Shown: positions 1 to 64,000 of the stretch, piece by piece
Layout of the letters: every line of letters begins with the position of its first letter
How positions within the stretch are numbered: position 1 is the first letter of the stretch
Source of the DNA: Patescibacteria group bacterium
GTDB lineage: Bacteria > Patescibacteriota > Patescibacteriia > UBA10025 > JAHIVO01
DNA length: 64,000 bases
Reading direction: 5' to 3'
Assembly: GCA_028718605.1 (NCBI GenBank)
Contig: JAQULM010000001.1
Coordinates: 413,719 to 477,718, forward strand
Translations under genes and position numbers: made by a program
The notes under the pieces: generated by a model
Database searches by the model: none
What the model was told of the DNA's origin: nothing
What the model saw: the letters and a program-made list of their open reading frames with translations, nothing else

Positions 1-1
1 T

Positions 2-583
2 CGGGCAGCAACCGCTGAATACGAAAAGCTTCAACGCAACGTATTCCCCGATCTGTCCGTCGGGCTCCTCCATGGCAAATTAAAGGCGCAGGAAAAAGAA
101 CGTGTTATGAACGCTTTCAAGGCCCACGATATCCACATTCTTGTCGCAACGGCTGTCGTCGAGGTTGGCATCGATGTGCCGAATGCATCAGTCATGATGG
201 TCGAGGGCGCCGAACGCTTTGGCTTGGCCCAGCTCCACCAATTCCGCGGCCGCGTCGGTCGAGCAGAACATCAGTCGTACTGCCTCGTTTTTACAGACTC
301 AACGAGTGAAAAAACCACGGAACGCTTACATGCGCTCGTGACCGCAAAAAACGGCTTCGAGCTCGCAGAAATGGATCTCGATCTCCGGGGTCCGGGTGAA
401 ATATACGGTATCGCGCAGTCCGGCTTCCCCGAACTAAAAATCGCGAAACTGACCGATCTCGATCTCATACAAAAAACCCGCGAAGCCGCTGAAAGCATAT
501 TCAGCGTTGACCCGACGCTCGACCACTACCCGATGCTTAAAAAACAGCTCACCGCATTCAGCCAGGAGTTGCATCTCGAATAA
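2..583 (+). CDS. recG: ATP-dependent DNA helicase RecG, C-terminal part (5' end lies outside the window)
   Basis: The frame stays open from position 2 and translates RAATAEYEKLQRNVFPDLSVGLLHGKLKAQEKERVMNAFK...ILVATAVVEVGIDVPNASVMMVEGAERFGLAQLHQFRGRVGR. This matches the helicase C-terminal motifs of RecG (LxHGxMK, TxVIEVGVDVPNA, LHQLRGRVGR). Confidence 0.85.
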   Translation, partial: RAATAEYEKLQRNVFPDLSVGLLHGKLKAQEKERVMNAFKAHDIHILVATAVVEVGIDVPNASVMMVEGAERFGLAQLHQFRGRVGRAEHQSYCLVFTDSTSEKTTERLHALVTAKNGFELAEMDLDLRGPGEIYGIAQSGFPELKIAKLTDLDLIQKTREAAESIFSVDPTLDHYPMLKKQLTAFSQELHLE

Positions 584-619
584 AACGACGAGAAACATCG
601 ACTTACAACCCGCCGATTG

Positions 620-1966
620 CTAAAGTATGTCCCGGAGCGCTTCACTGAGCGTATCGTACGACATGAGCTCGATCCCTTTCGGCTGCACGCCCATGCGGGT
701 TCTTGGCATAAGCACTTCCTTGAAACCCATCTTAATAATTTCTTCAATGCGCTTTTCCGCCTGGCCGACAGCGCGCAGCTCCCCCCCCAATCCAATTTCG
801 CCGAACACCGCCATCTGTCGCGACACTGGCTTGTTTTTCAGCGCTGACGCGATCGCGACGCACACGGCGAGATCGACGGCGGGTTCGCTCACTTTGATCC
901 CGCCAGCGACATTCACGTGAATGTCCTGATTCGACAGGTAGAGCCCCGCTTTTTTCATGAGAACCGCGATGAGCAACTGGAGGCGGTTGAAATCAAACCC
1001 GGCAGCACGCCGCTGCGGGTACCCGAAGTTCGTACGGGAAACGAGCGCCTGAATCTCGACGAGAAACGCGCGTGACCCCTCAACGACGGACGTGACAACC
1101 GATCCAGGGTTTGCCGCCTTGCGGTCTGTCAAGAAAATCTCAGAGGGATTGGGAACTTCCCGCAAGCCGCCGCGCTGCATATCGAAGACGCCAACCTCGC
1201 CTGTCGAGCCGAAACGGTTTTTTACGGCGCGCAGTACACGGAACGCATGGTACCGATCACCCTCAAGATACAAAACGACGTCGACGAGGTGTTCGAGCGT
1301 TCGCGGCCCGGCGACGCTTCCCTGCTTCGTGACATGGCCGATAACAATAATCGGGATGCGGCTCTCCTTCGCCGATTGCACCAGCTTCGCCGTTGCGGCT
1401 CGTACCTGGCCAACGCTGCCGGGATCGCTCGATACGTCCGCGCACCGCATCGTCTGGATGGAATCAAGAACGACGAGGCCAGGCGAGTGTTCCGTAAGCG
1501 TTGCGATAATCGTATCAACATCCGTTTCTCCGAGGAATTTCAAATTCGAGGTAGTCAGGCCCAGGCGCTCGAATCTGATTTTCACCTGCGCAGAAGACTC
1601 CTCTCCGGATACGTACAGTACCGTCGTGCCTGCCGCTGCCAGCTTACCACCAACCTGGAGCAGGAGCGTTGACTTGCCGATGCCTGGATCGCCGCCCAAC
1701 AACGTCACGCTCCCTGGCACCAGGCCGCCGCCCAGTACCCGGTCAAATTCACGGAGCCTGCTCTCGAGTCGAGATGCGGCTGTTTCTGCCTGGTACGTCG
1801 CGAGTGTTTCAATGCTGCTGCTCCGTCCTGCGCTTTGTTGCCGGCGAATCACTTTTGTTTCTTCGGCAAGCGTACCCCATGCGCCGCACTCCGTGCACCG
1901 CCCCTGCCATTTGGGGAACTGCGCTTCGCATTTACTACAACGGAATATGGTTGTCGGTTTTGCCAT
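620..1966 (-). CDS. radA: DNA repair protein RadA/Sms
   Basis: N-terminal C4 zinc finger (FRCSKCEAQFPKWQGRCTECGAWGT), RecA-like Walker A (GGDPGIGKSTLLLQ) and a C-terminal Lon-protease-like domain. It converges on recG. Confidence 0.9.
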   Translation of the reverse strand: MAKPTTIFRCSKCEAQFPKWQGRCTECGAWGTLAEETKVIRRQQSAGRSSSIETLATYQAETAASRLESRLREFDRVLGGGLVPGSVTLLGGDPGIGKSTLLLQVGGKLAAAGTTVLYVSGEESSAQVKIRFERLGLTTSNLKFLGETDVDTIIATLTEHSPGLVVLDSIQTMRCADVSSDPGSVGQVRAATAKLVQSAKESRIPIIVIGHVTKQGSVAGPRTLEHLVDVVLYLEGDRYHAFRVLRAVKNRFGSTGEVGVFDMQRGGLREVPNPSEIFLTDRKAANPGSVVTSVVEGSRAFLVEIQALVSRTNFGYPQRRAAGFDFNRLQLLIAVLMKKAGLYLSNQDIHVNVAGGIKVSEPAVDLAVCVAIASALKNKPVSRQMAVFGEIGLGGELRAVGQAEKRIEEIIKMGFKEVLMPRTRMGVQPKGIELMSYDTLSEALRDIL

Positions 1967-2029
1967 ATAGAAATTCTACTTTTATCTTAGTGGACATAAC
2001 ACGTCAAGAAAGATGCGAATTCGCCACTA

Positions 2030-3508
2030 TCAATCAAGATTATTGCAATCCAAGGGCAGGCTATCGTTCCAGGTGTATTTTCCCGGTGCTGAACCTGGGA
2101 GATTTGAATTAACAATCTCGTCATGCGCTGCCTTGACCTTGATGACATAATTCCTCGTTTCCGCATATCCAGGATTCTTCACACACTCCCACCACGTCTG
2201 GCCGGCGCAGTCGACACTCGAGCAGTTCGCGCCGCGGCCGCCGTTGTATGCAGCGCTGATATACCGCCACGCACGCTCCAGGCATGCCGCATCACTTGCC
2301 GCGCATTTCCCACCATCCTGGCAACTCGTCAGGTCAGGTTCGCACTTCGCCGTCCGTCCGCTCTTGTATGTCGATTTTAGTGCGCATGTATAAACAAACA
2401 AATCTCTGAGATATTTGCCAGAAATTGTAATATTCGTAGCTGGGTCTTTCAATCCGTCGCACGTGATGCCCGTCTGGTACTTCTGGGCTGTAGCGGGCAT
2501 GAGTTGCATGAGACCGCATGCGCCGGCAGGCGACGTAAGGCCCGGCCTGCCCGAGGATTCAACCAGCATGATTGCCTTAAACCAGTTGCGATCCAGACCG
2601 TTCTTGGTTGCGGTATACGTCAAGCACCCGTCATATTTACCGACATTTGCCGATACGACAACACCTGATGACTTGGGGGTTACTTCCTGATTTTCAAGTG
2701 CTGAAACGCCGCGCGTGACTGCTTCCACGGATAGTTTTCCGAATTCCACAAGCCGCGGGCTAATGAATAAAAGTATTGAATATGATCCGAGCGCAATAAG
2801 GAGGCCCATGAGCGCACCGGTGATATTGTCTTTCGCTTCAGACAGCTTCTGGGGGTTGCCGAATGAAACCACGTACTTCACCCCGCCGTACATCCCCATC
2901 ACCGTCGCAAGGATGCCAACGACGCCTGTAAAATAAACGTATAATGCGACGATATATTCACCAAGCGTCAATCCGGTGACGACAATCGGCACGCCTCGAT
3001 TGAACGTTCCGGATCCGGGGATTGTGATGTTTGGCGTAAAGAGGATGCGTTTAGGCGCTTCATCCTTTGACAAATCACCTGCGGCAACAATCGCCGCCTG
3101 GCGATCCCACTCAATGCACTGTTCGACAAGGGGACATTCTTTTGGATTTGGCGTACAGGTCGGCTGGCATGGCGGTGTATACCCGCTTGCCTTGACGCAG
3201 CTTCCGATTTCTTCAGAGCCGCCTGGCGGTAGGCATACACAACATTTCATATTGCTCTGCTCGACGATTTTGCATTTTTCATAGTTATCGCAAGATCCAG
3301 GATACGCCATACCGTATCCTGACCCCATCGTAGTACAATCGGCTAGATCGCGATCATTGAGTGGAATGCACTCCCCCTGCTCAGCGCCAATACAACATCG
3401 GTCGCTTGCTCCGTATTGCGCTTGCGCCCCTGCTGGAAGAGGCAATGCAAATATAACCAGAGCACACAGTGGGACGATCTGGGAAATTGATCTGATGGTT
3501 GTGCGCAT
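2030..3508 (-). CDS. Secreted Cys-rich protein with a pilin-like two-helix hydrophobic hairpin and a C-terminal lytic transglycosylase (SLT, VirB1-like) domain
   Basis: Signal peptide (LCALVIFALPLPAGAQA); Cys-rich residues 35-135; hydrophobic hairpin YVYFTGVVGILATVMGMYGGVKYVVSFGNPQKLSEAKDNITGALMGLLIALGSYSILLFI (nt 2765..2950); SLT catalytic motif AIMLVESSGRPG...ACGLMQLMPATAQ (nt ~2129..2596). Confidence 0.6.
   Translation of the reverse strand: MRTTIRSISQIVPLCALVIFALPLPAGAQAQYGASDRCCIGAEQGECIPLNDRDLADCTTMGSGYGMAYPGSCDNYEKCKIVEQSNMKCCVCLPPGGSEEIGSCVKASGYTPPCQPTCTPNPKECPLVEQCIEWDRQAAIVAAGDLSKDEAPKRILFTPNITIPGSGTFNRGVPIVVTGLTLGEYIVALYVYFTGVVGILATVMGMYGGVKYVVSFGNPQKLSEAKDNITGALMGLLIALGSYSILLFISPRLVEFGKLSVEAVTRGVSALENQEVTPKSSGVVVSANVGKYDGCLTYTATKNGLDRNWFKAIMLVESSGRPGLTSPAGACGLMQLMPATAQKYQTGITCDGLKDPATNITISGKYLRDLFVYTCALKSTYKSGRTAKCEPDLTSCQDGGKCAASDAACLERAWRYISAAYNGGRGANCSSVDCAGQTWWECVKNPGYAETRNYVIKVKAAHDEIVNSNLPGSAPGKYTWNDSLPLDCNNLD
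2765..2950. repeat. Copy 1 of a ~150-190-nt repeat (~83% nt identity) encoding the pilin-like hydrophobic hairpin
   Basis: Aligned with 5562..5762 on the same strand; blocks such as tttcgcttc, agcttctgggggttgccgaa, ccgccgtacatccccatcac and ggatgcc..acgac are identical. Confidence 0.7.
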
Positions 3509-3512
3509 GTGC

Positions 3513-4781
3513 TTACTTTATCTGAATGGAATATACATTCGACGTATTCGCATCGATAAAATTCAAGTGTTTTTCATCTGCCGTCAGGAACACAGACGAT
3601 ACCGTATAATCACGCTGTCCGTCGTCAAACGCGGGTACGGCCAGCACCGTTGAGGTACCGGTGTTTGTATCAATTCGGTACATGACATCATTCGTATTCG
3701 TCGCTGTTTCTGGAACCAGGCCACTGCCCTCCGGCAGGCTCTGGGGCACCGCGCAATATGCAGCATTTTCGAGCTTCGCGAACGCGCACTTCGTCGACCA
3801 CGTGCGCAAACCGAGCCGCATATGGTTCGCGCCCGTCATATCACCTGATGAATCAACGAGATACAGCACCGGCTGGAAATCAGATTCGCTCGTAAACACG
3901 CTGTACAGGAGCTGTGTACCATCGGCAGACCATGTGCCTTCGAAACCGCGGCCATACGTCACGACGGATTTAAAATTTTCGCCAAAAAGCCCGATAGGAT
4001 ACACTTCCTGCGCTGTCGCATCGTTTGATTCGCGGTATAGGGCGAGTACCTGGCCGTTTGGGGACCAATTCACGTCTACATCTCTCTCTTTATCGCCGAT
4101 CGGCTCAATAAGCTGCACTTCGGACCCGTCTGATTTTGAATAAGCGAGCCAGCGGTCACCCTCATCATCCGATAAATTTTTGAAGCCGATCTTCGTTCCT
4201 GTTGGGTCAAACTCCGTATCATCCCATGTTTTCGGGAGCGTCACCTGCGTCTCATTCTCAAAATCATACACAATCTTGCTGTCGTCCGGGAATGTGATGA
4301 TTGCTTTATCCTGGGCTGGGGACCAATCAATCTCTTCGGCTTCAGGAAATGCCTTGTCCGACATTTCTGTTGCATTCCCGTTTTCATCGATAGTATAAAA
4401 CTTGCCCCGCCGCTCATCATAGTAACGCATGCCTTTACCACTCAACGCAGGCTCCGCGGCTTTTACACTCCGTGACACTGCGGGTGTTGCGGTGGTTTCG
4501 CCGCCTCCAGCTATCGGCGTCACTCCGCCGGCGTTCACATTCTGAAGTGTCGGAATATTCACTGGAGCATTTGTGTTCGCAACATTCACCCGGTTCATGT
4601 TTCCGGTCCCATTAATTGATGGCAAGTTCCCGTTCAGAGCGCCATTGGTGGGTACATTCACGTTCTCATTTTCATTACCTGGCGCGAAAACATCTCTGCC
4701 GATAACAAAGTAAATGAGGGCGCCGAGTGCGATGATGAGAACAATAAAAGCGATGATTAAAAGTACGCGCTTGGATTGCAT
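3513..4781 (-). CDS. Membrane-anchored PD40/TolB-like beta-propeller protein with an Asn-rich linker
   Basis: N-terminal TM helix (LLIIAFIVLIIALGALIYFVI), an N/T/G-rich low-complexity linker, then repeats of the WSPNGQ..LAL / WSADGTQLLY type typical of PD40 propeller blades. Confidence 0.5.
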   Translation of the reverse strand: MQSKRVLLIIAFIVLIIALGALIYFVIGRDVFAPGNENENVNVPTNGALNGNLPSINGTGNMNRVNVANTNAPVNIPTLQNVNAGGVTPIAGGGETTATPAVSRSVKAAEPALSGKGMRYYDERRGKFYTIDENGNATEMSDKAFPEAEEIDWSPAQDKAIITFPDDSKIVYDFENETQVTLPKTWDDTEFDPTGTKIGFKNLSDDEGDRWLAYSKSDGSEVQLIEPIGDKERDVDVNWSPNGQVLALYRESNDATAQEVYPIGLFGENFKSVVTYGRGFEGTWSADGTQLLYSVFTSESDFQPVLYLVDSSGDMTGANHMRLGLRTWSTKCAFAKLENAAYCAVPQSLPEGSGLVPETATNTNDVMYRIDTNTGTSTVLAVPAFDDGQRDYTVSSVFLTADEKHLNFIDANTSNVYSIQIK

Positions 4782-4892
4782 ATAGTATAGTATTTATAAT
4801 TTTTAATGAAGCACATACCCAAAGATTGGGGAGTCGATCGTATACGATTCAATAATTCTTTTTCTGCCGATTCAACATTCGGCGCATCAATT

Positions 4893-6011
4893 CTAATAGC
4901 AACGGGCTCCCTGAAATGCGCCAAGCAAATCTGGATCTCCTGGTTTCATGTCCTCGGCCGTAAAAATATGGTATCCGTACTTCTCTTCGCCGCCAAACAG
5001 TATTAAGCAGCTCTTCTTATCGCCTTCGCACTCTTTACCAATCACCAACTTACCAGTAGGCCATGCACCTTTGGCAATATATCCGCATGGCTCATTTCTT
5101 GTTACATGAGCATCACTTGTTTCCCCCTCATAATAGATCGGCCACGATTTAAATGCTCGAATCTCCTTACCCGCATCATTCGACATCGCAATACAAATCT
5201 CATCATCACTAGAATGCACGCCTTGGCATTCATCCTTGCCGTCTTTGTCCCAAATAAAGCCGCACGATTGGTATATTCGCTCCATGCAAAAATTCATGCC
5301 TTCCCACTGTGCCGTGCACCGGGGAATGCCGGTAAACGGATCCCGCACACAATATTGCTCCTTAAGCTCGCAATCAGTGCCCTTGTAATAACAGCGTTTG
5401 CCTTTTAAATTGCCAGCCGAGGTGATTGTGCCCTCTGTGCCACAGGTTTCCTGAGGCAACGGCGGGTCTACGACCAAGCCTTGGCTGACATACTCTTCGC
5501 AAAAATCTTCTACCTGTTGAATTTTACCAACATCAAGCGTCCCCAATATCGTCAGATTTGGATTAATAAAATACAGGATGCTGTACGACCCGAGCCCGAT
5601 CAGGAGACCCATAAGGGCGCCAGTAATCGTATCTTTCGCTTCGGATAGCTTCTGGGGGTTGCCGAACGAGATCACGTACTTTACGCCGCCGTACATCCCC
5701 ATCACGGTCGCCAGGATGCCGATGACACCCATAAAATAAATGTACAAGCCGGCAATATAGCAGCCCATATTCTTTACGTAGTGCCCGGTTGCGGTGCCAT
5801 CGCCGGTCGCCAGATCAATGGTAACATTGGGTATGGCGATATTGACACGGATCGCACTCCCATCGTTCACGTCAGTCTGGGTAATCGCACAACTCGGATT
5901 AAACGTCGTAAGCCATGTTTGCGCGCTCGCTAAAAGCGGTGCGGACACAAGCACGACCGCAATGATCAATCCCATGAATTTTCCTGCTTTTATCTTTTTC
6001 TCGGCGCGCAT
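4893..6011 (-). CDS. Secreted Cys-rich protein with a pilin-like hydrophobic hairpin (paralog of the hairpin in 2030..3508)
   Basis: Signal peptide; hairpin YIYFMGVIGILATVMGMYGGVKYVISFGNPQKLSEAKDTITGALMGLLIGLGSYSILYFI (nt 5562..5762) is nearly identical to the one in 2030..3508; C-terminal domain has many Cys. Confidence 0.5.
   Translation of the reverse strand: MRAEKKIKAGKFMGLIIAVVLVSAPLLASAQTWLTTFNPSCAITQTDVNDGSAIRVNIAIPNVTIDLATGDGTATGHYVKNMGCYIAGLYIYFMGVIGILATVMGMYGGVKYVISFGNPQKLSEAKDTITGALMGLLIGLGSYSILYFINPNLTILGTLDVGKIQQVEDFCEEYVSQGLVVDPPLPQETCGTEGTITSAGNLKGKRCYYKGTDCELKEQYCVRDPFTGIPRCTAQWEGMNFCMERIYQSCGFIWDKDGKDECQGVHSSDDEICIAMSNDAGKEIRAFKSWPIYYEGETSDAHVTRNEPCGYIAKGAWPTGKLVIGKECEGDKKSCLILFGGEEKYGYHIFTAEDMKPGDPDLLGAFQGARCY
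5562..5762. repeat. Copy 2 of the hairpin-encoding repeat
   Basis: See copy 1; the flanking domains of the two host genes are unrelated. Confidence 0.7.
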
Positions 6012-6056
6012 ACCCGCACTTTGTATTTAAATACTATAGCCTTTCAAGATGTACTG

Positions 6057-6728
6057 CTACTCGTGTCCCTGTGACGGCAAGAGGTCATTGATGTTAATAT
6101 TTGTGTTTGTCGAATTTGTATTTGCAGAAGGCGCTGCTGGTGTTATGCCTTCGCTGCCCCAGGTCGCTTCATCGACGAGCCAGGAGTTGCCTTCCTTCAA
6201 AAACTGAAGCTCGATATCCTGGTAGTACGTACCCTTGGCCGTGCCCTGCTCCGCACGCTGAGTGCTCAAAACGACATTTGCTCTCGTACCCGCAATTTCT
6301 ACGTCCTTCGTCGAAACAACCTTGGTGAACACCGAAGCAAACGCAGTTTCGCCGCGAGCAAGCTGCACGCGGATAAAGTCTTCGGAAACACTCTGCATCG
6401 TCGCAGTCATGTACGGCCGCAGGTCCAGAATATTCTGATATTTCGCTTCGCTGGAATAGCTCCCGTATCGTTCAGTAAAAAAATTCGCGAGCCTGACGAG
6501 CGTCAGTTCTTCGGGATCCGCGTTTGTATTTTGCCCCGGGACTGCTGTGTTCACCGTTGAATTCACGACTGGCACGGCACCGTTGGTATTCGTAACGGGG
6601 GCGGTATTATTCGTCGGTGTGTCGCCGTCCCTGAAAAACTGCCACCATACAAAAAATGCAATCACGAGAACGGCGCCCAGAGCGATAAGGATGATAATAA
6701 AATTTTTCCGCTTCTGTTCTTGATCCAT
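6057..6728 (-). CDS. Bitopic membrane protein with an Asn/Thr-rich linker (possibly a VirB8-like NTF2-fold periplasmic domain; speculative)
   Basis: N-terminal TM (FIIILIALGAVLVIAFFVWWQFF), an N/T-rich linker, and a ~130-aa C-terminal globular domain. It sits directly downstream of the VirB4-like gene. Confidence 0.4.
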   Translation of the reverse strand: MDQEQKRKNFIIILIALGAVLVIAFFVWWQFFRDGDTPTNNTAPVTNTNGAVPVVNSTVNTAVPGQNTNADPEELTLVRLANFFTERYGSYSSEAKYQNILDLRPYMTATMQSVSEDFIRVQLARGETAFASVFTKVVSTKDVEIAGTRANVVLSTQRAEQGTAKGTYYQDIELQFLKEGNSWLVDEATWGSEGITPAAPSANTNSTNTNININDLLPSQGHE

Positions 6729-6766
6729 AGGAAACTATTTTAGACAATTTTATACCAAAAGAGATG

Positions 6767-8668
6767 CTACTGTTGCTGTTGCTCTTCTTGCTCTTCCTGA
6801 GATTGCTCAAACTCCTTTTTCGCCTGCTCAATCTCCAAGAGCTGCCGCGGGTCGGACGTGATGATCTGGTCCTCAGTGTACGATGCCACAACCTTGATTG
6901 CCGCATGTTTCGCACCAGCAAAGAATATGCCTTCGCCGACTCCGCACTCGAGCAATAAATATTTTTCCCCTTCGGTGAGGAGGAATGTTTTTGCGATGAG
7001 ATCGATGGAGGCTGGCGACTGCTTCATCAGGAGCTGGATTGCGGAATTCGTCACGATCGCCTGGCCATACGGCGAACGGAGAAAGTCATTCACGTCCTGG
7101 GTAATCGTCGTAACGCCGAGATAGTATTTTCGGCAGCGCTTCACGAGGGCGTAAATGAACTTCGCCGACTCTTCCTGCTGCATAAGCCACCATGCTTCGT
7201 CGATTACCATGATGCGTTTTTTTAGCGCAGAACGCACGGTATTCCAGATATACGATACGATAAGGGAAATGCCGATCGGCTTCAACTCATCCTCCAGGTC
7301 ACGAACCGAGAAGACAACAAGCTGGTTGTTCAGTTCAACGTTGGTCGGATTATTCAGTAAACCGGCAAACGTGCCTTCGGTGTACTTTTTCAGGCGCGTT
7401 ACCAGCTCTTCGGCGCCAACCATGCCCTCAAGAACTTCTTCAAAATCCTTAAAGAGCGGCGGTTCAACGCGCGTTAAGTCTGCATCCGCAGTAATATCTT
7501 TCTTCGCGTACGTTTCGATGAGCGCGCGGTCAATGATAGAATCTTCCTCGTGGGTAAAAGTACCGAGCATCAAGCGCAGGAGGCCTTTTAGGGTGATCAC
7601 GGCGGAACGGATGATATCGGCGGTCTTTTCGTCTTTCCTGGTCGGCCGAGGCAGGTCAAATGGATTGATTTTGCTTTCTGAGCTCAATGAGATATTGATA
7701 TAGGTACCACCGACAGCGTCAGACAAATACTTATACTCCATTTCAGGATCAATGACGATCACGTCCGTACCGAGCATCATGCTCCGCAAAATTTCAAGCT
7801 TGACCGCGTAACTCTTGCCGGCGCCGGAAGTAGCGAATACTACGCTGTTTGCATTCTGCAGGCTAAACCGGTCAAAAAGAATCAAGCTGTTGTTGTGGCG
7901 ATTAATGCCGTAGAGAATGCCGTTATCGCTCGTTAGTTCCGAGGAAATAAACGGAAATGACGATGCGCATGGCGATGAACTCATATTGAATCCGATTCCG
8001 AGCTCATCTTCGGCGATCGGGAGCGTCGAGGTGAATCCCTGCTCGGCCTGGTAAAATACGCGCTTCGTATACACGAGCCGCGACCCGAAGAATGATTCAA
8101 CCTTCTCGGTAATTTTATCCAAATCTTCCTTCGACTTTGCGTACACTGTGATGTACAGCGCGTACTGGAAAAACCGCTCAACACCCTGCGTCAGGTCATC
8201 CCGTAATTTCTCGATATCACGGAGTGCCGTCTCGCGAATCGGGTCACGCGGCGCGCCCTTTTCCGCGTCAGCTAAAATCTGGGCTTCGAGGGTGCCTACT
8301 TTGTTCCGGAGCTGCTTCAGAATCACCTCAGCACCGATCGGGTAGAAAAACATCGATATGTCGAGCGGCACGTTGAGATTGATAATCGGCGCAAACCACC
8401 CAACGCGGATATATCGTGGGTACGTGACCACAAACATCGTACGGACAAACTGCGAACCAAGCTCAAGATAACGGGACTCGATCTTCATTGCAGCGGGCGC
8501 GATCAGGTCGCGGACCGTCACGACACCGCGGCGGTATACCTTTTCGGCCTCGATCAGGGTTTTTTTCTCCTCCAGCTGCTCCTGCTTCAAACGCTCCTGC
8601 TCTTCGGGAGACAGATCAGGAGCCGCCTCGGTCGGGATTGCCTTTCTGGATTTAAATAGCTCTACCAT
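6767..8668 (-). CDS. Type IV secretion ATPase of the VirB4/TrsE/PrgJ family
   Basis: N-terminal region typical of Gram-positive VirB4-like proteins (VTVRDLIAPAAMKIESRYLELGSQFVRTMFVVTYPRYIRVGW); Walker A VVFATSGAGKSYAV; Walker B/DEAW motif IMVIDEAWWLM. Confidence 0.8.
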   Translation of the reverse strand: MVELFKSRKAIPTEAAPDLSPEEQERLKQEQLEEKKTLIEAEKVYRRGVVTVRDLIAPAAMKIESRYLELGSQFVRTMFVVTYPRYIRVGWFAPIINLNVPLDISMFFYPIGAEVILKQLRNKVGTLEAQILADAEKGAPRDPIRETALRDIEKLRDDLTQGVERFFQYALYITVYAKSKEDLDKITEKVESFFGSRLVYTKRVFYQAEQGFTSTLPIAEDELGIGFNMSSSPCASSFPFISSELTSDNGILYGINRHNNSLILFDRFSLQNANSVVFATSGAGKSYAVKLEILRSMMLGTDVIVIDPEMEYKYLSDAVGGTYINISLSSESKINPFDLPRPTRKDEKTADIIRSAVITLKGLLRLMLGTFTHEEDSIIDRALIETYAKKDITADADLTRVEPPLFKDFEEVLEGMVGAEELVTRLKKYTEGTFAGLLNNPTNVELNNQLVVFSVRDLEDELKPIGISLIVSYIWNTVRSALKKRIMVIDEAWWLMQQEESAKFIYALVKRCRKYYLGVTTITQDVNDFLRSPYGQAIVTNSAIQLLMKQSPASIDLIAKTFLLTEGEKYLLLECGVGEGIFFAGAKHAAIKVVASYTEDQIITSDPRQLLEIEQAKKEFEQSQEEQEEQQQQ

Positions 8669-8673
8669 GATTT

Positions 8674-9363
8674 TTATTCGAGATTCAGCTTATTTATATC
8701 ATCCAAGCGCTGCTGGTCATATGTATCGGGATTGTACGTATTGTAGTACAGCTCAATCAACCCCTGCGTATCAAGGACGGCCGCTTTGAGCCCGATTGAA
8801 CTCAGTCCATCGATGATGTATTCCAACCGCTTCGCAAGTTCGATGCGGTTCTTCTCAAACTTTTTCTGCTTGATGCTGATAACAGTAGTTGGCGACGCGG
8901 CTTCCTTCAGTCGCGCAAGGAAACCTTTTGACCGGATTGATCCGCCGGTATACGGCACAATAATATAAAACCGTTTGCTCATAATATCGGCGAGCGACAC
9001 AAGCTCGGCTACATACTGGCGATACTCACGCGTCTGGACTTTCAGAAGTTCGTTTGTCTGCTCCTTCTCGATCGCTTTCAAGCGGTCAAGGTAGTCATCG
9101 ATATTCAGTTTGCGTGACTGGATGACGATTTGGAGCGGAAAATCAAGCGTATTGAGAAACTGAATATACCCCTGGATGACCGCGTTTTGTTCGTCTTCGG
9201 ACTTCAGCGCGAAATTGATGGACGAAACGAGAATGATGCCGCGAAGCGTACCGTCCTTGAGAATAACGGTATCGTCCCGTATCTCGAGGATCGGCAAATA
9301 CTGCTGCGTCGATGGCCGATGCAGCGGCTTCCTAATTTTATCCTGCTGTTTCTTCTCTGCCAT
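8674..9363 (-). CDS. Hypothetical T4SS-associated protein (resembles the N-terminal domain of VirB4-family proteins)
   Basis: ORF lies 5 nt upstream of the VirB4-like gene; the segment YLPILEIRDDTVILKDGTLRGIILVSSINFALKSEDEQ is reminiscent of VirB4 N-termini. I chose the start at the second Met (MAEKK) to avoid a 41-nt overlap with the upstream gene. Confidence 0.45.
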   Translation of the reverse strand: MAEKKQQDKIRKPLHRPSTQQYLPILEIRDDTVILKDGTLRGIILVSSINFALKSEDEQNAVIQGYIQFLNTLDFPLQIVIQSRKLNIDDYLDRLKAIEKEQTNELLKVQTREYRQYVAELVSLADIMSKRFYIIVPYTGGSIRSKGFLARLKEAASPTTVISIKQKKFEKNRIELAKRLEYIIDGLSSIGLKAAVLDTQGLIELYYNTYNPDTYDQQRLDDINKLNLE

Positions 9364-9379
9364 AAAAGCGTCCGTTGGT

Positions 9380-9814
9380 TTATTCCTGCTCAGGCGGCTC
9401 AATTTCTTCGTTATATGCACCGCCAGTATCCACGACGAGTGAAAGCTGGTTCAGCCGGGACAGGGTCAATTTCTTCTTCGGAACCGGCGGTTTAGGCTTC
9501 TCTTGTTTTTCCTCTTTGATGCGCTGTATGACTATTTCCTTGTTCCAAGTCTTCAGAATCGGGCGCCGCGCGGTCTGCAGCATATTGAGAAGAAAATAGT
9601 GGAACGGCCGGCCATTAATTTTCAGGAAAGCGAAAACGCCGGTCAGCGCAAAAATCATTATCCCCTCGATTGCTGCCATCCAGAATGTGGCGAGCTTGAA
9701 TACGATAAAAATCAAGCCGGCGCCGACTAAAAAGATAAGAAACTGCCGGACCGTCAACGGACCGATAATCTTTCCTTCAACGTCCAGGAATTGGGGCACA
9801 ACAAACTGCTGCAT
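9380..9814 (-). CDS. PrgI/VirB3-like small membrane protein
   Basis: 144 aa; N-terminus MQQFVVPQFLDVEGKIIGPLTVRQFLIFLVGAGLIFIV followed by a second TM, which matches the PrgI-family architecture. It is positioned just upstream of the VirB4-like ATPase, as VirB3-VirB4 usually are. Confidence 0.5.
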   Translation of the reverse strand: MQQFVVPQFLDVEGKIIGPLTVRQFLIFLVGAGLIFIVFKLATFWMAAIEGIMIFALTGVFAFLKINGRPFHYFLLNMLQTARRPILKTWNKEIVIQRIKEEKQEKPKPPVPKKKLTLSRLNQLSLVVDTGGAYNEEIEPPEQE

Positions 9815-9819
9815 ATGAA

Positions 9820-11205
9820 TTACACGCCGAGCGTGCTATTTAAATTATTGATCGCGAGGAATTCTTCCATAAGAAGCGTCGGATGATTTTCCTGTGCGCG
9901 TCTCGTGAGTATCTGCTCAATTGACCGATTCGTGTCAATGCTCTCTCGGCCGATATCAATATAAAGTTTGAATACGGGCGCGAGTTTCCATGCGCCAACC
10001 CCCTCGCTCCGGCGCTGATATGAATCTTCTTCGAGGAGATCAATTTTCTCCAACACTTTCTCCGCGGACTCCTGTGGATTTGTGCCGAGCCTTCTAAATT
10101 CCTTCAAATCAATTTCCCCAATTTCCTCAACAGGACCGACAATGTGCATCGGTTGGCGAATATCTACCATCTGGGGACGGTCAGGCTCGATCGATGACGG
10201 GATTGGTGTGCGCTTCGGCAGCTCTTCGGGTGAACGCGCGTAAAGCGATACGGCTTCTGCGCTCATGGGTTGGACCGGCTGTGGCGCCGGTACGGCAGGC
10301 GTTTCCTCAATGGGCACTGAACGCGCTGGGGCAACTGGCTCGACAGGCAACGGAGTTACGGATTGAAGAGCAGGTGGTTTGACTGGTGCAACCTGCTGTG
10401 CCGGCTCTGGCGGGATCTGTTCGACAGAAGGAACAAATGGTTTTGGAAGTTCTTTCTTCACTTCGCCGGGTTTCGGAACAAACGCCGGTGGCGTTGGTGC
10501 AAACATGCCTCCCTGCCCGACGAGGTCCACGCCCCATTTCTTGAGGTTCGCCCGTGGTGCTTCTGCCGTTCGAGGCTGCGCGGCGACGGCGACGCCCGCC
10601 TCATGGAACACAGCTGCCCTTTGTTCCGCAAGGTTGAGCACACGATCCGCCTCGGCTGATGATAACTCTATTCCGCCAATTTTTTTCGGCCGCATGAGCA
10701 CTTCCCGCGCCTCAATGGACGTCCTGATATCACGCAGGCGCGATTCGAGTACCTTTGAAAACCTCTTTATCAAGAGATCGTCTTCGAGCCGTACGCCGCT
10801 CTCACGAAGGATTTCCTCAATGGCTGTATTGAGGGCTACGGTGGCAGCCAGCTGCGGAGCTCCGCCCATTGCTTCGAGATCACGGGCATGCTGCTCGATT
10901 TCCTCAATATCCTCCGGCTCCAAGTTGAGCGGCGCCTTCCCTGCCGACATAACGGGCATTGGCCGCGGTGCTATTGCCGCGGATGGGGCGGGTTTCTGCG
11001 GCACAAACAGAGGGGGTGTAACAGGCGGCATGGGAGGTTTCGGAAGCGGTTCCGGAGCAGGCGGCTCACGGCGGGCGGGAACCGCGGTTTTCGGTACTGT
11101 TACGTCAACGATCTGCCCGTCCTCGACTTTTTTGAATTGGCCGCTTTTATCGCGTATCAAAAAACTCTGCGATAGATCAGAATTGTTTGGATCATTCACG
11201 TCCAT
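9820..11205 (-). CDS. Pro-rich hypothetical protein (first gene of the T4SS-like operon)
   Basis: 461-aa ORF with PxxP-rich segments and a conserved-looking C-terminal ~100 aa. There is no TM and no recognisable catalytic motif. Confidence 0.45.
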   Translation of the reverse strand: MDVNDPNNSDLSQSFLIRDKSGQFKKVEDGQIVDVTVPKTAVPARREPPAPEPLPKPPMPPVTPPLFVPQKPAPSAAIAPRPMPVMSAGKAPLNLEPEDIEEIEQHARDLEAMGGAPQLAATVALNTAIEEILRESGVRLEDDLLIKRFSKVLESRLRDIRTSIEAREVLMRPKKIGGIELSSAEADRVLNLAEQRAAVFHEAGVAVAAQPRTAEAPRANLKKWGVDLVGQGGMFAPTPPAFVPKPGEVKKELPKPFVPSVEQIPPEPAQQVAPVKPPALQSVTPLPVEPVAPARSVPIEETPAVPAPQPVQPMSAEAVSLYARSPEELPKRTPIPSSIEPDRPQMVDIRQPMHIVGPVEEIGEIDLKEFRRLGTNPQESAEKVLEKIDLLEEDSYQRRSEGVGAWKLAPVFKLYIDIGRESIDTNRSIEQILTRRAQENHPTLLMEEFLAINNLNSTLGV

Positions 11206-12151
11206 GCAAGAGAGTAGTTATTGGTCTCGTTTGAGTAATATATATCTTTTTCTTCTCGATAGCCCACTCGATATCCTGAGGGCATCGATAATGCGCCTCA
11301 ATCCGCTTGCACATGCGGGCGAGCTCGACTATCTGCGAACCAGTGAGGACTTGCGCGTCCTGGAGTTTCCGGGGTAGGCGGACAGTTTTGGTGCCGGCAC
11401 CCGGTTTCCGGATAATCATTTTCTCCTGTGTCGAAACGTTAACGTCAAGAATTACTTCATCTTCTTTGTCGATAATGTACGTATCAGGGGTAATCATGCC
11501 CGATACAATCGCTTCGCCGAGGCCGAATCCTGCTTCGATAACCATTTGTTTCCGGTCCTTCGTGACCGGGTGGGCAGTGAAGCAGACCCCGGATACCTGC
11601 GAATTCACCATTTTCTGCACAACAACTGCGACGCTGACTTTTGTTTTGTGAAGTTTCCTTTCGTACCGATAGAAAATCGCCCGGGGCGTGAATAGGGATG
11701 ACCAGCAGCTTTTAACTGCCCCAAATAGCTTCTGCTGAGTAATAAATAAATATGTTTCGAGCTCGCCTGCCCAGGATGCGATTGAAGAATCCTCTGCGGT
11801 TGCCGAGGACCTGACGGCAACGTATGGGGCGCGGAGTTTTCGGAACATTTGCAAGACTTCTTTCTTGAGGTCACCCGGGAAACGGGCGTCATGAATCAAA
11901 TCGCGTATCTCATGAGAAAAACGGTCAACCGACGTAAGGTCCCGATGATTCAGGCGGTCAAGCCCTGCGTCTATCTCAACACCAATATCGGTCTCCTCGA
12001 GAAAACGTTCAAATGCAGGCGCGAGAATCACAAACCCCGGCGGTACCGGGATCCCACTCTGTACCATTTCGCCAAGATTCGCTCCTTTTCCGCCAGCGAC
12101 ACTTACACTTTTTTTTGATAATTCCGAGAAAGAAGATACGTACGTAAACAT
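11192..12151 (-). CDS. Stand-alone PEP synthase / pyruvate phosphate dikinase N-terminal ATP-grasp (PPDK_N) domain protein
   Basis: Motifs VSVAGGKGANLGEM and VAVRSSATAEDS are the PPDK_N/PEP-synthase ATP-binding signatures. The 319 aa are roughly the ATP-grasp domain alone, with no swivel or substrate domain. Confidence 0.8.
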   Translation of the reverse strand: MFTYVSSFSELSKKSVSVAGGKGANLGEMVQSGIPVPPGFVILAPAFERFLEETDIGVEIDAGLDRLNHRDLTSVDRFSHEIRDLIHDARFPGDLKKEVLQMFRKLRAPYVAVRSSATAEDSSIASWAGELETYLFITQQKLFGAVKSCWSSLFTPRAIFYRYERKLHKTKVSVAVVVQKMVNSQVSGVCFTAHPVTKDRKQMVIEAGFGLGEAIVSGMITPDTYIIDKEDEVILDVNVSTQEKMIIRKPGAGTKTVRLPRKLQDAQVLTGSQIVELARMCKRIEAHYRCPQDIEWAIEKKKIYITQTRPITTLLHGRE

Positions 12152-12311
12152 GCGATTGGTTTCAGATACGGCTCCGCAATCGAGCTTAAAAAGTCGTGTT
12201 ATTAAATGACTTTTTCTTTAATGTAAGTGGCTTCATTATAGCATAATTTTTCAAGAAAATCAAACCATCTCCCGTACGTTTCTGTAATTTATCTGGCGGC
12301 GAATGTACTTG

Positions 12312-12340
12312 AAAAAACAGCAAAAAAATGGTATTTTATA
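12312..12340 (+). promoter_or_regulatory. Candidate sigma70-like promoter for the 12350 gene
   Basis: TTGAAA, 17-nt spacer, TATTTT, located ~10 nt upstream of the ATG at 12350. Confidence 0.3.
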
Positions 12341-12349
12341 ATCAACAAT

Positions 12350-13408
12350 ATGGCAACGCCAAACCAACAAGCCGACATACAACGTGCACGCGAATACAGC
12401 ACCGCACTTCGAGCTGATAAAGCCAAGCGAGAATCTAGAATTGCTGCACGGCTTGCCGCCACAACCAATAAAGTTGAGGGGATGAAACAGATTATCGAAC
12501 AGGAAACAGCGATGCGGGTAATGAATGAGAAAGCAAATGCGGATGATGTCATACGGGGCGCTGGCATGATGGAGCGCTTGGATGCTGACAATGCCGGGGA
12601 AGGCGGGCAGGCTGGGCAAGCGCAAAGTAAAAAAAATGAGGCAGCGCGCCGAGAAATTGCAGAAGAATTTGACCAACCCGGCGACACTGATGCTTTGGCG
12701 GAATCAGAAAACAGCGCACAAGGGCAGCATGGCGACCTCAGTAGCTTAAAAAATAAAATGCCCTCAATGCCTGTCGGCGATAGCATCCAGGTACCCCGTT
12801 CCCCGGGAGAACAAACTGGCGAGGGCGGTGGTGACGAAGAGCAAAGCCCGCCAGATGAAAATCAAGACGTGGTCCGCAAAGACCAGGAGTCGGCTACTGC
12901 CCGCCAGATGCATCTTAAGCAGACTAAGGCGCTCGCCGACAAACGGGAACAAGCGGTCGCCGACGAAGAAATCGCAGTAGCCGAGCAGGCAGAGGTTGAA
13001 GCCGCCGGTGAAGAAGCGCAAGCAACAGGGAAACCGCTAAAACCGATCCCGACGCTCCCTTTCGCCATGATGCTCGCACTCGCAATTATGAAAGATGGCG
13101 TAGATTTTTTTGATTGGGGATTTCTCGGCGTTGTGCTCAACCTCATACCGATTATGGGGATAACCATTATTGTGTTAATTACTGGCGGCTCACTGTCGAA
13201 CTTCATCAGCAAGAAAAAATGGCTCTTCGCGTCAGGCGCTGCAGTAGAATTTATCCCTATCATTGGCTTTATGCCGATCTGGACCATCACGATCATCTGG
13301 ATGTGGATTGAGGGGAAACGCCAGAAACCTGTTTCCGGACGGGTTGCTGCACGGTATACCCGCCGCATTGCGAACAGAGGTAAGTCAGCACTGCGGTTGC
13401 TTAAATGA
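12350..13408 (+). CDS. Hypothetical membrane protein (charged coiled N-terminus, C-terminal TM hairpins)
   Basis: 352-aa ORF; an E/A/Q-rich N-terminal 230 aa, then three or four TM segments; followed by an intrinsic terminator. Confidence 0.5.
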   Translation: MATPNQQADIQRAREYSTALRADKAKRESRIAARLAATTNKVEGMKQIIEQETAMRVMNEKANADDVIRGAGMMERLDADNAGEGGQAGQAQSKKNEAARREIAEEFDQPGDTDALAESENSAQGQHGDLSSLKNKMPSMPVGDSIQVPRSPGEQTGEGGGDEEQSPPDENQDVVRKDQESATARQMHLKQTKALADKREQAVADEEIAVAEQAEVEAAGEEAQATGKPLKPIPTLPFAMMLALAIMKDGVDFFDWGFLGVVLNLIPIMGITIIVLITGGSLSNFISKKKWLFASGAAVEFIPIIGFMPIWTITIIWMWIEGKRQKPVSGRVAARYTRRIANRGKSALRLLK

Positions 13409-13458
13409 TGCGGCAGTCTTCCGCATCCTGTCTATTTTAATAAAATGATATGTTCGAC

Positions 13459-13480
13459 AAACCGCACGGCGCGGTTTTTT
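13459..13480 (+). terminator. Rho-independent terminator
   Basis: AACCGC-acggc-GCGGTT stem-loop followed by TTTTTT, 50 nt after the stop of 12350..13408. Confidence 0.6.
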
Positions 13481-13620
13481 GTTCCTTGTGCAGTTGCAGC
13501 GACCTACATGCTTTCATTGACAAACACGATTCCCCATGGTACGGTGAGATGCTACTTACTTGGTTACGAACAAAAAAACGAAACATAGACGTCCACCCTT
13601 TGGCGGACAGGAGGATTGAA

Positions 13621-14274
13621 ATGAAATCCCTGATGCTTGTTCGGAACTCACTCCCGGACGCAAATGGGAGTATTCGGCATTGGGCTGGCATCAACCTGGC
13701 GTGGGTCGCGGGTACATTCTTCGGCCCGACGCAGAATGTATCGTATGCAGCGGCAAGCGGCGAACGTTCTGCGGTCGAAACCGCTGAACTGTACCTCGGC
13801 GCTGCGGGATTTAACCACGTTCCGATCGTACCGAACGACATGCTCGACTCCCCACGAAGGCTGGTCCTCCCCGAATTCGCTGAGCAGCTGGCAATGCAGG
13901 CGGCACACCGGGGAGTCACGTTCGATGAGATACTGTTTGAACCGGAAACAGGCTTGAATGCGGAGATTGCGCGTTACGCCCAGGCTGCGTACTCGTTTCT
14001 GGTGGGACACGTGAAGTCAGCGAGCGACAATGAGGCCGTGATTGCCTTTTCCCACGCAATCACGATTGAGGCGATCGTCATCACTGCCCTGCGTACCAGT
14101 TGCGGAGTACCACTCTCCCGCCCGTATGCGCTCGATGAAATCAAAGGCATGCTCGGGTACGCAGAAGCCTATACCGTCCTTTTTGCGGGGGACAATAAGC
14201 CGACGCGAATTATCCGGCCGAGCACCGCAGAACTGCTCGCATTGCTCCCCCAGCTCGTGAAGAAGCCCCACTAA
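13621..14274 (+). CDS. Hypothetical protein, possibly a degenerate histidine-phosphatase-fold protein
   Basis: I chose the start at the ATG preceded by GGACAGGAGGA (SD). The protein has LVRNSL where RHG is expected, and a late SHAITIEA segment resembling the second-His region. An in-frame upstream ATG (13546) cannot be excluded. Confidence 0.4.
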   Translation: MKSLMLVRNSLPDANGSIRHWAGINLAWVAGTFFGPTQNVSYAAASGERSAVETAELYLGAAGFNHVPIVPNDMLDSPRRLVLPEFAEQLAMQAAHRGVTFDEILFEPETGLNAEIARYAQAAYSFLVGHVKSASDNEAVIAFSHAITIEAIVITALRTSCGVPLSRPYALDEIKGMLGYAEAYTVLFAGDNKPTRIIRPSTAELLALLPQLVKKPH

Positions 14275-14302
14275 CACGGCTCTTCCCCTGCTCCAAAACG
14301 AG

Positions 14303-14345
14303 GCCCGGTCGCTCTCTCATACGACCGGGCTCTCATTATTTATTC
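14303..14345 (+). terminator. Rho-independent terminator
   Basis: Perfect 9-bp stem GCCCGGTCG...CGACCGGGC followed by a T-rich tract, right after the stop at 14274. Confidence 0.55.
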
Positions 14346-14359
14346 TGGCACAGCAACTC

Positions 14360-14388
14360 TTGACAAATCCACAACGCCATGCTATTAT
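14360..14388 (+). promoter_or_regulatory. Sigma70-like promoter
   Basis: TTGACA (14360-14365), 17-nt spacer, TATTAT (14383-14388). Confidence 0.55.
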
Positions 14389-14412
14389 GCTCTGTTAAAT
14401 AACAACCAAATA

Positions 14413-14553
14413 GCTGAGGAGAGAATACGAATGTACACTGTTTCGTAGTGAGTACGATATCCTCAATGCCAAGCAGTGTGTTTTTGTAAGTAATTGACAA
14501 TCTATCTACTGAAACCACACAACCGTCCGCCCCATGGTGGACAGGAGGAATTG
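14413..14553 (+). promoter_or_regulatory. Long 5' leader with a 5-codon uORF (MYTVS) overlapping a terminator-like hairpin, then a conserved SD-proximal hairpin
   Basis: SD GAGGAGAG, then ATG TAC ACT GTT TCG TAG (14431..14448). ACACTG (14435-40) pairs with CAGTGT (14474-79) and is followed by GTTTTTG. Downstream sits GTCCGCCCCATGGTGGACAGGAGGAATTGATG. Confidence 0.35.
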
Positions 14554-15228
14554 ATGCAATTTCTAGGAATCTGTGAAACCGCAAAACAAGTGGGGGAGTT
14601 CGTCCCGGAAACCGCGACGAACGTAAATGCCCTCACCCGGCACAGCAAATCAGTCCAGGAAGGACCGAACCGCTCCAGAACGCTCATTCCCTTGGGAATT
14701 GAGTTGTGCGCCGCCGTACGTCCTCAATACGGACACCTCGGGCTGCTCAAGGTCCTGACGACCCGATTCGGCAACCCGCTGATCAGACATAGCGAGATGA
14801 TCCGGGCCGCGCTGACCGGCTGGGAGATTCTGCATCCAACGCAATTCACGGCCGATAGCCGTATCACACTCGCCGTAAGCCTGAAGAAAATTAAGGGCGG
14901 TGCATGGTACGACGAGATGAAGAAGGCCGGCAGGTCGATCGGCGAAATGTTGACCACGGTCCACCATGAACTGACTATGCTGGACAGCCAGCCGTACGAT
15001 CAACGCATGTCCGAGATGTATGACTTCTTCACGGAAGTCGGCACCGACTGCAAATTCAGGTGGGGCTTTGGACACGAACCGGAACCTACGCTCTGCGTTC
15101 TGAAGCACAATCTCATCCCGGAGGAACACGTCGGTCTGCTCGAATGCCAGTCGTACATCGTATTCACCGATGATCAGCGGAACATCGTCGGGGTCATCAA
15201 GTTCTGCCCACCGGCTACCATCAAGTAG
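14554..15228 (+). CDS. Hypothetical protein, possibly a divergent histidine-phosphatase fold
   Basis: Start chosen at the ATG after the GGAGGA SD; contains LTRHSKS (RHG-like) and a late GFGHEPEP segment. No other recognisable motif. Confidence 0.45.
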   Translation: MQFLGICETAKQVGEFVPETATNVNALTRHSKSVQEGPNRSRTLIPLGIELCAAVRPQYGHLGLLKVLTTRFGNPLIRHSEMIRAALTGWEILHPTQFTADSRITLAVSLKKIKGGAWYDEMKKAGRSIGEMLTTVHHELTMLDSQPYDQRMSEMYDFFTEVGTDCKFRWGFGHEPEPTLCVLKHNLIPEEHVGLLECQSYIVFTDDQRNIVGVIKFCPPATIK

Positions 15229-15357
15229 CCAGTGCTGAAAAGGATCCTGACCGATTCTAATCAGCCAAAATGAGACCATCCAACGTCTTCGTACGGAGGG
15301 TGGTTTTTTTATCGCACAAACAGTATACTGAAATAACTACTTACTAACAATACTTCT

Positions 15358-16269
15358 ATGGGAGAAATGCACAATTTCGAAATATCATCCCAGTTTGAAC
15401 ATCGGGAAGGAGAAAAAGAACGGCCCAATCTGACCGTGTACCTCATGCGGCACGGCGAAACTGAAACCGACAAATCGAAACCGAACCGCGGTCTTACCGA
15501 GCATGGCCAGGAACAGGTAAGAGAAAACTTCAATGGCATCATCGACCAACTGATACAAGAAGAAGTGCCAGAATTTCGGGACTTCGACGATCCGGAAAAA
15601 CGTAAAGCTGCTGCCGTACAAGCGTTCTCGAAAGTTGAAATGCACCTCGCGGAATCCGGCACTGACCGCACCCAAGAGCAGGTTTGGCTTGAACGCGGAA
15701 TCCTCATTGACATGGGCGTGCCTCCCGAGGACCTGCATTTGCCGAAGTCAACCTACGAATGGGCAGTAAAGAACGGGAAGATCGAAGCGATGCCCGAAGA
15801 CGGCGGTCCAGGGGTCAAGCGCCGGCTTGCTGGCGTTGGCGGTATGGATAGTGCCAAAGAGTTCAGGAAAAAAATCAGCAACCCTGAATACCAGGCGCAG
15901 ATCGGCGCGACGGACGAAATTATCGCGTGGGCAAAAACGCCGGATGATGAAATCCCGGAAGGCGTTGAGACGAGGAACCAAATGGAAGCCCGCCTGCAAA
16001 GCGACCTCGGCAAAGTAGAGCACGTTGCCAGTAAACGCCTCAACGGCCGCCCGAAACGGACTGTGTATGTTGCGAATAGCCATGCCTCAATACTCACGCT
16101 TGCCGCTTCCTCAGAGTTAAACGCGCCGATTGAACAGGTCGGAGAAATTGAAAACGGGGAAGGCCTCCGCCTCGACTTCTACGGCGAGGGTAAAGCGCAC
16201 ACCGCACAGCCATTTGGAAAAAATACGGAAGCGAAATTTCAGCGACTCAGGGAACAGCCGTCGGCTTAA
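15358..16269 (+). CDS. Histidine phosphatase superfamily protein (phosphoglycerate mutase/SixA-like)
   Basis: N-terminal motif VYLMRHGETE (RHGE with the catalytic His), LTEHGQEQ, and a C-terminal second-His segment VYVANSHASIL. Confidence 0.7.
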   Translation: MGEMHNFEISSQFEHREGEKERPNLTVYLMRHGETETDKSKPNRGLTEHGQEQVRENFNGIIDQLIQEEVPEFRDFDDPEKRKAAAVQAFSKVEMHLAESGTDRTQEQVWLERGILIDMGVPPEDLHLPKSTYEWAVKNGKIEAMPEDGGPGVKRRLAGVGGMDSAKEFRKKISNPEYQAQIGATDEIIAWAKTPDDEIPEGVETRNQMEARLQSDLGKVEHVASKRLNGRPKRTVYVANSHASILTLAASSELNAPIEQVGEIENGEGLRLDFYGEGKAHTAQPFGKNTEAKFQRLREQPSA

Positions 16270-16286
16270 TAAACTGCCATAACAAA

Positions 16287-16312
16287 ACCGCCTTACACCA
16301 AGGCGGTTTTTT
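16287..16312 (+). terminator. Rho-independent terminator
   Basis: AAACCGCCTT-acacc-AAGGCGGTTTTTTATT, immediately after the stop at 16269. Confidence 0.65.
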
Positions 16313-16331
16313 ATTATACAAAAAGAAGACC

Positions 16332-17852
16332 CTATTTTCTTATTCGCACCACTCCCTCGTTCCCATCAACCTCAACAATCTGCCCGTCTTTCAGAATTTT
16401 TGTTGCCATGCGCAAGCCGATAATGCCCGGGATGCCGGCTTCACGTGCTAATGTTGCCGGGTGCGAGGTAATGCCCGGCCCGCCGTCGCAAATCAAACCT
16501 GAAGCGATTGACAGGACGTGGGTAAACACCGGCGTTGCCTGGATTGTCGCGATGATGTCTCCCTTCTTTACCTTATGGAACGCGTCCGGATTAATCACAA
16601 TCTTGACCGGCCCGCGCGCGGTGCCGGGAGAAACAGGCGTACCGTACAGTGCCTTTACTTTTCTATCAATTTTAACAAAAAAATCAAAATACTGCTGTGC
16701 CTGTTTTCCCATTAACACGGCTGTCTTCCTGCGGAAGTTATGGAACACGACCAAGCGGATGCGCTCGTTTACGATTGAACTCATGTCGATGCCGTGCACG
16801 AGCATCGGCCGCACTTCCTGCGTAAGCAAATGCCTCGCCTGGCGAATCGATAGCACACCCCGTTTGGCAATCTCGATGAGGATCGGGTCGTATAAATGGA
16901 GCGTCTGGGACACGATCCACTTCCGCAGCTCCTTGTAGTAAATTGCCTCGCGCATTGTTTTGAACAGCCGCTGGTGCTTCGTGTCAATCTTCAGCGTTCG
17001 GTAAATCGCACGGACATCCCGCTCTAGTTGCTGTTCGTCGCGGATCATTTTTTTGAGCGCTGCATGTGGGTCACTGGCGAGAAGTTTTTTAAACCGTACA
17101 ATGAAATCTTCCTGGGATAAAATCGGGTCATCGTAGTCGCGCGTAATCCAGAAAAACCTGCGTACGTGCTTCATAAAAAGCGCTCGCAGGGCTGTGTCTG
17201 CCCGAATTGACTTAAGGACATTTCCGGCGTGGCGCTGCTTGAAAATTGCCCTCCAGCGGGAATTCTGTGCAATGCGCTGGCACACGGCGAGTGCTGCTTT
17301 ACGCTCCTGCCAGTTAATCATCGCGCGCTGTTCGGTGATCAGCCGGTCAATCGCCTTGCCGGCGCGGATCGGGTCTGGCTCACGGGATGCAATATACTCC
17401 CGTAAGTATTGAAAAAAGTAGTTTTCCATCGCCAACACGGGGAAATAGTGGGAATACACCTGCCGGTACCGCTTATCGTACTCCTCGTGCAGCGCCGCCA
17501 GCTTCGCATTGTGCATCGTCTTCAACGCTGCCGGCTTATTGTTTGCGCGCAGGAAGCGGTAGAACGAACGGCCAAAGGCCTTTTGCTTTTTCGCGAGTTT
17601 CATGAACAGCGCCGGGTCGGCGAGAACGCGCTTCATTACTCCCATACCCACGCGTTCATGGTCGTCCTTGTCAAAAAAAGCGTAAAAAACGTTCTCGGTA
17701 AAGAACACGATGCTCTGCTGATACGCATACCCGATCACCTGTTTCATTTCATTGCACACTGTCTCCATGGAGATATAGTTCGGAAACGGACTGACCCGCT
17801 GGCGCTGGGACAGCTGGAACCAGTGCAGTTTTTTATTTAACCGTATGTTCAT
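16332..17852 (-). CDS. PEP-utilizing-enzyme swivel (phospho-His) domain protein with a divergent helical N-terminal domain (RPH/PEP-synthase-like, lacking ATP-grasp)
   Basis: C-terminal GTPVSPGTARGPVKIV...GDIIATIQATPVFTHVLSIASGLICDGGPGITSHPATLAREAGIPGIIG is the PEP-utilizers mobile-domain signature with the catalytic His; the N-terminal ~400 aa is all-helical with no ATP-grasp motifs. Confidence 0.8.
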   Translation of the reverse strand: MNIRLNKKLHWFQLSQRQRVSPFPNYISMETVCNEMKQVIGYAYQQSIVFFTENVFYAFFDKDDHERVGMGVMKRVLADPALFMKLAKKQKAFGRSFYRFLRANNKPAALKTMHNAKLAALHEEYDKRYRQVYSHYFPVLAMENYFFQYLREYIASREPDPIRAGKAIDRLITEQRAMINWQERKAALAVCQRIAQNSRWRAIFKQRHAGNVLKSIRADTALRALFMKHVRRFFWITRDYDDPILSQEDFIVRFKKLLASDPHAALKKMIRDEQQLERDVRAIYRTLKIDTKHQRLFKTMREAIYYKELRKWIVSQTLHLYDPILIEIAKRGVLSIRQARHLLTQEVRPMLVHGIDMSSIVNERIRLVVFHNFRRKTAVLMGKQAQQYFDFFVKIDRKVKALYGTPVSPGTARGPVKIVINPDAFHKVKKGDIIATIQATPVFTHVLSIASGLICDGGPGITSHPATLAREAGIPGIIGLRMATKILKDGQIVEVDGNEGVVRIRK

Positions 17853-18454
17853 AATGCTCTCGTAATGGCACGCCGCATCTGTTTGAAGTTTTTATATAAA
17901 ATCGTGTTTACGCCCATTTTGGAGGGTTCAACCAGGTTTGCCGCTTGATCATCGATGTAAACTATCTCAGATGGCTTTACCCGAAAACGGCGACAAATGT
18001 ACGCGACGGTCTTCTTGCTCGCCTTGGGAAGGTTCAGCGACTGCGTATTGATACTGTCGTCAAAATACTTCTTGAAACCGAGCGCTTTATCAAAATACGC
18101 AAACCACGCCACCAGGTTCTTGCTCAGGATAATGCACGTGTACCCGCGATGGCGCAAGCGAGTGACGTACTGCACGACTGATCTACGAAGTTCCGTATGC
18201 CGCAAGTGCCATGCCCTCATCGCGCGCCAGTCCTGGCGCCACCCGAGTTCTCGAATTGGGCGAATCCAACCCTGGCGTTCGGTGATCTTATTTTCGGCAA
18301 TTAAGTTGAAATACTTCGTATATAAAACGTTAAAAACCGCTTGCCATGGGGTTCCGTGGATTTTCGCGAAATGCCGGCTTGTTTTTTTATGGTCACCGAT
18401 CACGGTAACGCCGTTGAAGTCAAAAATGATTAATTGTACGTGTTTCTTGTTCAT
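17849..18454 (-). CDS. HAD-fold hydrolase-like protein with non-canonical motif I (DxN)
   Basis: LIIFDFNGVTV (motif I with the second Asp replaced by Asn), motif IV-like YIDDQAANL. Its ends overlap both neighbours by 4 nt. Confidence 0.65.
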   Translation of the reverse strand: MNKKHVQLIIFDFNGVTVIGDHKKTSRHFAKIHGTPWQAVFNVLYTKYFNLIAENKITERQGWIRPIRELGWRQDWRAMRAWHLRHTELRRSVVQYVTRLRHRGYTCIILSKNLVAWFAYFDKALGFKKYFDDSINTQSLNLPKASKKTVAYICRRFRVKPSEIVYIDDQAANLVEPSKMGVNTILYKNFKQMRRAITRAL

Positions 18455-19974
18455 AATTTTTTCATTATCCCCCTCGTCGCGTCCACTGCAACGCGACAGC
18501 CTGTTTTAAGAATGGTGACGGCTCTGGGCACCCCGACAATACACGGAACATTGAGCTCCCGCGATACGATTGCCGCATGGCACGTGAGGCCGCCCTCCTC
18601 GGTGATAATCGCCGCAGCCTGGCGCATCGCGGGCAACAGCGTCGGATTGGTCGCATACGAAACGAGGATTTCGCCGCGCTTGAAATCCTGCGCATCAGCA
18701 AGGCTGTTGACGGTACGTGCGGCTCCCCGCGCTGTCCCATTGCATGCAGGCGTCCCCGTGAGCTTCGAACGGTTCCGGCAGGGAGGCATCTGTATATTAT
18801 CACGGATAAATTTTTCAGCAGCGTTGCCGCTCACAATCCACCACGCACCCCGCTGGTACCTGCATATGAACAGCTGGCGGCGTCCGTTGATTTCCTTGAG
18901 ATCGGGCGCGCCCGTCTTGAGCGCTTGTGCAACCTCCTCGTGGGTCATGTACCGCACCTGGTCAACGCTCATATGGAGCCGCCCCGCAATTTCGCGGAAC
19001 AGCTTATGCATATGCCAACACGACTTGAACTGGTGCGCCTTGCGGAACGGCTGGAACCAGTATGCAAACTGGGCGATAGCGGCAAACCGGCGCTCCTGCG
19101 GGGAAAAATGTAGGTCTTTCATAATCCGCTGTTGCGTTCGGGCGAGCACCGCGGGTTCCGCTTTTTTCGTTTCATATTCCGCGCGGACATTCCCGCGGCG
19201 CAGAATATCCTGCACGAACATGATGAAATCCGCAATGTCCATCACCGGCCCTTCCCAATTGTGGAACAGCCAATGGTATGCGCGCTGTTGGCGCCGTAGC
19301 TCGCGGTACATGCGCGGATACTGCTTGCTGATTATCTCCTGAACGGCTGGGGCTGCAGTGGCCCTGAACACGCGGCTGAGCTTGGGCTGTTTGCTGACTG
19401 CATAACTTAATTTCAGGATATCGAGCGTCTGGCGGTAAAAGATCGTTGGCTTGGCCGGGACGGATAGGGCATGGAAGTATTCCGCCGCTTTTTTTGGCGC
19501 ACGGCGCTTCAGTATCTCCTTGATCGCGCCACTGAAATACGCTCGCTCGCCGAACTCAAAATTAAAAACGATATTCCCGTACGCGTAGCACGGCTCATCG
19601 AGCACGACGAAACGGCTGTAGAGCTTCGCGAGCTGTGCGTTGGCCATGGCACCGAGATCCTGCTTCCATATACGCTGGTAGGTAAATACATTCAACCGCC
19701 TGAGTGACGCCAGCGCGTTCAATTTCGTTTTTTCGACAAACCCCGGCTGGCGGACGGCCAATTGCTGGCAATGGTCTTGGAACCGATGCCAATCCGCGGG
19801 CGCCATAAAGTATTCCTGCACCTTTTCCCGGTTCACCATGCCGATTGGCGCGACCATGCCGACGTACTTCTGGTAATTCTTGCTCCAGAGCCGCACGAGG
19901 ATGAACTGGGGAAACACGCTGGTCTGCATGTCCCGCGCAATATACTCAAATTTCTTTCGTGTATGGTTTGGCAT
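18451..19974 (-). CDS. PEP-utilizing-enzyme swivel domain protein (paralog 2)
   Basis: C-terminal GTPACNGTARGAARTV...GEILVSYATNPTLLPAMRQAAAIITEEGGLTCHAAIVSRELNVPCIVG. I chose the start at Met21 (MPNHTRK) to avoid overlapping the upstream gene; the first ATG in the frame is at 20034. Confidence 0.75.
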   Translation of the reverse strand: MPNHTRKKFEYIARDMQTSVFPQFILVRLWSKNYQKYVGMVAPIGMVNREKVQEYFMAPADWHRFQDHCQQLAVRQPGFVEKTKLNALASLRRLNVFTYQRIWKQDLGAMANAQLAKLYSRFVVLDEPCYAYGNIVFNFEFGERAYFSGAIKEILKRRAPKKAAEYFHALSVPAKPTIFYRQTLDILKLSYAVSKQPKLSRVFRATAAPAVQEIISKQYPRMYRELRRQQRAYHWLFHNWEGPVMDIADFIMFVQDILRRGNVRAEYETKKAEPAVLARTQQRIMKDLHFSPQERRFAAIAQFAYWFQPFRKAHQFKSCWHMHKLFREIAGRLHMSVDQVRYMTHEEVAQALKTGAPDLKEINGRRQLFICRYQRGAWWIVSGNAAEKFIRDNIQMPPCRNRSKLTGTPACNGTARGAARTVNSLADAQDFKRGEILVSYATNPTLLPAMRQAAAIITEEGGLTCHAAIVSRELNVPCIVGVPRAVTILKTGCRVAVDATRGIMKKL

Positions 19975-19978
19975 ACCG

Positions 19979-21511
19979 TTATTGTACGCGTTTAATAATG
20001 CCTTTTCCCGCATCAACGGAAACCTTATCATCATCTTTTAAAACCTTGGTGGCAATTTTCGTGCCAATGACGCACGGCACTCCCAATTCCCGTGAAACAA
20101 TTGCCGCATGGGAGGTAATGCCGCCGGCGTCCGTAATGATCGCCCGCGCCCTGCGCATTGCGGGGACCAATTCAGGCGATGTTGCCGGTGAAACAATGAT
20201 ATCGCCAGCATTAAATTTCGGCAAATCACTCGCGTTCCGCAATATTTTTACGTGGCCTTCTGCCTTTCCGGCGCAGGCGCACATGCCGTGGAGCTCCTGG
20301 ACCGAGCCCTTCACCTGTAGCGAACGGTTAATCTCGGAAATAATTGCACGTGCTTCCCCGAACGGCAGCACCTTCCAGCGCATACCGTCAATCCACACAA
20401 CGGTTTGCTGCGCACGTCTGCGTAGATACGGGCGTGACAATTTTCCGGCGATCGCCGTGTACATTTCCCAGTGCGATAACGTTTGCGCTTCGGCAAGTGA
20501 AATGCCGAGGCGTTTGCTGATTTCAACAACCAACTCATGTACGAGGTACTGGCACCGCACCATCAGCTTTTTGCGCCAGCGTTTCAGGCCGGCAAGCTCG
20601 CGCAACAGTACGAAAAGTGTGCGGTGCTCCGCGTCGACTCCTGCGCGCTTGAACCACACGACCTGCTGCTGTCGAATGGCCTTATTGGCGGCGATTAAAT
20701 CACGCCGCTTGCGCTGCAGCAATGTTTTGGATAACTTCAGGTGCCGGAAAAAATCGTCAATAGTTTCGGCAAACGGCTTTTTCGGGCCGCTATACCCGTA
20801 CGACAAATATGAAAATCGGCCATGGTACCTCTCCAGCGTGAGTAATAATTCCGGATTCCTGGCCTGGCAATACCGCACGCACGCATCAACCGATTTCCTC
20901 GACGATGCAGGTACGACCTGCCGGAATTTCAAAGCAATCTCAATAAGCTTAATTTCCGTCGTACGGTTCTCGTTCACGCCCGTCGGCGTGGTGAGCACGG
21001 TAAAAATCGTGCCGACGTCATTCGCATACCGTGGCGGCACCGTGCCCTTCAAATACTCGTACAGCGGGCCTGACAGCAGCGGCTCCTCGAATTCCAGTAC
21101 TGTGCCGTACGTGCTCGCCGACAGCGTACGGAGCGCCAGCCCAGTCCAGCGTTCATATATGCGCAACAGTTCTGCGTCGGTCAATGCGGACAGGTCAGCG
21201 CCGGCAACCTGCTGCGAAAAACGTAAAATCAAACGCGCCTGCTGCCGCGTCGTGTGCCACATCCAGCGGAGAAATCGCGGATCCTTCCGCAGCTTCTGGA
21301 GTATCGCCTTTCCTGGCGTGGCAAAGCCGCCCTTCACCACGCATTCGCGGACAGACCGGCCGTGGTACACAAGTGCAATCGGGCCTGCGTGCGCGCCAAT
21401 CCGATTGCACGCCTGCGCCGCGCCGATGTAATACAATGACATGGGGAAATTCGCAGCCGGTTCCTCGTCGAGCTGCACCCACTGCCGATTTTGCCGCCGA
21501 ACAATCGCCAT
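19979..21511 (-). CDS. PEP-utilizing-enzyme swivel domain protein (paralog 3)
   Basis: C-terminal GMCACAGKAEGHVKIL...GDIIVSPATSPELVPAMRRARAIITDAGGITSHAAIVSRELGVPCVIG. Confidence 0.8.
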   Translation of the reverse strand: MAIVRRQNRQWVQLDEEPAANFPMSLYYIGAAQACNRIGAHAGPIALVYHGRSVRECVVKGGFATPGKAILQKLRKDPRFLRWMWHTTRQQARLILRFSQQVAGADLSALTDAELLRIYERWTGLALRTLSASTYGTVLEFEEPLLSGPLYEYLKGTVPPRYANDVGTIFTVLTTPTGVNENRTTEIKLIEIALKFRQVVPASSRKSVDACVRYCQARNPELLLTLERYHGRFSYLSYGYSGPKKPFAETIDDFFRHLKLSKTLLQRKRRDLIAANKAIRQQQVVWFKRAGVDAEHRTLFVLLRELAGLKRWRKKLMVRCQYLVHELVVEISKRLGISLAEAQTLSHWEMYTAIAGKLSRPYLRRRAQQTVVWIDGMRWKVLPFGEARAIISEINRSLQVKGSVQELHGMCACAGKAEGHVKILRNASDLPKFNAGDIIVSPATSPELVPAMRRARAIITDAGGITSHAAIVSRELGVPCVIGTKIATKVLKDDDKVSVDAGKGIIKRVQ

Positions 21512-21516
21512 ACTCC

Positions 21517-22107
21517 CTACGAATACTTTTTTAACAGCAACCTCCCTGCCTCGCGGATACCCTCAATGCGGTAAAAAATAAACTTGTCCTGGGTAGTGAT
21601 GCCCCACTCAAGTATAACATTTTTAAGCGCCAACTTCCGCACTGCCTGCAGTACTGTCGTACGCTGCCCCGGCGTAAGCGTTGCGCGGTCGCCAACGGTG
21701 CTGGCGAGGCGGAGCTTTGCGTCATAATAGTACGCGGCATCTACCTTGCCGTGCCGCATCAGGTCAACAACAGCGCCCTTCACTGTTTCGATAACGGCAC
21801 GGTGCTTTTCAATGAGCAAGGTGCCCGCGCGCTTCCACTTCCACGACGGGTAGACAACGAAAAGTGCCCTGCCACCAAGCTGCTTTTGGAATTTATCGAT
21901 CGTCGAAGGCACCTGGTTTTTTGGCAGCCAATTCGTATAGACATTTTTCCATGCGCCCTTGGTAACGGCAACGGTACGGATCGTCCAACCAACGTAGTCT
22001 TTGATACCGAAAAACTTCTCCAAGTCGCGCGACGTACGGACAAATTCCCACTCCGGGTGGGGCAGTTTTGCGCGGTCAATGAGTTGGAGGCCATGGAGGA
22101 TCGTCAT
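21517..22107 (-). CDS. Hypothetical protein in the swivel-protein operon
   Basis: 196-aa ORF tightly packed between paralog 3 and the second HAD gene; no recognisable motif. Confidence 0.4.
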   Translation of the reverse strand: MTILHGLQLIDRAKLPHPEWEFVRTSRDLEKFFGIKDYVGWTIRTVAVTKGAWKNVYTNWLPKNQVPSTIDKFQKQLGGRALFVVYPSWKWKRAGTLLIEKHRAVIETVKGAVVDLMRHGKVDAAYYYDAKLRLASTVGDRATLTPGQRTTVLQAVRKLALKNVILEWGITTQDKFIFYRIEGIREAGRLLLKKYS

Positions 22108-22727
22108 ATGAGCTGCCGTAATTCGTCAATCTCCCGAAATACGTAGTCCGGTTTTTCTTTCAGCAATTCCTGCTCGCGCTTATAGCCCCACGTGACAGCG
22201 CCAGTCAGGATTCCCTCCCGCTTCCCAACTTTAACTTCATGCGCGGTGTCGCCGATAAATATCGTTTCCTGGCGGTTCAGATGGTGCCGCTGGATCGCAC
22301 TTTCAATAACCCGAGCTTTGTCATGAATATCATAAACGATCTCATTGAAAACGCGCTCGAGGCCAAACTTTTTCAATTCCGGAAAAATCGTTTCTTTGAT
22401 GTCGCCACTGATGACGATCATGTATTTTCCGGCGTGGTGCAATGCACGAATACTATCGATAATGCCGGGAAAAGGGTTCGCAGGGGGCCGGCGCAGTATT
22501 TCCCGATGAAAAATCGCCGACTCCTCCTCGAGCGTCAGGTTGGGCAGGTATTTTTGGTAAAAAAGGATATACGGCTGGTCCCATGCTTCACGAAATTCCT
22601 CGAGTGAAATCCGCGGGGCTTTGTAGGTATCAAAAACAACCATCGCGACATCATAGACGTTCTGGATGTTGTCGCTGATGACCCCCGCCCAGTCGAAAAT
22701 GATATTCTGAACCTTCGGTACGCTCAT
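22104..22727 (-). CDS. HAD-fold hydrolase-like protein with non-canonical motif I (DxA)
   Basis: NIIFDWAGVISD (second Asp replaced by Ala), motif IV-like IFIGDTAHEV; 4-nt overlaps with both neighbours. Confidence 0.65.
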   Translation of the reverse strand: MSVPKVQNIIFDWAGVISDNIQNVYDVAMVVFDTYKAPRISLEEFREAWDQPYILFYQKYLPNLTLEEESAIFHREILRRPPANPFPGIIDSIRALHHAGKYMIVISGDIKETIFPELKKFGLERVFNEIVYDIHDKARVIESAIQRHHLNRQETIFIGDTAHEVKVGKREGILTGAVTWGYKREQELLKEKPDYVFREIDELRQLI

Positions 22728-24373
22728 AATTTTTTCACGATCCCTTTTGTCGCATCGACCTCCACCGTATCACCGTCCTGGAAGACCTTTGTCGCAATTT
22801 TCGTGCCGATGACGCAGGGAATTTTTAACTCACGGGACACAATCGCCGCATGCGACGTGACGCCTCCCTGCTCCGTGACAATCGCCGCGGCTTTTTTCAT
22901 TGCCGGCACGATGTCGGGGTCAGTAGCGATTGAAACAAGAATGTCCCCTTTCTGCATCTTTGCCATGTCTTTTGGCCGTATGATAATTCGTACAACGCCG
23001 GTTGCCCTGCCGACGCAACCGACCTGGCCGGAAATTTCACGCACGCCGGTAGCTACGGAACGAGTTGCAGTCCGCGCGAGGCGTTGCGCCTTGGCACCAC
23101 TAAAAACCCCCTCGGAGCCACGTTCGTAATAATACACGGCAAGCGCTGGGCGCTTGCGCAACGCTGCACGGTTCAACCTCCCGCGCATGAGTGCGGCGTG
23201 CACCTCGTCGCGCAGCATGAAACGCACCTCTCGTAATGAAAGCTTCAGCCGCCGCGCGATTTCCTGCACCACCGGCTGCATCCGGTAAATGGCGTAGATC
23301 TGGGCATAGCGCCGGTAAATCTTGGTTACCATGAAATCGCCCCACTCGCTGAACACCGAGCGCCACGGATTGCGGATTTTGAGCTTCCGCACCAGCGCGG
23401 CTTGTTTTATTTTTTGGTTGTTAAATTCCGTCCGTATCCGCGCCAGCTCGCGGCTGGGATTCACGCCCGTGCCGATCAGCTTTACGAGCTCTTTGAGGTA
23501 ATGCTCGAATGTATACACCCCTTCCTTGCCGATCCACATGAACTTCACGTAGAAATACCGGCGGTAGTGCTGCTCGATGCGCTTCAGGATCGATGGCTTG
23601 ATAATATCTTTAATTCGTTCCGCGCGCTCTTCGAGCAGCCGTTCGTACTCCGGCGTGTGGGTTTTGAAGCCGTACGGCGCCGCGTCCTGCTCAAGGAATG
23701 ATTTATACAAATTGCGGAACACGCGTTGCTGTTTCCGGTCGCGGCAGATGCCTGCGGCCAGTCCCAGGAATTGCTCCCGTTCAATCTGTATCAGCGATTT
23801 TAAGCGCGGCTGCGTTAAAATGACGAGGCACTCATTGACTTTTTTTTCAGGGACGAGCCTACGCAAATACCCCTTGAGCCGGTTTGTCAGGTTGTCGTGG
23901 AACATGTCGGCTGCAACGGGAATCCAGCCCCACTGGTAGTACTGCGTGTGCACTGCGTCATGGCGCCGGTACCAATCCCACAGCTGGCGGTTGGAAAGGC
24001 GCTCGAGGTGGTCTTCGGGAATTGTGCCTGCGAACCTACGCAGTGTATCAGACCATCGGACGATGCCGCGGTTCACCTGACGGGCGAAGGACGGATTGCT
24101 GACGATGCGCTCGGCAATATGCTCACCAACGCGGTTCGAATCCTCCTCGCCATAATAAAACCACAGGTGGTACCCCCGGAACACCGCGAGCAATTTTTTA
24201 TACCGGGCACCAGCCGGGTGTGCAAATTCGTTGACAAAGCAGGACTGCCAGATCTGCGCGAAGAACGGGTCCATGTCCGGGATGTCCTCGGCAAGTATCC
24301 ACGGGTCTGTATCCGCAAGGTAATTGAGCCGCTTTTTTGCCATAGTATTAGCGTAAGTATACCTATTTTTCAA
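22724..24373 (-). CDS. PEP-utilizing-enzyme swivel domain protein (paralog 4)
   Basis: C-terminal GQVGCVGRATGVVRII...GDILVSIATDPDIVPAMKKAAAIVTEQGGVTSHAAIVSRELKIPCVIG; N-terminus MAKKRLNYLADTDPWILAEDIPDMDPFFAQIW. Confidence 0.8.
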   Translation of the reverse strand: MKNRYTYANTMAKKRLNYLADTDPWILAEDIPDMDPFFAQIWQSCFVNEFAHPAGARYKKLLAVFRGYHLWFYYGEEDSNRVGEHIAERIVSNPSFARQVNRGIVRWSDTLRRFAGTIPEDHLERLSNRQLWDWYRRHDAVHTQYYQWGWIPVAADMFHDNLTNRLKGYLRRLVPEKKVNECLVILTQPRLKSLIQIEREQFLGLAAGICRDRKQQRVFRNLYKSFLEQDAAPYGFKTHTPEYERLLEERAERIKDIIKPSILKRIEQHYRRYFYVKFMWIGKEGVYTFEHYLKELVKLIGTGVNPSRELARIRTEFNNQKIKQAALVRKLKIRNPWRSVFSEWGDFMVTKIYRRYAQIYAIYRMQPVVQEIARRLKLSLREVRFMLRDEVHAALMRGRLNRAALRKRPALAVYYYERGSEGVFSGAKAQRLARTATRSVATGVREISGQVGCVGRATGVVRIIIRPKDMAKMQKGDILVSIATDPDIVPAMKKAAAIVTEQGGVTSHAAIVSRELKIPCVIGTKIATKVFQDGDTVEVDATKGIVKKL

Positions 24374-24466
24374 TCACTTCTGCAAATAAAAATCCACCCA
24401 AAAACCTTCGATAGATATCCATTGAAACCATACCCGGATTATGCCGCCGTTTGAAAAATGGTACCC

Positions 24467-24494
24467 TTGACTGAACCATATATTTCGGTATATT
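24467..24494 (+). promoter_or_regulatory. Sigma70-like promoter
   Basis: TTGACT (24467-72), 16-nt spacer, TATATT (24489-94), upstream of the GGGAGG SD and the ATG at 24552. Confidence 0.5.
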
Positions 24495-24551
24495 CAAGCT
24501 ACAAACAGCTCATTGGCAAAAGGGGGGCCAAGAAAACCGGGAGGTATTGTA

Positions 24552-25006
24552 TGGAGTACTATCTGTATGTGGATTTAGAACAAGCGTACTGGGAAATCAC
24601 CTTTGCATTCGGTGAAAACCAACAACCGAGTACTGTCTGGCCACTTCTACTGGGCAAATGTATACCCAAAAACGCGAAGCAAGTTGCCTGTGATGGCGGT
24701 CAGTCATATTTTGACTTCGTGTATGAGACCGAAAGGGTAGTCCTGTGTTTTTGGGAGGCAGGCGAGTTTATCATTTTCCTCCGCCATCTGAAGGGGGACG
24801 ATAAGGCGTACGTCACTTTCATACGCGAACTAAAAGACCCCGGCCTAGCAGAGCAGTACGCAAGCCAGGCAACGGACCTTTTCAAGCCCATGCTCCAAAT
24901 GACGGCTTCACGGCAGCTCGAAATGCTGGCAGATGACCCGATAATTAGTTTGCTGCGGGAAGCGTACATTCTCTCCTCTCTTCCAGTCTCAACATCAACT
25001 CAATGA
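24552..25006 (+). CDS. Small hypothetical protein (151 aa)
   Basis: Start MEYYLYVDLE is preceded by the SD GGGAGG at -13. The ORF is embedded between minus-strand swivel genes and is followed by a hairpin terminator. Confidence 0.45.
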
Positions 25007-25017
25007 AACTGATGCCA

Positions 25018-25047
25018 AACCGCCTGGGTTCCCTGGGCGGTTTTCAA
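25018..25047 (+). terminator. Rho-independent terminator
   Basis: ACCGCCTGGG-ttc-CCTGGGCGGT stem (two G-U pairs) followed by TTTT. Confidence 0.5.
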
Positions 25048-25115
25048 TTGTGGGGGCCGGGCAACGAATGGAGTGGGTGCTGCAGCACGCTTCCATAAAT
25101 CACCAACGTGGAAAA

Positions 25116-25382
25116 TTAAAACCTCCTGTAAACTTTAAAAGGATTCTGTGAAGCAATATGCTCGCCAACGCGGTTTGAATCCTCGTGGCCATAATAAAAC
25201 CACAGGTGATACCCACGGAATATCGATACCAACTTTTGATACCGAACGCCTGACGGTTTAATAAACTCATTCACGAAGCAGGACTGCCAGACCTGCGCAA
25301 AAAACGGGTCCATATCCGGGATGTCCTCGGCAAGCATCCACGGGTCTGTATCATGCAGGTATTTCAATGGCTTTTGAGGCAT
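25116..25382 (-). pseudogene. Truncated duplicate of the 5' end of swivel paralog 4 (gene fragment)
   Basis: The translation MPQKPLKYLHDTDPWMLAEDIPDMDPFFAQVWQSCFVNEF...YHLWFYYGHEDSNRVGEHIA aligns with residues ~10-95 of 22724..24373, and nt 25140..25382 are ~85% identical to 24110..24373. The ORF ends after 88 codons. Confidence 0.7.
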
Positions 25383-25463
25383 AGAATTACCGTTAGTATA
25401 CTCGGTTTAACTGCACATTCGCAAATCAAAAACAGCCCCTAAAAAGGCCTTCCGCTGAAATAA

Positions 25464-26993
25464 TTACTTAATCCTGCGGACGATCCCCTCATTGGCATTC
25501 ACCTCAACCCGATCGCCGTCTTTGAATATGTCGGTCGCCACCTTTGTACCAATAACGCAGGGGATATCAAACTCGCGGGACACAACAGCGGCATGGCTGC
25601 AGATGCCACCCTCATTGGTAACAATCGCCCCTGCTTTCCTGCACGCGGTAATAATCTCTGGCCTGGTCTGGCCCGCGACGAGGATGTCACCCTTTTTCAT
25701 CTCGTCAATTTGTGGGGCGAGCGGCTTGTCGTACGTGATAACCTTCACGCGACCGACTGTCCTGCCCGGCGAACCAATTTCCCCATGCACCTCGCCGGTT
25801 CTTTCAACGCGCGAGTGCTCGCGGACGTACCGAACCAAGTTGCGGGCTTTCAAGCCGGTGTATAGTTCCAGCTTGAAATTGTGCAGCCAGAGTACGTACA
25901 GCGTTTTCCGTTTGCGGAGATCGGCGGCTGGCAATTGCTTACCGTGGATGAGGCAATCAACAATCTCTGTGGTAAGGCAGAACTGGGAGAGCTCCGGATT
26001 GATCTTCGACCGGCGCGCAGCCTCGTGGTACAGGCGCATGCCAAAGTGCATTCCCTGTGTCCAGCAAAACCGGATGCAGAAGCGGGTGTACGCGTACTCC
26101 TGGAGCATCGCAACCAACCGTCGGTAGGTTGGACTCACCCGGTACTGCGCCAGTAAACGTTTATTTTCACGAATTACCGTGCGCTGGCGCGACTCCAGCT
26201 CATGGAGTTTGGATTTCAACTCACGTGGCTGCTGGTGGAGCATGGTTTGGAGATTTCGGACACAGTCGAGCACGGTGTACGGCTGGAGGTTGCTGTCCGC
26301 GGTGAGCCATTCGTACTGCTGCTGGTGCACTGCAATTTTCTGGAATAGGCCCGGGTACTTCTTTTTAATCACCGCTGCGGCGCGCTGCGGACCAATGTCT
26401 TTTAATTTTTTAATAAAAGCACCATGCTTTTGCGCCTCCAGCACAATTCGTATCCACTCAATTTCTTCTTGCTCGAATTCGAACCGCTTCACCGGCCGGA
26501 CGAGCGAGCGGAGCACATCCTCACGCTTCACGGTGTTTGAAACCTTCCCGGCCAAGTACTGGCGCAGCTCCTGCTCGACGCCGATCGTGTACCAGTTGAC
26601 CGAGGTCTGGAACCGGCCGTAGACATTTATCAACGTTTTCAAGTATCGCTGCGCGAACAAACCAAGCTGACGAGTCGGTACGTTTGCGACGTCCAACTTT
26701 TTCAATTCGCTAATCTCACGGTACATCCGCCGCAGGACGCGCCACGTTTCAACGAGATCGGCCCTGACGAACGGTGGATTGGTCAGGTTGCGGTAGCCGA
26801 CTGTCGCGATGCGTGGCAGGTCCGCCTCGTCCATGAACGCCTGGATCTTGTTCCGCTCAGAAAGAAAAATGAAGTCGCGCGACCCGAAGCCGTGGATCTT
26901 TTGGTTCCACAGAGTATTGCCCCAGGCAGCGATCTCCGTGCGGAGCATGTAGTTTCGTACCTCGAACATCCGTTTGTACCGTTGTGCTGCCAT
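25464..26993 (-). CDS. PEP-utilizing-enzyme swivel domain protein (paralog 5)
   Basis: C-terminal GEIGSPGRTVGRVKVI...GDILVAGQTRPEIITACRKAGAIVTNEGGICSHAAVVSREFDIPCVIG. Confidence 0.8.
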   Translation of the reverse strand: MAAQRYKRMFEVRNYMLRTEIAAWGNTLWNQKIHGFGSRDFIFLSERNKIQAFMDEADLPRIATVGYRNLTNPPFVRADLVETWRVLRRMYREISELKKLDVANVPTRQLGLFAQRYLKTLINVYGRFQTSVNWYTIGVEQELRQYLAGKVSNTVKREDVLRSLVRPVKRFEFEQEEIEWIRIVLEAQKHGAFIKKLKDIGPQRAAAVIKKKYPGLFQKIAVHQQQYEWLTADSNLQPYTVLDCVRNLQTMLHQQPRELKSKLHELESRQRTVIRENKRLLAQYRVSPTYRRLVAMLQEYAYTRFCIRFCWTQGMHFGMRLYHEAARRSKINPELSQFCLTTEIVDCLIHGKQLPAADLRKRKTLYVLWLHNFKLELYTGLKARNLVRYVREHSRVERTGEVHGEIGSPGRTVGRVKVITYDKPLAPQIDEMKKGDILVAGQTRPEIITACRKAGAIVTNEGGICSHAAVVSREFDIPCVIGTKVATDIFKDGDRVEVNANEGIVRRIK

Positions 26994-27877
26994 TACGGAG
27001 CCTCCTCATACCGATGCGCCTCTATGTACGCCTGGCTTAGACGTTTAAGTTCCTCCATATCGATGCGCCACTTCAAGCCCTTCAGGCGCTCGATATCTCC
27101 GAACCGAGGCACGACGGTTTTCTCACCCTTCTGGTCAATCGTGACGTCCAGCTCGACGAACTCAACGGGTTTGAACGATCCGCCGATCTCCTCTACGCCC
27201 TGGAACCCCCGGCGCTCCTCGCCCGTCTCGGGGTCCTCGATAATCAGACACTTACTCAGGAAGCAGGTGAGGGGCGTATTGTGAGATACGTCCACGAGCA
27301 CTGCCCGAGAACCGCTCTTGAGGTGATCAGCCATCCGTATCTGCGTATCGACAAAGTGCCCGATATTACTCGCTGCCTCTTCCGTATACACGGGATCCTG
27401 CAGCGCCTTGTTGCACAGGAAATCCTCGGCTTCCTGCATAGCCCGCAGTTGCACGTCTGGCGCCAACGAATCAAACTGCGGGTAGTGTTCCTCGAGGTAC
27501 TGCTTACCATACTTTACCCACCCGCCCTCCGGGAAACTCCGTATTGAAGAGTAATCAAGCTCTTTCCGCTGGCGTGGGTCGAGCTTGATGAACGTTTCAT
27601 CGGAGGCACTCCCCACAATGTTATCGCGCGTCCGGTCTGCGCGCTGCTGTCCGCTCGCATACCCCTTGAGCCCAGACTGCTCTGTGGCAGTGAACGAACG
27701 ACCGTAGTCCTTTGTGGACTGTTCACCGCGAGGGCTCAGCAAACCGTACATCTGACCTGGTTCTTTATCACCATGCCTTCCGAGCCTGATTATCAGCTGC
27801 ACGTCACGACCACGCTCCCTCGCCTCGCGATCAGGAGAGCTATTCATCCCGTATTCTATTGGTCCTCGTTCAACCAT
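26993..27877 (-). CDS. Histidine phosphatase superfamily protein
   Basis: LIIRLGRHGDKEPGQ...LSPRGEQ (RHG motif plus the LSxxGxxQ motif), a later VLVDVSHNTPL second-His segment; a 1-nt TAATG overlap with paralog 5. Confidence 0.6.
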   Translation of the reverse strand: MVERGPIEYGMNSSPDREARERGRDVQLIIRLGRHGDKEPGQMYGLLSPRGEQSTKDYGRSFTATEQSGLKGYASGQQRADRTRDNIVGSASDETFIKLDPRQRKELDYSSIRSFPEGGWVKYGKQYLEEHYPQFDSLAPDVQLRAMQEAEDFLCNKALQDPVYTEEAASNIGHFVDTQIRMADHLKSGSRAVLVDVSHNTPLTCFLSKCLIIEDPETGEERRGFQGVEEIGGSFKPVEFVELDVTIDQKGEKTVVPRFGDIERLKGLKWRIDMEELKRLSQAYIEAHRYEEAP

Positions 27878-28180
27878 ACAAATGATCTCCCTATTCCCTT
27901 ATTATACTTTCTCGCTCTTTCCGTTCAATACTGGCGAGGTACCGCCCGATGACAGGGAAAAATCTGCGGTTGTACTTCCGCGTAACTGACAGTGAGAGCG
28001 TACCGGCGGCAGCGGCGCACGATAAAGCGTCCTAACGGCGTGGTTATCGCCCAACACTCGTTGATTAGTCCGGTGGGAATGTACCGGTACGATCGAACGC
28101 GGCCAAGGCCGTAGCGCACCGCGACCGTGTTGAGGAAGGATTGTGCAGACCGTGCTATGTGAAATGGCATACACGGGTAT

Positions 28181-29746
28181 TTAGAGTTTTCTAATAATCC
28201 CCTCGTCCGCATTCACCTCAACCTTATCACCATCCTTCAAAACCTTCGCCGCTCCCGCGACACCGACAATGCATGGCGTGCGCAACTCGCGCGCAACGAT
28301 CGCGGTATGGCACGTGAGGCCGCCTGATTCAGAAACTAACGCTGCTGCCTTCTTCATCGCGGGCACGAGATTCGGGTTCGTATTATGCGCAACCATGATA
28401 TCCCCCTTTCGCATTTTCGCCATTTCATCTGGTATATTTATGACGCGCACGGTACCGACGGCAGTACCCGGGCATGCCGTCGTGCCGGTCAGGATATCAG
28501 AGTTTTTAAACGATACCCGCTCCATCGTGATCCCTCGGAGGAACGCGCGCGCCTCCGCCCCGGTATAGACGATGTACTGCGTGCGGTCAGCGTACGCGAC
28601 TGCGAATTTCCTCCGCGCATCGAGGGTTTTTACATCAACAACGCCGCTCTTCAGCGCCTTCTCGATTTCCCATCCGTTCATTGCCCACACCTGCGGCAGT
28701 GAAAGGCCAAGGCGCCCGCCAATCTCCTTGAACAGCGACTCATAGCAATACATGCCGTGGTACAGCGCATCTTTGCGGAAATCTTTGATAAAAACCATTG
28801 CCTGGGCAAGTGCAATGAGCTGTTCGAGGCGCGGGGTTAGCGCCAGCTCCCGGATGATCTGCCGCTGGCGTGCCATAAGCTGCGTCCGATCCCTAAAAAT
28901 TTTCCTCAGCACCTGGCGGGGATCATCACCGTTGTGGAAAAGCTCCTGCCAACGCCGAATGTACTCTTCGATCTTCGTTGCAGGGCCATGGTACTGGAAC
29001 GCAAGCCAGCAGTACTTCCGATGGTGCCGTTGTATCCGCAAGTATAAAACAGGATTGAATTGTTTAAGATGGGCAATAATTTTTACAGGATCAGCTGCTT
29101 TTTGGAATAGTTTCCTGACTTCTGCGTGGCGCCTCAGTACAATCGCTATGCGGAGGAAGTCACGCTCCTCTTTCGCGACTAAACTCTCCCGCCGCGGCGT
29201 GGTCAACACGCTGAAAATTTCCGGCAAGGACAGGGTGCTCCCCGTCTGCTCCAGATGCGCAGAAAGTTCCTGCCAAATGGCTTTCGTGACGCGCTCCTTC
29301 TCGGCGTCAGCATGCCAGCTTACGGACGCACCAATGCCATGTGCCAGCCGATGATAATGCATCGCTGCCTTATACAGGGCGATAAGCTGGCGATTTGTCA
29401 TGTGGCGGTGGGGGCTCCGCTTCAGTACTTTCGAAACCTGCATAAATTTCCGCGACCAGTTTTCCACCTGATTGATAACACGCAGCGCCCACCGCGGCCG
29501 TGTTATCATTTTATTCGCCAAAAATTCAGCTTGCGCGTCAAATTCGTGCCGAAGGTAATGCATCCTCCCGAAATCCCCGTCGAACCGCGTGAAGTACCGC
29601 GTCACCTGGCCGCCCAAGCCTCGCTTCGGCCACTGCTGGATAAAAAAACAAATCGGCTCGGACAGCATGAAAATCGTCGTCTCGGGAATTTCAGCGGGCA
29701 TCATCCATGCATTGTTGTGCTTTGCTCGAGGCATACTTTCTTGCAT
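28181..29746 (-). CDS. PEP-utilizing-enzyme swivel domain protein (paralog 6)
   Basis: C-terminal GTTACPGTAVGTVRVI...GDIMVAHNTNPNLVPAMKKAAALVSESGGLTCHTAIVARELRTPCIVG. Confidence 0.8.
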   Translation of the reverse strand: MQESMPRAKHNNAWMMPAEIPETTIFMLSEPICFFIQQWPKRGLGGQVTRYFTRFDGDFGRMHYLRHEFDAQAEFLANKMITRPRWALRVINQVENWSRKFMQVSKVLKRSPHRHMTNRQLIALYKAAMHYHRLAHGIGASVSWHADAEKERVTKAIWQELSAHLEQTGSTLSLPEIFSVLTTPRRESLVAKEERDFLRIAIVLRRHAEVRKLFQKAADPVKIIAHLKQFNPVLYLRIQRHHRKYCWLAFQYHGPATKIEEYIRRWQELFHNGDDPRQVLRKIFRDRTQLMARQRQIIRELALTPRLEQLIALAQAMVFIKDFRKDALYHGMYCYESLFKEIGGRLGLSLPQVWAMNGWEIEKALKSGVVDVKTLDARRKFAVAYADRTQYIVYTGAEARAFLRGITMERVSFKNSDILTGTTACPGTAVGTVRVINIPDEMAKMRKGDIMVAHNTNPNLVPAMKKAAALVSESGGLTCHTAIVARELRTPCIVGVAGAAKVLKDGDKVEVNADEGIIRKL

Positions 29747-29794
29747 TCATCTGCTCAATAACGGCTCAATTGTATCTTGATTTACTCATTAAAT

Positions 29795-29830
29795 CAATAC
29801 TAAAAAACCGAATGCCTCCCAGTGGGAATT
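29795..29830 (-). terminator. Rho-independent terminator for the giant operon
   Basis: On the minus strand: CGAATTCCCACTGGGAGGCATTCGG (nested CGAAT/ATTCG and CCCA/TGGG stems) followed by TTTTTT, 17 nt after the stop at 29847. Confidence 0.6.
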
Positions 29831-29846
29831 CGCTTTATTCCTTATT

Positions 29847-31877
29847 CTAGAGTGTCTGGGCTTCTCCGATTCTGAGAAGCTTGTCAACGAAGGCGTCAAT
29901 TTTTCGCGAAGATTCCTGCGCAATCCGGTCTTCTGCCGCCCTCATTTCTGCTGTCCGGCCTGCAGGGTCAAGGTCCTCGCGCGACTGCAGCTCTTTTTCG
30001 GCGTCCTTCAAGCCAGAGTGTATATAGTGTTGTTCCAGCGACCTCCCATCCGATGCAACAAGGTCGCCGAGCAGGATCCTGATCTCATCCCCGCATTCCT
30101 GGTGTGCGATTGATTGGAGGGTTTGCTCAACCTCACGGGCGTTTGATTCGTACCGCTTCGCTGGGTCGCCGGGAACATCGGCTTTCCAGAAGCCTTTCAC
30201 GTTGGTCTGCGCTTCTGCTATCTGGCGCTCAATCTGCCGCTTTGATTCAAGCCGATTCTCACGTTCAGTGTCGGACAGCGAATGTGAAGTAAGGACTTCA
30301 CGGTCAATATCATCGCGCAAGATCGCCAGGGATTCCATGCGTGCTTCTGCGCGCGGCGAGATGCGGTCCGGGTCCCACTCAACCGGCTTGCCCATAGCGC
30401 GTGCCATCGATCCGACACTCTCCTGGGACGCCATGCCCTTGCGCGCCGCGTATTTTGTGCTGCAGAGCATTTCCCGGATCTTGATAAGCTTCATGATCAT
30501 CATGCCATTCTGGGTATCGACGCCGTACTCCTCTGAGACAGCCGCGACCGAGCTGTATGGAACTGCCTGTTCAAGATATGCGCCGTACGCACGCTCTCGC
30601 GCAGGAGGGGTTTTGTCGACATACCCCCGGTCCCATGGAAATCCGGATTTCTGGGCATCAACCTTGCCGTGGTACTTCAGATTATAAACTGCTTCAACAA
30701 CTGTGGGATTATAACCGACAAGCCGCTTGAAATCATTGACCATATTCTCCCGCGCGCTGATGGCACCATCATCGCTGGAGGTCTGTGAAAAACCGAGTTT
30801 CACGGCGTGCTGATTGTCAACGAAATTCCCCGACGGATCAAAATACCGCCCGAGGATTTTCTCTGGCACCTCAGTTTTAAGCCGCCGGAATTCACCGATA
30901 TTCTGGCCGTGGAGCAGGCGCATGAACATCTCAAACTCAAACGTGCCTTCTTTGGGCGCCTCTTTCGATGTTACCATTTGGCCGTCCTCGTCGTCTTCCC
31001 ATTCCTGAGACTGGAAAACGTTTCCGGACACCGTGCCGAGGAACTCCCTGTTTCCCATTTTCATCGCTTCCCCGACAACCTCATCGCGGCGTTCCCGCTC
31101 GGACATCATGTAGTAATTCCCCGTCTGAAAATCTTTCACACTGACGACCTGCTCCCAGTGCCCGGTTTTTTTGGCAAGCTCCGACATGACCGCGAGCGCG
31201 CGCATCCGGCGCTGGTCTTCTGGCCCCGCTTCATTGCCAGCCGCTCTCGTATCACCGCCATCAATATACTTCCGGTCCAGGCCGAGATACGCAGAGGAAA
31301 ACTGGCGGATTGTTTCTGCATTACACTCCGTGAGCATCCGCCGTACATCTTCCTGGGAATACCCGAGCCGCGAGAACATCTGTTCAATATCATGCTGGAT
31401 TTCCTGATCTTGCCGGTACAGTTTCCCGAACCCCTCAACGACACGGTCCATGCGGCCAGACGTTGCGGCAAGTTCGATGAACGCCTGCTTCATGTCATTG
31501 CCCTCCCTCCCGCGCGTATAGAGCGCACGCCTGCCGAGGTCAACAAGCACCTGTGGATTATCACCGAGCGTGCCCATCTCTGCCCGAAATTCAGACACGA
31601 TCTGTTGAATCACTCTCCGATCCGCCATTTCCGCCCGATCGATGGCGCCGCCGCGCCGGCCAAAAAGCCTATTTGCAAAACTTTCGCCTGCCCCAAAACT
31701 ACGCGTGCGTGCCCGGTCGTCGAGCCGCTCGCCACGTTGGTTAAAACCTTTCACGCGGTCTGGAATCTCGTCTCGCCTGATCCGGGACATCCTATCGCTG
31801 CCTGTTCCCGGGCTTAATATTTCGAAAATACCCATACGAACGGTTGTCAGTTTCTCGTATGCACTACTCCACCTCAC
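29847..31877 (-). CDS. Hypothetical 676-aa protein, paralogous to the central region of the 2082-aa VirB6-like giant protein
   Basis: Blocks such as QAFIELAATSG...GFGKLYRQD, RRMRALAVMSELAKKTGHWEQVVSVKDFQTGNYYMMSERERRDEVVGEAMKMG and EGTFEFEMFMRLLHGQ align with QAFLELATSKG..., RRLRAMAGIAESAKNVGHWEQYSATKDMATGQYYMMDDEEQRGEIIGEAKKMG and EGSFEHEMYTKLMSGQ in 33255..39503. Confidence 0.6.
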   Translation of the reverse strand: MRWSSAYEKLTTVRMGIFEILSPGTGSDRMSRIRRDEIPDRVKGFNQRGERLDDRARTRSFGAGESFANRLFGRRGGAIDRAEMADRRVIQQIVSEFRAEMGTLGDNPQVLVDLGRRALYTRGREGNDMKQAFIELAATSGRMDRVVEGFGKLYRQDQEIQHDIEQMFSRLGYSQEDVRRMLTECNAETIRQFSSAYLGLDRKYIDGGDTRAAGNEAGPEDQRRMRALAVMSELAKKTGHWEQVVSVKDFQTGNYYMMSERERRDEVVGEAMKMGNREFLGTVSGNVFQSQEWEDDEDGQMVTSKEAPKEGTFEFEMFMRLLHGQNIGEFRRLKTEVPEKILGRYFDPSGNFVDNQHAVKLGFSQTSSDDGAISARENMVNDFKRLVGYNPTVVEAVYNLKYHGKVDAQKSGFPWDRGYVDKTPPARERAYGAYLEQAVPYSSVAAVSEEYGVDTQNGMMIMKLIKIREMLCSTKYAARKGMASQESVGSMARAMGKPVEWDPDRISPRAEARMESLAILRDDIDREVLTSHSLSDTERENRLESKRQIERQIAEAQTNVKGFWKADVPGDPAKRYESNAREVEQTLQSIAHQECGDEIRILLGDLVASDGRSLEQHYIHSGLKDAEKELQSREDLDPAGRTAEMRAAEDRIAQESSRKIDAFVDKLLRIGEAQTL

Positions 31878-33225
31878 TCACGAGCGTTCCCGCTTGAATG
31901 CTGTTCTTGGCCCACTCAAACCCTCCGGTTTCAGGATTTCCATATGCGAGGCTCTGGTACTCACCGCCCATAATCTGGCTTACTTCAACGCCAACCAGGG
32001 CAGAATCGTTTTCTGTCATGCCGAGCCGTTCTTTCAGTAAGTACTGGAGAAGCTCGGAAACAACCGCTGGCGTCGGCGTTGTTGAACGAATATTCGCCGT
32101 CGCGCTTTGCATGTCTGCCGGGGTACAGCTCTTCTGGTACTTCTGTTCAACGTGCTGTGAGATCGCCTCAAGCCATGCAGGGCTTGCCGCAAGAGCTGCG
32201 ACGAGCTGCTGCCCTTGAGCGAGAATTTTCAGGCATGCGATTACTCCTTTTTTGTCATTCGAACGCGCTGCCTGGGATAACGCACGTTTTACCCCTTCGA
32301 CATCTCCCTGCGTCCGGACAAGGAGCTCGTCTTCCAGCCGGAGCACTTCCTGCCGTTGTATGCGATATGATTGGTATTTCTGCTTCAAAATTTCTATGGG
32401 ATCAAGGTTCGGTTGCCGCAATGCTGGGGGCCGCTGTACAGGACGCGAAACGGTGTCCGGCGTACGGAGGGGTTCCAATGGTATGCCGCGCTTCTCTATT
32501 GGTGCAGTTCCAGAGCTTGAAGTGGCTAGCGGCGATACAACCATATCACGAGCCATTTCTACGAGCGGGGGGAACCGGACAAAATCATAAATCTGCAAAA
32601 TTTTCAAAATTTGCTCGCGATCCTGCGGTGCCATCTGGATTAGCGTTGGGGTGTTATCGATATACCGCACTTCCTCGAGGCTTCCCCGTTCGACTTCTTC
32701 CTTCGCGAACCGATTGTAATCAAGGATGATGCTGCGCACGGTAGCAGGCATCGGTTTATCGGACAGGTGCTGGCGGATCATCACCGTGCCGACACATTCA
32801 TTGTTCTCAGAAAAAGCCCGCAGCAGATAATCCCGTTTTTCGCCCCGTAAAAAAGGGTCCCAGGTATTCCGGAATAGCTCCTTCACGCCAGCGCGGATAT
32901 CGGTACCCAGGTCCAAGCCAACAATAAGCTTTTCCTTCAGCAGGCGGTACAATTCTTCATCGAGCAGAAAGGGGAAGTCGATAAACTGGAGCCAGGTTGC
33001 CATCCCAGTGTAGAAACTAAAAGCGGGCTGGTGCTCATGTTCAAATATTTTGTCTGCCAGTATATAAGTTCGCAGGAACCCGAGGAGGCGAGCTGCGTCA
33101 GCATAGTTGCGCGTCCGTTCAATCTCCAGCACCCGCGTACCAATACCCCCATACACGCTTGGCCTAGCGAGTTCCTCTTGGGGGAGCTTCAGAATGTCCC
33201 CAATTTCACACGTTTTAAAATCCAT
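31864..33225 (-). CDS. Hypothetical protein (453 aa)
   Basis: ORF between the VirB6-like giant gene and its paralog; no recognisable motif. Confidence 0.45.
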   Translation of the reverse strand: MDFKTCEIGDILKLPQEELARPSVYGGIGTRVLEIERTRNYADAARLLGFLRTYILADKIFEHEHQPAFSFYTGMATWLQFIDFPFLLDEELYRLLKEKLIVGLDLGTDIRAGVKELFRNTWDPFLRGEKRDYLLRAFSENNECVGTVMIRQHLSDKPMPATVRSIILDYNRFAKEEVERGSLEEVRYIDNTPTLIQMAPQDREQILKILQIYDFVRFPPLVEMARDMVVSPLATSSSGTAPIEKRGIPLEPLRTPDTVSRPVQRPPALRQPNLDPIEILKQKYQSYRIQRQEVLRLEDELLVRTQGDVEGVKRALSQAARSNDKKGVIACLKILAQGQQLVAALAASPAWLEAISQHVEQKYQKSCTPADMQSATANIRSTTPTPAVVSELLQYLLKERLGMTENDSALVGVEVSQIMGGEYQSLAYGNPETGGFEWAKNSIQAGTLVSEVE

Positions 33226-33254
33226 GTTGATTATTATCTAACTTTATACAACGC

Positions 33255-36200
33255 TTACTCTGCCGCTGGCTGTTCTCCAGAGCTTTCCTCCGATTCAGCG
33301 GACGCTTTCCGAGGCGTTGGTTGTGTTTTCTGTGCTGTTGATGCTCTCCGCGCGTCATCAACGACTTCAGAGGCACGGCGCGTCTTCGCATCACGCATCG
33401 CTCTCGTCAGCTCCTCGAGACGATAGAGCATGAGCCGCGGATCATACGTGCCCAGGACACCGCCCTGCGGACCGCCTGGAAGCATACCCTGGCGCATCGA
33501 TTCAACGATCTTGGTCAGGTCTTCAGAAGCTTTTTTTTGGTCAGGGTTCATAGATTCACCAAGTGCTTTCATGCGCTCTTGCATTGTCGTTACCAAATCG
33601 CCAAGGCCTTTTTGGATAGCCTCCATGACCGCCGGCAAATCCTTGGCTGCGCCTGCCGTCTGCTCAATTGCTACGCGCAACTCATCGCCAATCGCACCGA
33701 GGCTCTCCACGTTCTGCTGGACTTGCTCGCTGCCGAGCACCGGACCTGCAACGGGGGTACCGCTCTTGAGGTCTTCAAGCACCGTCCGCTCATCAGCAAT
33801 AGACTGTGCAAGCGCTTCAATCCCTTTCACGGAATCACTGTGGCCGCCTTGCTCGAGTGTAGCGCGGACTGTTGCATTCTTGAGTATGCCATCAGCATCA
33901 ACATCCCCAGAGAGCCCCGCTTTTTCCTTGAGGTTTGCCACGGCCTCAGCAAGCTGGCTTTCGGCTGCTGCGATGACCTGCTGCTGTGCTCCGATAATTT
34001 CTTCCGCGGTCGGCGGTTTTGTTCGTGGCGCAGCTGTTTCTAGTGTCTCATCTTTCGCTTTTCCGGCTTGAGGCCGAGGAGTTGTTGGTGCCGGAGTGGG
34101 CGTTGGGGTTGGTGCCGCTGGCGCTGGCTTCGCGCCCGCACGCTTATTCACGGCATTTTTCAGCTCTGCCTGAGCTCGTGCTTCAGCCTGGTACCGCTTG
34201 GCGTCGCTCCCAAACGCATCCCCCGTAGATTGAATCTCGCCGATAGTTTGTTGAGTCTCAATAATTTCCGCTTCTTTCGCTTCAATCTTCTCGTCATGCT
34301 CCTCAAGCGCTCCCTGGAGTTTGGCGGCGCGCAACGAATTTGCTTGAGTAGGCGGAATGTCATCAACCGCATGCTGGAGTGGTATGCGCTGCTCTTGGAG
34401 AGTGGCCAATTCTGCCTGCTGGCCTGCGAGTTTCTGTTCGTGCGGTGCAATCGCGGGCTCATTGTGCTGCTGAATCCCGCCTGCAAATGTCGCTGATGTT
34501 ATTGCACCGAGATTGCTCGCTTCAAGCCCTTCCGTCGCCATCGTCTTGAATTCCTCGAGCTCATCCGGTGAAAGTTTGCCGGCAATCTTCTCAAACGTCT
34601 GGCGGAGCTGCCCCATGGTCGCAATGTCGTCCTCGACAGCGGCCGCGTATGCAAGGTCAGCCTGCGAACGGGCTTGCTGCGCCTTCTCTACTTCGGCGTT
34701 CTGCCTATCGATGTCCCCCTGGAGACGCTTCAAACCCTGCTGGCCTTTGAATGCATCGAGCTGGTGCTTGCTGGCTTCATCGAGCGCCTGCTGCCGCGCA
34801 GCGCCGGTCAGGCCGCCCGCGCGGCGGGTCGCATCGCGTGCCTTTTCGTTGTTCTCGGCGATCTGCACTTTCGCCTGTTTCTCCTGGTGCCGCATGCCAT
34901 CACGCTTCCGTACCTCTTCCTCGTAGTGCGCTTTTGCCGCGTGTTTTTGATCGCGTTTGCCAGCAACATCATTCTCAGCAAACTGTTCAGAATAATTATC
35001 GATAAGATCATTTACCTTTTTCACGCGCTTGCCATATTTGCGCTTTTGCCACCATTCGCGCGTACCGTGCACGGCGCTCGAAACGCCCTGAGCGACCGCC
35101 TTTGGTGCACGGCCGACAAGCTTCGCGGGGCGCACAATGCCATATTCAACAACATCATCGAGATGGCTCGCCTCCCACAGCTCCGGAACTTTCTGTTTTA
35201 CCTTATTCTTCACGTTCACGGCGGTACTCTTCACCTTGCGTGCGGCATCGCCTGCAACCTCCACGCCCCTGCCGGCGACGTACTTGCCGCGCGCCACCAT
35301 GCCGACCATGGCAAGCTCGCGGTCACTGACTGCCTCATCCGCGAAGTCTTTATCGATAAACTCGTCGGCAGATTCCGGCTCCGGCGCCGCACCTTTAACT
35401 CCTTTTTCAAAGAAATCAAGCTTTTTATCCTGTAAAAACTGCTTCGAATCGCTTCCAAGCTGGTACTTACCCTCGCCGACGCCCAAAGATTCAGCCGCGA
35501 ACTCCATCATGCCGATGCGGTCCACGAGCTGCTGCTGTTCCTCGGAAAGCGTCTTGTAGAATTCCTCCCCGACCTCGTTCATCGTGCCTGTTTCGAGGTT
35601 AACAAAATTCTTTGCCAGGTCATGCCCGCGCAATTCATGCCCGCGGATTGACTGTATCCTGCTCTCCCATGCGTTATTATCAGCGAGCACGATCTTATCG
35701 TTTGCTCCTAGCGTCTTCTTCAGATTGCCAACCTGGTCGGCAATCTCGTCGTCGCCAACGCCTTCACTGCGCAACTGCTGCTCGAGGGCGGTTGCGAGTT
35801 TTTCTGCCATCTGCCCTTTCTCCTCCTTATGCGCTTCCGTGTCGCTGTCAAATCGCGCAGCAATCTGCCCCTCGACGATGCCGAATTGCTCCCGAACTGC
35901 CGGGTCAGAAAAGTCGAGGCCGAGCATCGTCGCATTGCTTGCGTTTTTACCCTGGCGTTTCGCGCTCTTGCCGGATGCGACCGCGGACTTCAGGCCGCGC
36001 ATCTTCTTCACGTCTGCTTGCGCGCCAGCCTCAGCGCGGCGCTCAAGCTCGTCGGAATCAACCATCTCGCCTGCGGTAATCTCGTCCTCATACATCGTAT
36101 CATAATCAGCGGCAGAGAGGCCCGATTCCTTATACTTATTGTATTCCGCATGTGACCGCGAGAGTGTTTCCGCAGATACTTCTTCCCGCATGCGCGGCAG

Positions 36201-39200
36201 CGGACCGACGTTTTCGTCACGCACAAAATCATCAAACGGCACTATCCGGCTCCTCGTTACCGTATCCCGCCTTCCCTTTACAACAAGGTCATCAACAATC
36301 GCCTCCAACTTCTCCGGAGGTAATTTCGTACCATCAGCTGCTACCAAACCACCCTCCATTTTTTTCTTTAGGGAACCCTTTAGCTCATCCTCGCTAAATC
36401 CCATTAATTGGCTTTCGAGCTGATGCGCGTCGTCCTTGCTCGCCCCATTCTTTCCAGTCCATTCGCCTTTCCGTTCATTCATCTGCCCGGTAAGCGACCG
36501 CCGGTATTGCTCAAGTTTTGCTCGCTGCTCATTGGAAAGCCTTGTACTGCGTAAGGCCTCATCGACTCTACCCATATTGCTGGTCAATTCCTGCTTCTCA
36601 TCATCAGATACCCCGTCTTTCCATTCCTTCGGGTCCCAATCAACCTTTTTGCCGGTCTTATCCGCCAGTTCCTGGACCATCTCATGCGGAATCATCGCAT
36701 CACCTGGGATGTGCATCCGTGCCGCGTACTGGGCTTCGTGAAGGTCCTCCAGCACTCCGAGCATTGCCTTCTGGTTCCTGGGCTTTGTTATATCAGCGCC
36801 ATTGAGTTCCGCGGCTGCAGTAACATCATCATAATTAACCCGGTCAAGGAGCTCGCCCTGGAGGTAGTCGTCCGCTTCTGCGCGTGCTTTGCGGATAAAC
36901 CCTGGATCTCCGGGGTATTTATCGCCTTTTGGTGGAGCATCAACCCTGCCATTATATTTAATATTATAAAACGCACGCGAAATAGGCTGGTTGTAATCCT
37001 GCATCTTCATCCATTCTTCCTGGAGCGCTTGTGCCGCCGTCTTTTGCTCGCCTTTGTTGTTTGTATACGGCCGGAAGCCGCGTGCGAATGCCTCCTCCTC
37101 ATCCGTTACCAAATTGCCGGGCGTGTCAAAAAACTGCCCAACATGCTGGTCCGCATGCCGTGATTGCATCTGGCGCATTTCCGGTTTGTGCTGGCCGCTC
37201 ATGAGCTTCGTGTACATCTCATGCTCAAACGAACCCTCTTTCGGGGCGTACACGTCTGCCTTGTAGCTGTGGCGGTACAGCCGGGTATCCTCGACCTCTT
37301 TACCGTCTGCGTCTTTCATCATGAGCCCTTTGATCTGTTCGCCGTTCTCCGCGTCCTCGATAAAATTACCTTCCTCGTCCCGGTCTGCAGACCAGACGCG
37401 CTGCCGGAGCACGTGAGGCGAGAGGGTACGCAGAAAATCGCGCAAGCCCATTTTCTTCGCCTCACCGATAATTTCACCGCGCTGCTCCTCGTCGTCCATC
37501 ATATAGTACTGCCCCGTAGCCATATCCTTAGTTGCGGAATACTGTTCCCAGTGCCCGACATTCTTGGCGGATTCGGCAATGCCTGCCATAGCACGCAGCC
37601 GCCGCTGGTCAGCGTCATTCGCTGCCTTGCCCACTTCCCGTGATGACCTGATCACTTCACCGGTCTCTTCATCCCGTTCACCTTTGACGAATTTTTTATT
37701 GAGCCCGACAAATCCGGCATTGAAGTTCTTTATACTATCTGCGTTATATTCCTTGAACATGCCCTCAACTTCCTCCGGCTTCCACCCAAGCTTCCCATAA
37801 TGATCATTTAATTGGGCCCGCACACCTTCATCTTTGCGGTACAATTCCCCGAAACCGAAAAAGACGTCATCATCATTGCCCTTACTCGTAGCAAGCTCCA
37901 GGAACGCTTGGCGCGCTTCATCGCCTTCGAATCCGCCCATATTGAACGTTTTGAACGCGAGATCCATCATCGCCTGCCGTGATTCGCCGGCAGAGCCCAT
38001 TTCCTGTTTGAATTCGCTCTTCAGTTTCTCGATAATCGCACGTTCAGCGAGCTCTTTTCGGTTCAGGGCTCCTTTCTTGCCCTTGAAGAGCACTTCGCCG
38101 AAATATTCGCCTTTGCCGAGTGCGCGTTGCTTGGCCCGCTCCTCGAGCCGCTTGCCGCGTTGCGCAAAGCCTTTCCAAAATTCCGGCGTTGCCATATTCA
38201 GCCAGGTCTTGTCGCTCTCCCGCACCTTCCTGCCCACATACCCCGTTACCCGGCCAACGCCATACCCAGCCGCTTTCCGAAGGCCTAGGAGCGGTGCGCC
38301 TGCAGCTTTCAGCGGTATCGAGCCCCAACCCTTGATCTTGTTCGCGAAATTCCCGGCAAGCTGGCCTGCCATGCCGCCGAGCGCACCCGCGGTCGAAAGC
38401 GCCATCAGGAACATCGCGATCGCGAGCATGAATCCGAGGAGCTGGTCAGAACGGGACACCGGCGCGATCGCTGCCTGGACAGCCGTAAGCTGGCCAGAGG
38501 CTAATACTTGTCCTGTCGCGTCTGTTGTCACGCCAAGCGCACTCGAATCCCCAGAGTTTGGCAGTACAGCGAGCGCGAGCCATATAAAAAAAGCCAGCAC
38601 GGGACCGGTTGTTGCCCATTTGCCGAACGTAGACCACCACTGAGAACTGTACCGTGCACCGATCGGAAGCGTCGCGAGAAGGTATGCAAGCGGCGACAAA
38701 ACCACAAGTATCCAAAGCATGATGATACGCATAAGGACGACGACGATCAATGCGACCATGGTCATGATTCCGGCGATGATGACGATATTGGCAAAAAGCG
38801 GTACGGCAACCATTTCGGCAAACCCAAGTGCAGTAGTTTGCTTCGCATCAGAGGTAACCGACAACAAATTATCAAGCTTCAGAACCGTCGTAAAATCCTT
38901 GTATGACGTATCGGCAAACGCATTCACGAACGTCAGCATGACTACCTGGGAGATGTCGATAAAAAATCCGGCGATCATCTTCGAAAAATTGACAAGAATC
39001 GCCATGATTACGAGTTTGGCAAGAAGGCGGTTGAATTTATAGTTTTCCAGGCGCAGTACAGTACCGAATGCGATGACCAGCAGCACAAGCACGAAAAACA
39101 TATTGCATGCGTCGCGCACGACGCTCCATCCTTTGTCGATGACCGGCGATGAGGTGAAATTGTTGTACTGAATAATGCTGATCAGGATGTCGATAAGAAC

Positions 39201-39503
39201 AATAAGTATCTTGCCGAGGAGGGACGCAACCCAGAATAAAATCCAGCCGACTGTTTCAGCGATTAATTCAGTGGCCCATGAAATTGCTTCTGCATGCACA
39301 GGCCGCGCAATAACAAAACAACCGCCGATTAAAACAGTTAGCAGGACTGTACCGAGTAGCACCGTCCTTGCTCGCGGCCGGTACTTCCAGAGTTCGCGTA
39401 TGTATTGTGTGATATGTATCAGCATTGAAATGTTTGTATCAAAGTGAAGCGGCAGCGCCGTATTCCCGAGTACTGCCGTCCGGGGGAAGCACCCCTCCTG
39501 CAC
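33255..39503 (-). CDS. Giant (2082 aa) protein: N-terminal VirB6/TrbL-like polytopic membrane domain plus a long charged/coiled extramembrane region
   Basis: At least 8 hydrophobic helices in the first ~400 aa with VirB6-like spacing; the remainder is E/K/A/Q-rich with long coiled-coil-like stretches; the C-terminal tail is acidic and Ala/Pro-rich. Confidence 0.55.
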   Translation of the reverse strand: MQEGCFPRTAVLGNTALPLHFDTNISMLIHITQYIRELWKYRPRARTVLLGTVLLTVLIGGCFVIARPVHAEAISWATELIAETVGWILFWVASLLGKILIVLIDILISIIQYNNFTSSPVIDKGWSVVRDACNMFFVLVLLVIAFGTVLRLENYKFNRLLAKLVIMAILVNFSKMIAGFFIDISQVVMLTFVNAFADTSYKDFTTVLKLDNLLSVTSDAKQTTALGFAEMVAVPLFANIVIIAGIMTMVALIVVVLMRIIMLWILVVLSPLAYLLATLPIGARYSSQWWSTFGKWATTGPVLAFFIWLALAVLPNSGDSSALGVTTDATGQVLASGQLTAVQAAIAPVSRSDQLLGFMLAIAMFLMALSTAGALGGMAGQLAGNFANKIKGWGSIPLKAAGAPLLGLRKAAGYGVGRVTGYVGRKVRESDKTWLNMATPEFWKGFAQRGKRLEERAKQRALGKGEYFGEVLFKGKKGALNRKELAERAIIEKLKSEFKQEMGSAGESRQAMMDLAFKTFNMGGFEGDEARQAFLELATSKGNDDDVFFGFGELYRKDEGVRAQLNDHYGKLGWKPEEVEGMFKEYNADSIKNFNAGFVGLNKKFVKGERDEETGEVIRSSREVGKAANDADQRRLRAMAGIAESAKNVGHWEQYSATKDMATGQYYMMDDEEQRGEIIGEAKKMGLRDFLRTLSPHVLRQRVWSADRDEEGNFIEDAENGEQIKGLMMKDADGKEVEDTRLYRHSYKADVYAPKEGSFEHEMYTKLMSGQHKPEMRQMQSRHADQHVGQFFDTPGNLVTDEEEAFARGFRPYTNNKGEQKTAAQALQEEWMKMQDYNQPISRAFYNIKYNGRVDAPPKGDKYPGDPGFIRKARAEADDYLQGELLDRVNYDDVTAAAELNGADITKPRNQKAMLGVLEDLHEAQYAARMHIPGDAMIPHEMVQELADKTGKKVDWDPKEWKDGVSDDEKQELTSNMGRVDEALRSTRLSNEQRAKLEQYRRSLTGQMNERKGEWTGKNGASKDDAHQLESQLMGFSEDELKGSLKKKMEGGLVAADGTKLPPEKLEAIVDDLVVKGRRDTVTRSRIVPFDDFVRDENVGPLPRMREEVSAETLSRSHAEYNKYKESGLSAADYDTMYEDEITAGEMVDSDELERRAEAGAQADVKKMRGLKSAVASGKSAKRQGKNASNATMLGLDFSDPAVREQFGIVEGQIAARFDSDTEAHKEEKGQMAEKLATALEQQLRSEGVGDDEIADQVGNLKKTLGANDKIVLADNNAWESRIQSIRGHELRGHDLAKNFVNLETGTMNEVGEEFYKTLSEEQQQLVDRIGMMEFAAESLGVGEGKYQLGSDSKQFLQDKKLDFFEKGVKGAAPEPESADEFIDKDFADEAVSDRELAMVGMVARGKYVAGRGVEVAGDAARKVKSTAVNVKNKVKQKVPELWEASHLDDVVEYGIVRPAKLVGRAPKAVAQGVSSAVHGTREWWQKRKYGKRVKKVNDLIDNYSEQFAENDVAGKRDQKHAAKAHYEEEVRKRDGMRHQEKQAKVQIAENNEKARDATRRAGGLTGAARQQALDEASKHQLDAFKGQQGLKRLQGDIDRQNAEVEKAQQARSQADLAYAAAVEDDIATMGQLRQTFEKIAGKLSPDELEEFKTMATEGLEASNLGAITSATFAGGIQQHNEPAIAPHEQKLAGQQAELATLQEQRIPLQHAVDDIPPTQANSLRAAKLQGALEEHDEKIEAKEAEIIETQQTIGEIQSTGDAFGSDAKRYQAEARAQAELKNAVNKRAGAKPAPAAPTPTPTPAPTTPRPQAGKAKDETLETAAPRTKPPTAEEIIGAQQQVIAAAESQLAEAVANLKEKAGLSGDVDADGILKNATVRATLEQGGHSDSVKGIEALAQSIADERTVLEDLKSGTPVAGPVLGSEQVQQNVESLGAIGDELRVAIEQTAGAAKDLPAVMEAIQKGLGDLVTTMQERMKALGESMNPDQKKASEDLTKIVESMRQGMLPGGPQGGVLGTYDPRLMLYRLEELTRAMRDAKTRRASEVVDDARRASTAQKTQPTPRKASAESEESSGEQPAAE

Positions 39504-39528
39504 TTACTACCCTCGCCGACAGCAGCGC

Positions 39529-42500
39529 CTACTGCGTCACGGTAATCGTAACACCGGTGCTCGTTAATCCATCACGGCCACCCTCGAAATCGCAATCATC
39601 AAGGTCTACATTGAACCGGCAATCGCCGAATCCCGGGCAACTCTCGCCCGAATCTTTAAGCACGCCGCACCAGTCCCAATTGTCCACGACCTTGATTTTC
39701 GGAATATGCGGTCCGGGGATGCGGTACTGGTGAGACAGCGAGATCGTCCCGGATTCGTACCGGCCGGTCGTCACGTAGTGCGGTGTTCCGTCGTCCCAGT
39801 CAACTTCGACGAACGTGATCGGCGACTGCTCCGGATCAGCACTGATGGAGAACGTGAACTGGACAACGCCGCCGCCGGGTATCGTAATGCTGTCAGTCTC
39901 CTCGAGCGAACCGCCGGCACCGACGAGGATGGTATGGATAATCGGCGGCACGCCGCAGTAGTCAACGTCCAATCCCTGCACGTACTCTGGCCGTACCGCC
40001 TTGCCCTGCGCAGTGCTGTATGGGCACACTGCCATGGTGTTGTACGCGGTGTTCCACGTGTTAATAAATCCGCTATTTTCTGCGTACGACATACTGCCCG
40101 CAGGCGCAGTGCACGCCCCATAATCATCAGTACGGCACGACCCAAATGTTGTTGACTGGCACGTACCGTAGGTATCCACGACAGCGCATGAGCCCCAGTT
40201 GCGCTCATTTTCGCACGTCGCGGTGGCACCAGCGCACGTCTCGCCTCCTGGACAGTCAGTGTCGACATGGCATTCAACTGATGTCGTAACGCTGCAGCTG
40301 CCGTTCTTGCAGTCCGTATCCGCCTGGCACAGCACTGTGCTGTCATGGCTGCATACACCGACACCCGTACATTCCACATTATCGGAACAGCCAATCCGTG
40401 TCGCTTCGCACGTCCCTCCGGGGCAATCCGCAGCAATACGGCACCGAGCGCCATCATTCGCGCCGGCGCGGCACAAACCGGTATTGCACACTGCCGGGGC
40501 ACCGCCGCAATCAGCGGTAACCTGGCAATACGCGCTGCTGTTTGAACACACACCGAGCGCTGTTGAGCATCCGTACACGCGGCAATCAAAGTCTGATGTC
40601 ACGCAATTCCCCGCGGGCCAAATAAAGCTCCGGCAATCCGCGTTCACCGTACATACGTGTCCAGTCCGAGGGCCTGAATTGTTATCACAACGGTTAAAGC
40701 ACTCCTGCAGGGCGTTGTCAGCGCACGCGAGGTGCTGGCAGTCAGCTGCGCCAGCGCACGCCATCGTATGGTTGGTCTGGCACGTGCCGCCGGTACAGGT
40801 ATATCCGCCGGGAATGGGTGTGCAAGTGCTGTCAGGACAATCAGCGTTGGTCGCGCATGACAGGCTCGCATTATCTCCCGCAGCGCACGTACCACCGCAC
40901 GGCTCGCCGTCTTCTGCACCACCATAACAGGTACCGATCGCACCGCACCGGCGGAATTCGCACGTCGAGTCATCGCCCGCCGTGCACCGGATCAGGTCAG
41001 TGAAATTGGACCGGTCGCATGTTGCAATATCCCACGTCCAGGCATTAAACGCGTTCGCGAACAGGCGCTTCGAATACCGTATCGCTTCCGCATAATTCGT
41101 ATCGGGTGTGGGCGTCGCTGTTTTCATACCATACGTACCGCCGTCCATGATGCATGGGCCGTAGTTCCTCCCGCCGTACGAGCAATCGGCATCGATCGCA
41201 CAGTACGCCTCGGCGTTCCCCGAGCAGAACCCGACACCAATGCCGACGCAGTACCCGTCATCGTCCGTGCCAACCGTGCCGTCGTCACCCTCATGGCAAT
41301 TCACCTCGTCAAGCCGGGTCGCGCAGTCGTTGGCCCATCTCCATGAGCACTGCCTGCCGCCGACGCACTTGCCGCCGCCAGTGGTGCACGCAGTAACCGC
41401 TGCAGCTGAATCACACCAGTTGCCCGTGTTATTCGTACAGTATTTAATATGCTGCCCCAATAGCCCATTAGCCACCGTATTATACGGGGAACTGTACGGC
41501 GTGCCAGCATGCGCGAAACTCGCGTCGCTCCGGGATTCAACGTACAGGGGGCCCGTGTGGGTGGCGTAATCCCATGCCGTCGGATCGCCTGCCGGCGCGA
41601 CAACCGTGCCAAACGGCGCGAACTGCTGGGTGTACTTGTACAGCAGCGCCGGCACCTGGAACGCGGATCCTTCACTGACGCGAGCAGTCCATGCGCGGTC
41701 ATTGTCATCATCGGCGACCTGGGCAAGGACCGAGCATGACTCGCGCAGCTGGAAGATTGGCAAATAGTGCGCACCGCCGCCATTGTTGCCGTCGTGCATG
41801 CTCGTCCTGAAATGGGTAATCTGCCCGGCATCATTGAATATGACTGCGAAATCAATATAATTGCCACTGCACGTCCACCGTTCGCCCCAGCAATTCGTTG
41901 CCCCGCCACAGGGGCCGCCGCCCGCGTCTTCTTCATTGAGCGTCATGAAATAATGGTTGTCGCCGTCACCGACACCGTAGTGGCCGCATTCCCAGTCGCC
42001 GTGCGACCAGTGCACCATGAGCACGTCGATGCGCTCGATTTCATATTTATAATACCGGTCTTCGGGATGGGCTGTAATCAAGTTATTGTATCCTCGCGTG
42101 CACTGCTCATCGTCGTCGCAGTCGCAGGACATGCAGAAGCCGTTGCGCCACCCACCATCCCACGCGCACGAGTACGCGGCGCCGCCCATATTGCCCGCTT
42201 CGTCGCACTCGCTCGTGCCGTCTTGGTCAATAAAGTTTGTCGTCATCGGCGCGCGGTATTTGAACGGCTTGCCGATCAGCGGAGACTCCTCAAATGTAAT
42301 CCGGCACCCGCCGCCATGGCCGGTCGAGCCCTTACCGTTACTTACCTGCCGTGTCGCCTGGAACGTGTCGACCAGGCCAAAACTCACCGACTTCGGCTTA
42401 TTATAGTTGCCCTCCTGCTCCAGGCACATGTACAGCGGCCGGCGGCCGTCATACCCGGCAGTACGGAGGTTAGAAAATATATTCGTATCGCCCATAAGGA

Positions 42501-45500
42501 GGTCGGCAGGCCACCAGTTCAGGCAGTACGCCGGATTCAGCGGATCGCGCTCCAGGCAGTACCCTTCCCATCCGCGGTACTCGATGCCGTTCTCGTCCGT
42601 GTACGCGCAGTACGGCGCTGACGCATTCGGGTACAGCCGGCACGACCGCGGTATGAGCGACCCGTCCTCCTTGTACTTGAGGGCTGGCTCGATTGAGATA
42701 TCGTCGACAAAGAATTCCACGCCCGGTACGGTCACGATATTGCACGTGTCGCCGACGGGGCAGTCCGCGTCAACGTTGCAGGGGACGTTCGGATTCGCAT
42801 TGCACATCTGCGGCTCGTCGTGGAAATGGATGATATTGAGCAGTGCGTCGTTCCAGCCGGTTACCTCGGCGCCGCCGATGGGATCCCACCCTGCCTCGAT
42901 AGGCCCGAGCGTGAACTGCTGCCAGTCCTGCGTAAGCTCCACGTCCTCGATCGCGCTCCAGCCGATCTCGTTCCCGCGCGCATCGAGATACCCGAATTCA
43001 ACACGAATTTTGTCATACACCGTCGGTAGTGTTGCCCACCGCAGTTTCAGCGAAACCACGTACTGGTCGCCGTCGATAAGGTTGCCAGTGCCGATATCGT
43101 AGGACAAGCCATTCCACTGCGCGGTGCCGATTGTGCCGTCGTTATTCGTATCGTTGCCGGTATACCCGCTCGTTTTAACGCGCGCGACATTATTCTCATC
43201 GAGATTGCTGTTCTGCGACGGAACGCCCCCGTTATTCACGTCTTCTTCGGTCCACTTGACCGTCGCGACGCCATCAAACCAGTTCCGTGGCTGCCACGCC
43301 GAATCAAGCTCGCTGAGATCAATCTCGTCAACGGTTGGCCCTGCATCAGGGCTGCCGCCATAATCACTCGATGTAGTACAGCTCGCGGTGGCGCCGCCAG
43401 TCAGTTCACATGAGAGCTTCTGATTTGCTTCGTAATCTCCGTCGCCAAAATCGCCATTTTTTGCCAGATCCGTTCCGCTCGTCACGGATCCGGCTTCTTC
43501 CATCGCCGGATACAGGAGCGCACCCTCGACAATCTGCGGATCAGAGCATGTGCCTCCGGCACCGCATTGCGCGTCGCTCGTGCAGATAATATCTTTATTG
43601 TTCTTGCATCGGCGTTGCCAGTCGAGTCCCGCCATGACCATGCCAGAATAATTATGCACTTTCTCGGCGAACGCAGGGGACGTAAACGTTTGATCAACTT
43701 CCTCGTAATCAACAACGCCTGTGCAGACGCCTGTCGCCTCATCCATCTTGTCACAAATAAACCGGGACGTGCATAGTTCCTGGACATTGCCGTTTTTATC
43801 TTCTTCGCGTACCGTTGTTTCGCACGCAAGCCATTTTCCGCACTCGCGGTCTGGCCGCACCTTCACGACTGAATTAGAATCGCATGTCGTCGGATCATCA
43901 ACACACGTTGCGGGCTCCTCGCCGTCGACTGAAGCAGATGAGCTGTACGGCAAATCGCTACGCGACATGTCCTCAAACAAGCGGCATCCCGCATCGCGGC
44001 TGACAAGGCCATTGCATGACGATGAATCAATCGTATCGCTTAAATAATAGTACGATGCATAGTCTGCTTCTGCGCTGACCTGCTCTACCTGCACCTGATC
44101 AAGAATAACATCGCACACGGGGGTTGAAGCGGCAACTCCTGGCCTGCGGAATACGACCGAGAACCTGTTCTGGAGCTCCTCGAGAGTTGTGCCCCCGGAC
44201 GGATTCCACTCATGTTCCACGCCGTCGCCATCAATGAATGGGGTCGATGGTATTGATATAACATATTCATACTTTTGCCAACTGTCGGTGGTATGGAAAA
44301 ATGCGCCTGGCAGGTACTGCACGCCGTTTGGCAGCACCTGGTCAACCGTCCGGACAGCACCAACGCTGACCCCGTCATACGTCGGATCTGCCAGCACTGT
44401 ACAGCGTGGGTCATTAGGATTGCGTTTTGCCCAGAAAGAAATTCGGAACGTCTTATTATCCGTCAGGCTTCCCGTATCTATCCCGCGCCATTGGTAGTGG
44501 GCAGCATCATTCCATGGTGCGTTCGTGCAGTTCTGATACGACCTGAAGATCGCCGCTACCGCTCCGTCATGAGCATCGGACGTAGCGATCAAACGGTCAC
44601 CGCATGGCTGCCGCGCTTCACCGGGTCCTGGCAAGTCGCACGTGGAAGCTGCTCTATTGCAGGTAGTGCCGCCCGCCTCGCACGTGCCTGGGCACGCAGC
44701 GCCTGCGCACGTAACGCAATCATTATTGTCATCACAGTACGTCGCGCCGCCGCCGCACCCGGATGTATAATCAGTATCGCATCGTCCGCAGTCGATGTTG
44801 GAATTGCATGCATACCCCGCCTGCGGGCCGCCTGCCGTACACAATCCGAGTTTGGTAGACTGGTTCCCCCAGTCGAGGAATTCATCAGGTACGTAGCAAT
44901 CGAGGTCAACGGCACATGGGTACCCGCTCTGCTGGCACCTTCCTGCGTTGCACGTGTCGTTGTCGATGATCGCGTCAGTTACAATGCCCGCATCGGCGAC
45001 ACTATCAATGCTCTCAAAGCTGCCGTTTGTCAGAAAATTTTGGGACAACACTTCAGCATTGTCAGCTATGCCCTCTGGATCACGGTACTCCGTGCAGCCA
45101 GACACGGATTCTTCGCACGATCCCACCCAGCCATCAACGGGTTTTGGGGTGATGCGGTCATCTTTCAGGCAGTTGCCGCTGTCGCAGTCGTCCGAGGAAT
45201 TGCACAGCGCACCTTCATTTGCTCCGCCGTTGTAGCACGTGCCGATCGACACCGGGCAATCCGGGGTAGCGCTTGCTGATCCGTTCTTGAACCATCCTCC
45301 TTTATCTTTTTGGTATGAGCATGTCTTTTTCCCGGGTTCCTTGAAATACATCTGGGAGCCGCTCCCCGTCGTGTACTCTTCGCATCCGTTCTCGTTGTAC
45401 AGGCACATCTCGGTAGCGTATGCATCGGGATCATTTATCATATATGAATCGCCATACGCACTAACGCTGCCGTCCGCATTCGTCAGAGGAAGCCCCATGC

Positions 45501-48500
45501 GCTCGCAACCCTTACTGCCGGCACCGCACGCTTTATCTGAATCATAGACGTAGTACCCTACGGTATCCTGGCTAATGCTGGGATTAATGTCATAGTGGAG
45601 CGATGACGGCTCGGGTCCGCCCCCAATGTAACTCTGGAAGTTATTTCTATCAGTGGCATCAACTGATCCATTTTCATCGAAATCGCCGACCAAGAGAGGT
45701 ACTGGCGCATAGCTCGTTCCGCTCGATAAATACCTATTCAGTATGTCAATATCATACCGGTTAATACGGCCATCGTCATTCAGATCGCCGCGCAGGTAAC
45801 GCGCGGTTGTATATGACATGCTCTCATACATTTCCGTGTTGTACGTATCGATGAATATATCACATCCAACTTTTGACTTATCGCACAAGCGACGGAATGA
45901 TTTCAGGTAATGCACCGTACCGGCACTGTCAGAATAAGCATCGCATCCTTCCCATCCCGAACAGTCTTGGTACGAATCCTTGATAAGGTACACGCTGTCA
46001 TATACCTCGGTAATTTCAATATTATCGACATAGAACGCACTGTCACCATATATCACGAGCTGGTTCGCGCTGATATCAGCGCTCTCCGGCAAGTAGAGCG
46101 GGCCTAGTACGAACTGGTTCCATTCGCCAGTTTTTGCTACGGCTTTGCCCGAAAATACCATCGCAGGCGTCGAATTAATGGCGACGGTCACCGGCACATC
46201 GGAGCCCGAGACGGCTGATTTTACCCAGAGTGAAACTGAATACTGCTGTCCGCCTGGGAGGGTAATCTGCGAACCGACGTTACTGATCGCGGCGCTGTTC
46301 GTTACTGCCATCGAATGCCCGTTCAGGTTGAGAGACTCATTGCTGTAGCTCGCATCGCCGGACCATAGGTCGATTGATCCGGACTCAAAATCTTCACGGT
46401 ATACCTGGCGGGTATTGTCGCCCGCGTTGCCTTTATATGCGCGGCAGCCCGCATTCGATGCAGTGCACTGCACGCCCTGGTTAGGGATAATATGGTAAAT
46501 CGATCCGCGGCAATCTTCATCGTTGATGGCGCCGTCGCTATTCGCATCAACACACGCGAGCCCTGAATTTGTGCAAATGCCGTCAGCGCACGATGCGGTG
46601 CTGTCAACGGAATTCTTATACGATTTACAATCGTCAGAGACATAGATCAGGCGCGTCCGCAAGCGGTAATATACATTGCCGAGCGAATCGAAGAATTCCG
46701 TGCAATCAGGATTATCTGCCATGTCCGCTGCCGTGCAGACCTGCTGGGGATAATCCGCCGTACCATCCCCGTCGACATCAAGATTATCGATGCACGCTGG
46801 CCAGTCCTCGCCCAACGCTACGAGTGCGGGATCATTTTCTGCACCGACGTTCGTGCACGGACCATTGTCAAGATTGCTCTTCTTCAGATTGTACCGACGC
46901 AGCTGGTACCCAAATTCATCAGACCCCTCCCATGTGTAGTATGCGCCCGTATCCGGATCCGACGTCTCTACGCACACTTTTATCTTGCTGTAATACTCCT
47001 TCCCTTCGCCGCCCGCGGCGACATCTTCAAGATTCGTATATTCTTCGCATCCGACAGCAGATGCGGGGCACGACATGCCAGTAGTCGAAACGAACGAAAC
47101 GGGATCGCGCACTGGCCGCAGCGGCATCCGATCAATCTCGAGCTCCCGGTATGCCTGGCAACCGACGAATTCAGCAGAGCACTGATCGCAGGAAAACGGA
47201 TCCGCAGCGTTGCACAGCCCCGGCGGGGAAATGATCCCGGTAATCTTCCTGCCGGTCGTCTTCGATGTAAATTCCTCACATCCGACTTCTGTTTCCTGGC
47301 ACTGTAGCGTATAACTCGCGCACAAAGGATCATCAGTCACGGCATTGCCCGTGCAATTCAGATACGATGGAGGTTTCTTGAAATATGTCTTCGTCGATTC
47401 TTCGTACTCTTTGTATGGGGTAAGGGTATTCTCCTCCATCTGGAAATCATCAATGATGACGTCACATTGATCGGTCAACGGCCGCACGATTGAAGCGAGA
47501 ATAAGCGGTTCCCCTGCCGCTACCCGAAAAGTTATTTTCGGAAATGTAATCGTCCCCGTATACCGTGTCCACTGCCCAGAAGTGGCTACGTTCATGACAT
47601 TGGTAAACATGCCACCCCCAATAACTGCATCCGGCTGGCGGTATGCCCATACGCTCAAGCTTCCAGTATCCGATGTGCAATCAGCATCATCAGCCGCCTG
47701 TTTCGCATAGAGCGAGAAAGTAAACGTACGCTCGTTTGTTGATGCGCCGACATCAGCAATTTGTGCGGTATATGTACCGTCCTCAAATGGGGTACCGGTC
47801 CAATCCGGATTACCCGGACAGGGTGGCAGCATACTCGTCCGCAATGCCGTTGAGCCGCTGTAGCTGTCCGACACGGCGGGCGACTGTAAACCACAGAATG
47901 AACTTAAAATTGGCCAGTATGTAAAAAGTTCAGAAGCCGCATCGTCCTTAACAGCCAGCGGATTCTGCTCATACGATTCAAAACTGCTGTTCAGGAGAAG
48001 GTTCGCTCCGTCTCCTTTTACGCGGATAAACTCACTGCACCCATCCGCTGATACATTACACGTCCTCGCATTCGCATTCAGGCTGATAACCGGATCGGTA
48101 GCGTCATTGGGCTTCAGGCCGTCGCATGCCCACGATTTTGCCGTCGAGTTATACTCACGGCAATACCACTGGCACCCGACAGTATCGATCGAGCAACTAT
48201 TGGTATTCACGGTGTCGGTAAGGTATGACACCATATCGCCGCTCCTGCGTGTCAGCAGCGTGCAGCTTGTTTCCCACGGTTTGCACTCCGTAGCGTCAAA
48301 GCGCCATACGGCTTTTTCTTCCATGCAGTACCCCCATACAGAGCACGATCCTTTCTCGTCTTCCTTGAGGCACTGTTTCTCATCCGCGCAGTAGTCTTCT
48401 TGGCGCTGGATGAGAGTCGAAGCGGCATCTGCCGTATCAACCTTTTCGTCGCGATTCGTATCCTCCGCGCGGATGGCCGTCTGGTAGGTAACCTGCGGAC

Positions 48501-50298
48501 CAGCACCCTCGCGCGCGCAATACGTCTCGGGAATCTTCAGAACCCAGTTCGGGTCAATCAGCTGGTAGAACGGGGACTTCGGATTATCATATTCGCCAAT
48601 AATATCATTGAGCGTATAGTTGCCTCGCGCGTACTGCCCGATGTATTTCGCCGCCAGCTCCCACCCCACGGGAATAATGCGGTATTTCCGCAGAATCACC
48701 AAGCTCCGGTACGGGTACCCTTCGCGATAGTCCGGCTGATTGCCGGCGATATCATACCCAAAAGGTTTATTTCCATCCAGCAATCCCTGCTCAACAGCAT
48801 CACGAACGAGCATCTTCTGGCTGATAGCAGTGCTGAACCGGGAATCAATAACGCACGTCTGGGGTGTCGGGTCGTTCTGGTTCGGACAGCTTGAGAGGCC
48901 CGAGAGTATGTCCACGTTCCCGCCCTCAGAATAGGAAGTCTGCTTCAGCTCCTTGAACCGCAGCTTGGCGGCAGTAACGCCGGGTGATGATGCGCCAAAC
49001 TTGTTTGAGCCTCCCGCATACGATGAGGCAGTTGCTTCATCGAGACCGTTGAGGTAACGGTCGAGCAGTTTGTTGGCGAGTGTGTTTGTAAAAATTCCGA
49101 CTGCGTCGGCGACAAGGCTGCCGGTGTACGTAAGGTACGGATCGATTGACTTGCCGAATAATGACGTGCCAGCGCCGCGAAGAAACGCGGCGGGTGTCTT
49201 CACCACGCCGGTAATCTTGGACGTGACAGCCTTAAATTCCCCCTGGAGCGACTGCGTGAACTCGGTTGCCTTTTCGTTCACCGCTTTCGTCAGCTTCACC
49301 TGGTCTCGGATAGTCATGTACGCGCCGTACTCGCTGGCTTTGGGGTTGAATTTTTTTGAAAATTCGATGAGGTACTGCGTACCGGGATCAACTTGGACTA
49401 AGTCTTTTGTATCAACGCCGAGGCTCTTTGCGAGCTGGTTATAATGCTTCTGCAATCCTTCGCGATATCCATAATAATTATCCAGTATCTCCGTGATCGG
49501 ACAGTCCCCCTTGTAGCTTGTCCCTTTATCGTACTCATAATCCGCTTTGCGTGCCATGATAGTCAGCTTCACTTGCAGGTTGCCGCTTGGATCCTGGGGA
49601 TCGCCGAGATCGCACAGAGAAAACGAGCTTACGCATTCACCCGCACCGTCCTTTTTGATAAGGCGCGGTTTCTTCGCATCCGTCGGCTGCTTTATCATCT
49701 TCTCATCAAAAATTTTGTACTCATCCGCAGTTTCCATAATGGAAATATAGCAGCCGGCAGCAAGGCATTTCTTTTTCGCGTCGAGGCTGGAGGAGCATTC
49801 CTCCAATGAAAGATTTTGCGGGCATATCATGACCGGCGGCGGGCATTTTGAATCGGTTTTGCAGCCCTGGTACGGGTGGCCATCACACTGCGATTTTCCA
49901 ATCCAGTCTGATGCGATAGAATCGAGGAGATCGCCAGCCGCAGCATCACCCGCGTCCTTGAGCATCTTCATCGGATCGCCCACAAAATACGGCTTCTGGC
50001 CTTTCTCGCCGGTCGCGAGCTTTACCGCGTAGTTGTATGCGAGCGCATTAACATAGTTTTTCAAAACATTTTTAAACGCGATATCCTTGGCAGTTTTAAC
50101 CGCCTTCGAGATCGCATCGCGTATTGCCGCCGGAATATCGCCGATCGTAATGCTCATATCTCCCATGCCAAAAATGGCATCCGCGTGGCGCGGGATGAGG
50201 GCGACCGGTGCAACTAACTGCAGCGCGAAAAAAGCGAGAGCGCCAATAAGCGCCCACCGCCGCATCTGTCCGCGAAATATGTTTTTGAATCGCCTCAT
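39529..50298 (-). CDS. Giant (3589 aa) secreted Cys-rich surface protein with dockerin-like and PKD-like modules
   Basis: Signal peptide MRRFKNIFRGQMRRWALIGALAFFALQLVAPVALIPRHADA; hundreds of Cys in spaced CxxxxDC / CxxGxC repeats; dockerin-like DLNDDGRINRYDIDILNRYLSSG...GDFDENGSVDATDRNNFQSYIGG (nt ~45618..45800); C-terminal VQFTFSISADPEQSPITFVEVDWDDGTPHY is PKD-like. Confidence 0.7.
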   Translation of the reverse strand: MRRFKNIFRGQMRRWALIGALAFFALQLVAPVALIPRHADAIFGMGDMSITIGDIPAAIRDAISKAVKTAKDIAFKNVLKNYVNALAYNYAVKLATGEKGQKPYFVGDPMKMLKDAGDAAAGDLLDSIASDWIGKSQCDGHPYQGCKTDSKCPPPVMICPQNLSLEECSSSLDAKKKCLAAGCYISIMETADEYKIFDEKMIKQPTDAKKPRLIKKDGAGECVSSFSLCDLGDPQDPSGNLQVKLTIMARKADYEYDKGTSYKGDCPITEILDNYYGYREGLQKHYNQLAKSLGVDTKDLVQVDPGTQYLIEFSKKFNPKASEYGAYMTIRDQVKLTKAVNEKATEFTQSLQGEFKAVTSKITGVVKTPAAFLRGAGTSLFGKSIDPYLTYTGSLVADAVGIFTNTLANKLLDRYLNGLDEATASSYAGGSNKFGASSPGVTAAKLRFKELKQTSYSEGGNVDILSGLSSCPNQNDPTPQTCVIDSRFSTAISQKMLVRDAVEQGLLDGNKPFGYDIAGNQPDYREGYPYRSLVILRKYRIIPVGWELAAKYIGQYARGNYTLNDIIGEYDNPKSPFYQLIDPNWVLKIPETYCAREGAGPQVTYQTAIRAEDTNRDEKVDTADAASTLIQRQEDYCADEKQCLKEDEKGSCSVWGYCMEEKAVWRFDATECKPWETSCTLLTRRSGDMVSYLTDTVNTNSCSIDTVGCQWYCREYNSTAKSWACDGLKPNDATDPVISLNANARTCNVSADGCSEFIRVKGDGANLLLNSSFESYEQNPLAVKDDAASELFTYWPILSSFCGLQSPAVSDSYSGSTALRTSMLPPCPGNPDWTGTPFEDGTYTAQIADVGASTNERTFTFSLYAKQAADDADCTSDTGSLSVWAYRQPDAVIGGGMFTNVMNVATSGQWTRYTGTITFPKITFRVAAGEPLILASIVRPLTDQCDVIIDDFQMEENTLTPYKEYEESTKTYFKKPPSYLNCTGNAVTDDPLCASYTLQCQETEVGCEEFTSKTTGRKITGIISPPGLCNAADPFSCDQCSAEFVGCQAYRELEIDRMPLRPVRDPVSFVSTTGMSCPASAVGCEEYTNLEDVAAGGEGKEYYSKIKVCVETSDPDTGAYYTWEGSDEFGYQLRRYNLKKSNLDNGPCTNVGAENDPALVALGEDWPACIDNLDVDGDGTADYPQQVCTAADMADNPDCTEFFDSLGNVYYRLRTRLIYVSDDCKSYKNSVDSTASCADGICTNSGLACVDANSDGAINDEDCRGSIYHIIPNQGVQCTASNAGCRAYKGNAGDNTRQVYREDFESGSIDLWSGDASYSNESLNLNGHSMAVTNSAAISNVGSQITLPGGQQYSVSLWVKSAVSGSDVPVTVAINSTPAMVFSGKAVAKTGEWNQFVLGPLYLPESADISANQLVIYGDSAFYVDNIEITEVYDSVYLIKDSYQDCSGWEGCDAYSDSAGTVHYLKSFRRLCDKSKVGCDIFIDTYNTEMYESMSYTTARYLRGDLNDDGRINRYDIDILNRYLSSGTSYAPVPLLVGDFDENGSVDATDRNNFQSYIGGGPEPSSLHYDINPSISQDTVGYYVYDSDKACGAGSKGCERMGLPLTNADGSVSAYGDSYMINDPDAYATEMCLYNENGCEEYTTGSGSQMYFKEPGKKTCSYQKDKGGWFKNGSASATPDCPVSIGTCYNGGANEGALCNSSDDCDSGNCLKDDRITPKPVDGWVGSCEESVSGCTEYRDPEGIADNAEVLSQNFLTNGSFESIDSVADAGIVTDAIIDNDTCNAGRCQQSGYPCAVDLDCYVPDEFLDWGNQSTKLGLCTAGGPQAGYACNSNIDCGRCDTDYTSGCGGGATYCDDNNDCVTCAGAACPGTCEAGGTTCNRAASTCDLPGPGEARQPCGDRLIATSDAHDGAVAAIFRSYQNCTNAPWNDAAHYQWRGIDTGSLTDNKTFRISFWAKRNPNDPRCTVLADPTYDGVSVGAVRTVDQVLPNGVQYLPGAFFHTTDSWQKYEYVISIPSTPFIDGDGVEHEWNPSGGTTLEELQNRFSVVFRRPGVAASTPVCDVILDQVQVEQVSAEADYASYYYLSDTIDSSSCNGLVSRDAGCRLFEDMSRSDLPYSSSASVDGEEPATCVDDPTTCDSNSVVKVRPDRECGKWLACETTVREEDKNGNVQELCTSRFICDKMDEATGVCTGVVDYEEVDQTFTSPAFAEKVHNYSGMVMAGLDWQRRCKNNKDIICTSDAQCGAGGTCSDPQIVEGALLYPAMEEAGSVTSGTDLAKNGDFGDGDYEANQKLSCELTGGATASCTTSSDYGGSPDAGPTVDEIDLSELDSAWQPRNWFDGVATVKWTEEDVNNGGVPSQNSNLDENNVARVKTSGYTGNDTNNDGTIGTAQWNGLSYDIGTGNLIDGDQYVVSLKLRWATLPTVYDKIRVEFGYLDARGNEIGWSAIEDVELTQDWQQFTLGPIEAGWDPIGGAEVTGWNDALLNIIHFHDEPQMCNANPNVPCNVDADCPVGDTCNIVTVPGVEFFVDDISIEPALKYKEDGSLIPRSCRLYPNASAPYCAYTDENGIEYRGWEGYCLERDPLNPAYCLNWWPADLLMGDTNIFSNLRTAGYDGRRPLYMCLEQEGNYNKPKSVSFGLVDTFQATRQVSNGKGSTGHGGGCRITFEESPLIGKPFKYRAPMTTNFIDQDGTSECDEAGNMGGAAYSCAWDGGWRNGFCMSCDCDDDEQCTRGYNNLITAHPEDRYYKYEIERIDVLMVHWSHGDWECGHYGVGDGDNHYFMTLNEEDAGGGPCGGATNCWGERWTCSGNYIDFAVIFNDAGQITHFRTSMHDGNNGGGAHYLPIFQLRESCSVLAQVADDDNDRAWTARVSEGSAFQVPALLYKYTQQFAPFGTVVAPAGDPTAWDYATHTGPLYVESRSDASFAHAGTPYSSPYNTVANGLLGQHIKYCTNNTGNWCDSAAAVTACTTGGGKCVGGRQCSWRWANDCATRLDEVNCHEGDDGTVGTDDDGYCVGIGVGFCSGNAEAYCAIDADCSYGGRNYGPCIMDGGTYGMKTATPTPDTNYAEAIRYSKRLFANAFNAWTWDIATCDRSNFTDLIRCTAGDDSTCEFRRCGAIGTCYGGAEDGEPCGGTCAAGDNASLSCATNADCPDSTCTPIPGGYTCTGGTCQTNHTMACAGAADCQHLACADNALQECFNRCDNNSGPRTGHVCTVNADCRSFIWPAGNCVTSDFDCRVYGCSTALGVCSNSSAYCQVTADCGGAPAVCNTGLCRAGANDGARCRIAADCPGGTCEATRIGCSDNVECTGVGVCSHDSTVLCQADTDCKNGSCSVTTSVECHVDTDCPGGETCAGATATCENERNWGSCAVVDTYGTCQSTTFGSCRTDDYGACTAPAGSMSYAENSGFINTWNTAYNTMAVCPYSTAQGKAVRPEYVQGLDVDYCGVPPIIHTILVGAGGSLEETDSITIPGGGVVQFTFSISADPEQSPITFVEVDWDDGTPHYVTTGRYESGTISLSHQYRIPGPHIPKIKVVDNWDWCGVLKDSGESCPGFGDCRFNVDLDDCDFEGGRDGLTSTGVTITVTQ

Positions 50299-50324
50299 GT
50301 GTACGTCGCGCCGTTAGATCTGGA

Positions 50325-51218
50325 CTATTCGCTCGTACCCAAATTGGTTTCTAAGCTCTCTAAATAAATTGCTCGTAACGTTTCATCGTCGATCTGATTC
50401 AAAGTTTCAGCAGCGATGCCGCTTTCAGCGAGGAGCTCGCGGATTTCATCAGGTGTCAGCGACTGTAGCCTCTCATAGGTTATGGAGTCGGTCGTTACGC
50501 TGTTTGTCGTTGCCTGTGCATTCGTTGCACTATTGGCATTTACCGCGGTATTCGTCCCTGTTTGTCCACCGACAATATCGAGGTACGCTGCCTGTAAATC
50601 CTCATCGCTGATACTGCTCAAGAACTCTTCGGACGCGCCCGCATCACGCATAATGGATCGAAGTTCGTCCGCGCTTAGATTTGAGAGATCAACTTGCGTC
50701 AGAGGCTCACTATTGGTGCCCGCCGTGATATCATTGACGAGCCCGCTGACATTCGTGTTCGCATTCGAATTCGTTGCTGTTTCCCGCCCGCATGTATCGC
50801 CCGCCGGACAATTCGGATCTTGCCCTGCGGCAAGCTCATCTTTATCACTCGTCCCGTCGCTATCGCTGTCAGCAATATACGGGCTGGTGCTAAACGTATA
50901 AAGCTCGTCGTAATCATTCAAACCGTCACTATCAGTATCTTTGGCGCGGAGGGACTCAAGCCGTTCAACCGACGTCTGCGATGTATTCAAGGTCGCGAGG
51001 TCTTGGTTCGACAAAAGTACTTCATATTCAAACGGGTTGCTGATCTGCATACCAATGTACCAAATTCCAAATGCGACAACAGCTGTTCCGACGACAATTG
51101 AAACAACGACCGTACGGGTCCGCTCTTTCCGTCGAGCTTCGTCTGCCTCGAAATACGGATCGCTGAAGAGTCGCTGGAGCAAATTTTTATTTTGATTTTC
51201 CGGCATCTTGGGTGCCAT
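50325..51218 (-). CDS. Membrane-anchored Ca-binding (thrombospondin-type-3-like DxDxDG repeats) protein with two ~40-aa C-terminal repeats
   Basis: TM VVVSIVVGTAVVAFGIWYIGM; DTDSDGLNDYDELY...DSDSDGTSDKDELAAGQDPNCP (nt 50799..50942); repeats DLSNLSADELRSIMRDAGASEEFLSSISDEDLQAAYLDI and LQSLTPDEIRELLAESGIAAETLNQIDDETLRAIYLESL (nt 50352..50693). Confidence 0.55.
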   Translation of the reverse strand: MAPKMPENQNKNLLQRLFSDPYFEADEARRKERTRTVVVSIVVGTAVVAFGIWYIGMQISNPFEYEVLLSNQDLATLNTSQTSVERLESLRAKDTDSDGLNDYDELYTFSTSPYIADSDSDGTSDKDELAAGQDPNCPAGDTCGRETATNSNANTNVSGLVNDITAGTNSEPLTQVDLSNLSADELRSIMRDAGASEEFLSSISDEDLQAAYLDIVGGQTGTNTAVNANSATNAQATTNSVTTDSITYERLQSLTPDEIRELLAESGIAAETLNQIDDETLRAIYLESLETNLGTSE

Positions 51219-51230
51219 AATGACCCTGCC

Positions 51231-51259
51231 ATTATATCACATTATCTCATGTCTGTCAA
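51231..51259 (-). promoter_or_regulatory. Near-consensus sigma70 promoter driving the giant operon
   Basis: On the minus strand: TTGACA (51259..51254), 17-nt spacer, TATAAT (51236..51231). The ATG of 50325..51218 is ~13 nt downstream, so the leader is very short. Confidence 0.6.
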
Positions 51260-52132
51260 TTAAAAAACGCCCCGAGTGTTCCTAATTTCATGTGTAATTT
51301 TTATCCAATCGCCGACCGACAAATTCTGGGCTCGAATCATGGGATCAATGCCAGCCTTTTGCAGTATAGTTCGCGCAAAATCATCTCCAAGCCTCAGGCC
51401 TGAAGCGATGTTATTGTGCAGTTGTTTTCTCCGTGCCGCATATCCAGTCCGTACGACGCTAAAAAACTGGCTCGCCGTAGATGGTTGAAGCGCCTCCAGG
51501 TACCCGTGCGCATCTGCCCCGATTCCGTCAATTTTTAACACCGCCGAGTCAACCTCCGGCTCTGGCCAAAAGCAATCAGGCGGTACGATCTCGACGATTC
51601 GCGGGTTCCCGAAAAACTGTACTGCCACCGAAAGTACGCTCATCTTGCCGGCACCGGCGGTAACACGTTCTGCGACTTCGCGCTGCACCAGAAGCGTCAT
51701 CGAAGACGGACGGGGCGTACGTTCGAGAAATGAACGCAGAACGAGCGACGTGATGTTATACGGGACGTTCGCCACAACCTTATACCGAAGGTCATGGAGC
51801 CGCGGCGAAAGGGCAGGCCATTGCTGAAAAATATCACCGCCAATGAGCGTACAATTACCGCATCCGCCAACGCGGTCATGGAGCGCAGCGATGAGCCGCT
51901 GGTCAAGCTCAACCGCGAAAACACGGCTGGCGCGGGCACACAGCTCCTCAGTCAGAGCGCCGAATCCAGGGCCGATTTCAAGCACTGTATCGCTCTTCGA
52001 TACTTCTGCCGTCGTTACAATACAATCGAGCGTTTCAGCAGAAATCAAAAAATTCTGGCCAGATGACCGCTGAGGCACAACGCCATAGCGCTTACAGAGC
52101 GCGCGGAGTGTACGAATTGTCGCAACACTCAT
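51260..52132 (-). CDS. rsmA: 16S rRNA (adenine1518/1519-N6)-dimethyltransferase RsmA/KsgA
   Basis: SGQNFLISAETLDCIV, SAM motif VLEIGPGFGALTEEL, NVPYNITS. I chose the start at MSVATIRTL so it abuts the stop of the upstream MFS gene. Confidence 0.85.
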   Translation of the reverse strand: MSVATIRTLRALCKRYGVVPQRSSGQNFLISAETLDCIVTTAEVSKSDTVLEIGPGFGALTEELCARASRVFAVELDQRLIAALHDRVGGCGNCTLIGGDIFQQWPALSPRLHDLRYKVVANVPYNITSLVLRSFLERTPRPSSMTLLVQREVAERVTAGAGKMSVLSVAVQFFGNPRIVEIVPPDCFWPEPEVDSAVLKIDGIGADAHGYLEALQPSTASQFFSVVRTGYAARRKQLHNNIASGLRLGDDFARTILQKAGIDPMIRAQNLSVGDWIKITHEIRNTRGVF

Positions 52133-53313
52133 AAGATTCGCGGTCGCGCCGTCTTCATGAACAAATACAAGAGCGAGAACAGCGCGGAACAAATAAACAT
52201 GACCGGCCAGGGAGATACATTAAACGATAACACGATAAGTAAGAGCCCGGCAGCGATCACTTTGCCTGCTGCGAGTGACTGCTCGTAGAATACGGTATAC
52301 CCAAGGACGTCCTCCCGCTTCCCGTTTTCATACGTCATTGCGAGGAGCGGCACATAGAGCGCTTCCTTCGAAAGCCGCGACAGCGTATCGAATGACAGCA
52401 CTTGCCACGCTTTCTGGGCAAAACCGCGTATGAGCCAGCTCACTGCGTAGACGATGCTGCCGAAGCGAAGGACATGCTCTTTCTTATACCGGTCGGTTGC
52501 CTTGCCGAGGAGGAGCGCGATAAAGGCGGTCACGAGCGTTGCAATCGCTACGAGCGCCCCGATCTCAAAAAAATCTTTGACCACGGTAAAAATAAAAATT
52601 GGCCACATGACCATGACGATGAGCTCCTCCCCGAAACCAAGGTATGCGACGAAATTGCGGCGGTGCCCGGGCGCATAGAGCTTCCGGAGGGTTTCGCGGT
52701 ATGAAAAGGATGACTGGCTATGAATTTCCTTGATCCGCAGCAGGGGAATTGCCGAGAAAATAAAAAGCGCTGCAACGATCAGGAACAGGGAGCTGTAATT
52801 GCTCCATTCGAGAATCGCGCCGCCGATAAACGGGCCGACAATGTACACGATCATGTTCAGCGTCTCAAGCCCACCGACCTCGCGTCCGCGCTGGGAATCA
52901 TCCGAAAAAAGGACGAAATCAGCATGGTATGCAGGCCAATAGAACGACTTCTGGATTGCGTAAATGATTGGGGCGACATAAAACAGGAAGGACAACCTCT
53001 GAATTCCAAAGAGTGATATATAAAATGCAATGAGGAAAAATTGGCTATAGAATATTGAATGCTCCATGCCGATCCGGGCGATGATCCTGCCGACAACTGG
53101 CAGAATGAGGAAGTACCCGACGTATACCATCAGGTAGAAAAAGAGGATGTACCGTAATGAATATCCGAGCGTGTACAGAAAAATCGGCTCGAAAATCGCT
53201 ACCGTCGCAATCCCTAAGCCCATCATCCCGACAGACCAATAGAGGTTGACGAGTTTGCGCGAGGGGTGTTTGGAAAAATAGTGGGGAAGGTTGAGATGGA
53301 TTCTATTGAACAT
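52129..53313 (-). CDS. MFS-type transporter
   Basis: ~12 TM helices with a two-halves arrangement. I chose the start at MFNRIHLNL, because the longer ORF would overlap tsaC. Confidence 0.55.
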   Translation of the reverse strand: MFNRIHLNLPHYFSKHPSRKLVNLYWSVGMMGLGIATVAIFEPIFLYTLGYSLRYILFFYLMVYVGYFLILPVVGRIIARIGMEHSIFYSQFFLIAFYISLFGIQRLSFLFYVAPIIYAIQKSFYWPAYHADFVLFSDDSQRGREVGGLETLNMIVYIVGPFIGGAILEWSNYSSLFLIVAALFIFSAIPLLRIKEIHSQSSFSYRETLRKLYAPGHRRNFVAYLGFGEELIVMVMWPIFIFTVVKDFFEIGALVAIATLVTAFIALLLGKATDRYKKEHVLRFGSIVYAVSWLIRGFAQKAWQVLSFDTLSRLSKEALYVPLLAMTYENGKREDVLGYTVFYEQSLAAGKVIAAGLLLIVLSFNVSPWPVMFICSALFSLLYLFMKTARPRIL

Positions 53314-53365
53314 GATGGTACGTAAATTCGGCGGTGCCATGCAGCAGCCGCCCCTCCCTGGCGAT

Positions 53366-53986
53366 TTAAAGCTTTGGGACGACGGGCCCTTCGCGCAGAA
53401 CCTGCAGCTTGGTCCCGATGACCTGCACGACGGTCGAAACCGGCACTTCTGGCAGTTCACCGGCATCCAATACAAGGTCCGGCTGGCTGGGAGAATCCTG
53501 GAACATGCGGGTTACGCACTCGGCGGTGTAGCAATTGCCCCGGCCGGTGATATTCGCGCTGGTGGCAGTCAGCGGTTTGCCGCACGCAGCAACGAGTGCC
53601 TGCGCGGCTGGCGAATTCGTAATGCGGACGCCGATCGTCGGTAACCCGAGCGTGAGAGATGGCGGCACCGCGTCTTTCTTTTTGAAAATAATCGTCAGGG
53701 CGCCAGGCCAGTACTGTTTCATGAGCTTACGCTCTGCTGGTGCAACCGACGCAATCCCGGCGAGCATGTGTTGGTCCGCGATGATAACCGGCAGCGGCTT
53801 CTGCATGCGCTGCTTGAGGATGAAGAGCTTCCCGATCGCCGTCTCGTCCAATGCATTAACTGCCAATCCATAGGCTGTATCGGTCGGGTACGCGACAACA
53901 CCGCCACCCAGGATGATTGCTGCCGCCTGTTTAATGATATGCGGCTCAGGATTTTTCGGATCGATTGCTACTATCTGTAGGCTCAT
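53366..53986 (-). CDS. tsaC: L-threonylcarbamoyladenylate synthase TsaC/YrdC family
   Basis: YPTDTAYGLAVNALDETAIGKLFILKQRMQKPLPVIIAD...TATSANITG are the YrdC/Sua5 signature motifs; ~200 aa suggests the single-domain form. Confidence 0.8.
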   Translation of the reverse strand: MSLQIVAIDPKNPEPHIIKQAAAIILGGGVVAYPTDTAYGLAVNALDETAIGKLFILKQRMQKPLPVIIADQHMLAGIASVAPAERKLMKQYWPGALTIIFKKKDAVPPSLTLGLPTIGVRITNSPAAQALVAACGKPLTATSANITGRGNCYTAECVTRMFQDSPSQPDLVLDAGELPEVPVSTVVQVIGTKLQVLREGPVVPKL

Positions 53987-54035
53987 ACTCTTCTTATGGC
54001 GCGAGGCGTTGATTAATGGTTTCCATGCTTCTTAA

Positions 54036-57000
54036 TCATACCACAAAATTTATCAGCCTGCCTGGCACAAATACTACCTTTTTCGGTTCCGTGGCGACGT
54101 ACTTCCGCACTTTCGGGCTTTTCAATGCCAATGCCCTCACTTGATCTACGGTGGCATCTGGACGGGCGATGACAATATCCCGCACCTTGCCATTGACTTG
54201 TACCACGAACTTCACCTGCTCGTCCTGAACTTTCGCTTCGTCGTACAAAGGCCATTGCTCGTACATAATGCTCTTCTGATGGCCGAGGCGTTCCCATAAT
54301 TCTTCTGCGATATGCGGCGCAAAAGGTGACATTAATTTAAGGAAAATTTCAAACTCCTCTCGCTTCAATAAAGATTGCCCCTCATATGATTGCCCATTAA
54401 CAACTATTACTTTTTTTATATAAGTCATCAGCTGGGCAATGGCAGTATTAAATTTAAAATTCTCTATATCCTCGGAAATCTTTTTTATCGTTATATGCAA
54501 TTGTCTCACGATACCATGATGAAGATTTTTAGCCTGTGGATTATCTTTATACCACTCAATTAAAAATAGGCTCCACTCCCAAACTCGGTCAAGAAACCGC
54601 GTCATTCCGATTAATCCTTTTGTATTCCACGGCTTCACGTCCTCAAACGGACCCATGAACATTTCGTACATGCGCATGGCATCAGCGCCGAACTTCTTGA
54701 TGACATCGTCAGGATTCACGACATTACCGCGCGATTTGGACATCTTCTGCCCGTCTTCGCCTAAGATCAGCCCCTGGTTTTTTAATTTAATAAACGGCTC
54801 GTCGCCATTCTTTTTAACAAACTCTTTGGGTATAACCTCAATGTCGCATAAAAACTTATAAATAAACCGCGCGTACAGCAAATGCAAAACCGCATGCTCA
54901 GCACCGCCGATGTACAGGTCGACGGGCAGCCACTGCTTCAGTTTTTCGGGGTCTGCAAGCTTTTTATCATTGTGCGGGTCGCAGTACCGAAGCCAGTACC
55001 AGTTTGACCCTGCCCACTGGGGCATGGTGTTTGTCTCGCGCTTGGCAGGCCCGCCGCACTGCGGGCACTTCACGTTTACCCATGTGGCAATCGCAGCAAG
55101 TGGCGACTCGCCCGTGCCGGTTGGTTTGTACTTTTTGACATTCGGAAGTTTCACGGGCAAGTGCTTTTCAGGAACGGCAACATGCCCGCACTTCTCGCAG
55201 TGCACGATCGGAATCGGTTCGCCCCAGTACCGCTGCCGGGAAAACACCCAGTCGCGGAGCTTATAATTAACAGCGGTCTTTCCTTTCCCCTGTCTTTGTA
55301 ACCATGCAGTAATAACCTTCTTGAACTCAACCGAATCCATGCCGTCGTATTTGCCGGAATTAATCATGGTTCCCTCGCCAGTATAAGCAAACGGCACTTC
55401 CTTCCCTTCGCATATTTGCTGATAATCATACCTAAACGCTTCCTGTGTAGTTATTTCTGCGTCATGTGCGAAAATTTCCCAATAATGTTGAGTTTGCGAA
55501 TAAGTCTTTGGCAAAATAACATGACGGAATTTTAGATGATATTTTTCTGCAAAAAAGGCATCCCGCTCGTCATGCGCCGGTACTGCCATAATCGCGCCAG
55601 TGCCGTATGAACGTAACACGTAGTCAGCGATCCAGATCGGAATCTTCGCGCCATTAACAGGATTAATGGCGTATGCACCGGTAAACACGCCTGTTTTCTC
55701 TTTCGCCAAATCCGTCCGGTCAAGATCTGACTTTTTCGCGGCAGACGTTTGGTACTTTTCAACTGCCTGCTTCTGGTCCGGCGTTGTGATCGAACCCACC
55801 AGCTCATGTTCGGGCGACAGTACCATGTACGTCGCGCCGAATAACGTGTCAGGCCGTGTGGTAAAGACGCGGATTACCGGACATAAAAGTTTGCTCAGCG
55901 CATCCTTGACCGGCTTGAGCTCAATATTGACCTCCTCATGCTCAGTTTCATCAACCGGACGTTTGTTGGTTGCGACATTGATGTACAGCGACCGCATGGG
56001 AAAATGCGGATCAACAGGCTTATGGAGCGTATCCGTTAATATAATATCTCTCCGCGCCTCAGCAAAACGGACTGTCCCGTCAGGAGTGACCAAGGCAAAA
56101 CAGTCAATCCAGTATGCATTTACTTTTCCGCCGTGCTTTTTCGCAACACTCGAATAATGCCGGATAATGTGCTCCATGATCTGTTTTCTGGAAAGTTGCG
56201 ATTCATCTTTGCCGCCGAGGGCAGTCCGCCGCACCATGGCAGGATCATGCGTTTCGCCGTCGATATACAAACCCGTATCAACGGCAAGAACCGGCAGTTT
56301 CGTTTTTCCGAAATACGCGCGCGCTTTAGCCTCTGCGTTCTCGCGAAGATTGCCGTCTTCATGAACTTCAATCGTTTTTATATGCTCATCCGCAGGTGTT
56401 ACCAGATCGGGCGCAGTGCCGATGCTCGCAAGAAGTTTTTTAAATCGCACCACCTTGCTCGGATTCGTTGTCGCGGCCAAAACCCTCGGGTGCGGTGCAA
56501 CCGAAAAATCAACTTCAGCGCCCTCGCTTCTGCCAATCCAATTCTTCTGGAGCAATTTGATGTTCTCCGGCCAGTCGAGCTTGTCCAATCCGTGCAAAAG
56601 CCGCTCGATATACCGCTCATCGGTAATCTTAACGAGCCACTGCTTGATGCTCTTTTTCGTCACCTCGGTGCCGCACCGCTCGCATGTGCCGGCAACAACC
56701 TCCTCATTCGCCAATCCGGTCTTGCATGACGGGCACCAGTTGATCGGCGCATATGATTCGTATGCAAGGCCATGTTTGAATAACTGTAAAAAAATCCACT
56801 GCGTCCACTGGTAGTATGACGGGTCAGAAGTAATAACCTCGCGATCCCAGTCATACGAAAAACCCAGGGATTTGATCTGCTTGCGCATGTTCCGTATGTT
56901 TTTCGCTGTCGTAACGGCAGGGTGCGTCCCTGTTTTAATCGCGTAATTCTCCGCGGGCAAACCGAATGAGTCGAAACCCATCGGATGCAGGACGGGAAAC

Positions 57001-57212
57001 CCCTTCATGCGGAAATACCTTGAAACGATGTCCGATGCGGTATAACCCTCCGGATGGCCGACGTGGAGCCCCTGGGCTGACGGGTATGGAAACATGTCGA
57101 GCACATACCGCTTGTCAGGTCCAGCGGCGCCCGGAGCGGCAAACAGTTTCTCCTCGTTCCACCGGCGCTGCCATTTGCGCTCTATCTTTGCATGGTTATA
57201 TTTTTCTCGCAT
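54036..57212 (-). CDS. leuS: Leucine--tRNA ligase carrying a ~210-aa Ham1/RdgB (ITPase)-like insertion
   Basis: [16 protein letters not shown] (HIGH), [32 protein letters not shown] (CP1), [13 protein letters not shown] (KMSKS). The insertion covers residues ~236-445 (nt ~55878..56507). Confidence 0.9.
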
Positions 57213-57470
57213 AGGTACACTAATACTATCACTCCGGGGGGTTCATTTTCAAGGGACAAAAACTTCGTCCGAACGAGTATATGATGGTGTCTTACGGCCG
57301 GCGCTTGACGCATGCCGTATGCCGTGATACTCTTTGTACTGTTTCACATTTCTACTCTACGCAGTATGTTTCGATAGTATGATGCGTAGATTTTTAAATA
57401 CCTAACCACCACCAATATTTCAGTACGGATCAAATCATTCTTAATCGGTATTCTCCTCGGGACGCTGAAA

Positions 57471-58748
57471 GTGATTATCACAATCGGGAGCGTGATTGAA
57501 TCAATCCTAGCGGGCATCGTGAAGCCGCTCCGTGGGATTGCCCGGTTTATATTCCAGCACAACCTGGTTCCGCTCTACCGCGTATACTTAAATGCAAAAA
57601 AGGTTTTCGCCACAATCTTTGCGCCGGCGAAAAACAAAATCATATACCCGCTCCTCAGCAAATCGACGATCCACGTTGTTATCGCGGTACTCGCGGTAGC
57701 CGTCATCGCAAACAACGTATTCGTCAAAGAAACTCGCGCAGAAGAATTTGGCCAGAAAACAATCCTCGCATCCATGATAACCGATACCCAGGATGCTGAT
57801 ATTGTCGAAGGCGCAATTACGGCCCAGGTGAAGGAAGCGAACTACTATCGCGACTCAGGCGTTGTACCGCTCGTCGGGCAATTCTCGCTCGACCAAACAA
57901 TCACTGGCGGAGAAGGGAACGACGAAATTCTCACGTCAGAAAGCAGTGCTGCGGTCGTGAAGCCCAACATCGCCCAGACGAAAATCGGCCAACGCCCCCG
58001 CGAACAAGTCGTATACTATATCGTTGAAGGAGGCGATACCGTCAGCTCAATCGCTCAAAAATTCGGGATCTCAACGAATACGATCCTCTGGGAAAATAAG
58101 CTCGGGCCACGGGATTACATCAAGCCGGGGAACAAACTTACGATTCTTCCTGCTTCAGGCGTTTCCCACCAGGTGCAGTCCGGAGATACCGTGGATAAAA
58201 TTGCGAAAAAATACAAAGTTGACGCAAACTCAATCCTGGAATACAACAAGCTTGCCGACGCCTCTGCCATTGAAAAGGACCAAATTCTACTCATCCCGGG
58301 AGGCACGATTGAAGCGCCAGTCGTTGTACCGTCGAACAATTATGGATCAACGCAATACAGCGGCAGCATCCCGGCAAACGCCACTCCGAGCGGAACGAAG
58401 CTGCAGTGGCCGACAACCGGGCATAAGATAAACCAGTATTACAAGTGGCGCCACCTCGCAATCGACATCGGTGGTAACTATAGCTCACCGCTCTATGCGG
58501 CAGATGACGGCCGTGTTGAAGCGTCTGGCTGGGGAACCGGCTATGGAAACCGCGTCATTGTCAACCATGGAAATGGGATAAAAACACTATATGCCCACGC
58601 GTCAAAACTCTTTGTCAACGTTGGTGACTCAGTCAAGCGCGGCCAAACAATCGGCATGATGGGATGCACCGGGTGGTGCACCGGCCCCCATATACACTTC
58701 GAGGTGATCGTCAACGGAAGCAAAGTCAACCCGCTTTCCTATCTTTAG
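57471..58748 (+). CDS. LysM-domain M23 (LytM-type) peptidoglycan endopeptidase
   Basis: N-terminal TM; two LysM motifs (YIVEGGDTVSSIAQKFGISTNTIL, HQVQSGDTVDKIAKKYKVDANSIL); M23 motifs HLAIDI...GYGNRVIVNHGNGIKTLYAH...TGPHIHFEV. Confidence 0.8.
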   Translation: MIITIGSVIESILAGIVKPLRGIARFIFQHNLVPLYRVYLNAKKVFATIFAPAKNKIIYPLLSKSTIHVVIAVLAVAVIANNVFVKETRAEEFGQKTILASMITDTQDADIVEGAITAQVKEANYYRDSGVVPLVGQFSLDQTITGGEGNDEILTSESSAAVVKPNIAQTKIGQRPREQVVYYIVEGGDTVSSIAQKFGISTNTILWENKLGPRDYIKPGNKLTILPASGVSHQVQSGDTVDKIAKKYKVDANSILEYNKLADASAIEKDQILLIPGGTIEAPVVVPSNNYGSTQYSGSIPANATPSGTKLQWPTTGHKINQYYKWRHLAIDIGGNYSSPLYAADDGRVEASGWGTGYGNRVIVNHGNGIKTLYAHASKLFVNVGDSVKRGQTIGMMGCTGWCTGPHIHFEVIVNGSKVNPLSYL

Positions 58749-58777
58749 TCGGTAACACAATAATTTTTTTGAAAAAA

Positions 58778-58801
58778 CAGGCCCTCCCTCTGGAGGGCCT
58801 G
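58778..58801 (-). terminator. Rho-independent terminator
   Basis: Perfect 10-bp stem CAGGCCCTCC-ctct-GGAGGGCCTG. It is followed by TTTTTTC on the minus strand (after the response regulator) and preceded by a T-run on the plus strand (after the LysM-M23 gene). Confidence 0.7.
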
Positions 58802-58842
58802 TTCATATGTATCAGTACAATAAACGCTTGTTCAGCGCCAGG

Positions 58843-59676
58843 CTATTTCCGCGTCGCGATCGTACTCCTGATCTTTTCAATTATTTCATCGATTGTGAAA
58901 TTCGATTTGATCAGATAATCATCCGCACCCAGCGCCCGCCCCTTTTCAACATCGGCTTCTTGGCCTAAATTTGAAAGTAAAATAATAGGGATCTTCGCGA
59001 CATCCATCCGCACATTCGTTCGGACCCTCTTCAAGATCTCAAATCCGTCAATTCCCGGCAGGATGATATCGAGAAGGACGACATCTGGCTGTTCCTTGGT
59101 AATCTTTTCGATCCCACCTGGCCCGTCAATGGCAGCAACGACATCAAAGTTTTCTTTTTCAAGTTTAGTCGTCAGTAAATCACGGAGAAACTGGTCGTCC
59201 TCAACGAGAAGCACTTTTGCTTCGGCGTTTGCCTTCTTCTGCGGATGCTGCTGTGGCTCCGGGGAGGCGGGTGCCGGTGGCTGGTTCGCTGCTGACGCAT
59301 GCCGTGCCCCGAGGAGGCTCTCAACTTTATTAATGACTTCGTCGGGGGTGAACTGGGCCTTCACGATATAATCGCGCGCCCCGAGGGTCAGCGCCTTATC
59401 GATCTCGACGGGCTGGCCTGAGTTCGAAATAATGATAACCGGTGGCATCTTGCTTTTCCCGTATTTCCGCTGAAGCTCATCAAGCACCTCGTAACCATTC
59501 ATCTTCGGCATGACGATATCGAGCAATACGAGGTCCGGAGCCGACCGCTCTAATTCTGCCAAGCCCTGCTCCCCGTCTGAGGCTGAAAAAACCACATACC
59601 CCTCCTGTTCGAGCTTTTTGGTCAAAACCTCGATCAGGATACGCTCGTCTTCAATGATGAGTATTTTTTCCTTCAT
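58843..59676 (-). CDS. Response regulator with two tandem receiver domains and no output domain
   Basis: REC1 ILIIEDERIL...DLVLLDIVMPKMNGYEV...ISNSG; a Pro/Ala-rich linker; REC2 VLLVEDDQFL...DVVLLDIILPGIDGFEI. No HTH or enzymatic C-terminal domain. Confidence 0.75.
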   Translation of the reverse strand: MKEKILIIEDERILIEVLTKKLEQEGYVVFSASDGEQGLAELERSAPDLVLLDIVMPKMNGYEVLDELQRKYGKSKMPPVIIISNSGQPVEIDKALTLGARDYIVKAQFTPDEVINKVESLLGARHASAANQPPAPASPEPQQHPQKKANAEAKVLLVEDDQFLRDLLTTKLEKENFDVVAAIDGPGGIEKITKEQPDVVLLDIILPGIDGFEILKRVRTNVRMDVAKIPIILLSNLGQEADVEKGRALGADDYLIKSNFTIDEIIEKIRSTIATRK

Positions 59677-59696
59677 AAACGTAGTAAAAGTGGATA

Positions 59697-60401
59697 TTAT
59701 TCGGTTTTGCTCTCCTCGTATCGAGCGCCCCTCTTATATATAACACCAAAAAAGATGATTAGGAAAGACAGGAGGGAAAGAATATCAGAAACCAGCGCGA
59801 CAATACGCGTCGTCGCTGAGTAATAGGTGAACGCGGTAACGGTGAGGAACACGAGGCCGATGGCGATAATCGTGGACCGTTTGCGGACAATCTGGTCCTG
59901 CGAACGGAATCCCTGGAAGAAAAAGTATACCGCGCTCGGCAAGAGCACGCCTGCAAAAACCAGTACGCTCACAATACTGACGCTTATATGAATGTTCCAG
60001 TTGGTAATGCTCGTCACTGGGTCATACTCCGGGTATCCGAAATACATGATGCTCAGGAGGACGCCAATGGCTGAAATAAAAACAACAAGCCAGAAAATCC
60101 GCTGCGCCCATTGGACTTTCACAAAAAACATCGTCACCTTCGCAAAAAACGCGACCGCAAGAAAAAGGAATGCCTGGGCGATAACAAAACCGATTCCAAC
60201 CGTCAAACTATCTTCAGGCACGGCAATCCGCGGAACCGAGAAAAAAAGATACGAAACGACCAACGATAAATACCCTTGCGCGAAAAAACGGAGGACAGGC
60301 CGGCCAGGCTCACGCTGGAAAGAACGAAACAGCAAAAAACTGCAGATGCCACAAATGACGCTGTTCAAGAAATCAATAATTGGAGTGATTGGCAAGCCCA
60401 T
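59697..60401 (-). CDS. Polytopic membrane protein (6-7 TM) encoded between the kinase and the regulator
   Basis: 234-aa ORF, hydrophobic throughout; 3-nt gap from the kinase gene. Confidence 0.45.
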   Translation of the reverse strand: MGLPITPIIDFLNSVICGICSFLLFRSFQREPGRPVLRFFAQGYLSLVVSYLFFSVPRIAVPEDSLTVGIGFVIAQAFLFLAVAFFAKVTMFFVKVQWAQRIFWLVVFISAIGVLLSIMYFGYPEYDPVTSITNWNIHISVSIVSVLVFAGVLLPSAVYFFFQGFRSQDQIVRKRSTIIAIGLVFLTVTAFTYYSATTRIVALVSDILSLLSFLIIFFGVIYKRGARYEESKTE

Positions 60402-60404
60402 ACC

Positions 60405-61934
60405 CTACATGCTCTTAATAAAATGCTCAAATGATGACCCGCGGTTCTCGGCCTGCTGGATCGGTAGGGAGAAGAAAAACGTCGTACCCTTCCCCTCCGC
60501 GCTCTCGAACCACACCTCACCGCGATGCTTCTCGATGATATTTTTCACGATAAATAAACCGAGCCCAGAGCCGTCAGTCTGCATTCGAATCACATTATCA
60601 GCACGGAAAAACTTCGAAAAAATTCTTCCCTGCTGGGACGGGGGGATCCCGACTCCGTTATCCGCAATACTGCACACCACGCGGTTTTCCTCTGCCCACA
60701 GCGTCGTGGTCACCTTGCCCCCAGACTGCGTATATTTCACTGCATTATCAAGCAAATTCTGGATCACGAGATGTATTTTCTGCGGATCAATGTTCACGCG
60801 CGGCAGCGGCTCGCCGGACTTATGATACACGAGTTTAATATTACGTTTCGCATAGACATTCATCATCTCCTGCCGGACGCTCTCAATAACTTCCTCGAGG
60901 GACATGTGCACGAAACGGTACTGGAACCTCCCTTCTTCGATACGCGATACGTTGAGGAGGTCATTAATCAGGAAAATCATGCGCTCATTCGTCTCATACC
61001 CCTTGCCGATCATCTCGCGCTGCTGGTCATTGAGGGGCCCGAGGTCTCCATCGAGAATCATTTTCAATACCCACTTCGTCGCTGAGAGCGGTGTCCGCAT
61101 CTGGTGGGAAGCAACGGATATAAACTCAGTTTTCATCTGATCAACTTCCTTCAGGCGCCGGTTGACTTTCGAATAAATTTTATTCAATCGCGCGAGTTCC
61201 TGGTTCGCCTTCAAGAGCTCGTCTTCCACGGTACCCAAGCTGCGCACGACATAGCCGCTCCGATACGTACTGATGCCCATCAGGCAAAGGGTGGTAATGG
61301 AAACCGCAAACAGGTACGTCTCGTTGCGGTAGAGCGTCTCACGCAAGACACCAACCGCATTGTGGGGCAAGATACCTCGATACTCAAGAACGACTATCGT
61401 AGTAAACACAATCCCGCCAAATACCAGGTTCAGGGGGCCGGCGATTCTGCTGAAGTGTACATTGGTACCGACGAGCTGGAGGATGTACAAGGGAAGAAAC
61501 ACGCTCTCGATGCCTCCCGTCGCATGGACAATCACTGAAATAATGATCATGTCCAGAAAAATGCCGATATACGGCCAAAATTTCGGGTAATAGATCGTGC
61601 TGTAGACGAGGCTCGAGGTCAGGTTGAAAATAAAGGCGATAGTCGCCGCGATTAGTATGCCGATGAGGTCAAACTGAAAACCGAACTCATAGCACAGGAG
61701 TGAAATGAGGCATACGACGGTTATCATGATATACCGCACTGCGACAGACCACCGCAGACGCTTCAGCTTCTCTTCCTTGCCCAAACGAAGCACTTCCCGG
61801 GCTGCGACTGCTTCATTGTACCGGGCCGCGGCACTCTGCACGCCCTCTGATTCATCGATACTTTCACTCTCAGGCGTTCGCTCAATTCCAGCTGCTGCAG
61901 TTTGTTTTTTTTCATCCATTGCCCTGTCCATCAA
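60405..61934 (-). CDS. Membrane-bound sensor histidine kinase
   Basis: ~6 N-terminal TM helices; HisKA FISVASHQMRTPLSATKWVL; HATPase_c LLDNAVKYT...DNGVGIP...GSGLGLFIVKNIIEKHRGEVW. Confidence 0.8.
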   Translation of the reverse strand: MMDRAMDEKKQTAAAGIERTPESESIDESEGVQSAAARYNEAVAAREVLRLGKEEKLKRLRWSVAVRYIMITVVCLISLLCYEFGFQFDLIGILIAATIAFIFNLTSSLVYSTIYYPKFWPYIGIFLDMIIISVIVHATGGIESVFLPLYILQLVGTNVHFSRIAGPLNLVFGGIVFTTIVVLEYRGILPHNAVGVLRETLYRNETYLFAVSITTLCLMGISTYRSGYVVRSLGTVEDELLKANQELARLNKIYSKVNRRLKEVDQMKTEFISVASHQMRTPLSATKWVLKMILDGDLGPLNDQQREMIGKGYETNERMIFLINDLLNVSRIEEGRFQYRFVHMSLEEVIESVRQEMMNVYAKRNIKLVYHKSGEPLPRVNIDPQKIHLVIQNLLDNAVKYTQSGGKVTTTLWAEENRVVCSIADNGVGIPPSQQGRIFSKFFRADNVIRMQTDGSGLGLFIVKNIIEKHRGEVWFESAEGKGTTFFFSLPIQQAENRGSSFEHFIKSM

Positions 61935-62005
61935 TGCTCAAAACGTGCTTCTATTCTACCATTTTGTTCGGACTCGCTCAAGCAATCGCGTATATAATAC
62001 AAACC

Positions 62006-62026
62006 CGGGCAGGGAGGTCCCGGGTT
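62006..62026 (-). terminator. Candidate intrinsic terminator
   Basis: CCCGGG-n9-CCCGGG palindrome followed on the minus strand by TTTGTATT, just downstream of 62054..62587. Confidence 0.35.
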
Positions 62027-62053
62027 GGTTAAGAGAGTTGTGGCGTGATGTAA

Positions 62054-62587
62054 TCACGACGTAACGTGTTGTTGCAGCACACGCCTCGTCCCGAGATAGC
62101 TCGAGACAAGCACGATAGCAACAACGAGGGCTACGGCGCTTCCCATTCCTGACAGATTCACGGTGTACCCTTTCGGAAGGTACCAGACGAGCCAAATGCC
62201 TGCCATACAGGCTGCAACCAGGCTGAGGTACAATCCGATCGCTCGAACTTCGCCGATCCACCAGCAGCGCTGCCTGAAAATGCTCTGCAGATACTCAGCA
62301 CAAGTTTCCTCGCACACGTAGACGGTCATCGTATAATTGGCCCACAGGATCCCAAACGATCCGATAACCATCAAGTACGTTGCTTTCGTGTTGGTGAACA
62401 ACTGCGCTTCCACAAAAGCAACAGCTGTGCCGAACAACAGCAGTAAGAGAGCATACCGGCGGTTTCTGAAAAAACCTACAACAGTAACAACGATGAACAG
62501 GAACAACCAGACGATTAACTCGCCGATTCCGATGTCATCCGATTCTGGATCCCCCGGATCCTCAGTGGCTAACCGGCCATCTTCCAT
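62054..62587 (-). CDS. Hypothetical small membrane protein
   Basis: 177 aa, 4-5 TM helices. Confidence 0.4.
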   Translation of the reverse strand: MEDGRLATEDPGDPESDDIGIGELIVWLFLFIVVTVVGFFRNRRYALLLLLFGTAVAFVEAQLFTNTKATYLMVIGSFGILWANYTMTVYVCEETCAEYLQSIFRQRCWWIGEVRAIGLYLSLVAACMAGIWLVWYLPKGYTVNLSGMGSAVALVVAIVLVSSYLGTRRVLQQHVTS

Positions 62588-62693
62588 GATTCCTCCACGG
62601 TTTTCTATCTAGGGTTTACAATTTTCATTCTCGATGAACGATGTCTGTATATATATTTGATGATTGCCACATTACTCCCGCGAAGAGAGAATG

Positions 62694-64000
62694 TCAACCT
62701 GCCTGCGACCGGTACTGGAGTGCCTCAGCGACAGCGGCGGCTGAAATCAATTCCTCGGAACTGATGTCCGCGATTGTCCGGGCAACCTTAATGATCCGAT
62801 GGTACGTTCGTCCGGACAAATAAAAATGGTTCACAGCATCTTTGAGCAGCGCTTCGGCTTCGGACGTTAATCTACAAAACTCCCCGATGTGCCGCACCGA
62901 CATTTCTGCGTTGACGACCAGGTGTGCCTGCAACAGCCGATCGCGCTGGATATCCCGCGCACGCACGACCCGCTCGCGGATGCGCTCTGATGTTTCACCC
63001 GCGCTGCTCGCTGCGATTTTCTCATAGGGCAACCGCGGAACATGGATATGGATATCGATCCGGTCCAGGAGCGGGCCTGATATTTTTTTCTGGTATTTCA
63101 GGATATTCTGAGGCGAACACGTACAGGCGCGCTGTGGATCGTTATAGTAGCCGCACGGGCACGGGTTGCGCGCCGCGATGAGCGTAAACCGCGCGGGAAA
63201 CTGGACAGACCCCGCAGCCCGCGACACCGTAATACGGCCATCTTCCAATGGCTGGCGCAAACTCTCGAGCACGTGCCGTGAAAATTCAGCAAATTCGTCG
63301 AGGAATAGAACGCCGCGGTGTGCGAGCGACACCTCCCCGGGCTTCGGGAAGCTCCCGCCGCCGACCAACGCGACTGATGACGTCGTATGGTGGGGCGAAC
63401 GGAACGGCCGCTGCTCGATGATTGACGCTGAATCCAGCAACAAGCCTGCGACAGAATAAATCTTGGTCACTTCAAGCGACTCATCAAACTGCATTGGCGG
63501 AAAAATGCTCGGCATTGTCCGTGCAAGCAATGTCTTGCCTGAGCCCGGCGGCCCGGTCATCAGCACATTGTGCCCGCCGGCAGCAGCAATCTCGAGCGCG
63601 CGCTTGGCTTGCTCCTGCCCGCGGATGAATGCCATATCCTGGGAGCATTCAGCGGCAGGGGTATATTTTGAGGGCGGGGACGTATATGGTTGGATGGGAT
63701 CGCCGCCACGCAAATGGAAAACAAGCTGCGACAAGCTTCGCACCGGGTACACCATGATGCCATGAACCAACGCCGCTTCTGCTGCATTGCGTTCGGGCAC
63801 GTAGAATTCACGAATACGCTGTTCTTTCACGAGTGCCGCGATCGACAGCACGCCGCTGACCGGCCGTACCGTACCGTCGAGCGACAATTCACCGATAAAT
63901 AATTTCCCCTTCAACGGCTGGCGAGTACCGATCTCGCCATACGCGGCGATAATGGCGACCGCTATGGGCAGATCGTAACTTGGTCCCTCTTTTCGCAGGT
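62694..64000 (-). CDS. comM: Mg-chelatase-like AAA+ protein ComM/YifB (N-terminus lies beyond the window end)
   Basis: GELSLDG.LRPV.G, Walker A LMTGPPGSGKT, VLFLDEFAEF, CPCGYYNDPQRACTCSPQNILKYQKKISGPLLDRIDIH. The frame stays open to position 64000 (…FDLPIAVAIIAAYGEIGTRQP). Confidence 0.85.
   Translation of the reverse strand, partial: LRKEGPSYDLPIAVAIIAAYGEIGTRQPLKGKLFIGELSLDGTVRPVSGVLSIAALVKEQRIREFYVPERNAAEAALVHGIMVYPVRSLSQLVFHLRGGDPIQPYTSPPSKYTPAAECSQDMAFIRGQEQAKRALEIAAAGGHNVLMTGPPGSGKTLLARTMPSIFPPMQFDESLEVTKIYSVAGLLLDSASIIEQRPFRSPHHTTSSVALVGGGSFPKPGEVSLAHRGVLFLDEFAEFSRHVLESLRQPLEDGRITVSRAAGSVQFPARFTLIAARNPCPCGYYNDPQRACTCSPQNILKYQKKISGPLLDRIDIHIHVPRLPYEKIAASSAGETSERIRERVVRARDIQRDRLLQAHLVVNAEMSVRHIGEFCRLTSEAEALLKDAVNHFYLSGRTYHRIIKVARTIADISSEELISAAAVAEALQYRSQAG

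Follow-up and report, generated by a model that had tools for sequence, protein, structure and literature searches.

Two HAD-fold genes which lack the second aspartate of motif I (Asp+2) lie close together among genes for phosphohistidine swivel proteins, and the question arises as to whether this loss and this setting reflect a common function. They are carried by a stretch of 64,000 nucleotides (the window, meaning the whole stretch analyzed) from a Patescibacteria genome.

The phosphotransfer island in the window

The phosphotransfer island in which the two genes had been said to be embedded is a real one: in addition to a single PPDK_N ATP-grasp gene standing alone, the window carries six paralogs that have a PF00391 swivel domain at the C-terminus, all with an intact catalytic His, and RHG histidine-phosphatase-like genes. 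The features are as follows:

11192..12151, minus strand: stand-alone PPDK_N ATP-grasp subunit, 319 aa (PF01326, 339 bits)
15358..16269, plus strand: RHG-motif protein (LMRHGETE), histidine-phosphatase-superfamily-like, with a PF00300 N-terminal motif
16332..17852, minus strand: swivel paralog, partner of HAD1, 506 aa; RIF-binding-like N-domain plus swivel (PF00391), divergent His motif GITSHPATLAREAGIPG
17849..18454, minus strand: HAD1, 201 aa; C1-capped HAD-IA, YihX/sEH-N-like; N-terminus MNKKHVQLIIFDFNGV
18407..18421, minus strand: HAD1 motif I, D12-F-N14-G-V (codons read), aligned to D-L-G-N-V of YihX
18451..20034, minus strand: swivel paralog, ORF of 527 aa; canonical motif GGLTCHAAIVSRE; stop codon overlaps the HAD1 start
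19979..21511, minus strand: swivel paralog, 510 aa; motif GGITSHAAIVSRE
21517..22107, minus strand: p196, conserved hypothetical protein, 196 aa; ATGA overlap with HAD2; syntenic in loci L008 and L009
22104..22727, minus strand: HAD2, 207 aa; C1-capped HAD-IA, PGP/PpaX-like; N-terminus MSVPKVQNIIFDWAGV
22680..22694, minus strand: HAD2 motif I, D12-W-A14-G-V (codons read), aligned to FDLDGT of 2ah5, 3mc1 and 2yy6
22724..24373, minus strand: swivel paralog, 549 aa; motif GGVTSHAAIVSRE; stop codon overlaps the HAD2 start
25116..25382, minus strand: remnant of 88 aa, likely a pseudogene fragment; identity to the N-terminus of the 549-aa swivel paralog, 64%
25464..26993, minus strand: swivel paralog, 509 aa; motif GGICSHAAVVSRE
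26993..27877, minus strand: second RHG-motif protein (LGRHGDKE, read from the sequence)
28181..29746, minus strand: swivel paralog, 521 aa; motif GGLTCHTAIVARE

The junctions of HAD1 with its neighbors are ATGA overlaps, the ATG of the 506-aa paralog overlapping the HAD1 stop codon. Since the 18451..20034 ORF overlaps its upstream gene by 56 nt, the true start of this paralog is probably an internal Met.

The NCBIfam matches of the PPDK_N subunit are the N-terminal thirds of PEP-synthase and RPH, the single-chain rifampin phosphotransferase, which is also the nearest relative of the swivel proteins with a solved structure (residues 652-865 of RPH 5fbs match the 506-aa paralog). To our knowledge, a HAD is not part of any described two-component dikinase or RPH system. 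Split dikinases showing a similar domain logic, HpeHI, CreHI, and PpsAB, have been established experimentally (PMC12167813) and share with the window a separate ATP-grasp subunit working with a subunit composed of a RIF-binding-like domain and a His swivel; the catalytic motif GGxT(S/C)HAAIVxR is common to the window system and to HpeHI, CreHI, PpsAB, and RPH. By analogy with HpeI (PMC12167813), the HpeI-like PPDK_N subunit is presumed to be the ATP-dependent charger of all the swivel domains in the window. The best explanation is that this CPR genome has a small-molecule dikinase system of the RPH/HpeHI type that is split into subunits and has several paralogs, and it differs from the known dikinases in that a single ATP-grasp gene serves 3-10 tandem paralogs in island-type loci, the N-domains are only ~21% identical, and one paralog combines a diverged His motif with a HAD partner or fusion. 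No aromatic-catabolism genes were found near the island.

The 15358..16269 protein exceeds the PF00300 cut-off as a whole (25.2 vs. 21.7 bits), with ~30 residues covered and no stretch passing alone, and has a weak NCBIfam match to SixA; the 26993..27877 protein matched no Pfam or NCBIfam family. Genes comparable to the latter, with faint His_Phos_1 matches, are present in loci L002 and L005.

Extent and meaning of the missing aspartate

Both ORFs are indeed HAD-fold genes without Asp+2, in which the nucleophile Asp12 and motifs II-IV are kept. The Pfam models PF00702 (47 bits) and PF13419 (40 bits) match HAD1, and PF13419 (71 bits) matches HAD2, all above the cut-offs. Direct reading gave GAC (18419-18421) for D12 and AAC (18413-18415) for N14 in HAD1, and placed D12 at 22692-22694 and A14 (GCG) at 22686-22688 in HAD2. 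The assignment of motif I is correct: D12 lies at the end of strand beta-1 in the AlphaFold (AF2) models of HAD1 (pLDDT 95.5) and HAD2 (96.1), and the profile alignments place it on the nucleophile of E. coli YihX (IFDLGNV) and of 2ah5, 3mc1, 3sd7, and 2yy6 (FDLDGT), with N14 and A14 falling on the +2 position of all five. No further DxD(G/T) is present near the N-terminus of either protein. Beyond motif I, the family alignments show the residues S111-K112-N113, LPK144AS, and YID168D169QxxN to be intact in HAD1, and S107, HDK137, and G159-D160-T-x-H163-E164 in HAD2.

The possibility that the substitution might be sporadic was not borne out, since Asp is present at +2 in 0/42 HAD1 relatives (Asn in 19, Tyr in 20, Thr in 3) and 0/69 HAD2 relatives (Ser in 54, Ala in 11, His in 2, Thr and Gln in one each). 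It is likewise absent across 30 further genome loci. In an exhaustive search of representatives, the core family (matches of at least 150 bits) carried N, Y, H, T, S, A, F, or G at +2, and never D or E; the second tier, corresponding to the wider YihX-like clade, carried Gly in 72 matches and Asp in only 4.

HAD1 belongs to this YihX-like HAD-IA clade. The best Foldseek matches of its model are YihX (8pne/8pno; E 3e-12, TM ~0.8) and the sEH-N domain, which retains DxD; YihX is also a top PDB sequence match. Like YihX, HAD1 has a four-helix C1 cap and a DDxxxN motif IV and lacks Asp+2, but the two are only ~18% identical, the +2 residue is Gly in YihX and N/Y/H/T in HAD1, and HAD1 scores 34 bits on the YihX equivalog model, as against a cut-off of 295. 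Unlike YihX, HAD1 shows an invariant S-K-N after strand 2 and an invariant YTKYFN cap motif. Mutases such as beta-PGM retain Asp+2. The rule that a HAD without Asp+2 is not an ordinary phosphatase, on which the preliminary description had relied, is too strong, since most of the YihX-like clade lacks this residue and yet E. coli YihX is an active glucose-1-phosphate phosphatase with a kcat of ~10 per second on alpha-Glc-1-P (PMC4251788).

The altered motif I might also reflect a change of chemistry, HAD2 being a phosphonatase-like C-P hydrolase and the DxY relatives of HAD1 resembling 2-haloacid dehalogenases, or the two proteins might be inactive pseudo-enzymes or scaffolds; all this we consider very improbable. 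PhnX has the same pattern as HAD2 in motif I (DWAGT, with Trp at +1 and Ala at +2) as well as a C1 cap, and matches it in profile searches (E ~1e-7 to 1e-9), but HAD2 is 60 residues shorter, the cap segment bearing the Schiff-base Lys53 and His56 of PhnX is an insertion missing from it, and its score on the phosphonatase model TIGR01422 is 16.6 bits vs. a cut-off of 220. L-2-haloacid dehalogenases, which have Tyr at +2, occur among the weak structural and sequence matches, but the Mg-binding DD of motif IV is kept in HAD1, which scores 23.5 bits on the dehalogenase model vs. a cut-off of 125.4. In both families, D12, the S/T, the K, and the acidic motif IV show little or no variation, which would be unexpected of pseudo-enzymes.

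Different histories of the two HAD families

The two genes had been treated as alike, which does not agree with their distribution. In 29/30 genome loci, the HAD1-family gene is part of an array of split RPH/HpeHI-type dikinase subunits and is linked or fused to swivel proteins, a trait not shared by YihX; within 10 kb, these loci contain 1-10 swivel ORFs, mostly within 150 bp, while the remaining locus (L034) has no swivel gene. HAD1 also lies within the swivel array in all seven loci with a HAD1-family gene obtained by exact protein look-up, two of which (L001 and L002) are one region from two records. The minimal module, swivel-HAD1-PPDK_N, is found in L003; at least one swivel array, that of L133, lacks a HAD1 gene within 8 kb. 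The gene directly downstream of HAD1 is usually a swivel paralog with the His motif T(S/T)HPATLARE (at least 17 loci), a type present in only 2/131 other swivel domains and also the one to which HAD1 is joined in the fusions of L011, L012, and L033. Fusions occur in both orders, HAD1-N-domain-swivel (P0115, L011, L012) and N-domain-swivel-HAD1 (P0117, P0118, P0157, L029, L037), and a 308-aa fusion of HAD1 with a bare swivel domain (P0116/P0260) was found on at least 20 contigs; the catalytic D and H are intact in all of them. One lineage (L001, L002, L013) differs in that ribH/ribE, and not the special paralog, are coupled to HAD1. Near-obligate co-location, a dedicated divergent paralog, and recurrent fusions thus give strong comparative support to a swivel-linked role of HAD1, whereas the phospho-acceptor or regulatory role put forward in the preliminary description is a hypothesis.

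HAD2, on the other hand, is a member of a HAD-IA family found across the Patescibacteria, in which D-W-(S/A)-G is fixed and whose genes often lie beside those of thymidylate and other nucleotide metabolism. No swivel gene was detected in any of the 41 HAD2-family loci of at least 8 kb, and the conserved neighbors are thymidylate kinase and dCMP deaminase (11 loci each), ThyA (6), and DHFR (5). Since the wider DWSG family shows no association with swivel genes, the loss of Asp+2 in HAD2 is older than the island and has no connection with it. Synteny inside swivel arrays is limited to close relatives (51-57% identity) and includes p196, which is translationally coupled to HAD2 by the ATGA overlap; p196 has no Pfam or NCBIfam match, and its 58 homologs, none with an assigned name, are all from Patescibacteria. 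Of the HAD2 family, only a DWAG subclade has been recruited into the island, jointly with this partner.

Among solved structures, HAD2 is nearest in both fold and sequence to HAD-IA phosphatases and pyrophosphatases of the PGP/PpaX/BT2127 type (2ah5, 2hsz, 3qu2), and Foldseek ranks 2ah5, 2hsz, and the BT2127 pyrophosphatase best. HAD2 has their core, cap topology, and GDxxx(D/E) motif IV, but motif I is FDLDGT in 2ah5, 3mc1, 3sd7, and 2yy6, and BT2127 has Asp13 at +2, where the HAD2 family has S/A14; this family is further distinguished by an invariant W13, by an H163 in motif IV that is nearly invariant, and by the cap motif WEQPYMxFYNKY. HAD2 scores 62.7 bits on the PpaX model vs. a cut-off of 218.

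A proposed phosphate exchange with the swivel histidine

Our preferred explanation, taken as a whole and held tentatively at somewhat below an even chance, is that HAD1 exchanges phosphate directly with a phospho-His swivel domain, while HAD2 is probably a small-molecule phosphohydrolase. The chemical steps, which we infer from the computed fold, motifs, family-wide substitution, synteny, fusions, and paralog-specific His motif, might be the following. The single PPDK_N subunit would charge the catalytic His of the six swivel proteins, in each of which the swivel domain at the C-terminus is conserved and the substrate-binding N-domain has diversified. HAD1, in this explanation a catalytically competent, Mg-dependent, aspartyl-phosphate-forming enzyme, would be dedicated to the 506-aa paralog encoded directly downstream (His motif T(S/T)HPATLARE) and would offer the swivel domain a third place to dock; the phosphoryl group would pass from the swivel His to Asp12 and would then be discharged to water or to an acceptor under the HAD1 cap. 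A phosphoramidate donor would make a general acid unnecessary, and the variable +2 residue (N/Y/H/T/S/A) may tune the lifetime of the acyl-phosphate rather than catalyze turnover. The substrate of HAD2 would have a good leaving group, as in a nucleotide or a pyrophosphate-type compound.

Response-regulator receivers and the P-domains of P-type ATPases likewise undergo Mg-dependent Asp phosphorylation on a Rossmann-like fold without an Asp+2 acid/base (D57-W-N59 in CheY, DKTGT in P-type ATPases), and in receivers the donor is phospho-His and the phosphoryl group is made more or less stable by the residue at D+2. This likeness is an analogy, homology not being claimed beyond the known HAD/CheY structural resemblance, and a swivel His of the dikinase type would here take the place of a histidine kinase or HPt domain as donor. 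LHPP, a metazoan enzyme of the C2-capped NagD clade, has the motif I D-I-S-G-V and shares the nucleophile Asp with the D-W-S/A-G-V of the HAD2 family; HAD1 and HAD2 are C1-capped, and no specific sequence relationship with LHPP is detectable. The +2 residue of this HAD is Ser, and the enzyme hydrolyses phospho-His, phospho-Lys, and PPi (PMC11277029); since it cleaves both P-N bonds and PPi, it provides a precedent for substrates needing no general acid.

The cap counts against direct exchange. It is a complete C1 cap with Y45, K47, Y48, and N50 invariant in HAD1, in HADs usually a sign of a small-molecule substrate and an occluded active site; the same argument has been raised against LHPP acting on proteins (PMC11277029). 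Hydrolytic discharge of the phospho-His would amount to a futile ATPase unless it is regulated, the RHG histidine-phosphatase-like genes could be the phospho-His phosphatases of the island instead of HAD1, and the characterized two-component dikinases function without any HAD (PMC12167813). The L133 array without HAD1, the L034 locus without a swivel gene, and the lineage with ribH/ribE coupling also speak against direct exchange.

It is quite possible, although we would give it only about one chance in three, that both HADs are ordinary small-molecule phosphatases. HAD1 would then act on the phosphorylated product of the neighboring dikinase paralog, or on a later intermediate, without ever contacting the swivel His; Asp+2 would be dispensable because the substrate, an aryl, enol, or acyl phosphate or an anhydride, has a good leaving group. 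This would resemble the dephosphorylation step which follows phosphorylation of the CreHI/HpeHI type. The known two-component dikinases phosphorylate phenolic small molecules, and YihX, the nearest characterized relative of HAD1, is a plain phosphatase without Asp+2; the capped active site and the coupling to riboflavin genes in L001 and L013 are also consistent with this explanation. The fusions and synteny would be equally expected here, as consecutive pathway enzymes may often be fused. However, the islands contain no obvious enzyme (oxidase, carboxylase) acting between kinase and phosphatase, so that the pair would form a futile cycle; the 308-aa fusion has no small-molecule-binding N-domain with which to make a product; and the diverged His motif beside HAD1 points to altered docking rather than to an altered small-molecule substrate.

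That HAD1 is instead the acceptor domain of a "HAD kinase" seems unlikely to us. Phosphate would run from the ATP-grasp subunit via the swivel His and Asp12 to an anionic acceptor under the cap (phosphate, phosphonate, or carboxylate), giving a diphosphate or acyl-phosphate, or in the reverse direction high-energy phosphates could be harvested to make ATP. The fusion and synteny evidence is shared with direct exchange, the missing general base fits an acceptor that is already deprotonated, and K112 (beside the motif II Ser) and cap K47, both invariant in the family alignment, could bind a second anionic group. On the other hand, a candidate acceptor is absent, the known HAD phosphotransferases (beta-PGM, PMM) retain Asp+2, and we know of no earlier case in which a swivel His charges a HAD. 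HpeH alone does carry out reversible phosphotransfer between substrates (PMC12167813), which speaks for such a kinase. As regards the preferred explanation, direct exchange, the linkage between HAD1 and the swivel proteins hints at a phosphate hand-off of a kind not previously described.

Fold, motif I and relatives of the two HAD proteins

The long minus-strand operon of this Patescibacteria (CPR) genome houses two HAD-fold genes, here called HAD1 and HAD2:

17849-18454, minus strand: HAD1, 201 aa, N-terminus MNKKHVQLIIFDFNGV
22104-22727, minus strand: HAD2, 207 aa, N-terminus MSVPKVQNIIFDWAGV

HAD1 exceeds the Pfam cut-offs of PF00702 and PF13419 and HAD2 that of PF13419, and the existing annotation of their families goes no further than "HAD hydrolase-like". 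Their predicted folds are very confident (AF2 pLDDT of 95.5 for HAD1 and 96.1 for HAD2) and show a Rossmannoid core and, right behind motif I, an inserted C1 cap made up of helices only; Foldseek matched both models to many HADs with a probability of 1.00. Motifs II-IV are intact, the residues S111, K144 and D168-D169 of HAD1 (43 homologs) and S107, K137, D160 and E164 of HAD2 (70 homologs) being invariant or nearly so. By their nucleophile strand and motifs II-IV, both genes belong to the HAD superfamily, and a pseudo-enzyme reading is unlikely.

The absence of the second Asp of motif I from both proteins, noticed in the preliminary description, was borne out by profile alignment and the AF2 models, the residue at this position (Asp+2) being N14 in HAD1 and A14 in HAD2. 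The motif was not mis-assigned: D12 lies at the end of the first strand (E8-12 in HAD1, E8-11 in HAD2), and in profile alignments to solved structures it coincides with the nucleophile Asp, and residue 14 with the acid/base, with the IFDLGNV of Escherichia coli YihX aligned to HAD1 at motif I and the FDLDGT of 2ah5, 3mc1, 3sd7 and 2yy6 to HAD2. Nor is the substitution sporadic, since Asp occurs at +2 in none of 42 HAD1 and none of 69 HAD2 homologs. The HAD1 family has Asn (19), Tyr (20) or Thr (3) there (alignment of 43 sequences), and the HAD2 family Ser (54), Ala (11), His (2), Thr (1) or Gln (1) (alignment of 70 sequences); 30 more genome loci agree. In an exhaustive search of 1.84 billion representatives, of which the best 150 matches were considered, the core HAD1 family (at least 150 bits) added His, Ser, Ala, Phe and Gly, with Asp or Glu still at zero, and the wider clade (110-135 bits, among the same 150 matches) carried Gly at +2 in 72 cases and Asp in 4. 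The one DxGGV locus of that wider tier that was looked up (P0144) lies on a 1.1-kb contig and gave no information on its gene context.

The solved structures nearest to HAD1, in sequence as in fold, are those of two HAD-IA variant 3 members: YihX, and the phosphatase domain at the N-terminus of soluble epoxide hydrolase. HAD1 shares the fold and the DDxxxNL motif with YihX, but stays below the NCBIfam cut-offs, with 26.3 against 29.4 bits for the HAD-IA model TIGR01509 and 34 against 295 for the YihX equivalog NF006991: it is related to the YihX clade and is not an equivalog. L-2-haloacid dehalogenases lack the Mg-binding DD. The possibility that the DxY relatives of HAD1 are such dehalogenases was rejected as unlikely, in view of the score obtained with TIGR01428 (23.5 against 125.4 bits) and the YIDDQ conserved in HAD1. 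The NagD clade is characterized by a C2 cap. LHPP belongs to this clade (PMC11277029), to which neither HAD belongs; both models carry the C1 cap.

The missing Asp+2 had been taken as a sign that these proteins could be something other than ordinary phosphatases. This argument goes too far, since YihX has Gly at +2 and yet hydrolyses alpha-glucose-1-phosphate, at about 10 per second (PMC4251788). LHPP, which has Ser at +2, hydrolyses phospho-His, phospho-Lys and PPi (PMC11277029), and phosphonatase, with DWAGT as motif I, is another precedent without Asp+2. Because its nearest solved relative YihX and most of the wider clade also lack the Asp, its absence from HAD1 is less remarkable alone: it is a trait of the wider HAD1 clade, common to the enterobacterial YihX, and compatible with ordinary phosphatase activity given a suitable substrate. 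HADs without Asp+2 are an already known kind, and no literature on the missing acid/base of YihX or on the structures 8pne and 8pno was found. Even when read conservatively, these data correct annotation by motif: the absence of Asp+2, which is probably ancestral in the YihX-like clade, does not alone make a protein a non-phosphatase.

The putative split dikinase array and its surroundings

The HAD genes stand in an island of phosphotransfer genes, of which the main features and some neighbours are as follows:

620-1966, minus strand: RadA/Sms-like protein (Zn ribbon, KaiC/RecA-like ATPase, Lon_C/ChlI C-terminal domain)
11192-12151, minus strand: stand-alone PPDK_N ATP-grasp, 319 aa (PF01326, 339 bits)
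16332-17852, minus strand: 506-aa swivel paralog, downstream of HAD1
25116-25382, minus strand: 88-aa ORF with 64% identity to the N-terminal end of the 549-aa swivel paralog, probably what is left of a seventh paralog after decay
33255-39503, minus strand: giant ORF, 2082 aa, downstream of the island
39529-50298, minus strand: giant ORF, 3589 aa, downstream of the island

Six paralogs of roughly 510-550 aa carry a C-terminal PF00391 swivel (phospho-His) domain in which the catalytic His is kept within a T(S/C)H motif; they are about 21% identical in their N-domains and about 48% in their swivel domains. Their C-terminal halves match rifampin phosphotransferase (RPH; 5fbs residues 652-865) and the NCBIfam models for RPH and PEP-synthase-like proteins, a match limited to the last ~215 residues, the first ~290 having no detectable match. 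The island also contains two RHG-motif histidine-phosphatase-like genes. In the two-component small-molecule dikinases HpeHI, CreHI and PpsAB, which have been characterised by experiment, one subunit is the ATP-grasp and the other combines a rifampin-binding-like domain with a swivel (PMC12167813). The island likewise has a separate ATP-grasp subunit and partners with a C-terminal His swivel; here the partner has been multiplied into an array, for which there is only one ATP-grasp gene. That the two HADs are embedded in this island, as previously described, was confirmed by ATGA stop/start overlaps at all four HAD1/HAD2 junctions, and the HAD genes are therefore part of the operon rather than just neighbours.

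The 527-aa ORF at 18451-20034 overlaps the upstream gene (19979-21511) by 56 nt; its true start is probably an internal Met about 20 codons in (MPNHTRKKF...), which would place it 4 nt behind the upstream stop codon. Two other genomes contain short or bare swivel ORFs, one of 107 aa just upstream of PPDK_N (L004) and one of 45 aa (L005).

Type-IV-secretion-like genes border the island (2030-8668 in the window), including a TraG/VirB4-type ATPase (6767-8668), two T4SS-pilin-domain proteins and an SLT transglycosylase. Genes for TrwB/TraG-type ATPases, PrgI and TraC-like proteins border swivel arrays in several other genomes (L001 14667-16624; L003 3629-5533; L004 1-409; L005 1-1447), and the recurrence of these flanks suggests a conserved larger neighbourhood. 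At L130 (2693-7285), and also at L131, there is a diversity-generating-retroelement-like pair, consisting of a bAvd-like protein and an RVT_1 reverse transcriptase, which at L130 precedes the array's first swivel paralog by about 1 kb. The RadA/Sms-like gene is an ordinary housekeeping gene with no relation to the HAD and swivel genes.

The HAD2 family

The closest solved relatives of HAD2 are HAD-IA phosphatases of the PGP/PpaX/BT2127 type, and those aligned carry FDLDGT at motif I. HAD2 scores 62.7 against 218 bits for PpaX and 49.9 against 225 for the best PGP model (NF009695), and shows DWAG where the PpaX/phosphoglycolate phosphatase class calls for DxD. Its D-W-A-G-V does match the D-W-A-G-T of the phosphonatase PhnX (sequence checked against 1rql). 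The PhnX segment KPMGLLKIDH, with the Schiff-base Lys53 and His56, falls however in an insertion which HAD2 lacks, and the TIGR01422 score is 16.6 against 220 bits: since the Lys53 segment is missing, HAD2 was rejected as a phosphonatase despite the PhnX-like motif, and this reading is unlikely.

The preliminary description had treated the two HADs alike, whereas the HAD2 family at large has no link with swivel proteins: no swivel ORF was found near the wider family at any of 41 loci of at least 8 kb. The family is large, with 366 confirmed matches in a metagenome scan, nearly all D-W-S-G-V, a share biased by the scan pattern and with which an unbiased homolog search agrees. Several genes recur around it: thymidylate kinase follows directly downstream in 11 loci, dCMP deaminase lies upstream in 11, and thymidylate synthase is present in 6 and DHFR in 5, along with a possibly NUDIX-like gene (11 loci; recognized by eye only, the representative having no Pfam match). 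Only the closest relatives of the HAD2 in the window (51-57% identity, DWAG) are syntenic inside swivel arrays. Because the wider family lives outside these arrays, the loss of Asp+2 from HAD2 came before its entry into the island and has nothing to do with it. Members of the DW(S/A)G family occur throughout the CPR, and the enzyme is likely connected with the metabolism of thymidylate and nucleotides.

In the wider DWSG family, the HAD gene is often flanked by dCMP deaminase on one side and thymidylate kinase on the other, and ThyA and DHFR are close by (L050-L129). The neighbours of a DWSG relative at L006 (8001-9814) are a HAD with the canonical FDIDGV, a NUDIX protein, and hydrolases of the DHH and HD types. 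These neighbourhoods suggest a CPR-specific nucleotide phosphohydrolase.

The array-borne DWAG relatives of HAD2 are always followed by a homolog of its 196-aa partner, p196, a conserved family (39-69% identity) with members at the following positions:

21517-22107 of the window, minus strand: p196
8621-9208 of L008: p196 homolog
8612-9199 of L009: p196 homolog
8001-8585 of L133: p196 homolog

The link is not obligate (L133, L134): in one complete genome, of a Nomurabacteria member, a p196 homolog stands behind a swivel gene and has no HAD2 next to it, and family members are also found outside the arrays. No Pfam or NCBIfam match was obtained with p196, and its 58 homologs are all unnamed Patescibacteria proteins, the family being confined to this phylum among the homologs found. 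A miniature ATP-grasp related to PPDK_N seemed plausible by eye and was rejected (hhalign probability 1.9%).

HAD1, its swivel partner and a possible phosphate exchange

Exact protein look-up placed the HAD1-family gene inside a swivel array in all seven loci carrying one, two of which (L001 and L002) are one region in two records; in the most reduced locus (34% identity), the swivel protein, HAD1 and PPDK_N are consecutive. A pattern scan of 185,579 species genomes yielded 30 HAD1-family loci (L010-L039), one of them partial, and 1-10 swivel ORFs were present within 10 kb in 29 of the 30, mostly within 150 bp, as compared with none of 10 weaker, partial matches from other phyla. The MAGs of several HAD1/swivel loci (L015, L019, L022, L024, L029, L041) bear the labels Gammaproteobacteria, Methanosarcinales, Nanoarchaeota or Woesearchaeota, perhaps because CPR contigs were mis-binned, or perhaps because the system is truly shared with DPANN archaea.

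The two proteins also occur fused, either in the order HAD1, N-domain, swivel (L011, L012 and P0115, orthologous to HAD1 plus the 506-aa gene of the window) or in the order N-domain, swivel, HAD1 (L029, L037, P0117, P0118 and P0157). A 308-aa protein consisting of HAD1 and a swivel only, with D12 and the TCH histidine intact, was found on at least 20 contigs from several sources, and tandem HAD1-HAD1 proteins are P0114 and those of L032 and L035.

The canonical swivel motif is GGxT(S/C)HAAIVSRE. In the 506-aa-type paralog directly downstream of HAD1 it has diverged to CDGGxG(I/V)T(S/T)HPATLAREAGIP, a change that the window shares with at least 16 further loci, and the HAD1 fusions carry the diverged type too, including HVATLARE in the 308-aa protein; this type occurs in only 2 of 131 swivel domains not adjacent to HAD1. 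The idea that HAD1, like the ATP-grasp, is a partner common to all the paralogs was accordingly revised: the pairing is specific to the HPATLARE-type paralog. By analogy with RPH and HpeHI, the residues beside the phospho-His would form the surface docking into partner active sites. The co-occurrence of a paralog-specific motif change with HAD1 thus points to a HAD1-specific docking event.

In one lineage (L001, L002 and L013; ~6960-8624), the translational coupling of HAD1 is with riboflavin synthase (Lum_binding) and lumazine synthase (DMRL_synthase) rather than with an HPATLARE paralog, and a Carb_kinase (NAD(P)HX dehydratase-like) gene lies ahead of the arrays in L003 and L004, with a flavokinase nearby in L003. 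Such neighbours might reflect a connection with the salvage of cofactors.

What the computations demonstrate is the fold and the motifs, the substitution throughout each family, the synteny, the fusions and a His motif specific to one paralog. As for mechanism, we tentatively favour a direct exchange of phosphate between the swivel His and Asp12 of HAD1, which is plausible though short of probable. As in HpeHI and RPH, the ATP-grasp subunit would use ATP to charge the histidines of the swivel domains, and the HPATLARE swivel would then dock on HAD1 and swap the phosphoryl group with Asp12. No general acid would be needed because the donor would be a phosphoramidate; the variable +2 residue might set the stability of the acyl-phosphate, and the phosphate would finally be discharged to water or to a cap-bound acceptor. 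The main rival, which we regard as possible and only somewhat less likely, is that HAD1 merely hydrolyses a small-molecule product of the neighbouring paralog: its cap is full, with invariant Y45, K47, Y48 and N50, as would suit such a substrate, whereas the fusion of HAD1 with a bare swivel and the diverged His motif of the adjacent swivel argue for direct exchange.

In response regulators, the D+2 residue sets the lifetime of the acyl-phosphate. A more elaborate form of direct exchange, which is improbable in its entirety, would make HAD1, a capped HAD, a receiver-like phospho-acceptor in a previously undescribed chain leading from the ATP-grasp via the HPATLARE swivel His to Asp12. The phosphoryl group would go on to an acceptor, small and anionic, or stay on HAD1 as a tunable phosphate sink or switch; HAD1 would then be a terminal dikinase station in which the +2 residue (N/Y/H/T) times the acyl-phosphate.

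Textbooks present both HAD enzymes and PEP-synthase-type dikinases as phosphotransfer machines. Full-text literature searches (swivel domain with HAD; CPR with PEP-utilising enzyme) gave nothing relevant on a link between them, and within the literature that could be searched no description came up of HAD-swivel coupling or fusion, or of split dikinase arrays with many paralogs in Patescibacteria; the finding would be categorically new only if transfer from His to the Asp of a HAD were shown. If direct exchange does take place, HAD1 would provide the swivel domain with a docking station of a third kind, and its family would be a natural test bed for the contribution of Asp+2 to aspartyl-phosphate chemistry. 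The pair would also help in finding out what is done by the large swivel arrays, unannotated as they are, that many Patescibacteria genomes conserve.

Follow-up and report, generated by a model that had tools for sequence, protein, structure and literature searches.

We found that five genes of a Patescibacteria genome (g1 to g5, Table 1) probably form the promoter-proximal half of a chromosomal, non-conjugative T4SS cluster of the type that is typical of Patescibacteria and derived from MPF-FATA, with the 3589-aa product of g2 as a candidate host-contact protein. In many species, g1, g2, and g3 share a conserved neighbourhood with o461, PrgI/VirB3, TrsD, VirB4, o223, and the pilins. The T4SS of Patescibacteria is itself already published; the parts of PMC10633639 and PMC12102498 considered here make no mention of g1 or of the conserved giant, with which the cluster begins.

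Results

Organisation of the locus

The window, by which we mean the whole 64-kb stretch of DNA that was analysed, comes from a Patescibacteria (CPR) MAG and has identical or near-identical counterparts in GCA_028711455.1 and in Logan contigs. A first-pass annotation had described five co-oriented genes with short gaps, and the five ORFs indeed lie on the same strand, separated, from g1 to g5, by 26, 25, 29, and 28 nt. The second gap becomes 103 nt if g3 starts at the ATG chosen by the gene caller, which is probably the case. The promoter upstream of g1 turned out to be better than the "near-perfect" of that annotation, since 12/12 positions agree with the consensus, the spacer has 17 nt, and the -10 is of the extended type (TGaTATAAT). 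No other perfect match occurs within the 64 kb, where the chance expectation for matches with at most one mismatch is 0.18. The ATG of g1 lies 12 nt past the -10 hexamer, so the mRNA would be nearly leaderless. A perfect promoter is also present 5' of the g1 orthologue in six of 10 distinct relatives (L011, L014, L015, L020, L051, and L061; L004 and L005 are one genome and count once), and a seventh scores 11/12. The terminator, described as clean, fared less well: a stem followed by U6 begins 15 nt past the g5 stop codon, but the stem is weak and bulged, and its folding (-7.6 kcal/mol, z -0.65) is no better than that of shuffled sequence. A role as terminator of the g1–g5 operon is plausible.

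Table 1. Coordinates of the features of the g1–g5 operon and of the distal T4SS module in the window.
Feature	Position	Strand	Size or support
Promoter, sigma-70-type, TTGACA-17-TATAAT	51231..51259	(-)	12/12 match
g1	50325-51218	(-)	297 aa
g2	39529-50298	(-)	3589 aa
g3	33255-39503	(-)	2082 aa from GTG; 2056 aa from ATG at 39425 (gene-caller start)
g4	31864-33225	(-)	453 aa
g5	29847-31877	(-)	676 aa from GTG; 662 aa from ATG at 31835
Terminator-like hairpin, weak	29795..29832	(-)	9-bp bulged stem, then U6
o461, Pro-rich, no known domain	9820..11205	(-)	conserved, 48-50 loci; directly after VirB6/g4 in unbroken relatives
PrgI-family (VirB3-like) membrane protein	9380..9814	(-)	32.1 bits vs cutoff 27
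TrsD/TraC-like, resembles VirB4 N-terminal domain	8674..9420	(-)	L004 orthologue has PF26593
VirB4 ATPase, CD1110 family (MPF-FATA type)	6767..8668	(-)	355.5 bits vs cutoff 325
o223, conserved, after VirB4	6057..6728	(-)	46 loci
VirB2-like T4SS_pilin domain protein	4893..6011	(-)	domain scan
o422, between two pilin-domain genes	3513..4781	(-)	weak beta-propeller (TolB-like), E 8.7e-5, far under cutoff
T4SS_pilin + SLT lytic transglycosylase fusion (VirB2-like + VirB1-like)	2030..3508	(-)	domain scan

Conservation of the cluster

The T4SS-like module that had been noticed elsewhere in the window is real, and comprises VirB4, the TrsD-like protein, PrgI/VirB3, two pilin domains, and SLT (2030-11205), with RadA directly adjoining it. 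About 18.6 kb, with a block of PEP-utilizers paralogues, separate it from g1–g5. Relatives of the N-terminal domain of g3 occur in at least 565 species-level genomes, and nearly all of the 80 that were kept are titled as Patescibacteria/CPR lineages or carry placeholder titles. The usual order is KsgA–g1–giant–VirB6–(g4)–o461–PrgI–TrsD–VirB4–o223–pilins/RadA. Of 57 related loci whose downstream sequence is long enough, 47 have o461-TrsD-VirB4-o223 3' of the VirB6 gene. A g2-like giant is encoded 5' of it in 39 of the 51 loci with enough upstream sequence, and the remaining 12 have no g2 match within 10 kb upstream. In 20 loci, KsgA and the giant gene flank a g1 orthologue, and in 10 the VirB6 gene is followed by g4. 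The series KsgA-g1-g2-g3-(g4)-o461-...-VirB4 is unbroken in L004, L014, L015, and L020, and the housekeeping flanks KsgA, Sua5, LeuRS, and RadA recur in many species. The contiguous order in relatives and the presence of all the distal genes in the window thus support the earlier suggestion of a single system divided between two loci. Since the two halves lie apart here, we infer their co-function from the other genomes. In this lineage, the cluster has been split by the block of PEP-utilizers paralogues.

The surface proteins g1 and g2

The product of g2 has a Sec signal peptide, in which the AxA site is conserved. Its cysteines, previously put at hundreds, number 185 (5.2%); many are invariant across the family, and the Cys-rich inserts at residues 1801-2000 and 3101-3400 are specific to the protein of this genome. 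A significant CBM_4_9 module, absent from the first-pass annotation, covers residues 1298-1396, and further CBM-like modules lie near 770, 1758, and 2280. The annotated dockerin-like pair of Ca loops holds as the two Ca-binding loops of a type-I dockerin (residues 1504-1555), which scores above the Pfam cutoff (28.5-32.2 bits against 22.9) and matches a solved dockerin (PDB 4fl4_A, E 0.0016). The C-terminal domain (~3455-3545) is conserved and gives the PKD-like signal that had been proposed, but PKD_4 stays below threshold (15.1 bits against 27). The fold search with the conserved core of g2 returned no recognisable fold, the protein lacks an LPxTG motif and any other recognisable anchor, and it has no detectable similarity to VirB5. 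The family is large (1,167 50%-identity clusters at E<=1e-30). CBM_4_9 was found in 11 of 15 members, PA14 and GLEYA in one each, and the dockerin is restricted to close relatives and one of the 15 broader family members. The g2-like giants at related loci have 2,200-3,200 aa, 3-4% Cys, and a signal peptide.

The small protein g1 has a single N-terminal TM anchor (residues 34-57), and the remainder is predicted to be outside, with a pair of TSP3-like Ca-binding loops and a pair of helical repeats. The loops (DxDxDGxxDxDE) span residues 94-105 and 117-128, in agreement with the TSP3-like repeats reported before, but the TSP3_bac profile match is sub-threshold (13.9 bits, cutoff 25; E 0.051). 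The match to the MtsD thrombospondin-type-3 model has an E of 3.6e-4. Of the extracellular modules as a whole, the signal peptide, CBM_4_9, and the dockerin are therefore solid, whereas TSP3 and PKD are sub-threshold only.

The extended VirB6 and its companions

The product of g3 consists of a polytopic VirB6 domain (~45-380) with 7-8 hydrophobic helices, a K/R-rich juxtamembrane segment, a conserved mid-domain (440-1072), and a charged, helical, Cys-free tail (residues 401-2082, about 1,680-1,700 aa) that includes a PT-rich linker (1793-1809). Its own sequence has no match to the TrbL profiles of Pfam even at E<=10, and the family profile found no VirB6 among PDB sequences. The VirB6/TrbL-like nature of the N-terminal domain, already proposed from the sequence, is upheld through its homologues, which have precomputed PF19590 TrbL_3 assignments and of which one passes PF04610 TrbL (30.2 bits, cutoff 25.9) and another falls just under it (25.6). 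It is also upheld by Foldseek, where the four top matches are all TrwI (7o3v and 8rt9 are from R388), at 13-16% identity and low TM-scores. On these comparisons, g3 is an extended VirB6. All elements of the first-pass interpretation that were open to computational testing were upheld, the extracellular modules in part.

The first 60 residues past the last hydrophobic helix have 10 K/R against 2 D/E. Given this K/R-rich flank, the Cys-free tail, and a g5 product with neither signal peptide nor TM, the g3 tail is probably cytoplasmic. Two observations count against certainty: the helices of VirB6 in R388 mostly sit outside the membrane (PMC12857230), and PT-rich linkers are of a kind found in extracellular proteins. 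The duplicated domain protein of the first-pass annotation is g5, which is soluble and paralogous to residues 440-1072 of g3 (33% identity, E 1e-97). The duplication is lineage-specific and missing in the closest relatives, L006 and L007. The g4 product is soluble, and domain searches returned no recognisable domain for it.

Discussion

The T4SS of Patescibacteria has VirB4, TrsD, PrgI, VirB6, and VirB2, usually without a relaxase, and ABY1 loci lie near radA, with KsgA common near virB4 (Quinonero-Coronel et al. 2025; PMC12102498). The locus described here is of this kind: chromosomal, with an MPF-FATA-like VirB4, TrsD, PrgI/VirB3, a VirB6-like protein, VirB2-like pilins, and a cell-wall hydrolase, with KsgA and RadA as neighbours and neither relaxase nor coupling protein nearby. 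It differs in being split by the 18.6-kb block and in having g1 and the Cys-rich CBM/dockerin protein at the head of the cluster; the 2025 survey reports having detected no adhesins (PMC12102498). In Southlakia epibionticum, the T4SS (SEML1_0006-0019) is essential for epibiotic growth and its VirB6-like protein has 1,088 aa (Wang et al. 2023; PMC10633639). That protein is also extended by a long helical tail, whereas g3, with 2,056-2,082 aa, has about double that length, and its mid-domain has a free-standing paralogue. Extended VirB6 proteins, such as the Rickettsiales paralogues and the MPF-FA VirB6 of 700-900 aa, have a hydrophobic domain followed by large hydrophilic C-proximal domains (PMC12857230). 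The layout of g3 is the same, but its tail of ~1,700 aa is Cys-free, charged, and helical, has no sequence similarity to theirs, and has its mid-domain encoded also in a separate gene.

In the canonical virB operon, virB5, encoding the tip adhesin, lies directly 5' of virB6, as g2 lies directly 5' of g3. The best structural match of the g3 N-terminal domain is the TrwI/VirB6-TrwJ/VirB5 stalk of R388 (7o3v, 8rt9), although similarity is low, g2 does not resemble VirB5, and the host here is a monoderm, with no outer-membrane core complex. A role in attachment has been proposed for the large Cys-rich extracellular proteins of CPR Peribacteria, which average ~1,655 aa, have signal peptides and ~7% Cys, and are without functional prediction (Anantharaman et al. 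2016; PMC4736985). They are like g2, by description only, in size, signal peptide, and cysteine content; no linkage to a T4SS is described for them in the parts considered here, whereas the g2 family is coherent, and both its architecture and its position by VirB6 are fixed.

Because a Cys-rich, sugar-binding-type giant is encoded beside a long VirB6, we regard g2 as a candidate adhesin or host-contact part. The strong promoter would give a single transcript, and g2 and the membrane-anchored, Ca-binding g1 would be exported by Sec. Outside the cell, g2 could form a long fibre stabilised by disulfides and Ca, its CBM_4_9-type lectin modules might bind envelope glycans of the host cell, and protein contacts may be made through the dockerin and the PKD-like modules. 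Such a fibre would do what PrgB-type adhesins or VirB5 do in other T4SSs. The base of the translocation channel would consist of the g3 VirB6 domain with VirB3 and VirB4. The g3 tail, g5, and g4, most likely cytoplasmic, may form a substrate-recruitment platform in this system, near which no coupling protein is encoded. Transport could be effector export, or uptake of host DNA or nutrients.

This last point touches on an unlikely but tangible possibility, which differs from our preferred explanation only in transport direction and cargo: a DNA-uptake (ComB-/Ced-like) T4SS, in which g2 captures extracellular or host polymers and VirB6 imports DNA towards RadA/ComM for recombination or nucleotide salvage. 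RadA adjoins the distal module, a ComM-like ATPase is encoded at 62694-63914, comF, recG, and radA are common in ABY1 T4SS loci (PMC12102498), and uptake of DNA or nucleotides by T4SS was proposed in Saccharibacteria (PMC11665869). VirB4 weakly matches models of the DNA importers CedB and CedD, but the 38.6 and 19.3 bits obtained fall well short of the cutoffs (700 and 600); g1–g5 do not look DNA-binding, and the CBM-type modules indicate glycans, not DNA. It seems rather improbable that g1 and g2 belong to the general structural proteins of the CPR cell (envelope or S-layer-like), placed beside the T4SS by high expression of both near KsgA, and that g2 takes no part in secretion or in host contact through the T4SS. 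Being adjacent to the T4SS could by itself mean that an unrelated envelope protein is co-regulated. CPR genomes commonly encode large Cys-rich extracellular proteins, with no T4SS link stated in the parts of PMC4736985 considered here, and the loci lacking a g2 match and the core lacking a recognisable fold fit this reading. Against it, 39 of 51 species-level loci retain the order g1-g2-VirB6 despite only 30-50% identity, the conserved promoter is placed to transcribe the three together, and the lectin-type modules (CBM_4_9, PA14, GLEYA) suggest ligand binding, not lattice formation.

The prgQ operon of pCF10 (Enterococcus faecalis) has PrgA/PrgB/PrgC 5' of PrgH-VirB6, PrgI-VirB3, PrgJ-VirB4, and the hydrolase PrgK. 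Both systems are of the monoderm type, and both have surface or adhesion genes first, then channel and ATPase genes, under one strong promoter. This resemblance to pCF10, where the roles of PrgB, PrgH, and PrgI have been described (PMC12857230), and the occurrence of the CD1110 family of VirB4 in conjugative elements would fit a conjugative or integrative mobile element with the giant as mating-pair adhesin, as in Gram-positive conjugative plasmids. Such an origin is very doubtful: the scanned ORFs of the window include no relaxase, coupling protein, or integrase, the housekeeping flanks are the same in many species, GC content is uniform, no homologue occurs in 72,556 plasmids, and the published survey reports relaxases in only 103 Patescibacteria genomes (PMC12102498). 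The system lies off any conjugative element and has pilins, and g2 differs from PrgB in being about three times longer, disulfide-rich, and devoid of an LPxTG sortase signal or polymer-adhesin domain. That g2 is instead a cellulosome-like component for polysaccharide degradation or scaffolding, bound by its dockerin to a cohesin scaffoldin and unrelated to secretion, is improbable in the extreme. A dockerin and a CBM_4_9 jelly-roll are features that it shares with cellulosomal proteins, but domain scans of the full 3589 aa found no glycoside hydrolase or other catalytic domain, no cohesin is encoded among the scanned ORFs of the window, and most of the g2 family lacks the dockerin while the remaining architecture is conserved.

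Our preferred explanation remains a T4SS with a putative host-contact protein of its own. A giant Cys-rich, sugar-binding-type protein encoded beside VirB6 provides a candidate host-contact part for the T4SS of these ultra-small bacteria.

Synteny of the two loci

The proposal that the operon g1-g5 and the distant T4SS-like module form one functional system split across two loci was borne out by related genomes. In a scan with each species represented by one genome, relatives of the N-terminal domain of g3 (the VirB6-like protein) turned up in at least 565 genomes, and we analysed the best 80 loci. Among these, a giant protein resembling g2 (2,200-3,200 aa, 3-4% Cys) lies right upstream of VirB6 in 39 of the 51 loci whose upstream sequence extends for 8 kb or more. 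On the other side, VirB6 is followed by o461-TrsD-VirB4-o223 (o461 and o223 being unnamed ORFs of the module), then by RadA or pilins, in 47 of the 57 loci whose downstream sequence extends for 9.5 kb or more, with VirB4 within about 10 kb. Four loci from related genomes, L004 (Parcubacteria), L014, L015, and L020, have the unbroken order KsgA-g1-g2-VirB6-(g4)-o461-(PrgI)-TrsD-VirB4-o223. In the window, VirB4 and PrgI are on the same strand as g3 and about 24-30 kb away from it. The block between the two halves contains six paralogues with a PEP-utilizers swivelling domain at the C-terminal end and an unannotated N-terminal part. Since similar arrays come after g4 in the nearest relatives of the window too (L006, L007, L013, L029), the split is a derived rearrangement within a subclade. 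From gene order, the reading of the two loci as one system is well supported.

The T4SS partners of the VirB6-like protein were all found in the window: VirB4, PrgI, a TrsD-like protein, and two pilin-domain proteins (30.5 and 28.0 bits for T4SS_pilin). By its NF045971 match, VirB4 is of the monoderm (MPF-FATA-like) type. The VirB2-like T4SS_pilin domains sit in large proteins, not small pilins: the fusion with an SLT transglycosylase has 492 aa and the other protein 372 aa. The ORF o461 is among the most conserved members of the cluster; it occurs in 48-50 of 82 loci, invariably with VirB6/g4 on one side and PrgI/TrsD on the other. Neither a relaxase nor a coupling protein was found among the scanned ORFs of at least 200 aa in the 64-kb window.

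Features of the operon, the distal T4SS module and their surroundings
Feature	Position	Strand	Description
ComM-like ATPase	62694-63914	-	Mg-chelatase family
LeuRS	54036-57212	-	1058 aa
Promoter	51231-51259	-	TTGACA-17-TATAAT, extended -10 TGaTATAAT; sole perfect match in 64 kb
g1	50325-51218	-	297 aa
g2	39529-50298	-	3589 aa
g3	33255-39503	-	2082 aa from GTG; 2056 aa from ATG at 39425, the start used by public gene calls
g4	31864-33225	-	453 aa
g5	29847-31877	-	676 aa from GTG; 662 aa from ATG at 31835
Block between the halves	11192-29746		stand-alone PPDK_N (ATP-grasp) gene, six ~500-aa paralogues, two HAD hydrolases
o461	9820-11205	-	Pro-rich, 461 aa, without known domain
PrgI/VirB3	9380-9814	-	PrgI 32.1 bits vs 27
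TrsD-like	8674-9420	-	TrsD and VirB4-N matches, E 1e-12 to 2.5e-6, under whole-protein cutoffs
VirB4, CD1110 family	6767-8668	-	NF045971 conju_CD1110, 355.5 bits vs cutoff 325
o223	6057-6728	-	
Pilin-domain protein	4893-6011	-	T4SS_pilin above 26.6
o422	3513-4781	-	
Pilin and SLT fusion	2030-3508	-	T4SS_pilin above 26.6
RadA	620-1966	-	

The window is also present in GCA_028711455.1 (JAQTSE010000004.1, 99.98% identical) and in a Logan contig of SRR22315506 (100%). Homologues of the operon proteins come almost solely from MAGs of Patescibacteria/CPR (Falkow-, Uhr-, Veblen-, Buchanan-, and Kuenenbacteria, and "Patescibacteria group"), the five named groups belonging to the GTDB class ABY1. Many TPA MAG records titled "uncultured Gammaproteobacteria bacterium" (L007, L012, L015, and others) encode clusters of the Patescibacteria type; these titles look like placeholders unfit for taxonomy. 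The operon has housekeeping genes at its flanks: upstream KsgA, an MFS transporter, Sua5, LeuRS, and an M23/LysM peptidase, and downstream the PEP-utilizers paralogues. A Ham1p_like domain (ITPase/NTP pyrophosphatase; residues 245-386; 35.3 bits vs 22.5) is inserted in the LeuRS and separates its catalytic core from the CP1 editing domain. GC content is even along the window, in which Rfam and tRNA scans returned nothing. The ComM-like ATPase and RadA flank the region, so that genes of competence and recombination neighbour the T4SS, in line with what the accessible part of a published survey describes for ABY1 (PMC12102498).

Transcription of the operon

The intergenic gaps of g1-g5 are of 25-29 nt, or 103 nt ahead of g3 if its ATG start is taken, and no obvious Shine-Dalgarno sequence was seen at any of the five starts. 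The consensus promoter noted by the first-pass annotation was confirmed: it matches perfectly where 0.18 matches with at most one mismatch are expected by chance in the window. In the stretch 51219-51259, the ATG of g1 comes 12 nt past the -10 hexamer, so the g1 mRNA would be nearly leaderless. A perfect 12/12 promoter with a 17-nt spacer, mostly with TGaTATAAT, also precedes the g1 orthologues of six genomes (L011, L014, L015, L020, L051, L061), and an 11/12 version that of a seventh species-level genome, while the proteins of these genomes share only 30-50% identity. That the promoter is kept across these genomes argues for its function far more strongly than the consensus match does. A consensus promoter kept at the same position in divergent species is unusually strict for a whole gene-cluster family. 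The second-best match in the window (14360-14388, + strand; 11/12, TTGACA-17-TATTAT) is upstream of a + strand ORF at 14494-15228. The terminator described as clean fared less well: a hairpin followed by U6 is present 3' of g5, but its 9-bp stem is bulged, has a free energy of -7.6 kcal/mol, and differs little from shuffled sequences (z -0.65). A terminator is plausible here, not distinctive.

g3 is an extended VirB6

The VirB6 assignment of g3 had been made to hinge on TrbL/VirB6 profiles, and these gave a divided answer: the window sequence matches nothing in Pfam, including PF04610 and PF19590, even at E<=10, but many of its homologues are annotated with PF19590. This domain (TrbL_3) is precomputed on homologues that match g3 at E 1e-40 to 1e-120, and two more distant homologues, P0056 and P0030, score 30.2 and 25.6 bits against PF04610 (TrbL/VirB6; cutoff 25.9), the second just under the cutoff. 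In the N-terminal domain, residues 45-379 form 7-8 hydrophobic segments (at least five being the threshold), its AF2 model is all-helical, and its fold is similar to that of a solved VirB6. A profile of the VirB6-like family searched against PDB sequences returned nothing beyond low-complexity coiled-coil noise. With the TrbL profiles of its homologues, the fold similarity, and the T4SS gene context, g3 is an extended VirB6. Its relatives are mostly of 820-1,250 aa, and the window copy is the longest seen. The essential VirB6-like protein SEML1_0013 of Southlakia has 1,088 aa and a helical-repeat tail, according to the accessible part of its description (PMC10633639). A 2025 FEMS review uses the term "extended VirB6", in a sense that includes g3, and states that no role is known for the additional domains (PMC12857230).

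The tail of g3 spans about 1,680 residues without a single cysteine, is about 32% charged, and has a PT-rich linker at 1793-1809; the 60 residues past the last hydrophobic helix contain 10 K/R vs 2 D/E. g5 is paralogous to residues 440-1072 of g3 (33% identity, E 1e-97), and neither a signal peptide nor a TM segment was detected in it. In the closest relatives (L006, L007) this mid-domain exists within VirB6 and a free-standing g5 gene is missing, so g5 arose by a duplication specific to this lineage. An HMM of the mid-domain itself traced it in no more than 6 of 81 relatives, which points to fast evolution or restriction to the lineage. Given the positive-inside rule, the absence of cysteine, and the missing export signal of g5, we infer, not securely, that the g3 tail and g5 are cytoplasmic. 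PT linkers, however, are frequent among extracellular proteins. Most helices of the R388 VirB6 also lie outside the membrane (PMC12857230). g4 is soluble and follows VirB6 in 10 loci. When g3, g4, and g5 were scanned directly with Pfam and NCBIfam, no match was significant, and for g4 and g5 the PDB sequences yielded no match either. A weak resemblance of g4 residues 287-380 to the Snf7/CHMP3 (ESCRT-III) helical hairpin is not significant (Pfam E 0.04, PDB E 0.23), and we took it as chance, a lead at most.

A large family of lectin-like giant proteins

g2 has an N-terminal signal peptide, the AxA site of which is kept in all 21 homologues examined, and contains 185 cysteines (5.2%), commonly spaced by 6-7 residues. 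It has a CBM_4_9 module (PF02018) at 1298-1396 (43.1 bits vs 25.9 for the whole protein), and similar modules of the "N-G/S-S-F-E" type start near 770 and 1758. The dockerin-like pair of Ca loops seen in the sequence proved to be a type I dockerin (residues 1504-1555), which scores 28.5-32.2 bits for PF00404 (cutoff 22.9), matches the solved dockerin 4fl4_A in the PDB (E 0.0016), and has the duplicated Ca-binding loops DLNDDGRINRYD and DFDENGSVDATD. As for the C-terminus labelled "PKD-like", the last ~100 residues are conserved family-wide with the signature DWGDG...HxY...DNWGWC, but all PKD scores are below threshold. No match to PF00801 or PF18911 reaches the gathering score, PKD_4 having 15.1 bits vs 27 (E 0.024), and orthologous domains match PKD_4 in 3/13 and PKD in 2/13 cases (best E about 0.005); a PDB profile search of the domain gave a lone match, 4xed_A (E 0.78). 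On this sequence evidence, PKD-likeness is plausible.

Word-indexed searches with the conserved core of g2 (residues 300-720) returned merely 3 and 12 fragments. The family was revealed by an exhaustive HMMER search of representatives (50%-identity clusters) with this core at E<=1e-30: it comprises 1,167 such clusters, nearly all of 2,400-3,800 aa with the core N-terminal. Fifteen diverse members align over their full length with dozens of invariant cysteines in common; CBM_4_9 occurs in 11/15, and PA14, GLEYA, and dockerin in 1/15 each. This comparison makes the dockerin and the Cys-rich inserts of g2 (1801-2000, 3101-3400) lineage accessories, and the predicted family trait is a multi-lectin, disulfide-rich architecture. 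The AF2 model of the core has a pLDDT of 54.5, and neither Foldseek (best E 2.7) nor a PDB profile search gave a meaningful match. PrgB-type conjugation adhesins of Gram-positive bacteria have an LPxTG motif and a polymer-adhesin domain, whereas g2 has neither; the LPxTG search was also negative for g1, as was the search for a polymer-adhesin Pfam domain. g2 is outside the PrgB family, yet by analogy it may act in a similar way.

A single TM anchor is present in g1. The TSP3-like repeats ascribed to it are visible as two DxDxDGxxDxDE loops (residues 94-105 and 117-128), but its score for the bacterial TSP3 PF18884, 13.9 bits vs 25, is below the gathering threshold; in the L004 orthologue, TSP3_bac is flagged as faint. 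The unbroken Parcubacteria cluster of L004 also has a DsbA/thioredoxin gene (18989-19729) between the o223 orthologue and RadA, which fits the need to oxidise a giant so rich in cysteine; in the window, a DsbA gene was not seen.

A putative role in host recognition and its alternatives

Building on the demonstrated identities of the T4SS parts, their linkage, the conserved promoter, and the export signal and lectin and dockerin modules of g2, the system might work as follows: 1) the conserved promoter would drive one strong transcript; 2) Sec would export g1 and g2; 3) g2 would be a long surface protein, stabilised by Ca and disulfides, that binds glycans of the host envelope, in the role held elsewhere by PrgB-type adhesins or VirB5; 4) the VirB6 domain of g3 would form the base of the channel with VirB3 and VirB4; and 5) the g3 tail, g5, and g4 would make a cytoplasmic platform, the coupling protein being absent nearby. 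In the classical operon, virB5 is immediately 5' of virB6. We propose tentatively, as a possibility against which we would still bet, that the g2 family, with its more than 1,100 clusters at 50% identity, supplies the part for host recognition that the Patescibacteria T4SS has been missing. Members of the family would be functional analogues of VirB5 or PrgB, would dock on the extended VirB6, and would set host choice by envelope glycans, with the g3 tail, g5, and g4 replacing the absent coupling protein.

Other readings of the region were weighed against this one. A mobile element is contradicted by the lack of relaxase, T4CP, and integrase among the scanned ORFs of the window, by the conserved housekeeping flanks, and by the failure to find a plasmid homologue. 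As for g2 itself, a polymorphic toxin would not fit a C-terminus that is a conserved PKD-like module and not a variable toxin tip. Its dockerin might suggest a cellulosome component, a reading we rejected because the dockerin is sporadic in the family, no catalytic domain was detected in g2, and no cohesin was found among the scanned ORFs of the window. As to the direction and cargo of transport, DNA uptake is a live possibility: RadA and ComM adjoin the region, and ABY1 T4SS loci are associated with comF, recG, and radA, as far as the accessible part of the phylum survey goes (PMC12102498).

Relation to previous work and significance

The T4SS of Patescibacteria has been surveyed phylum-wide (PMC12102498) and is essential for epibiotic growth in Southlakia, the sole species tested (PMC10633639), as the accessible parts of these publications report. 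Since this T4SS is already published, VirB4, TrsD, PrgI, VirB6, and the pilins are not new. In its accessible part, the 2025 survey recognises VirB6 in only 480 cases, reports adhesins as not detected, and makes no mention of giant or cysteine-rich proteins (PMC12102498). A 2024 perspective calls the role of the Patescibacteria T4SS "completely unknown" (PMC11665869), and a study of Peribacteria noted that they have large extracellular proteins rich in Cys, without a link to T4SS (PMC4736985). In the literature searched, three things appear undescribed: the conserved cluster head of g1, giant, and VirB6, how large the g2 family is, and the consensus promoter with its conservation.

If the link between the giants and the T4SS were one of co-regulation only, the result would still be a cleaner annotation of widespread, unannotated giant genes. 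The cluster head is a simple genomic marker for spotting the system. It also offers concrete candidates for host contact and specificity: the CBM modules, which could be produced as recombinant proteins and assayed for glycan binding, and g2, a possible landmark for cryo-ET. A large branch of the phylum heads its T4SS cluster, behind a conserved promoter, with a small Ca-binding membrane protein, a secreted lectin-like giant of 2.4-3.8 kaa, and an extended VirB6.

What the first reader, a model, noticed from the sequence alone, without database searches (positions are those of the whole stretch)
55878..56507. Ham1/RdgB (ITPase, non-canonical NTP pyrophosphatase)-like domain inserted into leucyl-tRNA synthetase at the catalytic-core/CP1 junction
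Between [13 protein letters not shown] and [15 protein letters not shown], where bacterial LeuRS normally has ~12 residues, there are ~210 residues. They begin [18 protein letters not shown] and continue ...[17 protein letters not shown]...[14 protein letters not shown]. These mirror the RdgB/Ham1 signatures (VLATGNxGKxxEF…, E.G.TF.ENA..KA…, LPALADDSGL.VD). LeuRS is otherwise intact (HIGH, KMSKS and the editing motif are present). I am not aware of LeuRS-ITPase fusions. A nucleotide-sanitising or nucleotide-binding module inside an aminoacyl-tRNA synthetase would be novel. Equally, it could be a degenerate structural insert.
Basis: partly seen in the sequence, partly recalled or inferred. Interest (0 to 1): 0.65.

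Follow-up and report, generated by a model that had tools for sequence, protein, structure and literature searches.

The report
Nucleotide-cleaning enzyme nested inside LeuRS
A complete, apparently active Ham1/ITPase-type nucleotide pyrophosphatase domain sits in-frame inside an otherwise normal leucyl-tRNA synthetase of a Patescibacteria (CPR) bacterium. It is one example of an apparently undescribed habit of this group of nesting small hydrolase domains in surface loops of LeuRS and other essential proteins.

Summary
Window 54036-57212 (-) encodes a 1058-aa bacterial LeuRS with HIGH, KMSKS and the editing motifs intact. At residues 237-446, relatives carry about 12 residues; this protein carries a 210-residue insert.

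- **Identity of the insert:** it passes Pfam Ham1 (39.5 bits, cut-off 22.5). Its model (pLDDT 92) superposes on RdgB/ITPA structures (TM 0.7-0.79). It is 42-48% identical over its full length to free-standing ~205-aa Patescibacteria proteins.
- **Catalytic residues:** the equivalents of RdgB N10, K13, E41, N49, K53 and D69 are invariant, including in 17 LeuRS-embedded copies. The base-binding C-terminal half is remodelled, so the substrate is unknown.
- **Not unique:** 19 full-length LeuRS carry this domain at the same hairpin. Others carry a serine hydrolase there. NUDIX, HAD and further modules occur at four other loops.
- **Other hosts:** the same domain is also nested in GlyRS, topoisomerase IA, thioredoxin reductase and Cbf5.

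Best reading: an autonomous house-cleaning NTP pyrophosphatase tethered to LeuRS. Six full-text literature searches found no description. I rate it a new variant of a known kind, interest about 0.6.

The parts
54036..57212 (-). leuS: 1058-aa bacterial-type leucyl-tRNA synthetase carrying the nested domain
   Evidence: ORF. TIGR00396 scores 1018 bits against a cut-off of 548. The full-length AF2 model has pLDDT 89 and pTM 0.80, and its body superposes on E. coli and T. thermophilus LeuRS with target-normalised TM 0.81-0.86.
56505..57212 (-). LeuRS residues 1-236: N-terminal half of the Rossmann catalytic core, the ZN1 region, and the first strand of the CP1 hairpin (strand 228-239 in the model)
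   Evidence: Pfam tRNA-synt_1 covers residues 13-214. DSSP strand E228-239.
57054..57065 (-). HIGH signature (HVGH, residues 50-53)
55875..56504 (-). Nested Ham1/ITPase-like domain, residues 237-446 (family envelope 240-446)
   Evidence: Pfam PF01725 at 39.5 bits. 42-48% identity over 92-96% of its length to free-standing proteins of 200-218 aa. Model pLDDT 92, pTM 0.86. Fold matches to 3tqu, 4bnq, 1k7k and 1vp2. hmmsearch envelope.
56454..56474 (-). ATTNPSK (residues 247-253): the (S/T)xNxxK phosphate-binding motif. N250 and K253 correspond to RdgB N10 and K13.
   Evidence: Alignments to 1k7k. N is conserved in 0.97 and K in 0.98 of 120 family domains; in the LeuRS-embedded copies N is 0.94 and K is 1.00.
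56325..56360 (-). E285...N292-A293...K296, corresponding to RdgB E41, N49, A50 and K53 (metal and phosphate ligands)
   Evidence: E, N and K are each 100% conserved in the 17 embedded copies.
56277..56282 (-). V311-D312, corresponding to RdgB D68-D69. The catalytic Asp is kept; the preceding Asp is replaced (V here, N in most free forms).
   Evidence: D is 0.99 conserved over 120 domains and 1.00 in embedded copies. PDB 2pyu/2q16 carry A at the D69 position (ADASGL) in the ITP and IMP complexes.
55299..55874 (-). Remainder of the CP1 editing domain (residues 447-638), with TTRPDT (nt 55845-55862) and [15 protein letters not shown] (nt 55560-55604)
   Evidence: Pfam PF13603 covers residues 447-638 as profile positions 23-184 of 185. 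Motif positions.
54732..54746 (-). KMSKS loop (residues 823-827)
54156..54512 (-). Anticodon-binding domain (residues 901-1019)
   Evidence: Pfam PF08264

Best explanation
The gene encodes a bifunctional polypeptide. An entire Ham1/ITPase-superfamily nucleoside-triphosphate pyrophosphatase is nested in-frame at the tip of the two-stranded beta-hairpin that leads from the LeuRS catalytic core into the CP1 editing domain. The domain belongs to a divergent subfamily that is typical of Patescibacteria and normally free-standing. LeuRS keeps every signature needed for activation, transfer and editing, and should charge tRNA-Leu normally. The nested domain keeps the phosphate-binding, metal-binding and catalytic residues of RdgB. 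It most likely works on its own as a house-cleaning enzyme (NTP + H2O -> NMP + PPi), riding on an essential, constitutively expressed gene in a very small genome. Its C-terminal, base-recognising half is remodelled, so its substrate is probably not simply ITP/XTP and remains unknown. Shown here: domain identity, completeness, exact position, conservation of the catalytic set, recurrence in many LeuRS, and use of the same hairpin for other domains. Inferred, not shown: catalytic activity, independence from the synthetase, and any selective advantage of nesting.
For: - **Domain identity and completeness:**
- **Catalytic residues:** the equivalents of RdgB N10, K13, E41, N49, K53 and D69 are family-invariant, and K, E, N, K and D are 100% kept in 17 LeuRS-embedded copies.
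- **Rate of divergence:** the insert diverges at a rate comparable to the host (63% against 64-74% identity to P0024), which implies purifying selection.
- **Confident fold in context:** the full-length model is confident through both junctions. Strands 228-239 and 446-451 flank the domain, and the LeuRS body superposes on solved LeuRS.
- **Real free-standing relatives:** free forms are genuine genes in ordinary housekeeping neighbourhoods.
- **Partners point to nucleotide or damage clean-up:** elsewhere the family is fused to NUDIX, a DNA-alkylation-repair enzyme, GNAT and RNase PH.
- **Hosts are functionally unrelated:** it is nested in GlyRS, thioredoxin reductase, Cbf5/TruB and topoisomerase IA. 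This argues for an autonomous module rather than a LeuRS-specific partner.
- **The site is permissive:** at the same hairpin, 8 of 20 large inserts among close relatives are Ham1-like and 12 are PF06821 serine hydrolases. Syntenic orthologous loci differ in what occupies the site.
Against: - No activity data exist for any member of this subfamily.
- RdgB D68 is not conserved (V311).
- The canonical PGxYSxR, FGYDP and SHR motifs cannot be aligned. NCBIfam RdgB equivalog scores fall far below their cut-offs (29.7 against 145).
- Canonical Ham1 enzymes are dimers (my own knowledge). Whether a nested copy can dimerise was not testable.
- I could not test whether genomes with the nested copy lack a free copy. 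Only the 64-kb window could be checked, and it holds no second copy.
- Recurrent pairing with aaRS hosts (LeuRS many times, GlyRS once) leaves room for a functional link.
Confidence: 0.6

Rival explanations
1. The nested domain is functionally coupled to the synthetase. It would act in cis on a nucleotide species made or used at LeuRS (for example non-cognate aminoacyl-adenylate, Ap4A-type by-products, or a non-canonical NTP competing with ATP), or act as a nucleotide sensor that modulates the swing of the CP1 domain between aminoacylation and editing.
For: The insert sits on the hinge hairpin of the mobile CP1 domain. LeuRS is by far the commonest host among long hits, and GlyRS is another aaRS host. 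Relatives stack further hydrolases (NUDIX, serine hydrolase, HAD) around CP1 and the catalytic core. Precedent: potyvirid Ham1 is a partner of a nucleotide-using polymerase (title and abstract of PMC8893687, listed).
Against: The same domain is nested in enzymes unrelated to aminoacylation: topoisomerase IA, thioredoxin reductase and Cbf5. It also occurs at three different places in LeuRS (site A; after YWGEPFPF in P0179; near the C-terminal domain in P0182). Closely related free-standing forms are interleaved with embedded ones in the tree. Many sister LeuRS lack it or carry a serine hydrolase instead.
Confidence: 0.16
2. The insert is a non-catalytic pseudoenzyme. It would be a folded Ham1-like module kept as a structural spacer, an interaction surface or a nucleotide-binding regulator without hydrolysis.
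For: RdgB D68 is replaced by V311. The C-terminal specificity motifs are absent. The Pfam match covers only profile positions 2-131 of 186.
Against: All other catalytic and phosphate-binding positions are invariant across 120 family domains and in every embedded copy. The replacement at the D68 position is shared with the free-standing proteins (N in most), so it is a subfamily trait and not decay after nesting. The whole fold is modelled at pLDDT 92.
Confidence: 0.12
3. The insert is a selfish or neutral in-frame domain insertion. It would persist because imprecise deletion from an essential gene is lethal (intein-like persistence without splicing), spread by recombination into permissive loops, and bring no benefit to the host.
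For: Embedded and free copies are interleaved in the domain tree. Host and insert distances correlate only partly (Mantel r 0.53, falling to 0.04 when P0028 and P0089 are included). Syntenic orthologous leuS genes differ in site-A content. The hosts are essential proteins, and one of them (P0192) also carries a true intein. The same hairpin hosts an in-frame 90-nt palindromic element in relatives.
Against: No endonuclease, Hint domain or flanking repeats are found at the window's insert. Base composition is uniform with the flanks. The catalytic residues are strictly conserved, which a purely selfish passenger does not need. No transfer mechanism is known.
Confidence: 0.08
4. The insert is an artefact: an assembly chimera, a mis-joined split gene, or an unspliced intron or intein that is removed before the mature protein forms.
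For: The sequence comes from metagenome-assembled genomes. Patescibacteria are rich in introns (abstract of PMC13011429).
Against: The reading frame is continuous over 3177 nt. The identical protein occurs on 3 contigs in independent sources. 19 full-length proteins share the same architecture. No Rfam family, including introns, is found in the window. No intein or Hint Pfam hit is found. Both junctions are modelled as a regular beta-hairpin.
Confidence: 0.02

Closest known systems
RdgB / Ham1 / ITPA non-canonical purine NTP pyrophosphatases (Pfam PF01725; PDB 1k7k, 2q16, 3tqu, 1vp2, 2j4e)
   Same: Same fold over the full length (TM 0.7-0.79, E about 1e-11). The N-terminal half aligns, with N10, K13, E41, N49, K53 and D69 conserved.
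   Different: The C-terminal half is not alignable by sequence. The PGxYSxR, FGYDP and SHR motifs are absent, and D68 is replaced. NCBIfam equivalog scores lie far below their cut-offs. The domain is nested inside another enzyme rather than being a free protein; canonical members are free dimers (my own knowledge).
Free-standing Patescibacteria Ham1-like proteins of about 205 aa (for example P0002 = TAK05622.1, P0001, P0008, P0021)
   Same: 42-48% identity over 92-96% of the insert, with the same family-specific motifs (K/R-R-x-A-L, KHGG, R..LT, P.R.LY).
   Different: They are independent genes in ordinary neighbourhoods. The window's copy has lost its own start and stop and is spliced into the leuS reading frame.
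Bacterial LeuRS with its CP1 editing domain (TIGR00396; PDB 4aq7, 2bte)
   Same: All signatures and the overall fold are present. CP1 is itself a classic nested domain, a pattern described in PMC13114784.
   Different: A second, unrelated enzyme domain is nested within the first hairpin of CP1. None of the solved LeuRS chains returned by the fold search spans the insert; targets are 621-876 residues against 1058 for the query.
IleRS carrying a GNAT acetyltransferase domain (NCBIfam NF040702 'ileS_w_GNAT')
   Same: A class Ia synthetase that carries an unrelated enzyme domain and is recognised as a distinct architecture by an annotation model (listed).
   Different: The synthetase and the extra domain are different. 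I did not examine where the GNAT domain sits. No equivalent model for LeuRS with Ham1 appeared among the listed matches (the best 25 of 34 families).
Potyvirid Ham1 (cassava brown streak viruses), encoded within the viral polyprotein
   Same: A Ham1-family pyrophosphatase made as part of a larger polypeptide and reported as a partner of a nucleotide-using enzyme (abstracts of PMC8893687 and PMC6640186).
   Different: It is released by proteolysis and is canonical in its motifs according to those abstracts. It is viral, and it is not nested within a folded host domain.
Inteins
   Same: In-frame insertions into conserved regions of essential proteins, with a patchy distribution among orthologues.
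   Different: No Hint or intein domain and no homing endonuclease are found. The domain is a metabolic enzyme with conserved catalytic residues, and nothing indicates splicing.

Membership tests
Ham1/RdgB/ITPase family (Pfam PF01725) | Profile match above the curated gathering score | tested here: met
   39.5 bits for the insert alone and 35.3 bits in the full protein, against a gathering score of 22.5. Only profile positions 2-131 of 186 are covered.
Ham1/RdgB/ITPase family (Pfam PF01725) | ITPase-like alpha/beta fold over the whole domain | tested here: met
   AF2 model with pLDDT 92. Foldseek against PDB finds 3tqu, 4bnq, 1k7k, 1vp2 and 2j4e at E 1e-11 to 1e-8 and TM 0.6-0.79 over about 205 columns. 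Maf is much weaker at TM about 0.4.
Ham1/RdgB/ITPase family (Pfam PF01725) | N-terminal (S/T)xNxxK motif and the Glu, Lys and Asp set (RdgB N10, K13, E41, K53, D69) | tested here: met
   N250, K253, E285, K296 and D312. These are invariant or nearly so in 120 domains, and K, E, K and D are 100% conserved in 17 embedded copies.
Ham1/RdgB/ITPase family (Pfam PF01725) | Second acidic residue next to the catalytic Asp (RdgB D68; E71 in human ITPA, from my own knowledge) | tested here: not met
   V311 in the window and N in most free forms.
RdgB/ITPA equivalog (ITP/XTP/dITP specificity; TIGR00042, NF011397) | C-terminal base-recognition motifs (FGYDP, SHR) and an equivalog-level score | tested here: not met
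   TIGR00042 scores 29.7 against 145.35, and NF011397 scores 33.2 against 234. The profile-to-PDB search and hhalign stop at about residue 80-100.
RdgB/ITPA equivalog (ITP/XTP/dITP specificity; TIGR00042, NF011397) | Mg-dependent hydrolysis of ITP/XTP to NMP + PPi | not testable with these tools
   Requires an enzyme assay.
Bacterial leucyl-tRNA synthetase (TIGR00396 leuS_bact) | Equivalog score, HIGH and KMSKS, the CP1 editing motifs, and the anticodon-binding domain | tested here: met
   1018 bits against 548.4. HVGH 50-53, KMSKS 823-827, TTRPDT 451-456 and AHDERD 546-551. Pfam PF13603, PF00133 and PF08264. Fold match to LeuRS with target-normalised TM 0.81-0.86.
Intein / self-splicing insertion | Hint splicing domain (with or without a homing endonuclease), or an intron RNA family at the DNA level | tested here: not met
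   No intein, Hint or LAGLIDADG Pfam hit in the window protein, whereas these are detected in P0192. No Rfam family is found in the window.
Maf nucleotide pyrophosphatases (PF02545) | Profile match and closest fold | tested here: not met
   Pfam Maf E 0.089 at 12.9 bits against a cut-off of 27. Maf structures match at TM about 0.4.

The most novel reading that the evidence does not exclude
Patescibacteria LeuRS serves as a scaffold for a nested tool-kit of small hydrolases. The modules are Ham1-like, NUDIX, PF06821 serine hydrolase, HAD, a 130-aa module with no Pfam match (it looks ASCH-like to me by eye, untested), and a module with a weak sub-threshold match to the nucleotidyltransferase family NTP_transf_5. 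They occupy at least five loops, with up to four or five per protein. Two novel readings remain open. (a) The modules work in cis with the synthetase as an expanded clean-up or proofreading apparatus for nucleotides, adenylates or esters. (b) They represent a previously unrecognised class of in-frame, non-splicing domain insertions that colonise permissive loops of essential proteins in ultra-small genomes (LeuRS, GlyRS, topoisomerase IA, thioredoxin reductase, Cbf5), possibly seeded by the in-frame palindromic element seen at the same hairpin in syntenic orthologues.
Probability: 0.15. Interest if true: 0.85.

Novelty: new variant of a known kind. Interest (0 to 1): 0.62.

Why it matters
**aaRS biology.** Accessory-domain accretion is regarded mainly as a eukaryotic theme (my own knowledge). 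Here a bacterial lineage with tiny genomes repeatedly nests whole enzymes inside LeuRS. That gives a natural map of at least five loops that tolerate insertions of 130-200 residues, which is useful for engineering domain-insertion variants of LeuRS.

**Patescibacteria biology.** It points to nucleotide and metabolite clean-up functions being hard-wired to an essential gene. It also defines a divergent Ham1 subfamily whose substrate is unknown.

**Annotation.** NCBI names two such LeuRS (1367 and 1554 aa) 'non-canonical purine NTP pyrophosphatase'. Gene-content surveys can therefore miscount both leuS and the house-cleaning enzymes.

**If coupled.** If the modules prove to be functionally linked to the synthetase, this would be a new form of translational quality control.

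Tried and rejected
- **Junction peptide search.** A third homologous-protein search with a junction-spanning peptide, meant to count architectures at the 90% cluster level, returned only 7 fragments. It did not even retrieve the query's own protein, so it gives no prevalence figure.
- **GTDB species genomes.** The search for related loci used two peptide patterns typical of the free-standing clade. Only 1 of 22 Patescibacteria loci was LeuRS-embedded. This sample is biased and I do not use it as a frequency.
- **afdb50.** The library was not available, so no check against UniProt/AFDB architectures was possible.
- **Aligning the C-terminal half to RdgB.** The profile-to-PDB search and hhalign both stop at residue 80-100. 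I therefore cannot say which residues replace F154, D157, H182 and R183.
- **Mobile-element hallmarks at the window's insert.** I found no meaningful flanking direct or inverted repeats, no shift in base composition and no Rfam family. The palindromic element seen in relatives is absent from the window.
- **Split-gene idea.** I tested whether the 'free' forms are really pieces of split leuS genes. They are not; they lie in unrelated neighbourhoods.
- **Single ancient insertion with strict vertical descent.** This is not supported as the whole story. Mantel r is 0.53 (p 0.002) for 14 proteins but 0.04 when P0028 and P0089 are included. The NJ tree interleaves free and embedded copies, though it is unbootstrapped and indicative only.
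- **PMC4138327 ('CP1 hairpin').** It concerns human and yeast LeuRS-A and was not used.
- **Literature.** Six full-text searches found no description of LeuRS with Ham1, NUDIX or hydrolase insertions. Subscription-only papers are not covered.
Full report
**1. The observation.**
Window 54036-57212 (-) is one uninterrupted 1058-codon ORF. It is a bacterial leucyl-tRNA synthetase. TIGR00396 scores 1018 bits against a cut-off of 548. HVGH is at residues 50-53, KMSKS at 823-827, and the editing signatures TTRPDT at 451-456 and AHDERD at 546-551. Pfam finds the catalytic, editing (PF13603) and anticodon-binding domains.

[13 protein letters not shown] ends at residue 236 and TTRPDT begins at 451, leaving 214 residues between them. 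In 117 close relatives this interval is bimodal: <=25 residues in 70 (median 17 from the end of NWIGxSxG, i.e. about 12 after the Phe), 26-70 in 27, and >150 in 20, with none in between. I place the insert at residues 237-446, nt 55875-56504. The exact protein occurs on three contigs and under two NCBI accessions, both annotated simply 'leucine--tRNA ligase [Patescibacteria group bacterium]'. GC content is uniform across the junctions.

**2. What the insert is.**
- **Profile match.** On its own it matches Pfam Ham1p_like at 39.5 bits (gathering score 22.5, E 7e-10). Only profile positions 2-131 of 186 are covered.
- **Free-standing relatives.** It is 42-48% identical over 92-96% of its length to free-standing Patescibacteria proteins of 200-218 aa (E 1e-42 to 1e-47). 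The alignment runs from about their third residue to their C-terminus, so a whole protein has been nested.
- **Fold.** With that alignment AlphaFold gives pLDDT 92 and pTM 0.86. Foldseek against the PDB returns only Ham1/RdgB/ITPA structures at the top (3tqu, 4bnq, 6wwd, 1k7k, 1vp2, 2j4e; E 1e-11 to 1e-8, TM 0.6-0.79, about 205 columns). Maf proteins are far behind at TM about 0.4.
- **Catalytic residues.** Sequence alignments to E. coli RdgB equate N250, K253, E285, N292, K296 and D312 with RdgB N10, K13, E41, N49, K53 and D69. The deposited RdgB-ITP and RdgB-IMP complexes (2q16, 2pyu) carry Ala at the D69 position, which fits its catalytic role. RdgB D68 is V311 here and Asn in most free forms.
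- **C-terminal half.** Beyond about residue 100 of the domain no sequence method aligns the family to canonical Ham1, and the RdgB equivalog models score far below their cut-offs. The family has its own conserved C-terminal positions.
- **Conclusion.** The fold and the phosphate, metal and catalytic half are conserved. The base-recognition half is remodelled, so the substrate is unknown.

**3. Is it alive?**
Across 120 family domains, N, K, E, N, K and D are 97-100% conserved. In the 17 LeuRS-embedded copies analysed, K, E, N, K and D are each 100% conserved, as are R17, R149, P166 and K178 in domain numbering. Between the window and its nearest relative P0024 the insert is 63% identical against 74% and 64% for the flanking LeuRS parts, and the trend holds down the list. 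The departures from canonical Ham1 are shared with the free proteins, so they are subfamily traits and not decay after nesting. I therefore disfavour a degenerate spacer.

**4. How it sits in LeuRS.**
The Pfam editing-domain model resumes at profile position 23 at residue 447. A full-length model has pLDDT 89 and pTM 0.80, with values above 90 through both junctions. It shows strand 228-239 running into the first strand of the Ham1 domain (243-246), and the last Ham1 helix (433-443) running back into strand 446-451. The domain is therefore carried on the tip of the first CP1 beta-hairpin. The LeuRS body superposes on E. coli and T. thermophilus LeuRS-tRNA complexes with target-normalised TM 0.81-0.86. 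I had no access to coordinates, so the orientation of the Ham1 cleft relative to the synthetic and editing sites could not be measured.

**5. It is not a singleton.**
The closest LeuRS relatives, all Patescibacteria, range from 811 to 1554 aa and carry precomputed Pfam hits to Ham1, NUDIX, alpha/beta hydrolases and HAD. Pairwise mapping on a minimal LeuRS (P0100) places insertions of 35 aa or more at five hot spots:

| Site | Position | Modules seen |
|---|---|---|
| A | the core/CP1 hairpin | Ham1-like or PF06821 serine hydrolase |
| B | inside CP1, after AHDERD | NUDIX, HAD or serine hydrolase |
| B2 | about P0100 residues 413-419 | serine hydrolase |
| C | after YWGEPIPxVHC | serine hydrolase, or a 130-aa module with no Pfam match |
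| D | after the YYLRY region | about 190 aa, weak sub-threshold NTP_transf_5 match in P0165 |

An exhaustive HMMER search of 1.84 billion representative proteins with the insert gave 539 hits (85 at E <= 1e-10, 22 at E <= 1e-30). Many of the best are LeuRS with the domain at residues about 240-450. In all, 19 full-length LeuRS carry the family at site A, plus several LeuRS fragments. These hosts are only 40-67% identical to one another. The domain also occurs at other LeuRS positions: P0179 after YWGEPFPF, and P0182 near the C-terminal domain. It is nested in a GlyRS, a thioredoxin reductase, a Cbf5/TruB pseudouridine synthase and type IA topoisomerases, one of which also contains a genuine intein. 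It is fused end-to-end to NUDIX, a DNA-alkylation-repair domain, GNAT and RNase PH.

**6. History.**
- An unbootstrapped neighbour-joining tree interleaves free and embedded copies.
- Host and insert distances correlate only moderately (Mantel r 0.53, p 0.002 for 14 proteins; 0.04 if the divergent inserts of P0028 and P0089 are included).
- Two loci syntenic with the window share the gene order HisKA - 236 aa - response regulator - LysM/M23 - leuS - Sua5 - MFS - KsgA - 290 aa - giant protein. Yet they differ at site A. L086 has a 96-nt palindromic element followed by a divergent Ham1-like domain. L085 has only the 90-nt palindromic element, plus the 130-aa module at site C.
- Site A is therefore evolutionarily dynamic. 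I read this as old insertions inherited vertically within clades, with gains, losses and replacements. These data cannot count the events.

**7. Mechanism.**
My best explanation (confidence about 0.6) is an autonomous house-cleaning NTP pyrophosphatase tethered to LeuRS. The catalytic set is conserved. The closest relatives are ordinary free enzymes in housekeeping neighbourhoods. The fusion partners elsewhere point to nucleotide and damage clean-up. The hosts are functionally unrelated essential proteins, and the same loop accepts unrelated hydrolases.

The rivals are:
- cis-coupling with the synthetase, about 0.16;
- a non-catalytic module, about 0.12;
- a selfish or neutral insertion, about 0.08;
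- an artefact, about 0.02. The artefact reading is excluded in practice by the continuous frame, the independent contigs, the 19 homologous architectures, and the absence of intron or intein signatures.

**8. Comparison with what is known, and novelty.**
The domain is a member of the Ham1/ITPase superfamily: profile, fold and catalytic half are all met. It is not an RdgB/ITPA equivalog, because the specificity motifs and equivalog scores are not met. The host is a bona fide bacterial LeuRS.

Synthetases carrying extra domains are known. CP1 is itself a nested domain (PMC13114784). NCBIfam has a model for IleRS with GNAT. Cyanobacterial CAAD insertions are known to me from prior knowledge; the related paper PMC4893482 was listed but I did not read it. 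Ham1 inside a larger polypeptide is known from potyvirids (abstracts).

I found no description of LeuRS carrying Ham1 or the other hydrolases in six full-text searches. NCBI's pipeline mislabels two such LeuRS as 'non-canonical purine NTP pyrophosphatase'. The sequences are public and Pfam hits are precomputed for them, so the raw fact is visible in databases; the interpretation appears to be new. I classify it as a new variant of a known kind, interest about 0.62. A specialist would be surprised by the extent of the pattern (up to four or five nested enzymes in one bacterial LeuRS), but function remains inferred.

Noticed in passing
L085:10706-10795 and L086:10715-10810 (site A of leuS in loci syntenic with the window); absent from the window: A 90-96-nt in-frame palindromic element. 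It has terminal inverted repeats GTCATTGCGAG...CTCGCAATGAC and an inner palindrome GCAATCTC...GAGATTGC, and translates to VIAS..EAIS...EIA.S..PRND. It folds at -36.5 kcal/mol (z -4.9) and matches no Rfam family. By eye, the same peptide signature appears at site A in P0026, P0030, P0035, P0042, P0050, P0058, P0063 and P0075, and at site B in P0032. It resembles the in-frame palindromic elements of Rickettsia (my own knowledge) and may mark the same loops as DNA-level insertion hot spots.
   Followed up: partly
Related LeuRS proteins P0025, P0029, P0031, P0035, P0041, P0043, P0045, P0047 and others: PF06821 'Ser_hydrolase' (RBBP9/YdeN-type alpha/beta hydrolase) domains are nested at four different LeuRS loops, sometimes twice in one protein (P0031, P0070). 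At site A they are more frequent than Ham1 among close relatives: 12 against 8 of the 20 large inserts.
   Followed up: partly
Related LeuRS proteins P0024, P0027, P0040, P0046, P0050, P0072, P0079, P0089 (site C, after YWGEPIPxVHC): A conserved module of about 130 aa (..HFYNQ..W..I..G.KT.E.RALNP.E..RYFG.I..G..) has no Pfam hit. It looks ASCH/PUA-like to me from memory, but I did not test this.
   Followed up: no
P0037, P0039 and P0165 (site D, before the ...PVDLYVGGAEH motif): An insertion of about 190 aa. It has no Pfam hit in P0037 and a weak, sub-threshold NTP_transf_5 (uncharacterised nucleotidyltransferase) hit in P0165 (25.9 bits against a cut-off of 31.2).
   Followed up: no
P0192 (1621 aa) and P0201 (982 aa): These are type IA topoisomerases with the same Ham1-like domain nested between the Toprim and Topoisom_bac domains; P0192 also has a NUDIX domain there. 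P0192 additionally carries a LAGLIDADG intein. Their Lys/Asn-rich composition suggests an AT-rich ultra-small organism.
   Followed up: partly
P0252 (GlyRS), P0177 (thioredoxin reductase), P0243 (Cbf5/TruB with PUA), P0256 (three tandem copies): The Ham1-like domain is nested in other essential enzymes and also occurs as tandem arrays.
   Followed up: partly
window 39529-50298 (-) and 33255-39503 (-): Two adjacent giant ORFs of 3589 and 2082 aa. The first has only faint or weak CBM_4_9 and dockerin hits on record. Syntenic giants are present in L085 and L086.
   Followed up: no
window 1-64000: No Rfam family reaches its gathering score on either strand, so no tRNA, rRNA or riboswitch is found in 64 kb.
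   Followed up: no
NCBI records MDD5566883.1 (P0037) and MDD5341768.1 (P0039): LeuRS proteins of 1367 and 1554 aa are named 'non-canonical purine NTP pyrophosphatase' by the source annotation. This misnaming is caused by the nested domain.
   Followed up: yes
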